This document shows, one piece after another, positions 1-64,000 of a stretch of DNA of 64,000 nt. Numbering within the stretch: the first letter of the stretch is position 1; the number at the start of each line of letters is the position of its first letter. The notes beneath the pieces were generated by a model. It was not told the origin of the DNA. It worked only from the letters and a program-made list of their open reading frames with translations, and did no database searches. A program made the position numbers and the translations under genes. The stretch is taken from the NCBI GenBank assembly GCA_024137785.1, contig JAHRHZ010000002.1, positions 13,429,947-13,493,946 of the forward strand, in the 5' to 3' direction. The stretch is from Ginglymostoma cirratum (lineage: Eukaryota).

Positions 1-687
1 CAGAACGATTGGACACTGTTTCTATTTGTGTTAAGGAGGCTCTGAAATTCTACTGGCGAGAGTTAAATATCACATTAATTTCAAAGCTTCACAGCAGGGA
101 CATAGACTACGAACTGTCAACATCTTTGTGAAAAGTATTGTCCTGGAATTTAACGAAATCAAAAACTTTTACGTCATTCTGTTATTAAAGATTGGCGAAA
201 TGAAAAATTAGTAGCCTTTTGAAACATGCTGCCATAATTTGATACTTTCCAACTTGCTATATATGTTGCATATGAACCGATAGATTTCTGTTACTTTTTC
301 TTCAGAGGAAACAGACAAGAAGTCACCCAGAACACGTTACTTGTTATTACTGAACTTTCTTTATTGAGTGAAGCAGCATGCCAATGGATGTCTAATAGTG
401 AAATGAATAATAGAAATAGTCAAATATAAGAAAGAAGAGCAAGTATATGTCATAGGGTGCTCGGAACCTGGCCTGCAACTTAACAAAATCATGGTGAAAC
501 TCATTCATCCATTCCTTTATCCAGCACTGTGGCCATACCTTTTGAATCTCTTTCATCAAAGGTTCCAACCCTGAACTCTGTGACATTTCTGCAACTGCTT
601 TGCTGCTCTAAATTGTTATCTTACATTCACGTAGGTGAACAATGCATGTTAGTTGCATTGGTGGGAGCATGTGCAATTATTGCTTAC

Positions 688-708
688 CTGCGGCCGAATC
701 TTTAGATA
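688..708 (-). CDS. Microexon 24 (21 nt): VSKDSAA
   Basis: gctctcattcatttcctttctcag|TATCTAAAGATTCGGCCGCAG|gtaagc. Confidence 0.85.
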
Positions 709-949
709 CTGAGAAAGGAAATGAATGAGAGCAGCACATGAAATGAACATTGCACAATGCACCACGGTATGAAATGGATTGCTATTTGATATCTTGAGCG
801 AAGCACTTCACTGTTAGATATTGTCTCATACGCATTCATTAAACAACTCACATAAGAAAAAAAGATTCCACGTCTGAAGAATTGCAAACTTTTCCATATT
901 TGACACTGAAATTGATTTTCAGTCTCACGAGCTACTTAAAATCCTTTAA

Positions 950-1680
950 AAAAATTATCCATGGGATATGGGCATGGGCATGGGAATGGCTAACCCATTC
1001 CTAGGTGACTTGAGAAGGTGGTGGAGTTGCCTTCTTGAACTACTGCAGTAGATTTGTTTCAGGAAGTTCCACAAAGACGTTAGGAAGGTCGTCCAAGGAC
1101 TTTAATTCCACAACACTGAAGAAACGCTGATATATTTCCAACTCAGGATGATGAATCGCTCAGAGGGGGGCTTGAGTCGGGGGGGCGTGGGATGGGTGAG
1201 TGGGCGTTGGTCAGGGGGAGTCATTTATGGCAATGCCATTGATTTTCAAATGGGAATTGTTCGACTGTTCTTTTCCGGAAATTGCTTGGTGTGTATGATA
1301 CTTGCCAGTTGTTAGCCCAAACCTGAACGTTGCCCAGGCCTTGGTACATTTGGAGATGGGCTGTTTCGATATCTGAGCAGTCAATGATGGTGCTGGAAAT
1401 GTGCACTCATCAGCTAACATCCCCACTCCTGGACTTACAATACAGAGATGGAGCAGTTGACGATGGTCGTGCAAAGGAAACCATCCTGACGATTTATTAG
1501 TTTGATGTGACTGACCACCAGCAAGCGCAACCAACTACCTTTATGCCAGCTATCACTCCAATCAGCGAGTGTTTTCCCTTTAATTCCTTTTCACTCTACC
1601 TTTGCTAAAGCTCCTCCTTGCCACAATCGGTTGAAAGCAGCTTTGGATGTCAAGAAGAGACACTCTCACCTCACTTATGC
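950..1680 (-). mobile_element. Decayed CR1/L2-clade LINE fragment (RT to 3' end)
   Basis: ORF remnants VGMLADECT and QGLGNVQVWANNWQV resemble the LINE RT FADD region; homologous to 7890-8450. Confidence 0.75.
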
Positions 1681-3089
1681 TCAGTAGGTAATGTCAAATT
1701 AACAGATCACTGTGTTTATTGTAGGGTTTCTTCGAGGTTTATCTCTTAAGCATACACATAATCCACCCAAAAAAAATTACATTGTTTATAATGGCCTGAG
1801 GTTGACCTATTGTTTTCTTCCTTTTTTGTTAAAACAAGTCCTGAAGTGTTTTTCATTTTTGATTCTAAAAAAAGTACACTTCCGTAATATTATGCTTTGA
1901 AATCTTTTGTCTTTTCTAAAAGAAAATTGTGTAGAAAGGCTAAACTTGAGGCATTGTTTTCCAAAGAAAAGTCTATTTTGTAGCTTATAAATCAATGATC
2001 GCGACTGAAATTGTGAACAACTGTCATTGCATTAGCTTATCTCAACAAATGCTAAACCTAGAATGCCCACATTAGCAAAAGGGAACTATTGCAAATTGTC
2101 GTATTCTGATAATTTAAAAATAAGTGAATGCTGAAAATGACAAGGTAGTCACGGAAGTATCATAAACAGTAATCAAAATAAAAATGCATATTTTACAAAT
2201 GCAAAATGTTGGAAATTTTAAATATTTTAAATACAAGCAGAAACTCGTGGAAGAGCTCAGAAGAGCTGACAGTATCTGAGGAGTGACTGACACTGTTCCT
2301 AAAAAAAATTTCAGTTACCCGCCTCTAACCCCACAAAAAAAGTGCCTGACTTGCTGAATGTTTCCATCATGTCCGTTTTTGTCTCATTCTGGATGCTTCC
2401 TGACTTGCAACGTTCTCTCATTTGTTGCTGTCACAACTTCATGAGTACATAAGAATTTGGTTCTAAATGTTGGATACTGGCGTCCTAACAAACACTTGCT
2501 TTCAATTAGCAGCAGTTATTAGAGCTTGCAATAGAAATGAAAAAAAGTGGATCATCAGCACAATTCCATTCCTAAAGCAGTGACTCATTTGAAAAAAAAG
2601 GGCAACGTAACTGACTGTCGTAGTGAAATTTAAAATGTTGCTTGTTATTTCATCGATTTACAACTTTAATTATTGAATTTGTCAATGTAATATTATTGCA
2701 TTTTCTTCACAAAGCTAATCTTTGTTCCAAAAACGATTTTGATTCTGGTAATCTTGTAAAATGCATAGCCTTGTTTCAGCCACTCAGTAAGTACACTTGC
2801 CAATTCCAGTTTGTTACAAAGTTAATTAAATACAGGAAAAATGGACACTGAGGAGCGTTGTGCCATACAGACAGAGCAAGTGATGGCATTTAATTAGAAG
2901 GTGTCTCGTAAATAATTATGCATTAAACTTCCTTCTCAATATACCGAATAGTCGTGGAAATATTCAAGTGGAAGCAGATTTGGGAAGTCACAAATAAAGA
3001 TCATGGCAAATATACAAAGGAGTGACATGGTTAATTATAATAGAAAGGTGACTGCATGCATAGTGAGAAAGTATACAACATAAGATAAA

Positions 3090-3275
3090 GGTAACGCTGT
3101 CATTGCCCTACAAGATAATGGGGCTACTCCCTTCAACCTGAGGATGACTACACCTCAGACAAGGGGAGAGTTTGAGAAGGAGCATCCTTCGTGGTAAGCT
3201 CACCAGGTACTAGAATTGGGCCAGTGCTTTTGGCATCACTCTGCATCACAAACCAGTCATCCAGCCAAGTGACCC
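3090..3275 (-). mobile_element. tRNA-derived SINE (possibly Meta-domain type)
   Basis: tRNA-like head on the minus strand plus a cctgagg...cctcag internal hairpin motif recalled from fish SINEs. Confidence 0.55.
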
Positions 3276-3334
3276 CACGCAACATATGAGTGCACTAGCA
3301 AGTGCTGTCAGTGGAGAGTATTTTTAATAAAAGA

Positions 3335-4820
3335 ATTAAAGTCTCTGTACCTGAATGCTCATAATTCCTGACAAGACACATTCATTCATTGCACAAATAT
3401 GTATAAATGAGCAGGATGTGATAGCAATTGTAGAGATGTGGTTGCAAAGTGATTGCTCTTCAAAACTGAATATTGAATTGTATTTGACATTTAGAAAGGA
3501 TAAAAGAGAGGGAGTAGGTGGATTCTGTCAATAAAAGGTGATATCATTAACGTGATGGGTGACATCAATTTGGAAGGCCACGATATACGATAAGTTTGCG
3601 TGAGAAATACATTAACAATAGAAATAAGTGACTGACATATGTAATTTACAGGGGGGTCGTAAAATTAGCTACACGTACATGGAATGAATACCAAGAAATC
3701 ATGGTGGATTATCTCTAAGGTACTGCAATGATCATGGGCGATTTTGTCTTCATTGAACAAATAACATTGGAAAGTATAACCCTGAGGAAGAATTCTTAAA
3801 GTTTATTTTAGTTAGTTTCTGTGGATAATTAAATCTTGGAATAACAATTGATCAGGTTATGTTCCTCGGCTGTTACAAGCACAGCAACATAGCAGAAGGA
3901 CAGGATTAATTTATGATTGCATAGGAGAGGATTTGCTCGTTAATCAGAGCATAACAGAATTTCAGTTTCAGTTTCGAGGTCGTAAACCTGGATCTGATTT
4001 AAATTTTAAATAGTGGATTGAGAAAACAGTTTAACCTTTCAGACTATATAAAGTTAACTGTAACATACCAAACAGGGCAAAAACAGAACATTTGAGTAAA
4101 CGGGCCAGTAGATATTAAGATGGACAACAAAAGCATCTACAGTACCTAAAAATGAAGACAGTGGCTGAAGTAAATGCTAGTCTCTTAAAGATCAATACTA
4201 ATAAAATTAAAAGGAAGCAACACAATGGCAGAAATTTTAAAGGTATATTTCACATTTGCAGTGATGGTAGTAGATCATAAATATATTCCAAGTATTCGAT
4301 AAAACCATATGGCAAAAGGAGGAATAACGTCAAAAATGTCAGTCATTAAAGAAAAAGTAATATAGAGAGAAGTAATTAAGGTCCAATGATCTGCATATTA
4401 AATTCTTACCGAAAATGACTGAGAGACACAAGATGATTGTAATCTTCCAAAACTTCTGGATTTTGAATTTTAAAAGTGTAAACCTCTGAATGGACTTGAT
4501 GAGTAAATGCTCAAAGGATTTCTGGAGGAATTTAGGACCAGGAGCACCATTTCAAAGGGTTTTCTGTTTAAGCCGGAGATGAGAAAGAATTCACTTGTAG
4601 AGAGTTGTTCACCATTTGAATTCTCTGTGCAAGATAACAGTGGAGGCAATGTCTTTGAACACATACAAATCTGAGATAAATGATTTTCTTATGGAAGGTG
4701 GTTGAGTGCTATGGTGGGGTGTGGGGGTTTGTAGACAGTGCATAGGCTCGTTGTTGCACGCTGGAAAGTGGAGTTGAAGCTATAATTGTGTCAGACAATC
4801 TCTTATTGAATGGTGGAATA
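3335..4820 (+). mobile_element. Heavily decayed, internally deleted CR1 LINE
   Basis: Starts LKSLYLNA (APE-like) and ends with a CR1-type 3' region (gagatgagaaagaattc..., tattgaatggtgga). Confidence 0.6.
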
Positions 4821-4919
4821 TTTTTTCATCTCTTTTACATTTCTTCAATGAATCAAATCAAGCCCCGTTAAAGGGGTACCCTTCAGTAATTAGTATATTG
4901 CAATGAAATCTAACGATTA

Positions 4920-5325
4920 TTCAAATTTATCTCGCATCCGTGATGGCCATCACAGTTTCAAAGAACTTCACAACCAGTTAAGGATTTTTGAAATACAGAC
5001 ACTGTTAAAATCTAGGAAAATCAATTGTTTCAGAAAAAGCAATGTGGCCATGGTGAGGTTATTATCTTTTCGTTCTTAATAAAGGCATATAAATCAGTCA
5101 CAGCAGTGGAATAACTGCTAAACTATTTCAAAATAACACTATCAGATATTTTACATACATTTTTAACTGGCCAATTGAGTCTCTGCTTACTGATTCACCT
5201 GAAAGTTGGCAGCTCTGACAGTGCAGTACACACTACATTGGAACCTTAGCATTGTTGTATGCCTTGAAACATTGGAGTGGGGCCTGACTGCCGAACTTTG
5301 CGATTCAGAATCATGATTGCAGGAA
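4920..5325 (-). mobile_element. Deu-domain-type SINE remnant
   Basis: Reverse complement resembles the tail and head of the copy at 42225-42565. Confidence 0.5.
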
Positions 5326-5335
5326 ACTGACGTAC

Positions 5336-5359
5336 CTCCGGCTGTTGAAGGGTCGATGC
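5336..5359 (-). CDS. Microexon 23 (24 nt): GIDPSTAG
   Basis: ctcatttttatttgcttttcatgcag|GCATCGACCCTTCAACAGCCGGAG|gtacgt. Confidence 0.82.
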
Positions 5360-5809
5360 CTGCATGAAAAGCAAATAAAAATGAGAAAATACGTTTATGC
5401 CCGTAGAGTATTATAATTGAAAAGAATATCATTTAAAAATTCATTTTATACAATATGGACAATATACACAATAAGTGCTGTCTTTAATGATTTAGATTGT
5501 TAGCTCAGCTAAAATGTTAGTTCAATTTGCATATTGTGCAATATCAAAACATGCCTAAAAAGCAACTGAAGAAACGTATGTCTACATTTCAGCCGGCTTA
5601 TTATGACAATCATTGATGTGCAATGATTCCACAGCCATATTTTTAAGTATGTTGACGAGAAACAAAGCTGCCTTCCATTCTACGCACTTATAAGTAACAC
5701 GCTGTTTACCTTCCTGTCATTAAATACCCTACTTATCAGCCTTTCCTGACGGCCTTCCAGTTGGATCTTGGCAGCTTCACCACTCCCAGTTCCCAAGTTC
5801 CTGTATTTC

Positions 5810-7745
5810 TTAGAGTCATTGAGTCATACAGCATGGAAACAGACCCTTCAGTCCAACTCGCTCATACAGACCAGATACCCTAAATTGACCTAGATATATT
5901 TGCCAACGTTTAGGCCAAATCCCGCTAAACCCTTCATATTCATTTACCCATGCTGATGTTTTTTAAATGTTATTGTACCAGCTTCCTCCATTTCCTCTGG
6001 TAACTTGTTCTGTACATGCACCACCCTCCATGAAAAAGTTTCCCCTTAGGCCCCTTTTAAATCTTCCTCTTCTCACCTTAAGCCTATGTCCTCTAGCTTT
6101 GCGCTCACCCACTCCGGGGAAAACATCCTGCCTATTCACTTTATTTATGCTCGTCATGATTTTATAAATATCTATAAGCTCACACCTCATCTTCCAATGC
6201 TCCAAAGGAAATAGCCCCAGTATATTCAGCCTGTCCCTACAGTACAAACTTTCCAACCCTAGCAACATCCTTGTAAATCTTTTCCGAACCATTACAAGTT
6301 TCACAACATCCTTCCTACAGGAGGGAGATCAGAATTGCATGCAATATTCCCAAAGTGGCCTAACCAATGTCCTGTACAGCTGCAACCTGACACCCCAACT
6401 CCTATACCCAATGCACTGACCACTAAAGGCAAGCATACCAAACGCCTTCTTCAGTTTCCTGTATACCTGCGACTCCACTTTCAAGGAAGTCTGAACCTGC
6501 ATCCAAGGTCTCTTTGTTCAGCAACACACCCCAGGACCTTACCATGAAGTGTATAAGTGCCTTCATGATTCTGCTTTCCAAAATGCAGCACCTCACATTT
6601 ATCTAAATAAAACTCCATCCAGCATCTTCGACCCATTGGACCATCTGATAAAGGTCCTGTTGTACTCTGAGGTAACCTTCTTCGCTGTCCACTACACCTC
6701 CAATTTTGGGGTCATCTGCAAACTTCCTAACCATACCTCCTATGTCCATATCCATATCATTTATTTAAATGATGGAAAGCATTGGCTCAGCACCAATCCT
6801 TGTGGCACTCCACTGGTCTCAGGTCTCCAGTCTGACAAGCAACCCTTCACCACCACCCTCTGTCTTCTATCTTCGAACCAGTTCCATGTCCAATGGCTAG
6901 TTCTTCCATGTGATGTAACCTTTGATAACTAGTCTACCATGAGGAACTTTGCTGAATGCCTTACTGAAAACCATATAAATCATATCTATCGCTCTGCCCT
7001 AATAAATTCCCTTCGTTACTTCTTCAAAAAACTCAATCAATTTAGTGAGACACGATATCCCATGCACAAAGCCACATTGACTATCCCCAATCATCCTTTC
7101 CTTCCCAAATACAATGTGCCCACCACCGACATCAGGCTCACTGATCTATAGTTTCCTGGCTTTTCCTTGCCATCTTTCTTAACGTGGCACCATGTTAGCC
7201 TACCTTCAGTCTTCTGGCACCTCACCTGTGGCTATTGATGATACAAATACCTTAAAAAGGAATGTAACAAACACTTCCTTCACTTCTGACAGAATCCCAG
7301 GGCACACCTGATCAGCTCCCGGAAATTTATCCTCCGTTATGAGTTTTAAGACGTCCAGAACCTCTTCCCTTGTCATACGGACATTTTTTCAAGATGTTCC
7401 TACTTATTCCCCCACATTCTCTATCTTCCATATCCTTCTGCACAGTAAACACTGATGCAAAATAATCATTTGGTATCTCATCCATCTCTTGCAGTTTCAC
7501 ACGTATGTGGTCTTGCTGATTTTTAAGGGGCCCTATTCTCTCCCTGGTTACCCCTTTGTCCTTAATGTATTTGTAGAATCTTTTTGGATTCTCCTTAACC
7601 TCACTTGCCAAAGTTTCACGTCCCCATTTTTCCCTCCTGATTTCCCTCTTAAGTATACTCCTACTGCGATTATACTATTCTAGGGAACATATTGTTTCTG
7701 GAAGGCTTCCCATTTTCCACACGTCCCTTTACCTGTGAACATTCG
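5810..7745 (-). mobile_element. CR1 (HER1-like) LINE, 5'-truncated, frameshifted ORF2
   Basis: ORF pieces KENPKRFYKYIK..TRERIGPLK..NDYFASVFT and RKRFTRMLLGLESL..RLNILGLFPLE; 3' tail repeat tagagtcattgagtcata. Confidence 0.9.
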
Positions 7746-7889
7746 TTCCTAATCAACTAATCTTAAAAGGCAATCATCAATATGATATAGTTGATACTAA
7801 ACTCATACCACAGAATCGAGAAAATGAAGTATTGTCCCCTTTTTTTGCCCCTGTAATCTTCCAAATTGATTTACTTCTGTCTGGCGTTT

Positions 7890-9330
7890 AACCCCCAGGA
7901 TGCTGGTAGTGTGCGAATTCAGTGATGGTAACACCATCAAATGTCTAGGAGTGGTACTTAGGTAGTCTCTTATTGGACATAGTCATTGCATGGCATTTGT
8001 GTGACATGATTGTTAATTGCCACTTGTCAGCCCAAGCCTGGATATTGTCCAGGACTTGTTGCATTTGAACATGGGCTTCTTCAGTATCTGAGGAGTCACA
8101 AATGATGTTGAACATTGTGCAATCATTGGTGAACATCCCCACTTCTGACTTTATTATGGAGGGATGATCGTTGATGTAACAACTGAAGATGGTTAGGCAT
8201 GGTAACCTACCCGGAGGAGCTTCTGCAGGGAAGTCCTGGAGTTGAGATGACTGACTTCCAGCAACCACAACCATCTTACTATGTGTCAGCTATGACTCCG
8301 ATTACCAGTGAGTTTGCTCCCAACACCCATTGATTCCTGTTTTGTTAGTGTTTCTTGATGCCATACAGTCAAATGCGGCCTTGATGTCAAGGAATGTCAC
8401 TCTTACCTCACCTCTGGAATTCAACTATTTTGTCCATATTTGAACCAGGGTTGTTTATGAGCAGGTGCTGCTTGCTAACAGTGTTAATGAAACCTTATCA
8501 CTTTACTGACAATTGAGAGTAGACTGAAAGGGTGGTAACTGGTCATGTTGGGTTTATCCTCTTTTCTGTGTCCAAGGCATACCTGGGCAATCTTCCACAT
8601 TGTCAGGTAGATGCCATTACTGTTATTGTCCTGGAACAGTCTGGGTGGAGGAGTGGAAAGTTTTGGAGTACAAGTCTTCAGTGCTATTGGCGGAATGTTG
8701 TCAGGGCCGATGATCTTTTCCCTAACCAATGCCTCCAACTGTTTTTTGATATCACATGGGTGAATTGAATTGGCTAAAAGCTGGCATCAGGGATTCTAGG
8801 ATCCTTGTAGGAAGCTGAGATGGATCATCCACTTTGCACTTCTGGCTGAAGAATGTTGGATATGCTTCAGTCTTATATTTTGCACTGATATGTGGGCTCT
8901 TCCACCATTGAGGACAAGGATATTTGTGGGCCCTCCATCTCCAATGATTTAAAAAAAAGTCCACCGCCATTCATCACCGGATGTAGCAGCACTGAAGAGC
9001 TTAGATCTGATCCATTGTTTTGTGGGATAATTTAGCTCTGTCTATCACCTGCTGCTTATACTGCTTTGCTTGCAAGTATTCCTGGTTGGCCCTTTACCAG
9101 TTTTAACATCATTTTTAGGTTTTCAAGGTGCTGCTTCTAGAATGGCTTCCTAAACTCTCCATTGAAACAGGTTTGATTCCCTGGATTAATGTAATAGTTG
9201 AGTGGACAATATATTGGGCCATTGGGTTAAAGGCTGTGCTAGAGTACAACTCTATTGTTATTGATGGTCTACAGCACCTCATGGATGCCCAGCCTTGAAT
9301 TGCTAGATTTGCTCAAATCTGCCTCATTTA
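7890..9330 (-). mobile_element. CR1/L2-clade LINE ORF2 fragment
   Basis: GPDNIP..LK, WKIAQV..YHPFSLLSIVSKV, YINDHP..VGMFTNDCT..DNIQAWADKWQ. Confidence 0.88.
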
Positions 9331-9429
9331 CCATTATCCAAGGCTTTTCAAGAGTATTTTTTTTAATCATACACGAGCAAGGAGGTTATATAATTCTTGC
9401 ATTAAACATATGTTCCAACTCATTTGTAG

Positions 9430-9950
9430 TATTGCATCCAGTTCTAGACAACACATTGTATGAAAGATGTAAAGGCACTGGAGAAAGTGCACTAAAATAT
9501 ACAAAAACAATCCCAGAAACGAAGGGCTTTAGTTTTGAAGTTTGGATAGAAAAGTTTGGCCGGTTGATCTTGGGATGGCGATAGCTCCGTGGAGACTCTA
9601 TTAAGGTTACACTAGTCTTGACAGTGTAGATGCATGGAAAACCTATGCCTAATCTTTTCCCACTCAAAAATGTGTCAAATACAATGGAAGATATGTTTAA
9701 AGAGATTTTCAAAAGAACCAAAAATGTAATGAGGAAAGCTTAAAGCTTAAATTCTGCAATGCATTACCCGAGTCTGCTGTAGAGGCTGGTTGTAATGAAG
9801 CATTCAAAGTGAAATTAGATAATCACCTGGAAAGACGTATGCGTCAGGTATTGGAGAGATAGTAAAGAGAGATGCGAAGTGAAACACTGGTTATGAAAAC
9901 TAGCATGAACGGGATAGGTAGAATGGTCTCATTCGGTGCTGCAAATGTTC
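9430..9950 (+). mobile_element. Decayed CR1 3' fragment
   Basis: Similar in sense orientation to the CR1 ORF2 C-terminus and 3' UTR. Confidence 0.55.
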
Positions 9951-10209
9951 CTTTGCTCGAGATCCTGTGAAAATACTACTTATCAAATACCACAGCAATT
10001 TGAGCTCAAATGCTAGAAAGAAGAATGGTTTTATCTGAACAGCATACATGTTAACACCACATTGGTTTGCAGCCCTGATCTTAGATGAAAAATTATTTAT
10101 GTTAAAGGAAAAGTGTTCCTCAAATCAAAATATTTTGAGTTCCAATAAAGGTATTTAACTATAAATGAAACAGAATGGTATTCTAAGAGAAGTGTAATAA
10201 ATGCCTCAC

Positions 10210-10245
10210 CAGCATCTTTAAGTTTTTCCTGCAGTTTTCCTATTT
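10210..10245 (-). CDS. Exon 22 (36 nt): EIGKLQEKLKDA
   Basis: atattcatttctgatttcag|AAATAGGAAAACTGCAGGAAAAACTTAAAGATGCTG|gtgagg. Confidence 0.88.
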
Positions 10246-12157
10246 CTGAAATCAGAAATGAATATAAACATAAGTTACGTGCAGTACACAGGCTGAGTAA
10301 AGATGATATGTTCTTTGAAAACTACTGATATTACAAAAATATTATGGCTACTTTGGAAAGCTATCTAAAGTTGTGGCTAATTTTTTTTTTCAATTGTGAA
10401 AAGGTGAAGCCGGGGAAAATAGCTCCAGGTCGGCTTCGACTGACTTGTGCAATGACCAAAGAGAAACTTATGCTTAATTCTGCCTAATTACTAGTAATAA
10501 GCAGTGCACATGACATGGAAGCTGAGCAGTGGTCCACCCGATCCCACTGCCATGTCACTGACCACTTCGAAGAGTATTGTGCCACCATAAGGGTAGGCAT
10601 ATTACTTGCACGAACTGGAGGTTTGACTTGGCAGGCCCTGAGGACACACAGCCCAACTGGCTGGTTGGTGTGAATCTTCAGATTGGGACATAGCGATCAG
10701 ACATTTTAAATGACCCGATTGGACTTTTTGTTTGAGATTTATGATTTGTAAGTTGTCTCGAAGTACAACAGACTAATGGTGTTTTGGCGAGTCCCTCAAA
10801 TTGTCAGTGGTGCCTCACCCTAGGGGCAAGTTGGAGATCTCTGTGTGACAGCAGAGGAGGTCATGACATTGCAGAAAGACTCTCCTAGTTTCAAATTTCT
10901 CATCTTTCCCACAGTGATTCTTTCATGTGAAAATCATATGCTGGTTCAGTAAATGTTCACTCTACTCTTTCGTAGTCTCACTGCGTTATCAGGATTAAAA
11001 GTGTAATTAGCGCAAGTAGTGAGACAAATATGATCCTGATATACCACAAAAAATGTTTGATTAGTTTCCTTGATTGTCTGCTCTCTTGCTTTCCTCTGTT
11101 TACTTAAAACCTATAGCTAATTATTGATTAACAAATAGCTAAAACTTCAAACTAGTGTCGCAGTGCCACAAATATCACAGAACAATTCCGACTTGCATTA
11201 CTTTCATAGAAATTCGACGTGGAATAGATGGATATTAAATTGTTTTTAGCAATTGCATTTTGTACTATCATCAAAACATCAGACCTTTATATATTTTAGA
11301 CCTGGGTAGTATGTCGCGTTCGCTTCAAGTTTTTCCACAGACCTATTACGTTTTGGCTTGCACTAAAATTGGAAATTCGCTATAAATTCTTTCATTCCAA
11401 TACGGCTCTGTAGAATACCTTGAACAAAAGCTAAATACTTTGAAGTCATTTTTACAAAATCATGAAAGCTAAAAGTTCATGTTGAATCTTTGCATGACTG
11501 TTTCATAAATTGCACATATCTGTATCTCTCATTATGGCATGTTAAACGTGTTAAACTGCTGAGCCTCTGGGGCACACATACGCTAAGTTCTCAAGAAAAT
11601 GTTATCTTTTTCACATTGCATTGCAAATTTTATAGTGTTGTGAAATGCCTTAATTACTGTCAAAAAAGAAAACACCCTGGCATAAAAGATTTGTTTTCTA
11701 AAATGAAGAGTTTCATTCCTTCATATTATATATTTGTTGAAGGACTTAAAATAATGTCAGAAATGATTTTTTTGCTTTTTCTTTCACTTGATATTTCTTT
11801 CCATCTCTTCCATCTTATGTGTATGAATTTGGATTGATTTCAATATTCCAATTTCTAGGGGAAAAAACCTTGCCAGTCTTGGTTGTTATTCTTCAACCCA
11901 GTTCATTAAGGAAACAAACAATTGCATCCTTTGTTTACTGAGGCCGCATGCTATCTGTGCTGTGCTAAAATAACTTGTTAATTTCAGCACCTAATGCCAA
12001 ATGCATTAGGAAACCAATGGCCCCATGCAGGAATTGTTGCTTTTGCTCATTCCAAACTGCTTGCAGATATGACTGACTAGGTGAGTCTAGTCTTGTTGTA
12101 ATGCAATTTTAGAAAATTAGAGAAGTGTAACAATTGAAACGTTGACAATATTAAATA

Positions 12158-12282
12158 ATGATGTTGAGGTGCCAGCGTTGGACTAGGGTGGACAAGGTCA
12201 GATATCACACGACACCAGGTTATAGTCCAACAGGTTTATTTGAAAACAGAATCTTTCGGAGTTTCACTGTTACTTCAGGTGT
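12158..12282 (-). mobile_element. Penelope-derived terminal repeat fragment with degenerate hammerhead core
   Basis: Contains gacaccaggttatagtccaacaggtttattt; minus strand reads cctgaagta...tccgaaag. Confidence 0.5.
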
Positions 12283-13443
12283 TATGAGAGGATGCTAGAT
12301 TGTCCTTTTGGTATGTATTTAAAGAACAAAGAACAAAGAAAATTTCAGCACAGGAACAGGCCCTTCAGCCCTCCAATTATACATGAGATCAAGAGATTGG
12401 CACTGATTTTGTGATGTCTGCATACCCTTTAAAATGTTTCTTTGGATTCCTCGTCAGTCTCAATGCACTGACCACGTACTAGTTATATTCGAAGTTTCAA
12501 CTTCCGGTGGGAAGTTTCACACCAGTCTGGAACTCGCCAAAAAGTGCTTGACCCTGAGTTACAGTCTTAGACTTTGGCTAGATCTGACCGAATAACTTGA
12601 ATAGTTAGCCAGCAAAGGCTAGAGGAGTTCAACTCTGAATTAGATTCCTGTTAAACAGACTGTCCCAGTGCTGCATATCATTCCATAGTCATTAGATGAT
12701 ATATATTGCACCTGAAAATGCACCACCGGAATTGCCACATGAACTTCACTCTGGCATGTGTTCAGGACATCACATATAACCACTCCACCAAACCCCTTTG
12801 ATGCCCCAACACCGCATCACCTCCAATCTGGGATCAAATTAACTCCAATCCTCAGACCTTTCCCGAATTGTCGACCACCTTGTGCTCCCCTTATTCGACC
12901 TTACCAGCCCCATCTATACCATCACCAATCTGCCACCCGATTTACTCTTTCTCTTCTTACCCTATCATTCTCCTGAACCTGCCATCCTACCAACTCTGCC
13001 ATCCTATCAATTCTTGCACCTTATGGACCTAGACATCCTTCCCCCTTTACATACTTGCATCATCCTATCTCCTTACCCACTTAACAGTCTTGCAGTAATT
13101 CAGAGACATACTGAAAAACTTTCCATTTTTCATAGTGTTCAGGGTGAGGGTAAATCAATTAATTTTCCAAAATATGACTGTTCTTGCTATAAAAGGGACA
13201 CGTCTTCGCTGGAACTGGATTAAAGCACCTTTCTGCATCAGGTGTAATGTGGTGATACAGGTGATATTGTACTTCAGGTCCATGACATTGTATTGCTGCC
13301 TTATTCATCAGATGGTATTATAATAATGCCATGGACATGACATGTAGATATCTTGCGGTGATCATTGACCAGAAAATTTCGTAAGTAGTTTGCCACATTG
13401 TGGAGGCTTGGGAAACTACATACATATATTTTAATTCATTTAC

Positions 13444-13470
13444 CTATGTCTTTTACAAGCAGTTGTCTCA
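13444..13470 (-). CDS. Microexon 21 (27 nt): MRQLLVKDI (repeat C)
   Basis: ttgataactttcatttcag|TGAGACAACTGCTTGTAAAAGACATAG|gtaaat. Versus the 27438 copy: two synonymous changes and one L>V. Confidence 0.9.
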
Positions 13471-14329
13471 CTGAAATGAAAGTTATCAAGTTAATGTATT
13501 AGTTATAGTTGAATTTGTGAAAGAACGTACAAAGTAACTTAATTGTGAATATAATATTCAGTTTGTATATTAATTCATTCTCGAAAATTGCAGTTTAAAT
13601 GTCACATTAATGATTTTCGATTATACATTTTATGAAAGAAATATTTTACAACTCAGTACAGACTTGGAAATTAGATTTCAGGGTATGTGAACAGTATATG
13701 TGCTGTCACATATACTCTCAATGTAAACTCTTAAGGTAGGTATGAATGTTGTATCAAATCCACTAAACATTGACACATTAGTTATGGAACAGTATTTGCT
13801 CTTCACTGATCCCACAAAACAGCATGTCAGAAAGGAAGTTCTTGCTGAGAATAATACTGCTTTGTAATTTGCAAAAATAAATGTTAAAAAGGAAAGAAAT
13901 TGAATCCCAATAGGCTGAGCCTGAAAATCGGTCTCATATCTAGTAGGAAAGTGACTTTTCCTCAGTAATTGTTAATCAGTACATCTGCGAAATCCAGGAC
14001 ATTACATCATCTATGCTCACTACGTATCTATGTACTCGATGTATTATTCGAAGACAATGATTGAACATGGTAGTAGAAAGTGATTACTGAATTTACACAA
14101 TGGTGGATTCATATTTGTAATCAGTAGACCAAAACATGAAATTACAGCTGCGTTCTTTCAGTGAAAGTTTGTGGAAAAAAAAACTGACTTATTTCATTTT
14201 TGATTTTGCAAAGAAGGGAATATCTCAGGTTTTGTAGTGCAGATATGCATAGAGAATTAAAATAGCTGACAGAAAATAATCCTGTATTCTGAGAAAAAAA
14301 TACACAAGTGCATATGATATGCTTTGACT

Positions 14330-14910
14330 ATTCAGTGTATTGGAGATGTCACATCTTGAATACTTTGCTTAGTTTTGGCCTTATTGCTTGAGGGATCAGG
14401 TAAATGAAGGCGTTGAGACGAGATTTTTGATGAATTTATGCTTGATACCTGAGAAGTGCAGGTTACCTTTTAAGAAAGTTTGGATGTCTGGGCTTGTTTC
14501 CACTGGAGTTTAGAAGAGCGAGGGCTAACTTGATTAAGTATGTAAAATCCTGAATGGTTTTGACTCAGTGGACTTAGAATTGATGTTTCTTCTTTTACGT
14601 GAGAGCAGAGTTAACCTGTAGGGTTTTGAATTGAAGAATCATCCTTTTAGGGTTGAAATGAACAGAATTTGTTGCTCAAAGGTTTGTGCATTTCTGATCC
14701 TTCTGCCTAAAAATATGGTGAAAACTGAGTTGTATTTCTTTAATGTGGAGGTAAGTAGATTCATGTGATGTTGGTGAATCATGGGTTATTTAGAGTAGAA
14801 GGGAATGTAGAATTAGAAGCAGAAATAGATCAATCACTATTTCCTTGGATGTTGGAGTGGACTGAAGCAGGTTGGAGCAGTCAGCTGAATCGCCGAATTC
14901 TGCTCCTAAT
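14330..14910 (+). mobile_element. Decayed CR1 3' fragment
   Basis: catcttgaatac..ttttggcc, gggcttgtttccactggagtttagaaga motifs of the CR1 ORF2 C-terminus. Confidence 0.7.
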
Positions 14911-15229
14911 TCATAAATTTGGATATGCTATTAGTGGGGATTCAGCATTCTGCTTGGTTTATCGTAAATAGTAGGATGTCATTCAACAACTTAGTTTCAT
15001 TTAACGTCAGTGTTGTAGTTACCCTAAAATAAATCGGGTCTTTCAATGATATATCTCTTTTGAGTGTATCAGATTGTTCCATCAATTGAAATGCCGGAAT
15101 CAGATTACTTTATTGAAGCAACTACAGTTTTGAAACTTTGTCCGTGAAAACACTTTTTTTATTTTCACAAATGAAAGAAGTGAATTTTATGAACCCTTAT
15201 TATGAATAAAACTTTAAATAATTTCTTAC

Positions 15230-15256
15230 TGCTTGCTTGGAGAAGTTTTTTGCATT
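15230..15256 (-). CDS. Microexon 20 (27 nt): ECKKLLQAS (repeat C)
   Basis: tttttattatttttctag|AATGCAAAAAACTTCTCCAAGCAAGCA|gtaaga. Confidence 0.9.
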
Positions 15257-16081
15257 CTAGAAAAATAATAAAAATGAATAATAGTGCAGTTAATAAATAA
15301 TAATGACAATCATGTCTGTGACATATGACAGATGGATGAAGATGCTATGCATCTAAAATACCTGATCTACTCAAGGTTATTGAAAACTTGTCACAAAATG
15401 TAACCTCTAATCGGTGCTTTCGGAAGATCAAGTTGGTACTTTTGATAGACTTGTAACTGAGGTGCATGTGATAATGATTAAGTAGTGCAACTAGCAGGTG
15501 TGTCGTGGTTTTGCATGAAATTCTATGTGCTGATATTACATGCAACATGAGTCAAAATGACCTTGGCAACACGTTTTTGGAAATTGAGCCTGGTAGATTG
15601 CAAGTGCTGCTTTTGATTTAGAACTGCATGCAAGAATCTGAAGAGATTAAACTCAATGTGGATAAAACATATCTTGTACATTCTTCTGTCAGTTGCCAAA
15701 CATTGTCTTTGGATTAACTTTGCCTTCAGTTCAGAATGTTTTTTTCGTCCAGTGCATATTATTAGTAATAGATCCAGTTCCATACAATGTTGAGTTGAGA
15801 AATCATTCATAGAGCACACGGTTTCTTAATATAAGTTTAGTTTGCAAGAAGGATGCATATTAACAATGAAACCTGGTGAAGTAACCAGTGCATGTATTGT
15901 TTGAAATACTTAGATAAATTGGACGATGCCAATTTTGAACAAAGTTTCTGCAAATTGGATGAAAAAAAAACTGTGGTCAAAACAAAGAATAGTCAAGTTA
16001 TTCAGGGATATTCTATCCTGTAAATTTCTTATCACAATGACTGGATGCATTCATGCCCAACAGGAAACACATCATTTATTT

Positions 16082-16675
16082 GGAGATAGTGGGAACTGCC
16101 AATGCTGGAGAATTTGAGATAATAAGGTGTAGAGCTGGATTAACTCCGCAGGCCAAGCAGCATCAGAGGAGCAGGAAGGCTGATGTTTCGGTTCTGNNNN
16201 NNNNNNNNNNNNNNNNNNNNNNNNNNNNNNNNNNNNNNNNNNNNNNNNNNNNNNNNNNNNNNNNNNNNNNNNNNNNNNNNNNNNNNNNNNNNNNNNNNNN
16301 NNNNNNNNNNNNNNNNNNNNNNNNNNNNNNNNNNNNNNNNNNNNNNNNNNNNNNNNNNNNNNNNNNNNNNNNNNNNNNNNNNNNNNNNNNNNNNNNNNNN
16401 NNNNNNNNNNNNNNNNNNNNNNNNNNNNNNNNNNNNNNNNNNNNNNNNNNNNNNNNNNNNNNNNNNNNNNNNNNNNNNNNNNNNNNNNNNNNNNNNNNNN
16501 NNNNNNNNNNNNNNNNNNNNNNNNNNNNNNNNNNNNNNNNNNNNNNNNNNNNNNNNNNNNNNNNNNNNNNNNNNNNNNNNNNNNNNNNNNNNNNNNCAGA
16601 ACCGAAACATCAGCCTTCCTGCTCCTCTGATGCTGCTTGGCCTGCGGAGTTAATCCAGCTCTACACCTTGTTACA
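16082..16675. mobile_element. Penelope-derived fold-back element spanning a 400-N assembly gap (16197-16596)
   Basis: 16124-16196 and 16597-16669 form a perfect 73-bp inverted repeat; same family as 34390, 51120 and 63781. Confidence 0.85.
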
Positions 16676-17489
16676 TCATTTATTTTGTCGGTTTAAATTA
16701 GTGTCTTGAGAGGGCAAGAATTCAGCCTCGTTATGTAGTGCCGTAGATTTTTTTTCACTTTCGTGCAAGGTTTGCTGCTGCTGCTACTGTTGTATCTACT
16801 ACAGGCGATCTGCTGTGGTTGTATGCTATATTTAACTGTTTTGTGGTGTACTCACACATCCATTATAGCTTGCTGCAACAGATCTGTCCCTTAAGCTAAG
16901 TATTCATCTACATTGCAAAACATTGACACAGAAATTCATCTTGTGCATAATTGTAAAATTAGCTTCATCAGATTGATGTCCTTTATATTCTATCTGATAT
17001 TCATTTTTTAAAAGCAATGCATTGTTGCAGATTATTTCCCCTCGTGCAGAAAATGGGACCACATGTAATTATGAAGCATTTTTCACTTCCACTTAAGATG
17101 ACAACATGTCATCATTAAATATATTAGCTGAAAATTTCAAATGTTCCCCACAGGTTGTGCCAGTCGTAAAAGTGTCATCCGTAAAACAAAAACTATAATT
17201 CAATTTCTCCATGGCTTTCCTCTCCCCTATTTGCAATAATTTTGACAGAATGTTTCAGGAAATCTTCCCTAAAAGGTGAAATAAAATTATGATGGCTGGG
17301 TAATGAAATGCACTGGTGCTCACACCAGATATGGATTTGCAATATCTTGAATATTATCATACCAAGGAAACCAATTAATATGTTGGAAAACAATGGAATA
17401 GAATGACAAAAGGCTATAAAATGAAGTTTAAAGAATTAAAAAGTGAAGGTTTTATTCAATCAGTTTTATAATTTGCCATAGTTTTGACT

Positions 17490-17920
17490 TTCTTTGATTA
17501 ATTCATGGGATGAATGCCGCACCAACTAACTAGTTATCATTGAGAAGTTGGTAATGAGCTATCTACTTGAAGCACTGGAGCCTATTTCAATCTGATAGGT
17601 GCACAATGCCATTCTAGGGGGAGTTCCAGGATTTTGATCCAGTGACATTGAAAGCACAGTGAAATCTCTGCAAGTCAGGATAATGGGTGTCTTGGAGGGA
17701 AACTTGCATGTGTGTTGCCCCCATCTTCTGCTGCATTCTTTCTTCCAGGTAGCAGAGAAGGTGCGTTTAGAAAATTTTGCCAATGGAGATTCGTTGAATT
17801 TACGCAGTACATGTTGCAGATAGCATATGGTGCTGCTGCTGTGCGTTGGTATTGGAGAAAGTGAATGTTTGTGGTTATAATGTGAATCAAGTGGGCTGCT
17901 TTGTCCTGGATGGTGTCATT
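17490..17920 (-). mobile_element. L2/CR1-clade LINE 3' fragment
   Basis: Homologous to 950-1160 and 42830-43040. Confidence 0.65.
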
Positions 17921-18321
17921 TTCATAAGATTAAAATAAAACTATTATAGTAACTTTTAAGTCATGCATTATGTTGAGGACATATGATGAACTATTTGAGA
18001 TCGGCATATTTACAATAACGTGCAAATATCCAATGACCACATCATGTTCAGTGAAAAATCATTGCATCTCCGAGAGACAAGTGCGAACAAAAACAGGGAA
18101 GTTCAAGTTAAGGTATATAGTAACATATATGAAAGAGATTCTGACGAAGTTTGTAATATTAAGCAGTTTGTGCACATTTGGCCAATGTACTCTGATCTTC
18201 TTTCTCACAAATGACTGCCTTTTCACATACACGCTTTTCATCAGGTTGTTGTTTCACACAATGTGAACAGTGTTTTTTCGACGTGAGTACAAATAAACAA
18301 TAGAGCACAGGAAATGCTTAC

Positions 18322-18345
18322 CTATGAATTCTTGCTGATCACTTT
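18322..18345 (-). CDS. Microexon 19 (24 nt): ESDQQEFI
   Basis: attaattttgtgctttctcgcag|AAAGTGATCAGCAAGAATTCATAG|gtaagc. Frames 0 and 2 contain stops; phase 1 is open. Confidence 0.85.
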   Translation of the reverse strand, partial: KVISKNS

Positions 18346-20135
18346 CTGCGAGAAAGCACAAAATTAATCTTTTCTGATATCAATACAACCATGTACAAAT
18401 ATACCTTAATATTATTTAACATTATATCCATAAGTTTACAAGATTGTTTTTTTTCGCAAAACCCTGTATGTCTGCTGAATGCCAAAGCATATAACATCAC
18501 GTATTGTCACGTCACGTACTACATCAAATACATTTCATTGACTCACGATCGCAAAAATGTACTGTTAAGTGATACATTGTGGTTGTGGAATAAAAACCTC
18601 AGAAGTGCCGAATTGCAATTTCAGTCTTTCATTATGTTTCTACTCAAACATGTTAAAAAAAGAGAGCAATTAAGTTTACATCGATTGTTGAAAATTAAAC
18701 TGTATACAAAGTTACGATCAAAAACCTTGTTTGCCAGTATGGAGCTGATGAAATCCAAAGAAATGTCGTTGCTATTTGACTTGGCAAGCCTTATAAGCAA
18801 GAGCCAAAAATATTGAAAATAGCTTTTGGGCATTATTGCAAAGCAGAGGCCTTCAGAATGGCCTTTGCTTTTTGCTGTCCCGATGTTCAATAAGATCACT
18901 TCCTGCGATGAAGCAGGGAAATAATTGGGACATGATTACGTGCACCCGGTGTCCCAATAAACCGTTATCTTATTGAGCAGTAAATATAAGGTTTCTAGGT
19001 TTTCATTCTCTAAAATTTGCATTCCTGCTGAACGATAAAGTATGCCACTGTGCTCCACGTTGCAATAGAAATGAACATAGGGTTGGATGCAGTTTTGTGC
19101 CGTGAACTATGACCAATTTCTATTTCAATCTGCCTGCTCAGTTTGAAGATCTCCACCAAATGGCGTTATCAGCACTCTGCTGATAACACTTAAGGCAGGG
19201 AAAAAAAATAGTCACGAAGGATCTCCCAGTTATGACGTACTGTGGCTGAAAAGAATTTGTACCCTGTACTCTACCCAGAAGGTAGCCTTCTTTTAATAGG
19301 GGCTGCACAAATTCTCAGTGGGAATGAAATCATTACCTCATAAGCACAGCTCTGAGATTAAATTCGAAAACAAAATGAATAGGCTGTGGATAATCCTTCT
19401 GGCAGGTTCAATCTTTACCACCTGCTTTACTCTGCAGCCCGAGACTAGGTTTTACTTGATGAACCATAATTATGATTCTCAGAAGTTGCTACTCAACTGA
19501 ATTTCAACCCATTCACAGTGAAAGCATCTCTGGTAAACGCACCATAATATGGTTAAACAAATTTTCCACCATTTTATTTCTGTAGCCATCACAATATTCG
19601 ATGTTGCGATTTGAATTTCGTTGTGAATTAGATGTTTTCATTGATGTGACCGTGATGGAAAATTCTTGAAATCCATGGCTAAACGCATTGTAAGAGGATG
19701 TTGTGAGCTTTTCAAAATAAAAAATCACCGCGTGTGCTTCCTGCTGTCATGTTTAAAAATGTGTTGTAAGATCAAAACAATCTTCAAAATATGTCCAGTT
19801 ACTCGTTTCCCTCATGGCACATAGACCAGTGTCCTCAGTATCAACTGATTTCACCATTGCTGGTGACGAGTAAGGAGCTTGCATTATGATGATTGTCCAC
19901 GAACCGTGGAGACCTTACGCATGTTGAAATGTTAACAGCTTTTGCCCATTGCAATGCATATCTGGTGATAATCTGATGTTCTGATTTTTCTTACTACCTC
20001 GCATAAAAGTCAGTTTAACAACTGTTGGGGAGGGACCTTTAAATTATAAGTTAGGCAATTCACGCTATGGAAATGATTCATTTACGCAATAGATTGAAAT
20101 AGAAACTCTAAAGATAATAATTAAATCTGCTTTAC

Positions 20136-20156
20136 CTGAAAATTTCGTTTTTGATC
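20136..20156 (-). CDS. Microexon 18 (21 nt): GSKTKFS
   Basis: caccttcttctacattcaag|GATCAAAAACGAAATTTTCAG|gtaaag. Counterpart of GPKGKVL. Confidence 0.8.
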
Positions 20157-20239
20157 CTTGAATGTAGAAGAAGGTGTTGTAAGTTAAAACTTTATTACGT
20201 AGATGTTTAACACAACCTCTGGTTAAACATGCACCCTCC

Positions 20240-20580
20240 GTCTTCTGTCTGAAATTGAGCAGTTTAAGAACCATTGTTCTCTGATGATGTGAAGGTAATT
20301 ATGAGAGCAGGTTGAAAAAAGGACATCATGACTTAACAACGGCATGAAAATAGGTTAACTGAGTGACAAAAGTTCGGGATTTGTCGCAAAATACAGGAAA
20401 ATGTAATCTTGTGATCGGTAGCAAAGTACGGTAGGAAACAGTACATTGATTAAATAGAGGCAGATTGCAGAACGCTGCAGCGCAGGGGGATCTGGGTATT
20501 ATGGCAAATGCATCACAAGCAGTGTTATGCAGTAACATCAAGTGAACAGGAAGGCGATAAAAACATTATTATAGTCGAGT
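20240..20580 (+). mobile_element. CR1 RT fragment
   Basis: tgtctgaaattg..gatgatgtgaag; aaatgtaatcttg; cagcgcagggggatctgggt (DLG motif). Confidence 0.6.
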
Positions 20581-20738
20581 ACAGTGGCTTGAAAATGCAC
20601 AAATGCCCATGATTTCAGAAGGATGTGGATGATATGAAAATGCAATGGACAGACAAAAAGGATGACGCGGTGGTACATCAATGAAATGCTCACACGTTTC
20701 ATTATAAGCTACATGCGTGTCAACTCGTAATATCTCAC

Positions 20739-20774
20739 CTGTTCCAGATACACGATCTTTTAGTTCTTTAAGCT
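20739..20774 (-). CDS. Exon 17 (36 nt): ELKELKDRVSGT
   Basis: gtgttatctgttctttcacag|AGCTTAAAGAACTAAAAGATCGTGTATCTGGAACAG|gtgaga. Aligns with EINALQERMSGE. Confidence 0.88.
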
Positions 20775-21094
20775 CTGTGAAAGAACAGATAACACAAATG
20801 CTGATAATTAGTCATTTGTTTTAGCATTCTGCATAGTTGTAAGGATGTGTTGTGATTTGCGGTTGCAAAAATTATTGCTATCTTCACCTGGAATTGAAAA
20901 CGTATGTACAAATAATTAACTACTGGATATCCCAAAACCCTATTACTGAATCAAAATAAAGGCCATTGTTAACATGCAATACATTTTATTTTGCTGGATA
21001 ACTTTTCTGTCTAGGCGTTATGTTCCAACATTTTAAGAAGTATGGGTCAAAATTATTAAAATCTGGAACAAGCAGGCTAACTGAATTCTTTTTC

Positions 21095-21355
21095 ACATTC
21101 TCCCCTTGTCTGCGTGTGTTTCCTTCTGGTGCTCCGGCTTACTCCCACAGTCCAAAGATGTGTCAGTTAGGTTGATTGGCTATGCAACTTGTCCTCAGTG
21201 TCAAGGAAATTGTGGATGGATTAGCCATTGGAAATAGAGGTTTGCAGGGATAGGGTAGGTAATGGGTGGGACTGGGATGTTCTTCACAGGGTCTGTATGG
21301 ACTTGATGAGCTGAATAGCCTGCTTCCACATTGTAGGGCTTCTCTGATTCTGTAA
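21095..21355 (+). mobile_element. HE1/V-SINE, 5'-truncated
   Basis: V-domain ggtgctccggcttactcccacagtccaaagatgtg..gttaggttgattggc plus a CR1-like tail. Confidence 0.85.
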
Positions 21356-21664
21356 GCACACACTCGTCTGGTGAATTAACAGTTCTTTTTTGTAGGATGA
21401 GTCAGCAAAAAAATGAACTCTAAGACTCCAGTCTCTATTTGCCCCGCTGATCGAAGGGGAACATCAAAACTCACATGACTAAGACAGATGCTTATGGAGC
21501 TGTCGAATGCCAATGCAAGATGCCTATGCAACATTCCAGCCTTTGTTTCGGTAGAAAAACTTGTTCAAAAGAATTTGTTAGCCACTTCTGAAATTCAGCA
21601 AGAACCTGCCTGTGCACTGATAAGTTAACTGTTAGTCGTTGCACAACGTGCAACTTATTCAAAT

Positions 21665-21855
21665 AAAACAAAGAACTGCGGATGTCAGAAATCTGAAACA
21701 AAAACAGAAATTCTGGAGAACCTAAGCAGGTCTGGCAGCAACTGTGGAGAGAATGCAGAGTTAACGTTTCATACCTAGTAGCTAGGAAAACGCAGTATAT
21801 ATGCTGAAGGCTGTAATACTACCAGACCTGCTGAGTGTCTCCAGCAGTTTTTTTT
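21665..21855. mobile_element. Short fold-back element (second Penelope-derived family)
   Basis: ctggagaacctaagcaggtctgg ... ccagacctgctgagtgtctccag inverted arms; relatives near 2200, 47950 and 58150. Confidence 0.65.
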
Positions 21856-24800
21856 CCTGCATCATTGAAATGATCAAGGTAATAAAATGCAATACCATGA
21901 AAGTGGGAGATCCTGACAGGGAGAATTACTTCCCTAAGCTATTCCAAATTTGAATTCACTTGAGAACTAAAACCCTGGAAATTCGACTGCACTAAACTTC
22001 GCACAGCTTCATGAGTATTCAGTGCTATACAAAACTTTAACATTAACTAAAAGGCCATCCGTGAAAAAAAAACCTGAGGCATTTGTTAAACTAAATTAAT
22101 TTTCTTTACGTTTCAGTGAAAATAAAGAGGTATTGTGTTGCAGCAGTAGAGTCATTGCCTCTGAACTACAAATTCGTTCTTAATGTCTGACTCCAAACTT
22201 CATGACAAACAAGGTGAGTATATATTGGGGTCTAATATGTTGATATTCAACTTGTAACTTCTTCAAACTAAACACATGGAATGTAACTACAAGGAGGAAA
22301 GATTTCTGATCAACTATGTGAGTTAGAATTGGAGTCACCATTATCACACTCTACAGCTGTAGGCGACAACATTCACACAGTTTGCATTCTGCCACAGTGA
22401 TGTTTACTGTAAGCTTCTTTGGATGGATATTCGGTATATATTTGTTTGGGATGTATTCAAGACTTGTAACTTGCCAGTGTCGTGGCGTCATGGATCTACC
22501 TTCGGATAGAGAACCCGTTAAGAAGATTTGTACTCATTTTGTTTTAAATCTCACTTGCTGCTAGAAATACATAACTGGGACACTCACTCCGAGTGTCAGA
22601 AAATACCAGCTTACTACATTCAAGAACACTGATGACTTGCATTAAAGCAGGAGCAAGAACAGGGGCAGGGTCTGCCATTGCTGGGGTGCAGAGCAAGAGG
22701 AGTGAGAGGTGGGCAGGCAGCGGAGACGGGGAGAGCTTATATCACCTTGCACGAAAAGTGGGGTGGGAATGCAATTAGAGTCTGGCCAGTGACTTAGAAA
22801 AGCAACTATGAAACATGTGAGAGCCTTTTAACACTTTTTCAAGATAGTGAGTGTTGGGAATTTTTTGTCAGTGGGGTCACGAAGAGCAGCTATGCCAACG
22901 AGTGGACAAACCGGGTCAGCTGGCTGGAAGATCAAGTAATTGAACGAGTAGCTGGTGACGAATGGAGTAATTGCTGGTCGATGAATGAGTGCCTAGATGA
23001 GTGAGTAATAGTTGCCAAGAGAGTGAATTGCTGGCTGACCATGTTAATGAACTAGACTGAGCAAGACACACATCCTTCCTCAAAAACCCATGCCCGTAGC
23101 AAACGGGAAAATGCAGACTGAAAGACAAATTGCTTTTGACCCCACTTTCATGTGAATTCCACCGAGGTCAGCTCGGAATGTGGCCCACCATAAACATCCA
23201 AGGGACAATGTTTTTTAAATCCAACTTGTTTGATTTGCTTTAGTCCCAGCCTTTTCCTAGAAGACAAGGATTTTGGGCCTAGTCCTTTTCTCTCTCTAAC
23301 CCTACTTCTTAATCATGAAGGCAAACAAATTAAATCTAATAGTTAGATATTTGGCTAGCTTTCATTAAAATTCTAAATTCATGAAATTCTATAAACTGTG
23401 AATCTGCCGGGATGGGAAACAATGTCCTCTGGTGTTATTTGTATCTCTGACTGAAAAGCCCAATGACAATAATTCATAACAATAGTGAATAAAACAGGTA
23501 TTGCACCGCAGTTGTAGCATCATCGCCAATGAACTACAAACTCTACCAAACTTCATGGTAAGCAAAGTGAGCGCATATTGTGGCCAAATATGCTGATTTT
23601 CAACTTGTAATGTCTTCCAACTAAACCAATGGCATGTAGCTAAAAGTTATCGTATGAGAATTATGACTCTTATGCTCTGTTGCTTGGAACTCATCAATGG
23701 TCTTTTAAACATACTTATATGTTTAAATGATACATTTAGATTTTGCCTTATGTGACTCTCATAAAGCACTTTTTGGTATGGCTTAGATTTAAAATGTTTG
23801 AACTCTTTCTAGAAAAGGTATGTAGAAATAATTTTTGTGCACTGTAATTGTTAAAACAAAGTGTTTTCGTTGTGTGGAGGTGCTTTTAACAAAACTCTGA
23901 CACCATTTTACATGGTTGATGACCAAGCTTCTCTTTTCATAAATTATAAAGAATAGCGAGTTAATGAGCCTTTTTAAAAATTGCAAATTGCATAATATGC
24001 GCTGCTGAAAATCCAAAATTTAAAACAAAAGCACAACAAATCCTTATAAGTCTGAGATCAGTTGTGAAAAATTATGACAGGTCATCCATATGCAATATTT
24101 AGGCTTTTCGTTTACAACAATTTTGCCTGACTTGTGGAGCACTTCCAAAATTTCTGTTTAATTTACGCCCATATTGGTTTAATTCTGGTCCTGAGCTTTG
24201 ACAGGTACTCCCACAAGGTTTTGGTTCTATGATTGGTGAATAATGAAAAGCCAGAAAGGGCTTAACTACCAAAAACAATTATTAAAGCAGTATGATGACA
24301 GAAGCATGTTTTACAGTTTCTCACATGACAATGTTGTACCATTAACAATTATTTTGCCTGCAGCAAGAAGAGTGAGGCACAGATGCAGGGAGGCCAATGA
24401 TATTTTTATTCTGTACTATCCTACTGACTCAGCCTTCCTAGTGGTTGTCTTCACAAATTGGGTATCATTGGTTGCCTGTTATGTGTTTCATTAGATAATG
24501 ATCCACTGAAATTAAGGGGTAGTTTTGACTTTGCTGATTGTGCAAAATGCAGAATGTCAGCTCGGCCACCCATTTCAATAAATTAAATGCAAAAGAAAGT
24601 TTTGAAAAATGTGTGAATAATTATCCAACTTTGATCTCACATTTTATTACCTCAACAGAAGAAATTGAACATTGGACTAGGTGCATATAGCCTTTGTGCA
24701 CTGGAATGATGATGCTGAATTTATGATCTACATCATTACTTCCGGTGACTTTAAAAGTTTCAGTATTTGCATTTCGCTGACTACTTCATAAATATTGTGG

Positions 24801-25143
24801 GTCGGAGCAGCATGGGGGTGAGTTGTTGTGTGGGTGGCCCCTAATTTGTGTGTATGCCAAAGACATACAAATCCAATTGTTATCCCAACTGGGAACTCTT
24901 CTTGCGCTACTAGATCACAGCATCATAAAGCTAATTTGTGTTTCTGCACACTGGAATCTACGTCATGTCTGGTTTCTTTGAACTTAACGAGGGACACAAT
25001 TGAATAGACAACGGATCCTTAAGTAATTTTCACAAATAAATTTCATTTGAATTCCTCCTAAATGCAGCAGAACAGTCTTTATCTTCCTGCTTTGAATCAA
25101 TACAAACCATTTAGGTAGGAAATGGAATTGAAAATATATTTAC

Positions 25144-25170
25144 CATCTTCTTTTGTACGCAGAACTTCCG
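25144..25170 (-). CDS. Microexon 16 (27 nt): AEVLRTKED
   Basis: ttaacatacacttatgttcctgcag|CGGAAGTTCTGCGTACAAAAGAAGATG|gtaaat. Same size and K position as the MRQ-type exons. Confidence 0.82.
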
Positions 25171-26013
25171 CTGCAGGAACATAAGTGTATGTTAAAAGAT
25201 GATTGTAAAATAAAAGGTCACGTTTCTGCTCGAAGACTTGGAATATGAATCAAACATGTTGTAGAAAAAAATGAATCTTAGTGACAACATGAAATTTCGT
25301 AGGAAAAAAAGTGTTTTCTTTAGAATATTTAGCAAATTGAAAAAAATACACTTGGAACAGACTGTTATTTCAGAAACCTGCGTAGAAATGTAAGGTTTAT
25401 TCCGGGAAACATCTGTGATGATGTAACTATTTTGGATCCAGATAAATGAAGGATAATTAGAATACTGAGTTACTTAGATGATGAGTTTTTATGATGTCAA
25501 TTAGTAGTATTATTTTGTTTTCAGGTACATTTGACTAATTTGTTAGATACAACTAGCTTCAGGAAATATTTAGCCAGAAAGTTCGATAGTAACGCGAACG
25601 TTTTCGTGGATGATGAGAATATGTAAAATAACAAGCATACTAACAGCTTGGCTGAATATTAGGGTAGATGTTGGCTTTTGATATCCGTTAGTGGTGCCGA
25701 AGTGAGGGTATATTTATTTTCACTCTTTCCCAGAAGCGAAAGAGTGAAGAACTGTAGGATTAAAATAACATGAATATTCTATTCATCCGAGAGTGGAGCA
25801 ACCAACAGATGTCACAAATTCAATCCAGAAGAAGAAGACATGGATATTTCTCAAGATTGCTCAAGTTTGTAAAATGTGACCAGGCAGCCTTGATTTTTGT
25901 TCCAAGTGGACATATAAAAATGAGATGCTCTGCAGCTGAATATTTTTCGAGAAAATATCATGATATTTAATTCTAAGAGCAACAGGGGGAAAAAAAAATC
26001 TGAATTGTCTCAC

Positions 26014-26049
26014 CAGCAGCCTGTAATTGTGCAAGTAATTTTTCTATCT
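26014..26049 (-). CDS. Exon 15 (36 nt): EIEKLLAQLQAA
   Basis: ttaatctttatttcag|AGATAGAAAAATTACTTGCACAATTACAGGCTGCTG|gtgaga. Paralog of the exon at 10210. Confidence 0.87.
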
Positions 26050-26519
26050 CTGAAATAAAGATTAATATTAAGGTCATCTTATTTGATAACAATGCCCAAA
26101 TATACCATGAACACCTGTGTTAAATGTTAATGGCCGAGTAAGAATGCATTGTCCAGTAATTCATTCTGAGCAGCAGCACAAACCAGAGAGTGTTTCATTT
26201 TCCGAGTTGAAATCAGGTGGAATGAAATATAGTGTTCCATTTGATTCTGCCAGTTCTTCAACATGCCACAGAGGGACTTAATTCCATTTCTGCAGCCGTT
26301 CATAGAACAGGTGGACGGTTCGATTTGCCAGTCTTAAAAATGATTCTGGGGAGTTGCAACGTTCATTGATATTCATTTCTACTTAGAAAACCAACGTATT
26401 TGTTTGATGAAAAATCATCGAAGAGTTATTGCATTGGAGAATGTGAAAACTCATAAGTTTTGGGGCCTCATTTAGCTATTAGGCGCTGATAAATTTCAAA
26501 TATTACCAACTTCGCATTC

Positions 26520-26595
26520 AGGCTAGGGCTTGTTTCATGATTAGGGCTAAGGTTAAGGTTAGGGTTAGGTTTAGGGGTTAGGGGTTTGGATTAGG
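26520..26595 (+). repeat. Degenerate (TTAGGG)n-like array
   Basis: ttagggctaaggttaaggttagggttaggtttaggggttagggg. Confidence 0.8.
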
Positions 26596-27437
26596 AATAA
26601 TTATGATTAATTGCACCCAATTTATTTCCAATTGAACTCAGTAGAAGAATGTGTTGCTTAATTGCCAGACAAATTAATATTAAAACTTTTGCACTTTCAA
26701 CAACATTACAAATATTTTGTCCAGCTTTTAAGTTTCGATGGTAAGTTAAACATGCACATTATATTTTCTTTCAGAGTCAAAGCTGTTCTGATTCACCATT
26801 GGATGCAGGAGGTGACTATTTCAGTTGCACTGATACTCCAGAAATTCAGTTCAGTGTTTTTTTTCTGTTGAAATGTTCTTGACATGATAAATAAGCACCA
26901 AATTCATCAGGAAAAAGGAAAGGCTGTCCATTTCAAGACAAGTACACTTTTAACAGTGTTTTGACAGTGTAATTCATGCCAATCCTCTCTTGCATCAAAT
27001 ATAATCTTAACAGTTTTGATTCTTCAGCGGGAGAGCTTAAAGCAAAGTCAATTTAAATTTATTTTTAATGCTTTTCTTTATGACTTTTCTGTCTCCTTAG
27101 TACATTTTTTCCACTCTCTTAGTCGTAAAGTTGAACTAAAACAAAACCAACATTTTTATCAAAATGTTCATGTTGGTTCCAAACAGGGGATCTTTCATTT
27201 TCACAGCTTGAGTTGTGTGTTATGGTTTCAATTAATGTTGCGATATATTGAATTATCACAAAAGTTTATGAACAACGAATTTTAGACAGTCTTATAACAG
27301 TTAGCAAACTATGCAATATTGGCTATGACCTAAATGTTATATGGAGAAATAGGGCATGGAAAGTACAAAGGAAATAGTAAGAAATGCAAACAGATATGCA
27401 TTTAGAAGATGAAGTATTGTTATTCCATCTAAATTAC

Positions 27438-27464
27438 CGATATCTTTTAAAAGCAGTTGTCTCA
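27438..27464 (-). CDS. Microexon 14 (27 nt): MRQLLLKDI (repeat B)
   Basis: cctaacattaccttgctgatttgtattacag|TGAGACAACTGCTTTTAAAAGATATCG|gtaatt. Confidence 0.9.
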
Positions 27465-28547
27465 CTGTAATACAAATCAGCAAGGTAATGTTAGGATCGT
27501 TCAATGATGCACAATATGAAAAAACCATCAAACCCTTCTGTATTATATCATCATCTTTTAAATTAAGGACAATCTTGAAAATGATAAATAGTGGCACATT
27601 GCATCAATATTTTGTCTGAACATGTTCAGAAGTATTAATTTGCAATTAGATTGAGAAAATGAAATTACTTAATAGGATACCAGCTTACGGTAAATATTGG
27701 TTATGCTTGCTTATATCACCCTGGAGATAGTGTCATTAAAAAAAGTCTTACTGAATGCATTTATCACTGAGTAATACAGGCCAGTATTGGAAATCCCATA
27801 GAACAGATGATCATCTTCACTAAAAATTATGTCAAGACAGAAGCTCAACAAATTGAGGATGTAAAACTGCTGCTTGCTGTACTTGTTATTTTATAGAAGG
27901 AAATGGAACTAACCTGAGATTTTAGTGAAACGTTTACCTCATATTTATTTTACCTATCCCACAGGAATCTTTACTTCTTGCTCTAATAATCTATGTAAGT
28001 TTGACAGTGATATTATGATCTGATATTCGGAAAGTGGTTCAGTTTCCTGAATACGGTTATGGTTCACGGAGAATGAATGAACAAATCTCTATCAATTCAG
28101 GTACTTTGATTGAGTATCAATGGGTTCATAATGTGACTAACAAATAAGACAGGTAACTAAACCTGGGGCGTTACTGATCTGTGTGTTGGGGTCAAGAATC
28201 TACGAACAACAGTGCTACTGAATAGGAAAAAAAAGGGAAGATTTTTCAAGCTCTGCATCGTCAGTGAACCTTCAACCACACTGATGGTGAGTCGGGGAAA
28301 CATCTGCTACCTGTCCTTAGGAATCATTGTCAGTATTTCAATTGTCTTAAGATAAACATTTACTTACTATGATGCATCTCATTTAACGAGGCAAATTTCA
28401 TCAACTGAAGTGTTCGTAGTTTTATCTGACATGACTGAAACTATGTTTCTGCTACTGTACGTTGGCATCCCATTCCTCTACGAAACCATAAAGGGAACAA
28501 CATTTTTGGATACTTTGTATGATATGAAAGAATGTGCAATTACGTAC

Positions 28548-28574
28548 TGCTCGCTTGAAGAAGTTTTTTGCATT
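28548..28574 (-). CDS. Microexon 13 (27 nt): ECKKLLQAS (repeat B)
   Basis: caattccttacttctcag|AATGCAAAAAACTTCTTCAAGCGAGCA|gtacgt. Differs from the 15230 copy at two synonymous sites only. Confidence 0.9.
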
Positions 28575-29813
28575 CTGAGAAGTAAGGAATTGTACAAAGG
28601 GAACAGTAAATAAACGATAATAATCACTTTTATAATTAATAGGCTAAATATGTGATAATGTAACATATTAAAAAAAATGAACTAGCTTAGATATTTAACA
28701 ATGGAGCAAGTGAATTAGCAAATGCCAGCAATACTCGATTGAATAGGCAGCGCTTGCAGAGAAAGAGACCTGACGACACAAAAGTTAGGACTTATTTTAA
28801 AATTCAACTGGAAATGGACCGAGTGGTTGTGTGCCTATGTTTTGAATATATTGAGATGGGAATGCGCTGGAGAGGTACCCTTCTACCTTTTGACCTGTTG
28901 TCCCTTCTTCCAATGAATTTGGGAAGGGAATCATTGAAGAATGTATTATTGCCCAGAGGTCAATGGAAATCCTTAAGTCGCTACTTGAGGATGTTGTTCC
29001 GCTGTCAATGTCAGTTAACCAGCTTTGGGTAGATACCGTATCATCTAGGTACCTGGCTGGAAATGCCTGCAGCCAGATAATAAGGGATGGAGTCAGAGGA
29101 TAATGGCATGGTTATGGAGAGCAAAATTGATTTTCATGCATTTCATGTCGAACTGGAGGATTCAGAGGAAGCCAATCCCTTTACACTTAAAGAACCCTTT
29201 CTCTTTCTCTTCCCTGTCCTCCTTCACGGGTCCTGCTGATTCTGCTCAATTTATTTCAGTCTCTCGGACAGATATTTAGGGTTCTTGGATATAAGACTGG
29301 ACCACCATTTCCTGCGACAGTGATATTGAAGAACAATCATACTCTGGCTGGTTGGTAGCTGTTGGAAAGGGGCATTGTCCCCATGATGGAGGTACAGTAT
29401 TGAATTACCCCGTGTTATTTCTGATCATCTTATGTATTTCAGTAGATTTCTTGGGATATTCTGTCGATGATGATGCTGAACAGTGAGACCATATCTTCAA
29501 AATATGAATCGTTAAGTTAAGACATTTTGATTAAAGTTGAATGCTAAGCTGGACCTTTCAATGTTTTAGAATGCTAATATATATGGTGTCAAGCATGCTC
29601 TGGCAGGAAGATAATTTGGCTAACAAATAAATCTCAAAGACATATTTGCAAATTTATTCCAATGTAATGCCTGGAAATAACATCAGCAATGTTGCCACTG
29701 ACTCTGCAAGCAACAGAGCCACCTACTGCCAGACCACCAAAATCCACCTATTTGCCATGCTTCGCTCCACAATTGGATGTTTTCTGATTTTGTCTGCCCC
29801 TTGTTTGACTTAC

Positions 29814-29849
29814 TTGCGCCGATCGCATGAATGCTCAATACATATATCT
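29814..29849 (-). CDS. Possible extra cassette exon (36 nt): EIYVLSIHAIGA (not counted in the 24-exon chain)
   Basis: cccctctgcactttag|AGATATATGTATTGAGCATTCATGCGATCGGCGCAA|gtaagt. Symmetric and open in phase 1, but it does not fit the repeat pattern. Confidence 0.35.
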
Positions 29850-30339
29850 CTAAAGTGCAGAGGGGCTGTGGGAGAAATGTCAAGCATTTATTTTGGTGGG
29901 AAGATGAACAGAACACACTTTGGCAGCATGCCATCAGAAAAGATGTTTGAATATTGCGTATATTCCTAGTTACTCTCATTGGCCTTGTGGGAACATCAAA
30001 ATACTCTGTAGATCGCCATTTTGTACAGTACCGTTTGGTAAAGATAACATATTCACAACATGCAATACCATTACTGTCCAGTTGCTTTTTGGATTTAAAT
30101 TTTTCACATTGCACAGCATTCATTCTGCACTAGGCCATCAGAAAAAAAAAATACTAATAAGGTGTTCATGAAATTGAGGTGCCATAAACTTGATTGAACT
30201 TTTCAGAAGGATAGGTAAAACTAATAAAAGTAGATTGAGTTGCCTTCATGTCATATTAAATATTACATATACATTTCGTATTACATATACTATTCCTCAG
30301 ACTGCAGCAACATCATCAACAAAACTACAATTTGGTCAC

Positions 30340-31240
30340 CCCACGCATAGAAAATAGGGGCTGGATTGGTCAATAGACCATTTCATCGTGCTCTACCAAC
30401 AATGTGTTAATAACTGATCATTCAGGTCAGCACCTTGTTCCCACTTTCTCTCCAATTCTTTGACCCCTTTAGCCCTCTGACTTATTTCAATGTTTTCGCT
30501 CCAACTACTTTCAGTGCCTGAGATCCCCATAGGCTCACCACAGACTAGGTGTAGAAATATCTCCTCATCTCAGCCCTATATAACCTATCCCATGTCCTTA
30601 AGATGTGACCCCGGTCATCGGGAACATCCTCCCTTTGTTTACCCTGGCTAGTTGTGTCGGAATTTTATAGGTTTCCAAACAACGCCCCCCCCAACTCGTT
30701 TCATGTCTAGCGAATACAATCACAACCAGTTCATTGTATCTTGCAGTGTCAGTCCCACTATCCCAGGAATTGGTCTTGTAAGCATTGATTGCACTCCTTA
30801 CATATCAAAAACTTTCTTCCTCAGATAAAGGGTTTAAAAAAGGCCACACTACTCCAGACATGCTGCACCAGGTTGCAGCCATTCAACGACTGTTGTGCAA
30901 GGAAATCCAGGTCTTAATGCTCTCTCCCCTTTCCAAATCTAATTCCATTCAAATAACAATCTTCCTTCCCATTTTTGCTACCAATGTGAATAAGCTTATG
31001 TTTATCCACGTTAAATTTGATCTGCCATGCATTTTCCCACTTACTAAGCTTGTTCAAATTATACTGAAGCATCTCTGCATTCTTACAGCGCACCCTCCTA
31101 CACAGCATTGTGTCATTTGCAAACTTGGAGACATTGCATTTAGTTTCCTCATCTAAATCATTAATATATATCATGAATAGCTGGGGTCCAAGCACCAATC
31201 CCTGGGGTACTCCACTGGTCACTGACTGCAATGGATGGAA
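30340..31240 (-). mobile_element. CR1 RT and 3' fragment
   Basis: VTSGVPQGLVLGPQLFMIYINDLDE..SKFANDT..WQIKFNVDK. Confidence 0.9.
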
Positions 31241-32321
31241 GGATGGATTTATTCTATAATTGTGTGGAGAGAAATTTATCCTGTTGGTAAATGCAAAACC
31301 GGATGGATCACAGCAATGATGCATTATATGCCCACCCTTATTCATTTAGAATAAATATATTGGTACCAAATCACTTGTATATTACAAGCTTGTATAGTAG
31401 ACGTTTTATAGAACTCTGACCAATTTACCTCCTTAGGATCATGTTCTACCTCTATTACGTACTTACACTTCATTGTCAATTGTCATCATTTAAAAAATGA
31501 AATAAAACTTTTGCAGTTTGGCCACTTTATAGGAACTTTGAGAGATTATCCCAGGAAGCCTGCCAAACTATTTAAATATCATTAAGGGTAATCATTGGTA
31601 AGATGTGAGTTTAATTAGAGATACGAGAAATTAATCCAAGTGAATTTAAATATTAGCAAGCAATTCTGTACAAGAGTATACCATGGAAACCTGCTAGGAT
31701 ACTTAATTATCTTCATTTTGCAAGAAAGCAGTGCAATGCCATCATAACCTGATTAGTGCTAAATGAAATTGAAGTTAATAGGAAAGTGAAATTTCTCGTG
31801 AAAGTTGGTAAATTTCTTATTTTTAAGTACTCATTTTCATTCAACACCTCATGCAAATGAGATAATGATAAACATTATTCTTCAATATTGATGTTTTGTC
31901 TATTGAAGATACAAAACATGTTTTCTACATCCCAAGATGGACAACAACTTTGCAACGCTCAATCTCCAGACTACAGGCTGAAACCAAGAGAATACCTTCA
32001 CATATCTTAAAAGCAGTGGTAGGGAAAATACAGAATTTACTGGTAAACCCAAACATTTAAGACACAAGGTTCGAAATAATTCAGGAATAGCACACATCAT
32101 GCTACTTTTTTACTTAAGACCTAGATTCAGAGATCGATAGGTTGCCATTGTGTACACCAAATGGCCTGTTCATTTTCTGTGCAATATGTTCTTTGTTTCC
32201 TCATCCCTGTGGAACGCTATTTCATGAGCACACATTTCTACCAGCTTTGCCTTGCACTCAATATCAATAGCATTATTTCGACATGTTTAAAATGCAGCAA
32301 TATAGCAAGGCATGTTTGTAC

Positions 32322-32345
32322 CTGTATATAATTCTTCCAGGTTCC
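32322..32345 (-). CDS. Microexon 12 (24 nt): GNLEELYT
   Basis: ctaattagttgtccaccttatcacag|GGAACCTGGAAGAATTATATACAG|gtacaa. Same slot and size as ESDQQEFI in the next repeat. Confidence 0.72.
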
Positions 32346-34131
32346 CTGTGATAAGGTGGACAACTAATTAGAATGAAGCTTTAACAAGTTGCCAACAATC
32401 CATTTAAAAGTAATAGCTCAGGGTCTTTTGTTTGAAGAATTCACAGAACGCTGCATAGAGATTTTCATCAACAAATTTATAATCTCCTTACTTCAAACAA
32501 AGGTACAAAACGTCCATCAGTCTGAGAAAAACTGTTTTAATTTCTTTTATGTTAAATCAAACTGTTGTAAATGAAAATACCCACTGAAAGCCAGAATGTG
32601 TAAGAATACTCCACGTTTGAAATTGTCTTGCTCTTTAAAGTGAGGCAGTGTATGGAATGGAGAATTTAAGAAATTTGAAGGGGTCATTGTCACATTTTAC
32701 ATAAGGGGTATTCATTCATGTAGGAACAGCAATATTTATGCAGTTATTGTACATTTTTGGCCATAAGCTACATGAAGAAATTATGACCTAAATTTCACAT
32801 ATAAAACCTGAATACAGAAATTGGAAACAAATTGACTTATCATTTGAATTATTTGAAACGCCATTATATACCCAAATTTAAGTAAATAGCGAATTCTATT
32901 TGGCAACAGTGCAACATTGGCATTGTTCCATTTATTTCTTGCTATAACTCAGTTTAAATGAATTTGGTTAGACATGTTATGGCTCACATCGAGAGTATGT
33001 AGAATCTGAATTCTATCCTTGTGACCTCGGGGTAGGGGATATCACTACTGCATTAAATATAGCCCCTTGTTGAACATTTCATGCACTGTTTGACATCTGA
33101 TTCGATTAATTGCAATAAATCTGAACATTGAAGTTAAATGTTAATGTCACCCTTTGCACACTTCTGTCTAAGGCAAGTTTCTATCTTAGGACATCTACTG
33201 AATTTTCAGTTCTCATCCAATTAGTGTCAACAGTGTATTGGTTTCCCACATGGCACAAGAAACAAAAATGCGAGCTATCGAATTAACTCACTGATTGTGT
33301 TATCCAGTAGCATAAATTTCTCAATGTACTTTGCCCACAGTTGGCCTTCATCACGTCAAGTGAGGTTGAATTACTTCATGCATTTACATTTCCATCCAGC
33401 ACCATTTTTTCTCCAATGAGGATAGCCGTAACTGCTTGAACATGGTCTTCAACTAGATTGCTATCTATTCATTATTAATAAACTTTACAACACCATTTCA
33501 TTTTTACATGTCCCACACAATCGTGTATGGCATAAAATCATTTGATATAGTGGGAATATTTTCTCAGTCGGCTATACTGTGCCAATAGAATACAAAAATT
33601 CTCTGACTTCTATGCTTCATCATATATTAATATGTTTTCTTTCATGATTTCTTCAAAATGAAGAGTGACCACAGAAAATCCTCCATCGTTATAGATACAT
33701 GTACTAATCCATAGGAGTCAAAAGGTCTTCGACATTATTCCTGTCTATTTTCTATGGCAGAATGATAATCACGCATTGAAACAGGATTTGTTGACAAACA
33801 CCAGCCCTTATGAATATAAACAATTTCATCGTAGACCTTGCAAGGAGTATTCCGAGTATCTGAAAAAATAGACACTATTTGATCTCAACAGAGACATTGT
33901 GAATGTTGGAAGCTAAATCTGCATTATTCATGAAAATACACATCTGTGTACGGTACCAACATACCATTGTGCATTTTCCCTTTACATTGCGCATTATTTG
34001 ATTTAGGGCTGTATTGGAACAGGAGAACATTTCTTACAAGTGGGTCCATCGCTGAAACAATATTGATATGCGTCATAATTTGCAAATTGACTTCCTATGC
34101 CAACCACTAAAGAATGCATTCTCTGCCTTAC

Positions 34132-34152
34132 CTAATACTTTCCCTTTTGGTC
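34132..34152 (-). CDS. Microexon 11 (21 nt): GPKGKVL
   Basis: ctactgatttctgtgttttag|GACCAAAAGGGAAAGTATTAG|gtaagg. Frame 0 ends in TAG; phase 1 is open. Confidence 0.85.
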   Translation of the reverse strand, partial: DQKGKY

Positions 34153-34389
34153 CTAAAACACAGAAATCAGTAGAAATGTGAGAAGTGATACAACCAGAAA
34201 CACATGAAAGAAAGAAAGAAAGAACGAACCATGCCGTACCTGTTGGCTTATTGAGTCTCTGTCGCCAAAGCTATATGAAATATGCATTAATCCCACCTTT
34301 CAGCACTAGTCCCATAGATGTTAATGTTCTGATATTTCAAATGTTCATCCAGGTACGTTTTAATATTTGCATAATGCCTCAACTACAAT

Positions 34390-35550
34390 CCAAGAGATAG
34401 TAGGAACTGCCGATACTGGATTCTAAGATAACAAGGTGTGGAGCTGGAGAAACACAGCGGACCAGGCAGCATCAGAAGAGCAGGAAAGCTGACTTCTTCA
34501 GAGATGGGGGAGGGGAAGGGGGCTATGAAATAAATAGAGAAGGGGGCGCGGTGATAGAAGGATATTGGAGCAGATAGGAGGAGAGAAGATGGACAGGTCA
34601 AGGAGGCGAGGATGAAACTAGTAAAGGTGAGTGTAGGGAGGAAGTTGGATGGGGGTTGGTCAGTGAAGAGGGAGGGGTGGATTGATGGGAGGGAAGATGG
34701 ACAGGTAAAGGAGAAGGGGATGAAGCTAGTAGAGGTGAGTGTGGGTGGGAAGTGGGGGTGGGGGTTGGTCAGTGAGGTGGGAGGAGGGGTTAGGTGGGAA
34801 AGGAGACAGAGATGAGAGGGGGTGCTGGTCTTTGGATGATGTCGGGAGTGGGGAGATTTTGAAACTCCACATTGAGACCCTTGGGTTGTAGGGTTCCAAG
34901 GCAGAATATGAGGTGCTGTTCCTCCAATTTTCGGATGGTATCGTTGTGACACTGTAGGAGGCCCAGGATGGATATGTTGTCTAGGGAGTGGGAGGGGGTG
35001 TTGAAGTGCTTTGTGACTGGGAGGTGTTGTCGTTTGTCGTGAACCGAGCATAGGTACTCCACAAAGCGGTCTCCGAGCCTCCACTTGGCCTGTCTGTCTT
35101 CCCTCCCACCCCTCCCTCCCTGCCTCCTTAACCTGTCCGTTTTTCCTCCTACCTAATTAGAGGGATATGGGCTGGCAAATGAGACTAGATTGATTTACGA
35201 AATCTGGTCGGCATGGACGAGTTGGACTGAAGAGTCTGTTTCCGTGCTGTAATTCTCAGTGACTCAATGACTCTATCCGCCGTCACTCCTCACTGACCAA
35301 CCCCCATCCCAACTTCCTACCTACACTTACCTTTACTACCTTCATCCCCGCCTCCTTGACCTGTCCACCTTCTCTCCGCCTATCTGCTCCACTATCCACC
35401 TTCTATCACTGTGCCCCTCTCTCTTTTTATTTCATAGCCCCCTTCCCCTCCCCCATTTCTGAAGAAAGGGTTCAGACCCGAAATGTCAGCTTTCCTGCTC
35501 TTTTGATGCTGCCTGGCCTTCTGTGTTCCTCCAGTTCCACACCTTGTTAT
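34390..35550 (-). mobile_element. Penelope-like element remnant: GIY-YIG endonuclease C-terminus between inverted terminal repeats
   Basis: 34790-35062 encodes HLPVTKHFNTPSHSLDNISILGLLQCHND..RKLEEQHLIFCLGTLQPKGLNVEF. Arms 34390-34790 and 35280-35550 are inverted. A CR1 tail is inserted at about 35160-35275. Confidence 0.88.
35459..35487 (+). ncRNA. Hammerhead ribozyme core motif (Penelope-type, minimal)
   Basis: CUGAAGA-AA-GGGU(UCAG)ACCC-GAAA-UGUC. Stem I not resolved by eye. Confidence 0.5.
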
Positions 35551-35554
35551 ATCA

Positions 35555-36495
35555 ACTACCATCCCAGATGTGCATGTCAGCCACTGACCATCAACTGGGA
35601 AACTTTAGTTTCCTCAATTCCTCGCCGAACCTCCTGCCTTTCAGCTTAAAATGGTCCTACCTTGTTAATGCACTTTCAACTAGGAGTAACAACTTTTCAT
35701 GGTGTCCATGATTTTCCTAACTTTACACGTCTTTCTCAGACTCCCCTCCCCAAGCTTTTTGCCTCCAAAGAAAACAACATGAGCGTATCCTCCATCGCTT
35801 CATATCTAAAGGGCTCCAACGGTGGTAACATCATGGTAAGTCTCCTTTGTGTCCCTCCAGTGCAATCACGTCATTCCTGTAGTGTGGAGACCAGAATCAA
35901 AGTCATGTAGGACTCCTGCAAAATATCTCTGCTTTTATAATTTATGCCAGGCTGAAAAAGACAGTCAAGTTTTATCCTTTTGCTGCCTGATCAACCATCC
36001 CTGCCACGTTCAAGCAACCCAGGACTCCTCTGTTCCTTTGAGCTTCCAGTTGTCCTGCTATTTATTAAAACCTCCCTTGTCTTTTTATGTCATCTCTATA
36101 ATGCATCACCTCAGACCATTTGCCAATGATCTGCCATTCTGAACAATCAGTTTATATCCTCCTGTAATTTAAGACTTACTTCATCACGGTCAAGAACTCA
36201 GTCAATCTTTATGTCATCCACAAACCTAATTCTGAACCAAACCCTCCCCATAGTACTTTCTGCTATACTGTTTATATATAGCGCAAACAATAAGGATCCC
36301 ACCACGGATCCCTGTGGAATGCCACTGGGCACTGGTCTCCAATCACACAAAGGACTTCCATCACTCCCCCACCGTCTCCTACCACTAAGCCAATTTTGGA
36401 TTCACCCTGCCACGCTACCTTCGATCCAAAGCGCTTTTACTTTGTTTCTCAACTTCCCATTTGGGACCTTGTCAAAGGTTTTGCTGAAGGCTTTT
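35555..36495 (-). mobile_element. Decayed CR1 RT fragment
   Basis: Reverse of the SGIPQGS motif (ggatccctgtggaatgccact) and of a FDKVP-like motif (gggaccttgtcaaagg). Confidence 0.8.
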
Positions 36496-36971
36496 CTTAT
36501 TCCTGTGTAATTAATTATGAATTTATCATTGTTGATATATTGATGGGTGGCCTTATTTATGCCAGGCTAACACACACTTCCGAATTCTGTAAAGTATACA
36601 AATTAATCTGTGAAGTGAGTTGCTGAAATGCACTCAGGAAAGAATTGCAAAACGAACGAGAGTTATACTGAAGCTTATGCCGCTGTGCTACTTAGATCTA
36701 TCGACAACTTCAGCACAAATGTTGATTGTCTCAAAGACACCTTTTGTAAATCTTGTTAGTAGTCAGGTTAACAGAAGAAACAATGTTTGTTTTATTTATT
36801 TTGAATCACATAATTGAGTTCCAATGTAACGTACTGAATATAAGTAAATAAAGATGGTAAGAAAGATTACTGCTTTTGCAAGATCTAAAATGCAGAGTGT
36901 TACATAAAAATAATTTACCGTAGAATTCTGATAAAAACATCTTTCAGAAAGTGAAATAAAAAGGATTTTAC

Positions 36972-37007
36972 CTTCACCTGACATCCTTTCTTGCAATGCG
37001 TTAATTT
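36972..37007 (-). CDS. Exon 10 (36 nt; 30 nt if the internal gtgaag donor is used): EINALQERMS(GE)
   Basis: gctaacttcctatgcttacatgtttttaacag|AAATTAACGCATTGCAAGAAAGGATGTCAGGTGAAG|gtaaaa. Consensus branch point ctaac; 36 nt matches the paralogous exons. Confidence 0.85.
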
Positions 37008-37477
37008 CTGTTAAAAACATGTAAGCATAGGAAGTTAGCATTGTCATTTGAACATTACTTATTTTCATATTTGTTTGGAGATTGCACATAAAATGGAAAT
37101 CTTTAGTTATTTGAAAAGGATTTATAAAGATTTGAATACTAAAGCCATATATAAAAAAAACAAACAACAAATCTTCACGAACACAATGAACGATTAAAGA
37201 TTGGGGAAATGTATGACAGAGAGAATTTAAAAAATGTACTTGAGATGAATTGCATGTTGAAATGAATAGAACTGATTCTATGAGTATTTCTAAATGTACT
37301 CAATGCAATGTTGCCAGCTTTGCAGCCAACGTTCAATTTCATCATCCCATATCCCATCTACTCATCATCCAGTCACAGACATGATTGCAAATATACATCA
37401 GCTATTGTTTTTGAGGAGAATGTTAAAGTTTGTCTCCTCTGGCAAAAGTATGAAAAGGAAAAAGAATCACACCATCA

Positions 37478-37514
37478 AACCCTAACACTAATCCTAACCC
37501 TAACCCTAACCCTA
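37478..37514 (-). repeat. Short (CCCTAA)n telomere-like array
   Basis: aaaccctaacactaatcctaaccctaaccctaaccctag. Confidence 0.85.
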
Positions 37515-37619
37515 GCTGAAGATTTGCAGATAAATGAACACCAATATTTTTATTATTAATTGAGTAAGTAACAACTTTAAAGTCATTTGTTAAAGAAGAC
37601 AAATTTGAACTTTTCATCA

Positions 37620-38500
37620 TGAAACACTCTTACTCCAGCTTACGGTCAGAAGTAGAAATGTTTGTTAATCATTGTACAGTGTTCTCTATAGTCTATAACT
37701 ACAGTGATGCTGAAACAGATGCAATACACATGAAGGAAGACCTGGATAATTGTCAGTCGTGGGATTTTACATCAACAAATAACATTTCCATCATGGCAAT
37801 TACTGACCCCGTTTCCAACAATGGGAATAAAACAAGTTCCCCTTCAATATAAACGTCATTTCTAGTCAAATGTGATCATAAAGCTGGGCACTGCAACCAA
37901 CTAGAACTGAACTGATTTGATCCAGCTATATAATTAGTTCATTTTTTATATCAGGCCAGGTGCTAGGAATTCTATGGTGGGTAATTCACCTCATGATTTC
38001 ACAAGCCCTCCAATAAGTTAAAGGTGAAGTGTGTGATGAGATACTCTCGACATGCTTGGGTGAGTGAATTTCAGTAAAGCACAAGCAATTCGATATTACT
38101 CAAGCCAAAAAGAACCTATTTGATTAGGTAAAAAAAGACAGGTGACCATAGCATTTCTCAACCTGGCAGCATTGTGTACAATTTATACAATATTCTTCAG
38201 AAACTCTAAGGGGCACTCTTAAGAACAACAGAAGAATCCAGACAAGTGGTTTCAAACTCTGGGATGGCAGATGAATGGGAGCAACACAATTGTCAAGTGA
38301 CATTCTAAACCTTACACTATTTTAACTTGGCAATATATTGTCATACAATAACTGCTGGTGGGTCAAACTCCGGAAACTAGCCATATAACACCACAGTGGG
38401 AGTAAGTGCACCACATTTATTGTAACATTTCTAAATGGAGGCTGCCAATAACTGTTTTCACAGCAGTGAAGGATGGGCAATAATTTTTTGAGTTTGTAGT
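37620..38500 (+). mobile_element. Decayed L2/CR1-clade LINE
   Basis: RSEVEMFVNHCTVF..MKEDLDN matches the RT segment at 7945-8274. Confidence 0.7.
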
Positions 38501-38827
38501 TTACATCACATGTTAAAATGATTAAGTTGGAGTTTTATCTGTTACTAATTCCAATAAAGATTGGTAAAGTCGAAAATTCCTTTTTAATCGCAGAATCATA
38601 GATGTTCAGAATAGTTTCTCGGAAAGTTGTTTCAAAATAAAATCTGGGATTTTAACTCAATATCATTTACTTATCTACGGCTTAAGTAGGTGGCAATAAT
38701 TTAGCGTTCACAAACCATTGTTACATTCCTTGTTTCATGAGTTGATGCTAAAATACTTAAATGCTTTTCTCTACATCTAGCCCTTGTCATATTTTCATTG
38801 AACCATCTGCACAATTAAGTAATTTAC

Positions 38828-38854
38828 CTGCTGTCTTTTGCAGAATCTGTCTCA
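38828..38854 (-). CDS. Microexon 9 (27 nt): MRQILQKTA (repeat A, MRQ exon)
   Basis: ttgctcattttctttacag|TGAGACAGATTCTGCAAAAGACAGCAG|gtaaat. Paralogous to the exons at 27438 and 13444. Confidence 0.88.
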
Positions 38855-40319
38855 CTGTAAAGAAAATGAGCAACATAGCACATTGATAGGATTTCGAGCT
38901 TTGTTCCGTAGGTTTATGGAGTTCAATTATTTGAAAATATATTAATTTCTAAAATTTGTGACTACTTTTGACATCACCGAAGCAGGTTGACTGACCAATC
39001 CTTGAAGGAAGCACTTCATTGTCATGCATACACACCAGTGGAAATCTCTTCCCTTGAGCAGAATTTTGTTGTTTGCAGAGTATTGACTTAGTATGACAAG
39101 ATTAGGCAGTATTTACAAGTCAGGCCATCAGCAAAACCATCACGATTTTCGCTGAAATCATGATCTAAACTCAATTAGTCATCCAAATTTACAATCGTGT
39201 TCAGTAACATATCAATATATCAGTTGTCCAAGAATTGTATCACCTGAGGTTTATTTGGGACAGACTACCTCCTTGCCCATTCTATTCTCCTGTAAATTTT
39301 GTCGCTTACCTTTTGAATGATTTAAATTTTTCTACATGCTTTTATTTGCTCGCCCTAGATTAGTGATCCTGTTCCGTAACAGCTTGAAGTTATTGTTTGA
39401 GACCCCACCTTTTAAAATTTGGGTAGAAATGTTAATCTGACAGAACCGTCAGACAGAAATTGAATGGAGTACAATTTCTTGATTTGGTGGGCATTACAGA
39501 GATTTATTTTAATCCTCATGGTCCCCTAGAGTTCCAAATGCACATGTTAGAATCAAGCCTTTAAGTTTGTTCTGGTTATGCCATTACGATTTTATTTCTT
39601 CGTTTCTTTTTGAGTTAGATCTGAAAGAAAAAGTTCAAGTCACTTCATTGCTCTTCTTAATTACGTGTACCTACTCCAAGTTAACTGCTGTTTTACCTCT
39701 TAGATTATTCCAAGGGCAATTGCCTGAGTAGTTTTGCATTTGCTGGTGGGGAAGACACCGAACAGAGCAAGTCTGGAGAATATCACCAAGTGTTGAAAAA
39801 GAAAATCTTAAAAAAAGTTCTATCTTTTGAAAGAATTTTGATTCATTACTGCAGCGAATGACAATCTACGTTGTTTCACTTTAATGTGGGCAAGGTAACT
39901 CATATCATTGCATATGATTGTGCTGATTTTGTTTTTTCTTCAGGTATAGGGTCCCCAATGCAAACGTTTAAACAATTAAATCATTTGGATTTTTACTGGA
40001 ATCAGAGAAGACTTAATTTTCTTTTTTGGGATTGACGAAGTTCGTTGTTGCTCTTGTTAACACAAATAATCTTTTGCTTGTTAGATGAAATTTAGAATGC
40101 TAGAATGGTTATCTCAAAATGGAATAGCATCGTTTCACCATACTTGCACAACGCAGGTACGACTTTGCACAAAAATTGTCAAGAATGTGCTCGCAATCTA
40201 GCCTCATTCAACCAGAACCAACAACTGTTGTTTGAAGTTCACTTCAGTGGATGTAATAGTAATAATTTACAGTACATGCAGTACGCCCGATGTCCTTTGA
40301 ATATCAGAAATATTAAAGA

Positions 40320-40550
40320 TGTTTTTATCAACCTGTTCAAATGTGAACACATCTAGAACAGGTGGAACTTTAACCTAGACATTTTGCCCTGTAGGTAGGG
40401 ATAATACAAATGTGCTATAAGAATTTTAGAGATATAGTTACTTTACCCAATCTGTTTTGACATGCTCTGACACAATTCCAAAGGCAGGGACTTGATACCT
40501 CAAGTTCTGGTGAAGAGGTAGGGACACTACCACCGTGCCATGAGACCCCT
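40320..40550 (-). mobile_element. Two tandem copies of a short tRNA-derived SINE
   Basis: Minus strand ggcacggtggtagtgtccctacct (A-box-like); a diverged second copy at 40322-40420 and a third near 32960-33066. Confidence 0.6.
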
Positions 40551-40894
40551 ATATAATGCAAAATTGTCCGTAGGTTAAGACGATTATATTTGCACATTGT
40601 TCTGTGCTCGCAGGGATTTTTAGAACATATTCATTTCTGATCCGTTTTCTGAGTCTGAGTAAGTTTCTTTGTTGCATTTAATGATTGTTTAAGTAGAATA
40701 TCAATGGGTATGCATGAATTCATGAGTATTGACGTTTGAAGTTTCTTTCTGTTGGCATGGAGTTTAGTTTAATTCAAATAACGAATAAAGACAGCTTGAT
40801 TGCTTGAACCTACGATATAGATTTCATTGACATTACAATGTTCAAGAAGTGACATACATGTAAACAGTGCTATGAACTGTCTGATGTGACTTAC

Positions 40895-40921
40895 TGGTTT
40901 TTTGCAGAAGTTCCTTGCATT
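40895..40921 (-). CDS. Microexon 8 (27 nt): ECKELLQKT (repeat A, EC exon)
   Basis: ttatgctattttaaag|AATGCAAGGAACTTCTGCAAAAAACCA|gtaagt. Paralogous to the exons at 28548 and 15230. Confidence 0.88.
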
Positions 40922-53847: not shown

Positions 53848-54392
53848 CTGCAGTGAAATAACGGTAAATATTTATTTAATACTTTTCTGTGAAATCTTCA
53901 TCTATTCAAGAAATTCATTTGTCGAATTTTCGTTACACATTCTTTATAACAGGTACATGTGCCCTTGGTTAGGACTCAAAAAAATCGCATACAATACTCC
54001 AGACATGTTCACCCTGAAGCTGTAATAGATATTCTATCCCTCAATTCCGTTACAATGTACTATTTTTCTTCTTCATTGCCTAATTATTCACTGTACCCAT
54101 GTGGATTCAATGTACCTGTAGTGTACTTTGATGAAAAATGCACAGATCGAAACTCCAAGGATGCCAAACCGACATCACAGACACTCTGCCCTCCAAGGCA
54201 CATATCATCGTGGTCTGGAAATATATTGCCATTAATTTAACCGTGCTTGGTCAAAATTGTGGAATTGGCAATGTGGGCAACTTCACTACATGGGCTGTAC
54301 TTGTTCCAAAAGCATCTGGGAGCACATTCTAAGAGGATATTAGAATGGATGTTCACCACAAAGAATAGGCATGGCCAATAATTAATTCTTAC

Positions 54393-54416
54393 TGGTAATC
54401 ACTCCTTTCTTTAAAT
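54393..54416 (-). CDS. Microexon 2 (24 nt): DLKKGVIT
   Basis: atatttctttattttag|ATTTAAAGAAAGGAGTGATTACCA|gtaaga. Counterpart of the ELKGTTKT exon. Confidence 0.7.
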
Positions 54417-55479
54417 CTAAAATAAAGAAATATTTTAATTAAACGCAAATTCTGCCCAGTTTTATATCACTCGGAATATAACATACCATGTTATTTTATA
54501 ATTGTACTGAATTAGAATGCAATTATACACCAGAGTAAATCATCTCGACCCTTGGAGAATGTTGTCATTAGTTGGTATCGACATAATTTGTGATGAAAGC
54601 TTTGCCAGATAAGTGAAAATAACTTTAGGTATTTTAATGTAGATTCCCATATGTTCAAAAGTGTCAAAATAATGTACATTCCTTCACAGTTTCAGCCATT
54701 GGAGTGCAGTTTGCTGGATGATCAAATGGATCTGCTCACAGTTCCATAGAGCATCTGTTAGTTTCCTTTCAACCAGTGGAATTAAATGACAGAGACTAAT
54801 GAGGCAGGCAGTGTATCTGAAGCTGCCGCATTCTGACAACCGTAATGAAGACGTTCTCCAAAACTAGCCGTGTCTCTAGCCTAGCTGTTCCAGTACAACT
54901 AAAACACTGGTAGTCACTCCAAAATGTGGAAAATTAGCTAGGTACATTGACACACAGCATAAAATAAATCCAGTCAGACTGATAATTGTTTATTCCATCT
55001 ATTCACAGTTATTAGCAAAATGATCGATTGTGATGGCAAGCATTTCTTTTAAAGACATAACCTGATCACTGGTACCCCGTGTTGCTTCTGTGTCACTCGG
55101 ATTCTGACCTTGCTGAATGTGTGTTTCAAGCATGGACAAAAGGTTTAGACTCCAGAGGTGAGGTGACAGAGACTGCCCTTCAGATCAAAACGTCATTCAT
55201 TGTAGTGTGAAGGAACTGGCAAAAGTAGAGTCTATGAGACTGAGAGGAAACTTTCCTCTGGCTGACTTGCACCGAGCACAAATGTAAACAATTGTGTTTC
55301 TCGTCTCAGCCCGATGTAAGCACTGCATGAATTCCTTAGAGTGTGAAATAGGCTTAAAACTTTCAGCGGCTTCATCAAAGAATTCCATCCATCTTAAAAT
55401 CTGAAATAAAACTGAAGAATTCGTATCTACTGGCGAAAAAGGTGGAGGCTTAGGCTAAATTTTGTAATTAATATTCATC

Positions 55480-57390
55480 CCACACACGTGGCAGGCAATA
55501 ACATTCTCCATCAGAATACAATCTAAACTAACCCCTGGATTTTCAATCAAATTACAATCACTGAATCTTCCACTATCAACATTTTGTGAGTTACTATTGT
55601 CCAGAATCTGAACTGGAATAGCCATATAAATGCTTGGCCTACAAAAGCAGGCCAGATTTTAGAAATTTTCTAGCTAGAAGCTCATCCAATTCCTGGCTGC
55701 CTTGTACAAGGCAGAAGTCAGTCATATAATGGAATACTTGTGACATGTCTGATGGATACAGCTCCAACACATTCAAGAAGGCAACATCATCCAGGAAAAA
55801 AAGAACTGCCTGAAAAGTAACCGTACAACACCTTTGTCACCTTTTTTGGTGCTCCATCCACCATCAACACACAGGCCTGAACCGCGTGATGCCCTCCACA
55901 AATTCTCCACCACCAGCATCTTCCAAGCATGCACCCACTACCACCTGAAGACCTGGGCAGAAAATTCATGGAAACATCACCTTCTGAAAGCTCCCTTACA
56001 AGCCACACACTATCCTGTCTTGGAAATTTAGCAATAAATGTGGAGGTGTAGGCCATTCAAACTCTCGAGGCTGCTCCAAAATTGAATACCATCATGGTTG
56101 ATAGTCGAGTTCAATATTCTCATGTCATGCCCTCCCTTATCTCTTGATTCTTTTAGCCACAAGGACTATATCTACCTCTTTATTGAAGACACATAATGTT
56201 TAGGCCTTACTACTTGAGTTAGTGAATGCCACAGGCTCACGACTTCCTGGGTGAAGAAACTTCTCCTTACGGAATAGAATTGAATCCAGACAGTGTTGAA
56301 GCAGGACATTTGGCCCATCGAGTCCACACCGACCCGCTGAAGAGCATCCCACCCAGACTCATCTCATCCCTCTAACCCTACATTTCCCATGACAAATCCA
56401 CCTAGCCTGCACGTTCCTGGATGCTATGGGTAATTTAGCAAGATCCGTCCACCTAACCTGCACATCTTTGGGCTGTTGGAGGAAACCGGAGCACCGAGAA
56501 GAAAGGTGTGTAGACACGGCAAAATGGGCAAATTCTGCACAGAGAGTCACCCGAGAATGGAATTGAACTTGTGTCCCAGCCACTGTGAGGAAGCAGTGCT
56601 ATCCACTGAGCCATTTTGCTAGCCCGTGCCTTAATCCTAAAATATACTTAATCAAATATGCCCTGTTTCTGGAGTTTCTCACCAAAGGGAACATCTTTCC
56701 TGCATTTAGTCTGTCTACCCTGTTAGAATTTTATAGGATTCTATGAGACCCCTTGTTCTTCTCAACTCCAGTGATTATAATCCAAACTGGCTCAATCCCT
56801 CCTCATGCACTGGTCCTGCTTTCAATCTGGTAATACCTCACTGCACTCCCTCTATAACAAGAATGTCATTCCTCAGATAAAGAGGCCAAAATTGTAGAGA
56901 TTAGCTTCTCCAATGCCGTGTATAATTGCAGCAAGTAATCCTTGTTGCTGTACTCGAATCCTATCGCTATGAAAACCAACATACGGTTTGCCTCTTTTAC
57001 TGCCTGTTGCACCTGCACATTTTACTTTCAGTGACTGGTGCAGGAGAGCACCAAAGTCACTTTGACCATTCCCCTCTCTCAATTTGCAACTATTCAAATA
57101 ATAATGGCTTCGTATTTTTGCCACCAAAATGGACAACTTCACATGTACCCATATTAAACTTCCATCTTTTATGCATTTGCCCACACACCCAGCCTGTGCA
57201 ATCATACTATATTGCTTTTCTTTCATTGTCGCTGTTTTACAATTCTGGACCTCCTTCTGTACCGTACAATAGGCGTCCTTACACCCTGAAGATTGCAGCA
57301 GTTCAAGAAAGCAGTTCACCTTTACTATCCCCAGACAACTAAGTATAGATAATAAATGCTTCCCTAGTTAGCGGCACTCACATCCCATGA
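55480..57390. mobile_element. Nested LINEs: + strand L2/CR1-clade fragment interrupted by a - strand CR1 (about 56035-57200)
   Basis: ccagaatctgaactgg..ccatataaat motif on the + strand; CR1 3' end ggccattcaa.. at 56050; + strand tail resumes near 57230. Confidence 0.7.
56272..56625 (-). mobile_element. Full-length HE1/V-SINE inserted into CR1
   Basis: tRNA head (tggctcagtggatagcactgct), V-domain (ggtgctccggtttcctccaacagcccaaagatgtgcaggttagg), CR1-type tail. Confidence 0.9.
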
Positions 57391-58149
57391 ATTTATTAAA
57401 GAAGGGAACAGTTAATATGGAGATGCTAATCTCTGAATCAAACCTAAATTGTAGCAGAGACAGAGTCCATTCTGGATGGATTGCTATAATTAAAGCTTAC
57501 ATGGAGTTGCACTAATTTTCACCAGAATTTCCCTGATTTTGTAATATTTATTTATGAAATCCACAATCCCATTAGAATTGTTTCTTATTCTGTTCCTATG
57601 TTCTGCCATTTTCACAGATCAGTTCCTATTAACACTGAGCACTCTGTCTGTCCTTAGAAGCCTTTTGCAACTTTGTTATTAAACTATATGGTGTATCATA
57701 ATACCAAGTGCTGAAATGCATCGCTTCACTGTTTCTAATGTTTAATTAAATGTAATACTTCTGTGTCTAATTTGTAAGACAGTGATCCTAGCAGCTGATC
57801 TTGGGGAATATTATTGTTTATCATTCTTTACTCCAGATCATTTACCACCATACCTGTCTTTAAACTACACATTCTGAGATCTACACTTCAAGGGATTGAT
57901 CTCTTACATGACCCTAAATGTTATTAACCTCAGTTTCACGTGGTATCTTAGTTAAAGCTTACTTACACCTGTCATCACCTTCAATAACTTAATTTGTTAT
58001 TTCATCAAAACAATTAAATTAAGCCAGTGTGTCAAGATCTGTCTGTACAAATAAATAAACACTACTTAAATATTCTAAATTACTTCAAATTTGCCTGAAG
58101 TCTTCCACAATTATGATTCCTGATGCTAAATCACCATCACTTTTAAAGT

Positions 58150-58318
58150 CAACAAAGAACCATGGATGCTAGACATCTGAAGCAACAACAGAATTACTGG
58201 AGAAACTCAGCAAGTCTGACAGTATGTGCGGAGAGAAAGCAGAGTTAAAATTTTGTGTCTAGTGATTCTTCTTTAGAACGTTAATTCTGCATTCTCTGCA
58301 CAGATGTTGCCAGACCCT
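58150..58318. mobile_element. Short fold-back element (family of 21665)
   Basis: gtctgacagtatgtgcggagagaaagcagagttaa / ttaattctgcattctctgcacagatgttgccagac inverted arms. Confidence 0.7.
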
Positions 58319-60783
58319 TGCATTAAGTCAAGGCTTTACAATTATAGAAAAAAAAAACATTCGGAAATCTGCTGACTGCACCTGTCTTATTTTAGCATGT
58401 GGATTGCCATTCGTTTCAACAAGGCGACTTACCTTGCCCAGAATATCGCCTTGCTATCACCACACACCCAATACAGCATGCTTATCAATTGGCGCAGCAA
58501 CCATTATCCCTAATGAAGTTGCTTACATCATTGTGTGTCAACACGTGTTTATTCGTGGTATTGAAAATCACATATCATGTATTCTAACCTATACTCCACT
58601 TCTAAGCACTTACCTTAAATGACACTATCTCATATCCTGAAACTTGCTGCTGTTTGGAAAGGTTTTCATTGACTTTTATGTTTGATGCCACCTTATTTTC
58701 ATGTTGCTACATTGTCTGTCTAATATTTCTCTTCAATTTCGCTTTTAACATATTGTATTTGATCTGGTTTTGGCTGGAATACTTGACCTGATATGGCATC
58801 ATTGTCCTTTTCTTAGACGTCATTTTCTTTATGTTTTCAGTAATCCAATGGGTCTTGTCTTTTTTCTCTTTTTATTCTTACTTGGTTATAGGAGTCTCTG
58901 GCTGCACTGGAATTCATTCCTCTTCTCTACTTCCTATACCGTTCTATTCAGCGGTTGTTATAGTGCACATTGACTGCATCTGAAAAACAAAAAGTTGCTT
59001 GTTGTCCCCTTACATTGGGTCCTATCAGACATATTACCTTGTATTAATCCTCTCACATCTTATTGAAAATTTCTGCCCCCAGTCGAGAAGATCTGTTGTA
59101 GATTGTCTGCCCTTGCTCATCACTAAATTAAACCTTTTGAAATGATTGTGCCACTTGCACCATCGCTATTCCACACTCCTCGTACTTAGTCCAATTCATC
59201 CATCACTACCCCCATTCCTACGTACAGCACCTGTGATCTACTTAAACTGAGAATATTCTGAAAAATGAATTTTTCATGAACACACCTCCAAATCCATCCA
59301 TTCCTGATCACTTACCCTAAAATGCTGCATTCAATATTTGAGTAATTCAATTCTCCCAGCATTACTATACGATTTCGCTTTTCCACCTTTGTTATTTCAC
59401 TGTATAATAGCACATTTACCTTTTGGGAGGTGCGGCTATAGGCAGAAATGCCCATTATGACCTGATCAGTATGTTCTTGGGTACTTCATGGAAATGGGCC
59501 ATCCCTCCACACTTCTTTGTTAAAGAAAGCCAATCCTTGTGAATGTTGATTGCCAGCCTGCAGCTGCTAGAGTTTCTGACTATGTGTGGTCACCAACAAT
59601 TAGTAGCTTACTTACACATCTATCGGCACAATGGTGGCTGTTGGCCAGTTTGAGGAGTGGTTCTTTTTACGAAGGATTGTAACTGCGGCCAGAGGATTTT
59701 GTTTTTGTTAAGCAGATCTAAAACTGATAAGATGATGTTTCATGTTGGAAGTAAACTCGAGTTCTGCCTCCGACAGTGGTAACATCCTATTTGATAGCTG
59801 TCCTTTACAGGCAGAAATCCATTATAATGTTCTTCAATAAAGAGTACAGAGAATTCAGAAAAAAAAATCCTTAGGAAAATAATAGAAGACACTTTCTATT
59901 CACTACCACAGGGAATGGTTGTTCTGATTCAAAGGGATGAATTTAAGGGAAAGTCGGGGAAGCATTTGATAGATGAAACATTTATGTTTAACAAGATGGC
60001 AGCTGACTTGAGTGAAGCATAGACATGCACGTAATCAGGTTGGGCAAAATGATTGGTTTTGTGCTCTATATTACGTATTATTCAGATAATAAGAACAGAA
60101 AATGTCATCCTGTCTGTTTCACTGATCTCCATTCATGTTCCCTCTTCCAGTTTATCAGCTTCTGTACTTCCTCCGAGACTTTGTTACCTCTTAACTTGAG
60201 TTTATGACAATGTTTTCTGTCAGGTATGCTTATTCCAAGTTTGTTGAATTCCTGGGTGTTTTCTTTCCGTTCTTTCTTCTACTTTCTCCAATTTCTGCCC
60301 AGAATTCCGGACAGTTTTTAATTTGTGGGGCTCCCTTTGCCCTCAGGCTCGATTTCTTTTACTATCTCTGACATTTCGTGCCTCTGCCTGTTGTGCAATG
60401 TCAACACAACAAATTAATTCAGTACGTTCTTGGTATCCCAAGGGTTAAAATGCACTCATGTTTGAATGGCTGTTATCATGTTCAAGAGAGAAAGAAAACC
60501 GCAAAACAACAACCTAGCATTCAGTGAACTTATTAAAGCCATTGTTCAAAGCTCAGTTTACTATGGCAGTAGAAATTATTGTTATTAATTGGGCATTATG
60601 AAGTGTTTGTTCCAAACGTTTGCTTACTTGAGAGTACAAAACAAAATTAGAAATCAAAAGCAAATGGATTTACATCAAAAGGTGTGAGGTGACGCTAAAA
60701 AATATGTTGCGAAACGTATTTGAATATGGGAAATTGCGTTATATATCATCTGTTAATGCACATACCCATTTTGAGTACGCTAC

Positions 60784-60807
60784 CTGCGATTTCTTTTATC
60801 TTTTGAA
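60784..60807 (-). CDS. Microexon 1 (24 nt, phase 1-1) of unidentified coiled-coil microexon-chain gene: xQKIKEIA
   Basis: Minus strand ctaatgtggtgctttattttcttattttgtcag|TTCAAAAGATAAAAGAAATCGCAG|gtagcg. Branch-like ctaat and a pyrimidine tract. Same size and pattern as the AEKIAELK exon. Confidence 0.75.
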
Positions 60808-61309
60808 CTGACAAAATAAGAAAATAAAGCACCACATTAGAAGCAGATACATTTTTTGAACAGAAGAGTTAATTTTACATCCCATGTATGAATTTCTCCC
60901 CAGTGTTGAACAGCATGCAAAAAGTCTGGATTATTGCCCTCAATAATATAATGGGTATATAAATATGTGCATAGTGGAACAAATACATTCTGATCCAATA
61001 AGATGTTGCATTTAAAGCTGCACACCTCTTGAGGTTACTTCTCTGTATGCCTTGTTTTGTTTGCCAAGTGGAGTTTTAAACAAGGATGTGTGAGAATAGG
61101 GTGAGAAGACAGTTGAATGGAAGGTTTGGTGTGAAAAGCAGTTCTTGAGTTTCTGGACTATCGGGTGGAACACTACTAACTCCTCTTCTTCCAAGAAATG
61201 GCATTTTCTTGAAAATCAATTCAGAACTCATGTTCAGTTTACCTCTTTCAGAACAACTAAGATGTCCTAAACATGTGAACACCTGAACACCATACATTGC
61301 ATGGTGATC

Positions 61310-63700
61310 ACTAAGACCTAGGAACAGAAGAAGGACTATTGGTCCATCGTCTTTTTCTGCCATTCAATTACCTGGTAGAAAATCTGGTAATTTTCAACTC
61401 CACTTTCCAACAGTGTCCCTATACCATTGACTCCTGATTATAAAAGGTCTGTTATAGCCTCAACCACCCAGCTCAATAACACTACTCAGCATGGAATTCC
61501 ATATATTTATCACCCCAACAGGAAAAAAAATCTTCTCTCCTCTGTGTCAAATGGATGATCCCTTAGTATGACACGTTGCCCGCTTGTCCTTGACTCTCTG
61601 ACCAGTGTACACAACTTCTCAGTATCTACTCTGTGAAATCCCAAGAATCTTGTATGTTTCCTTTTAATCATTCACAGAATTAGGACCGTGCTAGCCATTT
61701 GCATATCCATAATTGTCCAGAGGGCTGATATAAATCAACCAGATTGCTCTGTGCTCCTCAGTCATATATATAGGCCGGATAGGTAAGGACAGAAGTTTTC
61801 TTCCCTAAAAAGCATTCGTGAACTAGATGACTTGTTTGCACAACTGACAATGGTTTCATGGATTTTTAAAAAAACAATTTAAATTCCATTATCTGCTTAT
61901 GACTGAATTTGAACCCAGGTCCCCAAAGAATTATCTGACTTTCTGTACTAATATGCTAGCCTTAATACCACTAAACCATCATCTCCCTTGTGTATTCGCT
62001 GCTCAATCTGCTAAATGAGTATAAGCCCAACCCATTCAATCTACCAGCATAAACTCCTCACTAACAGAAACCAACCCATTCATTCATTTTCTTGACTACC
62101 AGCATGCAACATATTTTTCCTCAAAGCTCAAAGTATTTCAGACGTGGCCTGATCAGTGACCTCTACAGTTTTAGAAAGACTTCCTTGTTCTTATCCCCAA
62201 TTTCCTTTGAAATATAGATGACCAGCCGCTTTGACTTCCTTAATACAGTCTGAAATCGGATGCTAACTTTTGGTGATTTATGCACAGCAACATTCTGGTG
62301 TATTTCCTCTTTAAATAATAGTCGGCTAATCTCATAACCCCATATTATAGTCCTTCTGCCATTTTTTTAAACTATGACGACCTGCTCATATCCCTCTGTA
62401 GATTCTTTATGTCATTCACACTATTTGCCTTCTCATCTATTGTTCTGTCATCCACAAATTTGACGTTAGTATATTCACTTCCATTCTCCCAGACATGAAT
62501 TTATGTTGCAAAGAATTGTGGCCACATGCACTGATCCTATGGCACTCGAGCAGTAACATATCACCACCATGAAAGTGAGCAATTCCCCCCAGTCTCTATC
62601 TTCTATCAGTTAGTCAATCCCTCATGCATGATGATATACTCCCTACTCACGAAAACCATGATTTTTACGTTAAGTAGTCTTGTGTGTGATAACTTTTGCA
62701 TATCCAATTATATTACAGACAGCAGTTTTATTTATCCAACCTTGTTGTGGCGTCCACAACAATCTTTCATAAATTTTCCACGTACAGTTTCTCTTTCATG
62801 AAGCCACAGTGATTCTACCTGATCTCATTATGTATTTCTAAATGTCCTGCTACTTCGTCTTACATAGCAGACTCTAACATTTTCTAAAGACACGTGTTAA
62901 ACTAAATAGTTGGTGCTTACTTTTTCTTTGTCTCCCTCCCTTTTGAACAAGACTGCATTGGCATTTTTCCAATCCTCTGGTAATTTCGTCAGAATCTAAG
63001 GATTCTTGAAAGATTACTTCATGCACCCATTACTTCTGTATGTTTGTTTTCAAATCCAATATTGCAATCCATCAGGTCCAGGGAACTTATCTGCCATTAA
63101 CCCCGAGCGTTTCCAATATATATTTTTCTTGTAATAATTATTATGGTTGTTTCTTCACATTTTGTCCCTTGATTATTTCAGTAGTTTGGAATCTCATTAG
63201 CATCTTTTACCATGAAGGCGGATAAAAAGCATTTATTCAGCTCTTTTATTATTTTCTGGTTCTACGATGTTATTCCCCACTTTCACTTTGTCACTTTCTT
63301 CCTTTTCGTATCTTTAAAGAAGCTTTTACAGGGCATTTTAGTACTATTCTTCATTTACCTTCATAGTTTCTTTTATTCCTATTTGCTAATTTTGGTCATC
63401 TTTGGTTGCATTTTATTCTGTTTTTAAATCCAACGGTTTGCCATAAATCTTGGCCACATTGTAAGCTATTTTCTCTCAAGTTGGTAGTATCCTTAACTTC
63501 GGTGGTAAACCATTATTGTTTTAATCTCTTTCTAGAATCCCTTTCCCTTACGAGGATGTATCTTCTCAGTGAACCATGAACAGTTTATTTAGACGTCTCC
63601 CATTGTTCCTCAGTCCTCTTTCTGCGAAGCTACTTTCTCTGTCCACTCCAGCTAATCTGCCTTTATCACTATGTAATTATTCAAATGTAATTTGAGCATA
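61310..63700 (-). mobile_element. Long decayed CR1 LINE with SINE insertion
   Basis: 3' end at about 61315; reverse KFVDD motif (tgtcatccacaaatt); GPDG motif (ccatcaggtcc). Confidence 0.8.
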
Positions 63701-63780
63701 AAATAGTGGAATATTAATTTTGGCAGTTGTCCTATCTCATTTTCCTTGAAAAAGTTATGAAACCTAACACACGACACTTA

Positions 63781-63993
63781 CTAGTAGGAACTGCAGATGC
63801 TGAAGAATCTGAGATAACAAGGTGTAGAGCTGGATGAACACAGCAAGCCAAGCAGCATCAGAGGAGCAGGATGTTTCGGGCCTAGACCCTTCTTTGGGGT
63901 CTGGAGAAGGGTCTGGGCCAGAAATGTCAGCCTTCCTGCTCCTCTGATGCTGCTTGGCCTGCTGTGTTCATCCAGCTCTACACCTTCTTATCA
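63781..63993. mobile_element. Compact Penelope-derived palindrome with two back-to-back degenerate hammerhead cores
   Basis: aggtgtagagctggatgaacacagc ... gctgtgttcatccagctctacacct arms; centre tttcgggcctagacccttc / gaagggtctgggccagaaatgtc. Confidence 0.88.
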
Positions 63994-64000
63994 CATGATA

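Follow-up and report, generated by a model that had tools for sequence, protein, structure and literature searches.

The 64,000-nt stretch of Ginglymostoma cirratum DNA analyzed here (the window; C2:13429947–13493946, with window exon positions counted from its start) raises the question of whether a long series of minus-strand microexons is a real gene and, if so, what kind of protein it encodes. A first-pass annotation had described 24 exons of 18–36 nt (636 nt). The minus-strand, phase-1 chain proved to be real, with the first acceptor (60807) and the last donor (688) both matching those proposed, but it was rebuilt as 23 symmetric exons of 21–36 nt (621 nt), of which 19 are firm (Table 1). 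Both 18-nt candidates (58215 and 53847) were rejected, with scores of −6.5 and −6.8, and candidates 5359, 14502, 24357 and 62249 were left outside the set.

Table 1. Features of the microexon gene in the window (positions from the window start) and beyond it (contig positions, C2)
Feature	Position	Strand	Remarks
Gene interior	1..64000	-	entire window inside gene
Microexon, 24 nt, QKIKEIA	60784..60807	-	score 7.3; class of conserved NKIAQ-type exon; alternative donor gives 42 nt
Probable microexon, 24 nt, LKKGVIT	54393..54416	-	score 4.8; cassette place parallels 44183
Microexon, 27 nt, DKLNKMKS	52183..52209	-	score 19.1
Microexon, 27 nt, KDALQVTL	49755..49781	-	score 13.2
Microexon, 24 nt, EKIAELK	47287..47310	-	score 14.7; 79% identity with upstream exon 170138
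Microexon, 24 nt, LKGTTKT	44160..44183	-	score 10.0
Microexon, 27 nt, KGKPSKYD	41721..41747	-	score 10.1
Microexon, 27 nt, CKELLQKT	40895..40921	-	score 6.6; 78% identity with 15256
Microexon, 27 nt, RQILQKTA	38828..38854	-	score 17.7
Microexon, 36 nt, INALQERMSGE	36972..37007	-	score 13.3; alternative donor gives 30 nt
Probable microexon, 21 nt, PKGKVL	34132..34152	-	good splice sites; score 0.6; 71% identity with 20156
Probable microexon, 24 nt, NLEELYT	32322..32345	-	score 4.8; cassette place parallels 18345
Microexon, 27 nt, CKKLLQAS	28548..28574	-	score 5.0; 93% identity with 15256, both changes silent
Microexon, 27 nt, RQLLLKDI	27438..27464	-	score 10.9; 89% identity with 13470
Microexon, 36 nt, IEKLLAQLQAA	26014..26049	-	score 21.0
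Microexon, 27 nt, EVLRTKED	25144..25170	-	score 13.6
Microexon, 36 nt, LKELKDRVSGT	20739..20774	-	score 18.6
Microexon, 21 nt, SKTKFS	20136..20156	-	weakest of set; splice scores 3.0/4.4; model score −5.7; cassette position only
Microexon, 24 nt, SDQQEFI	18322..18345	-	score 16.0
Microexon, 27 nt, CKKLLQAS	15230..15256	-	score 11.4
Microexon, 27 nt, RQLLVKDI	13444..13470	-	score 12.0
Microexon, 36 nt, IGKLQEKLKDA	10210..10245	-	score 20.1
Microexon, 21 nt, SKDSAA	688..708	-	score 8.3; strong splice sites
Start exon (MAAP...), 132 nt	C2:13660477-13660608	-	chain reaches 167 kb upstream of window
63 microexons	between start exon and window	-	
17 microexons	next 35 kb downstream of window	-	
10 further microexons	sampled stretches down to C2:13335631	-	
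Terminal B30.2/SPRY exon, 524 nt to stop	C2:13331711-13332234	-	phase 1; ~98 kb past window; presumed link to chain

Exon scores were calculated with a model trained on 80 exons located outside the window, none of them 21 nt long. A score of at least 10 was reached by 16 of 1138 minus-strand candidates in the window, compared to 0 of 1165 on the plus strand, and a score of at least 5 by 24 and 4 candidates, respectively. The accepted set includes 19 loci scoring at least 5 (15 of them at least 10), while four exons (54416, 34152, 32345 and 20156; scores 4.8, 0.6, 4.8 and −5.7) were accepted only through their position in repeated cassettes. Strong candidates of 9–60 nt in the window, sorted by length modulo 3, numbered 18/7/2 on the minus strand and 6/4/3 on the plus strand. 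Across 261 kb, phase 1 was open in all 36 minus-strand candidates of 27 or 36 nt (the other frames in 15 and 13), and the plus strand yielded only 4 candidates of these lengths. Duplicated exons within the window are 93% and 89% identical, differing by 4 silent changes and 1 replacement, whereas their flanks are only 47–59% alike (mean for random flanks, 45%). The window exons are very probably real coding exons.

The single stop-free joined frame, previously put forward as an argument, carries no weight: the last base of each exon is G, A or C, which rules out a stop codon at the junction in all 5356 ordered exon pairs and makes an open frame automatic. A pyrimidine tract plus AG had been ascribed to each exon; some acceptors lack a good tract, those at 40921 and 26049 scoring below 0. 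The absence of a conventional exon from the window was borne out, since only one of 41 stop-free stretches of at least 100 codons gave a Pfam match (a reverse-transcriptase fragment). There were no Rfam matches in the window.

The gene extends far beyond the window, which represents its middle and whose exons make up about one fifth of it. If the chain and the B30.2 exon belong together, it spans approximately 329 kb of the minus strand, from C2:13660608 to 13331711. Instead of 24 exons consisting of microexons only, at least 113 microexons of 18–42 nt were found (62 of 27 nt, 30 of 36 nt, 14 of 24 nt and 3 of 21 nt), as well as a 132-nt start exon and a 524-nt terminal exon. Introns within the chain reach 12.8 kb. 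Downstream of the window start, the 36-nt class recurs at distances of 19.9, 34.0, 51.6 and 72.5 kb. The 49-kb gap preceding the terminal exon was covered by samples, with 29 kb unread; three of the four samples contain known cassette classes, and one 5-kb sample, taken from the 17.7 kb that precede the last three exons, contains no microexon. These last three (27 nt each, scores 19–21) directly precede the B30.2 exon.

Comparison with related species supported the reading as a real vertebrate microexon-chain gene that is mis-annotated in relatives. Aligned with the catshark Scyliorhinus torazame model XP_072329363, 57 exons of the 5′ part cover 562 of 630 residues, with 52 of 56 junctions flush and 315 of 505 residues (62%) identical. 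The orthologous 5′ part, exon order and units are shared by this model, XP_038671248 (S. canicula), XP_055520637 (L. erinacea) and XP_069775393-417 (N. bancroftii). Their RefSeq names (CENP-E-like, EEA1-like, myosin-heavy-chain-like or uncharacterized) are automatic, derived from generic coiled-coil likeness, and public shark and ray annotations contain only misnamed front pieces of the gene. Exon usage varies: relative to X1, 13 of 15 isoforms of the electric ray Narcine lack stretches of 8, 9, 12 or 18 residues, with 11 distinct deletions in all. Nine of these match predicted exon units by eye, within one residue, and single 8-, 9- and 12-residue units are skipped.

None of the five retrieved orthologue clusters contains window exons, as all end before the window: the S. 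canicula models near 136.8 kb, those of S. torazame near 68.7 kb, and those of Narcine, with three different tails, at the last exon before it. This would fit a gene ending near 64.5 kb with silent or decaying exons trailing it, as would the Pro/Gly content (window part, 6.3% versus 1.8%). However, conservation limited to exons, silent changes between duplicates, 15 loci scoring at least 10 against no decoys and the intact B30.2 frame at the end make such decay very improbable.

As the first-pass annotation had suggested looking for, a B30.2 exon lies downstream on the correct strand and in the correct phase, with an acceptor score of 7.2 and an intact frame. Its best solved-structure match is the B30.2 domain of BTN3A1 (78.5 bits, versus 65.2 bits for TRIM21), and similarity ranks within the genome mix TRIM-linked and IgC-linked exons. 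The two histidines that we take to line the phosphoantigen pocket of BTN3A1 align to Asn and Phe. The closest paralogue (C2:14671625, 38%) has a match to the 36-nt exon-class motif 15 kb upstream on its own strand. Similar microexon arrays occur 0.1–1.0 Mb upstream of the gene, one of them preceding this paralogue. Among the matches listed, no B30.2 exon follows the arrays at C2:13.74–14.44 Mb, so exons of this type are also present where no B30.2 was detected.

The latter arrays are compatible with the presence of two genes, namely a pure coiled-coil microexon gene ending in the gap or before the window, and a short "orphan B30.2" gene with few microexons. So are the lack of B30.2 in the retrieved models of the five clusters (none joins it to the rod; a weak search for longer forms, of 754–2150 aa, found none), the three Narcine tails just before the window and the empty gap sample (L034). 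On the other hand, the 36-nt class continues to recur downstream, introns of up to 12.8 kb mean that a 5-kb sample is expected to be empty at times, and the tails of S. canicula and Narcine are unlike one another and resemble read-through ends. Two genes seem unlikely, and rod and B30.2 are probably joined in one transcript.

The predicted protein has an acidic, polar N-terminus with no signal peptide. Heptad power in the window part is 15.1 (8.8±1.9 in shuffles), and the top period in two orthologues is 3.50 and 3.51; a 27-nt plus a 36-nt exon specify three heptads, although neither length alone gives whole heptads. After removal of unrelated tails from three models, the highest 19-residue hydropathy was 0.28–0.72, and the protein has no hydrophobic segment. 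No transmembrane exon was found between the start exon and the first microexons. Pfam analysis of the orthologue models detected no Ig family, RING or B-box and nothing above cut-off, and their N-termini contain no Cys/His motif. No B-box was found between the chain and the B30.2 exon and none is listed on C2 13.22–15.25 Mb (150 of 201 candidates scored); the next SPRY exon, unlike this one, has its own.

The 132-nt start exon is symmetric and open in phase 1 from its acceptor (score 8.5), so that signal, Ig and TM exons of a true membrane butyrophilin or BG could be spliced into it from further upstream; the V-set scan, which scored 150 of 809 candidates, leaves room for them. Nevertheless, S. 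canicula and Narcine models begin at MAA with neither signal nor TM, and the residues before this Met differ between species. Furthermore, the 33 kb upstream hold no convincing TM or Ig candidate, butyrophilin-type IgC (C2-set_3) gave no match at C2 13.3–13.8 Mb (88 of 88 candidates scored), and another microexon array lies upstream. A membrane form is very improbable, and the Ig-V/TM exons envisaged earlier were not borne out. As no exon for a signal, TM, butyrophilin-type IgC or B-box turned up, the gene belongs neither to the butyrophilin/BG group nor to the TRIMs.

In schistosome MEGs and triadin, too, short symmetric exons make up most of the coding sequence, and their skipping leaves the frame intact. 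MEGs are secreted and carry a signal, unlike the shark protein. Triadin, considered earlier, is a membrane protein with an N-terminal TM and a KEKE-rich unstructured lumen domain, and does not fit a protein with no TM, no Pfam match above cut-off, a heptad rod and B30.2.

According to the accounts in PMC4046983 and PMC5938342, chicken BG and the soluble BG-tail "zipper protein", which regulates actin-myosin in the intestine, have an MHC-linked long coiled coil whose coding sequence is a string of tiny exons; groups of these exons are duplicated, and alternative splicing or read-through shortens the rod. MHC linkage, a long coiled coil encoded by mini-exons and variable splicing are common to the shark gene. 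However, BG genes have signal, Ig-V and TM exons and no B30.2, in contrast to no Ig/TM and a probable B30.2 here, and their 13–36 exons, typically 21 nt long but in some cases 18 or 24 nt, encode one heptad each. The shark exons (at least 113 over 330 kb) are mostly of 27 and 36 nt, giving 9 and 12 codons in place of the 7 per exon in BG tails, with only 3 of 113 being 21 nt long, and a B30.2 exon follows. Butyrophilins share the order of heptad region and B30.2 (here from genomic order and phase, with joining in the mRNA presumed) but have signal peptide, IgV, IgC and TM, and only "a few" heptads as described in PMC4046983, compared to a rod of about 1,100 residues. TRIM/B30.2 proteins (TRIM21, TRIM7 and the shark "zinc-binding protein A33-like") are also soluble, with coiled coil and B30.2, but the shark gene has no RING or B-box in orthologue N-termini or listed at the locus, and its rod is far longer and built from microexons.

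Translated in full, the mRNA would yield a protein of some 1,300 aa or more, soluble and cytosolic, in which an acidic head (39 aa) leads into a coiled-coil rod of about 1,100 aa, measuring roughly 160 nm if continuous, and then into B30.2 at the C-terminus. The reading that we favour, with some reserve, is a gene of ~329 kb near the MHC of cartilaginous fish whose soluble rod-plus-B30.2 product has an immune role, its mode of action resembling that of a butyrophilin's inner half or a chicken BG tail. The rod might dimerise with itself or with butyrophilin/TRIM coiled coils, and the paired B30.2 domains might bind a cytosolic partner; with neither RING nor membrane anchor, the protein could serve B30.2-based immune signalling as scaffold, spacer or decoy. 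Since all exons are symmetric and none makes a junction stop, they can be gained, duplicated (27+36 nt) or skipped freely, which may set rod length and heptad register. Products truncated ahead of B30.2 may exist as well.

Given rod and B30.2 in one transcript, the chances of an immune scaffold or decoy role are about even. The same gene structure could, less probably, serve a tropomyosin-like cytoskeletal, centrosomal or sperm rod with B30.2 as anchoring head. The zipper protein (PMC4046983, PMC5938342) offers a precedent, a single conserved orthologue per species was retrieved from sharks to rays (not a fast-changing family), with the DVLRIQFINK block kept, and language-model neighbours are centrosome/cilium-type coiled-coil proteins (CCDC89, LEKR1 and ODF2; low feature overlap, leads only). 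Against this structural role, exon gain and loss are lineage-specific, and the gene lies on the MHC contig among TRIM and butyrophilin-type genes, including a dense TRIM cluster. Of 28 MHC class I matches, 25 fall on this contig, but the nearest class I exon lies 3.4 Mb away, which speaks against the immune reading. For shark butyrophilins, too, MHC chromosome linkage is reported in PMC12841164.

It is conceivable, if rather doubtful, that elasmobranchs keep an undescribed MHC-adjacent family of "headless butyrophilins", soluble rods of over 1,000 residues with a B30.2 head, each encoded by more than 100 frame-neutral microexons. The family would occupy three or more tandem arrays within 1.4 Mb, with a further array on a different contig. 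Combinatorial skipping of units of 8, 9 or 12 residues would provide every cell with a repertoire of rod lengths and registers, tuning the choice of butyrophilin/TRIM partners. Such a family would be a vertebrate counterpart of schistosome MEGs within the immune locus, and its present-day members would model the ancestor of the BG tail together with the "orphan B30.2" partners proposed for that tail.

The microexon count, at least 113, is three times the 36 mini-exons of the longest BG tail given in PMC4046983, and the gene suggests that MHC chromosome maps of cartilaginous fish can miss large coding arrays broken up and misnamed by annotation pipelines. It is also a natural setting in which to ask if the skipping of single exons, when it shifts the heptad register, reflects regulation or noise. 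For chicken, PMC8813856 and PMC5938342 raise as questions the function of BG tails and their possible completion by orphan B30.2 domains; the shark gene, provided that its mRNA is joined as proposed, unites the BG-type rod and B30.2 halves and defines proteins for testing. It would add to the butyrophilin/BG/TRIM set a third architecture, in which a rod and a B30.2 domain occur with no ectodomain and no RING, and would do so in the most ancient lineage that possesses an MHC.

Within the window, the first-pass annotation described a chain of 24 microexons (636 nt; positions 688–60807) joined into one stop-free frame. The rebuilt set comprises 23 exons (621 nt), four of which were added according to their position in the cassette (the repeated group of exon classes, mostly 27 and 36 nt). 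This is close to the claim: the chain is real, and the gene is far larger than originally described. The joined frame carries no proof: with G (88), A (13) or C (3) as the last base of the exons, junction stops are impossible (0 of 5356 ordered exon pairs).

The window covers 64,000 nt of contig JAHRHZ010000002.1 (C2:13429947–13493946) of the 4.36-Gb genome; sequence was also read 200 kb upstream, 40 kb downstream, in samples totalling 30 kb further downstream and in 2 kb further upstream. Within the window, a generic scan for splice sites gave strong 9–60-nt candidates which, by length modulo 3, numbered 18/7/2 on the minus and 6/4/3 on the plus strand. Over 261 kb, 36 candidates of 27 or 36 nt were found on the minus strand versus 4 on the plus strand; phase 1 was open in all 36 of the former, and the other frames in 15 and 13. 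An exon model was trained on 80 exons, all outside the window, that had first been chosen with a model partly seeded on window exons (most of the upstream ones were confirmed by an orthologue). In the window, scores of ≥10 were reached by 16 of 1138 minus-strand candidates (15 loci) and by 0 of 1165 on the plus strand; at ≥5 the numbers were 24 (19 loci) versus 4.

Duplicated window exons are 93% and 89% identical, with four silent changes and one replacement, and their 100-nt flanks are 47–59% alike (random flanks: mean 45%, maximum 56%). The pN/pS value of duplicated exons was 0.18 versus 0.33 in nine independent pairs, which is only indicative, because choosing pairs of ≥70% identity biases the value. 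Among 41 long stop-free stretches in the window, one had a Pfam match, a reverse transcriptase fragment. The window also holds further interspersed repeats that have thousands of candidates, e.g. at approximately 21090–21350. Among the atypical candidates, the one at 24357 encodes a non-heptad stretch.

Features of the microexon locus and related sites (W, window position; X, extended coordinate, i.e. C2 position minus 13429946)
Feature	Position	Strand	Basis or remark
Terminal B30.2 exon	C2:13332234 to stop at 13331711	minus	phase-1 acceptor score 7.2; 173 codons
27-nt exon with GC donor	X 80008-79982	minus	both orthologue chains support it
Exons with two in-frame donors	W 60807 (24/42 nt), W 37007 (30/36 nt), X 133670 (27/36 nt)		
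Atypical symmetric phase-1 candidates	W 5336-5359, 24325-24357, 14467-14502, 62223-62249	minus	fair to strong splice sites, atypical peptides
Reverse transcriptase fragment, LINE-type element	W 30917-31345	minus	Pfam RVT_1
Short interstitial (TTAGGG)n-like arrays	W 26541-26595, 37478-37514		
Assembly gaps	W 16197-16596 (400 N); X 122304-127303 (5,000 N)		may hide exons
36+27 exon pair, same classes	C2:13755339/13755202 (span C2:13755176-13755339)	minus	motif scan
Single same-class motif matches	C2:13738717, 14052063, 14687290, 6014601	minus	motif scan

Upstream of the window, 63 microexons extend the chain to extended coordinate 227071, followed by a 132-nt exon with an ATG (230662–230531); no microexon above threshold was detected in the 33 kb beyond it. 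This start exon is single-copy. A word-index search with it gave no match, and a HMMER search of 1.84 billion representatives retrieved six proteins, five of which were discarded as unrelated repeat proteins. The true match, XP_038671248 of Scyliorhinus canicula ("centromere-associated protein E-like"), aligns through residues 1–39 from the start-exon methionine. Using this protein, further orthologues were identified in S. torazame (XP_072329363), Leucoraja (XP_055520637) and Narcine (two clusters, with isoforms numbered up to X20), giving five among 8000 candidates, the query included. Homologues were found in sharks and rays only; in four elasmobranchs, part of the gene is annotated, but the names given to it are wrong. 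A search aimed at longer homologues (754–2150 aa) retrieved none. Identity is higher to the catshark (315/505) than to the electric ray (165/342). In contigs of two runs presumed to be RNA the start exon was without cover, and no RNA record was listed for window positions 38500–48000; both results are neutral on expression.

Guided chaining against the S. torazame model placed 57 exons, 50 of them already present in the de novo list, which cover 562 of 630 residues with 52 of 56 junctions flush. A 17-residue hole in this match falls on the assembly gap of 5,000 N. The model also has 21 additional residues, which are a duplicated 27+36 pair of that species. The alignment of Narcine isoforms comprised 16 sequences, 15 of them listed from a cluster of 19. 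Relative to X1, 13 of 15 isoforms carry internal deletions; 11 are distinct, of 8, 9, 12 or 18 residues, and nine match predicted exon units within one residue in a by-eye comparison. Isoform models of this kind are based on introns from RNA-seq. The alternative donor at extended coordinate 133670 corresponds to a 9-residue Narcine deletion.

The retrieved models end at approximately 136.8 kb (S. canicula) and 68.7 kb (S. torazame), while those of Narcine stop, in three different tails, at the exon immediately before 60807. None reaches the window, which counts against a single-gene reading. The chain continues through the window and, with 17 more exons, into the 35 kb directly downstream. The presence of two separate genes is judged unlikely. 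Four 5-kb samples of the following 49-kb gap (29 kb unread) contained two, one, four and no same-class exons, and three 27-nt exons (scores 19–21) lie within 7.3 kb ahead of the terminal exon, which was located by a SPRY scan (minus-strand match at C2:13331753). In total, the single gene would comprise 113 microexons (115 counted minus two belonging to an upstream array), separated by gaps of 138–12,798 nt between listed exons (median 1,950 nt in the continuous part).

The terminal exon matches SPRY with an E value of 4.5e-12, and its best solved-structure match is the B30.2 domain of BTN3A1 (E 3.8e-21), followed by BTN3A3 and TRIM21 (89 matches); a single-sequence AlphaFold model (pLDDT 36) was set aside. 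A true membrane butyrophilin is hardly credible: the orthologue models contain no signal peptide, transmembrane segment or Pfam domain above cut-off, no hydrophobic segment occurs in the predicted protein, and a scan for butyrophilin-type IgC exons (88 of 88 candidates scored) placed none at 13.3–13.8 Mb. A B-box scan (150 of 201 candidates scored) listed none at C2 13.22–15.25 Mb. At 13.196 Mb, the next SPRY exon comes with a B-box of its own, and this next B30.2 gene downstream (C2:13196517–13219350, minus strand) resembles an ordinary TRIM (B-box plus SPRY). A type II lectin, considered from tyrosine motifs of the start exon, was dropped: there is no transmembrane exon, the motif is missing in Narcine, and the 3′ exon is B30.2.

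A motif scan for the 36-nt class yielded 14 matches, nine on C2, five of them used for motif design (control, 1). A degenerate pattern performed at background level (32 matches versus 116 in the control), and only two hits beside known loci were used; these are C2:14441773 and C141:2735284. The two closest B30.2 paralogues (C2:14671625–14687323 and C141:2651518–2735317, both minus) have a 36-nt-class match upstream on the same strand, 15 kb from the closest (38%; match at 14687290) and, in the background-level scan, 83 kb from the second (33%; C141:2735284). The chance of a pattern match per B30.2 is 0.0003–0.001 (post hoc), and these loci are probable further family members. For the matches at 13.74–14.44 Mb, no B30.2 is listed behind. 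The second array of the 36+27 class (C2:13755176–13755339, 13738717, 14052063 and 14441773), 80–780 kb upstream of the start exon, may be a paralogue in tandem or else belong to one much longer unit. The match at C2:6014601–6014634 (minus), with two mismatches, lies inside the MHC class I cluster and may be due to chance.

MHC class I matches are concentrated on C2 (25 of 28, at 0.67–9.97 Mb), which is also rich in SPRY, B-box and IgC exons. The catshark orthologue is probably located on MHC chromosome 13, since the length of its record (163,470,629 bases) agrees with the end of the gene list for that chromosome at 163,380,576 (PMC10751288 supplement). In several cartilaginous fish, butyrophilins map to the MHC chromosome (PMC12841164). 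TRIM, BTN, B30.2 and coiled do not occur in the main text of the paper on the elasmobranch MHC (PMC10751288), and the sawfish gene list of its supplement, as far as consulted, has runs of "uncharacterized" models, none tied to the microexon gene. The gene may be listed unseen in the white-shark and catshark sheets, because these give no product names. We could not find a description of this architecture, or of the gene, in the full-text literature searched; subscription journals and bioRxiv supplements, outside its coverage, may bear on novelty.

The encoded rod has a heptad period of 3.50 and 3.51 in two orthologues. In the window part, local heptad power was 15.1 versus 8.8±1.9 in shuffles. 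A silent extension, as a reading of the window's exons, is judged very improbable. Hydrophobic residues occupy positions 1, 4 and 8 in 36-nt exons and position 3 in 27-nt exons, a pattern which keeps the seven-residue step across a 36+27 pair. A rod profile gave no match in PDB. The protein may be pictured, from its sequence, as a soluble dimeric rod of approximately 1,100 residues bearing paired B30.2 heads.

Chicken BG tails are coiled coils encoded by 13–36 exons of 21 or 24 nt, accompanied by IgV and transmembrane segments and lacking B30.2; a partnership with orphan B30.2 domains has been proposed for them, and zipper protein is a soluble BG tail regulating actin-myosin (PMC4046983, PMC5938342, PMC8813856). 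A structural role similar to that of zipper protein is possible for the soluble rod, although rather unlikely. Butyrophilins combine Ig, transmembrane segment, a few heptads and B30.2 (PMC12841164). The microexon gene belongs to neither of these families nor to TRIM, and by analogy would work like the inner part of such proteins. Toward partners among the butyrophilins and TRIMs, its rod and B30.2 may serve as a scaffold, spacer or decoy. Because the exons are symmetric, rod length could be changed by duplication or skipping; paired exons would keep the heptad register, whereas single skips would break it.

Follow-up and report, generated by a model that had tools for sequence, protein, structure and literature searches.

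Chicken BG and the BG-derived soluble 'zipper protein' are among the known systems closest to the gene analysed here: as portrayed in the available portions of two reports (PMC5938342, PMC8813856), both systems share with it a long coil encoded by series of micro-exons whose first codon is split, heptads that run across exon junctions and a conserved Cys in the coil, together with length variation, alternative splicing and MHC linkage. According to the same portions, BG exons are mostly 21 nt long, equal to one heptad each, and number 27–37, whereas the shark gene uses more than 130 exons with sizes of 27/36/24 nt, which need combining for register; BG moreover has Ig-V and TM segments and no B30.2 domain, whereas in the shark gene B30.2 is present and neither Ig nor TM was found. 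Butyrophilins (BTN3A1, BTN2A1) likewise place a C-terminal B30.2 domain after a stretch of heptads, but in the shark gene no IgV, IgC2 or TM was found, the rod comprises ~1,250 aa rather than a few heptads, and its B30.2 domain is 25–29% identical to that of BTN3A1 and forms part of its own clade. Class IV TRIM proteins (TRIM7, TRIM21, TRIM39, A33) also combine a coiled coil with the PRY-SPRY fold and, in the parts available of two papers, cluster near MHC genes (PMC3137616) and have avidity via dimerised B30.2 domains as a working model (PMC4455283); the shark gene differs in having no match to RING, B-box or TRIM_CC (Pfam) and in a micro-exon coded rod several times longer than the antiparallel, 170 Å TRIM20 scaffold (PMC4455283). 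Giant chordate coiled-coil plus PRY-SPRY proteins (ESM Atlas clusters of 1,277, 1,579 and 1,802 aa; P0060) follow the same plan and are isoform-rich, but, compared by protein alone, rod similarity to P0060 reaches E 0.013 at best and the B30.2 of P0060 lies outside the WxxMLWN clade of the shark gene. Expansions of B30.2 in fish were reportedly reviewed in Immunogenetics in about 2022. Our literature search, with supplements (in which shark genome or MHC gene lists may name the locus) outside its scope, returned no paper on the gene or its clade, and the available portions of PMC12841164 and PMC13701976 do not mention it.

The window, i.e. the whole 64,000-nt stretch of Ginglymostoma cirratum DNA that was analysed (GCA_024137785.1, contig JAHRHZ010000002.1, 13,429,947–13,493,946, forward-strand numbering), carries on its minus strand 25 phase-1 symmetric exons of 18–36 nt each. 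These are the middle part of a predicted gene spanning 329 kb, whose first exon and B30.2 exon both lie outside the window; the span 5336..60807, for which a sequence-only reading had proposed a segmented rod, is less than one fifth of it, and that reading missed the B30.2 end that identifies the gene because this exon lies beyond the window. Six of the 11 peptides it quoted can be read directly off the minus strand, flanked by AG and GT, and the other five cross junctions or begin on a split codon. In a homology-free splice-site scan the minus strand had 19 symmetric candidates out of 34 (17 open) and the plus strand 6 out of 29 (3 open). Homology to catshark placed 24 of the 25 exons (123/186 residues identical), with splice sites as the sole support for the GKGKPSKYD exon. 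In the following list, "chain" denotes the catshark exon chain and "scan" the splice-site scan:

C2:13660477-13660608, minus strand: first coding exon, upstream of the window
60784..60807, minus strand: 24-nt micro-exon, coil (VQKIKEIA); chain; gene continues upstream beyond the window
54393..54416, minus strand: 24-nt micro-exon, coil end (DLKKGVIT); chain
53830..53847, minus strand: 18-nt micro-exon, linker (TGPKDC); chain, with weak homology; its Cys is not retained in catshark
52183..52209, minus strand: 27-nt micro-exon, coil; scan and chain
49755..49781, minus strand: 27-nt micro-exon, coil; chain
47287..47310, minus strand: 24-nt micro-exon, coil; scan and chain
44160..44183, minus strand: 24-nt micro-exon, coil end / linker; scan and chain
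41721..41747, minus strand: 27-nt micro-exon, linker (GKGKPSKYD); splice sites only
40895..40921, minus strand: 27-nt micro-exon, coil start, Cys at d; chain
38828..38854, minus strand: 27-nt micro-exon, coil; scan and chain
36978..37007, minus strand: 30-nt micro-exon, coil end; scan and chain
34132..34152, minus strand: 21-nt micro-exon, linker (GPKGKVL); scan and chain
32322..32345, minus strand: 24-nt micro-exon, coil start; chain
28548..28574, minus strand: 27-nt micro-exon, coil, Cys at d; chain
27438..27464, minus strand: 27-nt micro-exon, coil; chain
26014..26049, minus strand: 36-nt micro-exon, coil; scan and chain
25144..25170, minus strand: 27-nt micro-exon, first half of extra 21-aa pair; chain
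20739..20774, minus strand: 36-nt micro-exon, second half of extra 21-aa pair; scan and chain
20136..20156, minus strand: 21-nt micro-exon, linker (GSKTKFS); scan and chain
18322..18345, minus strand: 24-nt micro-exon, linker / coil start; scan and chain
15230..15256, minus strand: 27-nt micro-exon, coil, Cys at d, duplicate of 28574; chain
13444..13470, minus strand: 27-nt micro-exon, coil, duplicate of 27464; chain
10210..10245, minus strand: 36-nt micro-exon, coil; scan and chain
5336..5359, minus strand: 24-nt micro-exon, linker (GIDPSTAG); scan and chain
688..708, minus strand: 21-nt micro-exon, linker, beyond the coordinates of the earlier reading; scan and chain; gene continues downstream
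C2:13331711-13332234, minus strand: terminal B30.2 exon, downstream of the window

A perfect inverted repeat (I1) in the window was rejected as an artefact of N letters. Two same-species contig sets returned mainly repeat matches to window positions 10001–30000; none of the 15 joints listed, out of 16, equals a predicted junction, and the sets are silent on expression. For the terminal exon, no RNA record was listed.

The collinear exon chain against catshark proteins, in which the search admitted frame-symmetric exons only and few reference residues were left unexplained, scores 3,788; the plus-strand and reversed-reference controls score 770 and 1,355, respectively. Curation dropped 9 of the 135 chain members and added five exons by hand, giving a model of 133 coding exons (4,377 nt, ~1,460 aa) with an open frame and one stop, at its end: a Tyr-rich first exon, at least 131 micro-exons and the terminal B30.2/SPRY exon. 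This number is a lower bound, since unreadable N stretches in the gene may hide more exons; a relaxed search on five catshark-only stretches yielded a further 36-nt exon in one and nothing credible in the other four. Donors are GT in 129 cases and GC in two, and all 131 micro-exons show the frame symmetry claimed for those in the window, as a chain search restricted to such exons would give. The model is identical to the catshark proteins at 693 of 1,077 residues (64%), and 112 of 125 junctions abut, the support for these junctions coming from predicted database models of other species. It consists of an acidic, Tyr-rich head of 39 aa, a rod of ~1,250 aa in which short flexible linkers connect about 25 heptad segments, and the B30.2 domain, at a density of ~9.5 aa per exon across 329 kb; the S. 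torazame model has one extra 21-aa unit. Judged from sequence, the miniature exons are genuine parts of a single, very large shark gene.

Periodicity and structure prediction both argue for the segmented coiled-coil rod that had been proposed. The hydrophobic period of the gene model peaks at 3.5, 85% of residues 1–1284 are in register according to our own heptad-assignment script (home-made, not Marcoil or DeepCoil), and the register score of 437 compares to 231 for residue shuffles and 344 ± 16 for shuffled exon order (maximum 379, 25 shuffles). AlphaFold2 predicts long helices for the catshark orthologue, with breaks at stretches matching the five linkers of the window (low confidence, pLDDT 54.7), whereas a dimer prediction for catshark residues 125–460 gave no verdict (score 0.06); with the N-terminal rod as query, the ESM Atlas search returned generic coiled-coil clusters without an agreed family. 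Exon edges are indeed tied to the heptad, as the exon-order score indicates: 27 of the 31 12-aa (36-nt) exons share a start position that places residue 2 at heptad a, and 53 of 130 adjacent exon pairs total a multiple of seven residues, compared to 36 ± 4 expected (maximum 52, 5,000 shuffles). The 27+36-nt pair, equal to 21 aa or three heptads, is a repeat unit, and its extra copy (25170-25144 / 20774-20739) is present as a register-keeping unit, as had been noticed. The motif KxxE[IL]xxL occurs six times in 212 aa exactly as reported (shuffles: mean 0.11, maximum 2 in 2,000). Dedicated linker exons fared less clearly, being modestly above chance: the distance between the edge of a helix break and an exon edge is 1.7 residues compared to 2.3 expected (P ~0.04), and seven exons hold at least two G/P compared to 3.1 in shuffles (maximum 9, 5,000 shuffles). 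Lys is the second commonest residue at d (35), which is unusual for a tight zipper.

The terminal exon matches Pfam SPRY (E 4.5e-12), with no match to the PRY profile, and its best PDB sequence match is the BTN3A1 B30.2 domain (E 3.8e-21, residues 5–161, near full-length). Since full-length AlphaFold2 gave the B30.2 region a pLDDT < 50 (three-row alignment, unrelated tails), we folded this domain alone: the predicted C-terminal beta-sandwich (pLDDT 88.8) resembles TRIM7, TRIM21 and BTN3A1 in Foldseek (TM 0.73–0.80; TRIM7 E 5e-13), consistent with B30.2/PRY-SPRY membership. Upon discovery of this exon the candidates triadin, CCDC7, elastin-like and CD23/CD209-type lectin neck were dropped. In the B30.2 tree the domain falls into its own cartilaginous-fish clade (WxxMLWN) with support 1.0 and a long branch, with sister-group supports of 0.14–0.36. 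Its identity to catshark (59%) is close to the rod's, a pattern that gives no hint of a fast-evolving pathogen sensor. The gene is MHC-linked in that 25 of 28 MHC class I matches lie on its contig, the nearest ~3.4 Mb away, together with ~63 of 82 B30.2 matches; a search for MHC class II beta gave zero matches, as did its controls.

Starting from this exon set with its open frame and orthology, the heptad periodicity, the B30.2 fold and readable sequence devoid of RING, B-box, Ig and TM, we consider it probable that the protein is a soluble, cytosolic relative of the butyrophilin/BG tail, RING-less and membrane-less, of ~1,460 aa, that acts as a long dimeric tether. Like such tails it carries heptad repeats on small symmetric exons followed by B30.2, with exon sizes that differ from the 21 nt of BG. 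The rod has Leu/Ile at a and Leu at d, a combination that, from work on GCN4, leads to a parallel two-stranded coil. By this rule two chains would zip into a coil up to ~160 nm long with the B30.2 pair set at one end, where the paired domains could bind a repeated ligand with avidity whilst the head or the rod attaches to another site. In this way the protein would act as an extended, jointed tether or scaffold, comparable to the cytoplasmic portion of a butyrophilin or to the chicken BG tail minus its membrane anchor. The rod would have grown by tandem duplication of register-closing exon sets (27+36 nt = 3 heptads), with exon symmetry preserving the reading frame and selection on exon order preserving the heptad.

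It is unlikely that the rod is instead extracellular, i.e. a secreted or type II membrane protein with a missed anchor exon, inter-chain disulfides through Cys at d and B30.2 facing outward, even if some features look that way and speak against a cytosolic protein: the skate paralogue model opens with a hydrophobic, signal-peptide-like stretch, and the short Tyr-rich head resembles, by eye, the tail of a type II receptor. Cross-links would be possible at the 11 of 14 rod Cys that occupy d, orthologues and one paralogue retain the ECKxL Cys, 36-nt exons with Cys are numerous in the C141 paralogue, and the unnamed protein P0109 combines tail, TM, coil and PRY-SPRY. Intron 1 holds one TM-like stretch, but no phase-1 exon in it attains TM hydropathy (best 1.27), and in the S. 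torazame model the first coil exon follows exon 1 directly, with no TM in between. Ahead of B30.2 no signal or TM segment was detected by simple hydropathy (maximum over 19 residues 0.72), and there is no long hydrophobic exon candidate between the first micro-exons of the C2 paralogue and the RRM gene ~20 kb upstream. The Cys residues that had been placed near the start of four helical blocks are present, although that of TGPKDC is Leu in catshark, and the first 254 residues of the model contain none. The disulfide linkage suggested from them is doubtful because the protein shows neither a signal nor a membrane segment in these searches; the sequon count is no higher than chance would give (5 compared to 4.9 expected) and Cys is conserved no better than Leu (10/12 and 87/100).

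The proposal that rod length is tuned by skipping heptad-preserving exon sets, which would be compatible with a cytosolic tether, now appears improbable. The frame symmetry of every micro-exon and the register-neutral neighbouring pairs would permit it, and isoform records are numerous (eight for the ray orthologue, 3–5 for each of three paralogues), so that exon skipping as such would be compatible with them. Frame symmetry is not register symmetry, however: just 6 of 131 exons equal a multiple of seven residues, and few could thus be skipped alone without a register shift. The internal isoform differences are single-exon sized, and multiples of seven account for none of six in orthologues (ray 8, 11, 12, 23 and 8 aa; bamboo shark 9 aa) and one of seven in paralogues, all from predicted models whose differences may be splicing noise.

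Quite improbable is a giant butyrophilin or BG with leader, Ig and TM exons farther upstream, of which we describe the cytoplasmic tail. Its tail plan would be that of butyrophilins, heptads then B30.2 (in the part available of PMC8813856), MHC class I lies on the same contig, and the exon that bears the ATG has a phase-1 acceptor in agreement with the frame; nevertheless, none of 99 ORFs of at least 80 aa in a 60-kb stretch that includes exon 1 and extends 53 kb upstream matches Ig, RING or B-box, these domains are absent from all 11 orthologue or paralogue records scanned, and similarity to S. torazame begins two residues ahead of the Met. Two or three neighbouring genes, as in catshark RefSeq, where S. 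torazame has two adjacent separate records (XP_072329363, XP_072329362) and the 5'-truncated S. canicula record XP_038671249 starts mid-rod, are very improbable, given that the S. canicula record links the two S. torazame records, which cover 12% and 62% of it at 89% and 83% identity, the exon chain crosses the breaks without stop or phase change, and the B30.2 exon has the stop at its end, followed by AATAAA-type signals.

No database record that we examined contains head, rod and B30.2 in one chain: carpet shark records hold B30.2 only, and labels like 'BTN1A1-like' derive from this domain. The gene is therefore easily missed in surveys of shark immune genes, being split or named after another family in the records examined. 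Three large paralogues occur in G. cirratum, two of them on the MHC class I contig. It is possible, if doubtful, that they represent an ancient, small, partly MHC-linked family of giant B30.2 proteins specific to cartilaginous fish (sharks, rays, chimaera), which would stand on their own as equivalents of butyrophilin/BG tails, serve as molecular rulers of at least 150 nm and follow an exon-level heptad grammar, in which 27-, 36- and 24-nt exons each begin at preferred heptad positions and a single-exon skip would create a register break instead of a clean shortening of the rod. The novelty is limited, because micro-exon heptads and heptads ahead of B30.2 are already known from BG and butyrophilins. 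If this reading is true, splicing would adjust how the rod bends and which partner it chooses, not how long it is, and the family could show the heptad-B30.2 module before it joined Ig-TM (butyrophilins) or RING-B-box (TRIMs). The gene is a clean natural case for testing how duplicated exons keep to the coiled-coil register. The B30.2 lineage that it adds on the shark MHC class I contig lacks RING and Ig and is relevant to how butyrophilins, BG and class IV TRIM proteins arose.

The exons belong to a minus-strand gene that extends beyond the window on both sides; coordinates below 1 or above 64000 are counted on the same scale, and adding 13429946 to any coordinate gives the genome position. 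Of the eleven peptides quoted in the sequence-only reading, which had described coiled-coil blocks alternating with linker exons, six appear uninterrupted on the minus strand between AG and GT. Scanning the window with splice-site weights alone gave 19 symmetric candidates out of 34 on the minus strand (17 open) versus 6 out of 29 on the plus strand (3 open). When the window was extended by 200 kb on each side, the same exon type continued out to about +227 kb on one side and -94 kb on the other, with 119 candidate exons on the minus versus 47 on the plus strand in the whole 464 kb. Chaining candidate exons against the catshark proteins gave a score of 3,788 with 135 members; the plus strand reached 770 and a reversed reference 1,355. 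Since both controls also assemble more than 100 weak members, the signal lies in the score and the abutting junctions and not in the number of members. For the gene model, nine chain members were removed (seven weak ones, one superseded by a longer form and one that belongs to the last exon) and five exons were added on the strength of their splice sites. The resulting model exhibits 133 coding exons and 1,458 aa with no internal stops, spanning 329 kb of the 4.36 Gb genome; 131 are micro-exons (72 of 27 nt, 31 of 36 nt, 16 of 24 nt and 12 others), 25 of them inside the window, with 129 GT and two GC donors. The model is identical to the catshark sequence at 693 of 1,077 residues, and 112 of 125 exon junctions abut exactly. 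One additional 36-nt exon, at -86782, finds its match in a bamboo-shark record. A few others may be concealed by N stretches, including at the point where 22 catshark residues stay unmatched.

The two ends of the gene are as follows:
230662-230531, minus strand: exon 1, ATG in good context, 39 acidic, Tyr-rich codons, phase-1 end
-97712 (phase-1 acceptor), minus strand: terminal exon, 173 codons, B30.2 domain

Over 41 aa, the exon 1 region and a model from the cloudy catshark are 71% identical. In the Pfam search the terminal exon matched SPRY (E 4.5e-12) and gave no match to the PRY profile; it aligned with BTN3A1 over residues 5-161 (E 3.8e-21), and its AlphaFold2 model (pLDDT 88.8, pTM 0.86) retrieved TRIM7, TRIM21 and BTN3A1 in Foldseek at TM 0.73-0.80 and 20-29% identity. 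Downstream neighbours are a RING gene (L016:3-638, minus strand), which we take to be RNF183/225-like, and ribosomal protein S5 (L019:9716-10000, plus strand), with a canonical B30.2 exon beyond them at 13.196 Mb of the same contig. Upstream of exon 1 (stretches L039 and L060:8624-9953) lie decayed retroelement pieces (RVT_1 and integrase zinc domain) and a long ORF that by eye resembles the end of a Penelope-type element.

Orthologue records carry diverse names: S. canicula XP_038671249 (945 aa) is recorded as 'zinc-binding protein A33-like', S. torazame XP_072329363 and XP_072329362 represent the N-part and the middle respectively, the eight isoform records of Narcine take their names from golgins or trichohyalin, and carpet and basking shark records are mostly B30.2-only ('butyrophilin-like', 'TRIM39-like', 'A33-like'). 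For the B30.2 domain, identity reaches 95% with a whale-shark record (94 aa aligned) and about 85% with bamboo and epaulette shark records, which suggests a carpet shark as the likely host. Its relatives have a WxxMLWN-type motif in common. A FastTree was built from 157 B30.2 domains, after removal of 11 redundant rows and of domains shorter than 110 aa. One clade, on a long branch with support 1.0, unites 15 sequences of shark, ray and chimaera origin or from two other assemblies; no sister group was supported for it. Two paralogues of the same build are present in this genome:
G000:C2:14671600-14785000 (same contig, 14.67-14.79 Mb; stretches L041-L048, L061-L064): same micro-exon build
G000:C141:2651500-2995000 (another contig, 2.65 to beyond 2.99 Mb; stretches L049-L054, L071-L099): more than 340 kb, 5' end beyond the range read

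The latter exhibits many Cys-bearing 36-nt exons and some 15-nt exons, and the former has an RRM gene, presumably RBM4-like, on the opposite strand at a distance of about 20 kb. Of the 28 MHC class I matches, 25 are on the contig of the gene itself, as are about 63 of the 82 B30.2 matches. The catshark orthologue is located on a 163.47-Mb sequence; equated by size, this would be the MHC II beta-bearing chromosome 13, given as 163.47 Mb in PMC9992475.

Regarding the rod, the six copies of KxxE[IL]xxL counted previously were recovered in the window part. The whole rod holds 16, compared with 0.74 after residue shuffling and 9.8 ± 2.2 after exon-order shuffling (maximum 16 in 2,000). The junction residue is Glu in 72 of 131 exons, and the motif is therefore partly a consequence of the G with which a phase-1 exon ends. 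Hydrophobic periodicity peaks at 3.5. A home-made scorer, blind to exon edges, found 25 heptad segments, which together take in 85% of residues 1-1284, with residue 2 at position a in 27 of the 31 12-aa exons and at f in 40 of the 72 9-aa exons. The register score was 437 in the real exon order versus 344 ± 16 after order shuffling, and neighbouring pairs totalled a multiple of 7 in 53 of 130 cases versus 36 ± 4; among length successions, 12-9 and 9-12 occur 25 times each and 9-9 occurs 32 times. Duplication is visible at the DNA level for two exon pairs of the window (76-80% including flanks), and the repeat families D9, D10 and D16 are the trace of intragenic block duplication. These and other window features are:
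13427-13497 / 27421-27491; 15220-15258 / 28538-28576 / 40885-40923: D9, D10 and D16, duplicated coding exons with splice flanks
26541-26595, 37478-37514: degenerate short TTAGGG-type arrays, intronic
34396-35586, 51124-51800, 63782-63995: SINE-like repeats (class by eye), inverted pairs with short spacers

The proposed separation of helices by linker exons held in part: a low-confidence AlphaFold2 model of the catshark protein (pLDDT 54.7) places its helix breaks at the five stretches that match window linkers, but helix-break edges and exon edges showed only a modest fit (1.7 versus 2.3 residues, P about 0.04). The S. torazame rod has one 21-aa unit more; the remaining shark-shark indels fall mostly within or adjoining linkers, and indels relative to the ray model are multiples of 7 in one of seven cases. 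Every exon indeed keeps the frame, as had been claimed, but only 6 of 131 keep the register on a single skip. Among predicted database models, alternative first and last exons excluded, internal isoform differences were 8, 11, 12, 23, 8 and 9 aa in orthologues (0/6 heptad-neutral) and 6, 16, 9, 9, 18, 9 and 7 in paralogues (1/7). The exon counts and these predicted isoforms thus speak against length tuning by heptad-preserving skips.

An extracellular, disulfide-linked rod was weighed from both sides. In its favour, a skate paralogue model opens with a leader-like stretch, and the database matches include a coil-B30.2 protein of type II membrane topology (TM by eye). Rod cysteines occupy d in 11 of 14 cases (the scorer rewards core Cys mildly, d not being favoured over a) and three of the four window cysteines are kept in both catsharks; overall, Cys is conserved to the same extent as Leu. 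Sequons occur at chance frequency, the gene model contains no TM segment or leader, and no in-phase TM exon was found in intron 1, where three frames yielded five hydrophobic stretches; an open TM-like stretch of this intron on the coding strand (L037:5440-5560), with no in-phase splice sites found, is probably due to chance. Ig, RING and B-box domains were absent among 99 ORFs of at least 80 aa up to 53 kb upstream. The disulfide linkage suggested earlier is thus doubtful; in a cytosolic protein such cysteines would stay reduced. A CxxC motif in the rod (G000:C2:13365065-13365088, stretch L007), with both Cys kept in the two catsharks, may mark a place for metal binding or redox chemistry between coil segments.

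The product would most likely be a jointed rod in which two parallel chains pair over a length of up to about 160 nm (0.1485 nm per residue). Such a dimer would bear paired B30.2 domains and may act by avidity on a putative ligand, presumably in the cytosol, by analogy with TRIM20, for which an avidity mode of action is described in PMC4455283. The shark rod also resembles the BG tail, for which PMC5938342 and PMC8813856 report a soluble actin/myosin-regulating form. Giant coil-B30.2 proteins exist in other chordates; the one compared, P0060, is without clear rod homology to the shark gene. B30.2 architectures outside TRIM and butyrophilin were observed in P0060 (1,479-aa coil, two PRY-SPRY domains) and in P0109, which combines a coil with PRY-SPRY and is probably a type II membrane protein. 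Literature searches found no published description of the gene or clade. The gene product would act in the manner of a butyrophilin/BG tail, or of a TRIM that lacks the RING, yet it does not qualify as a member of either family.
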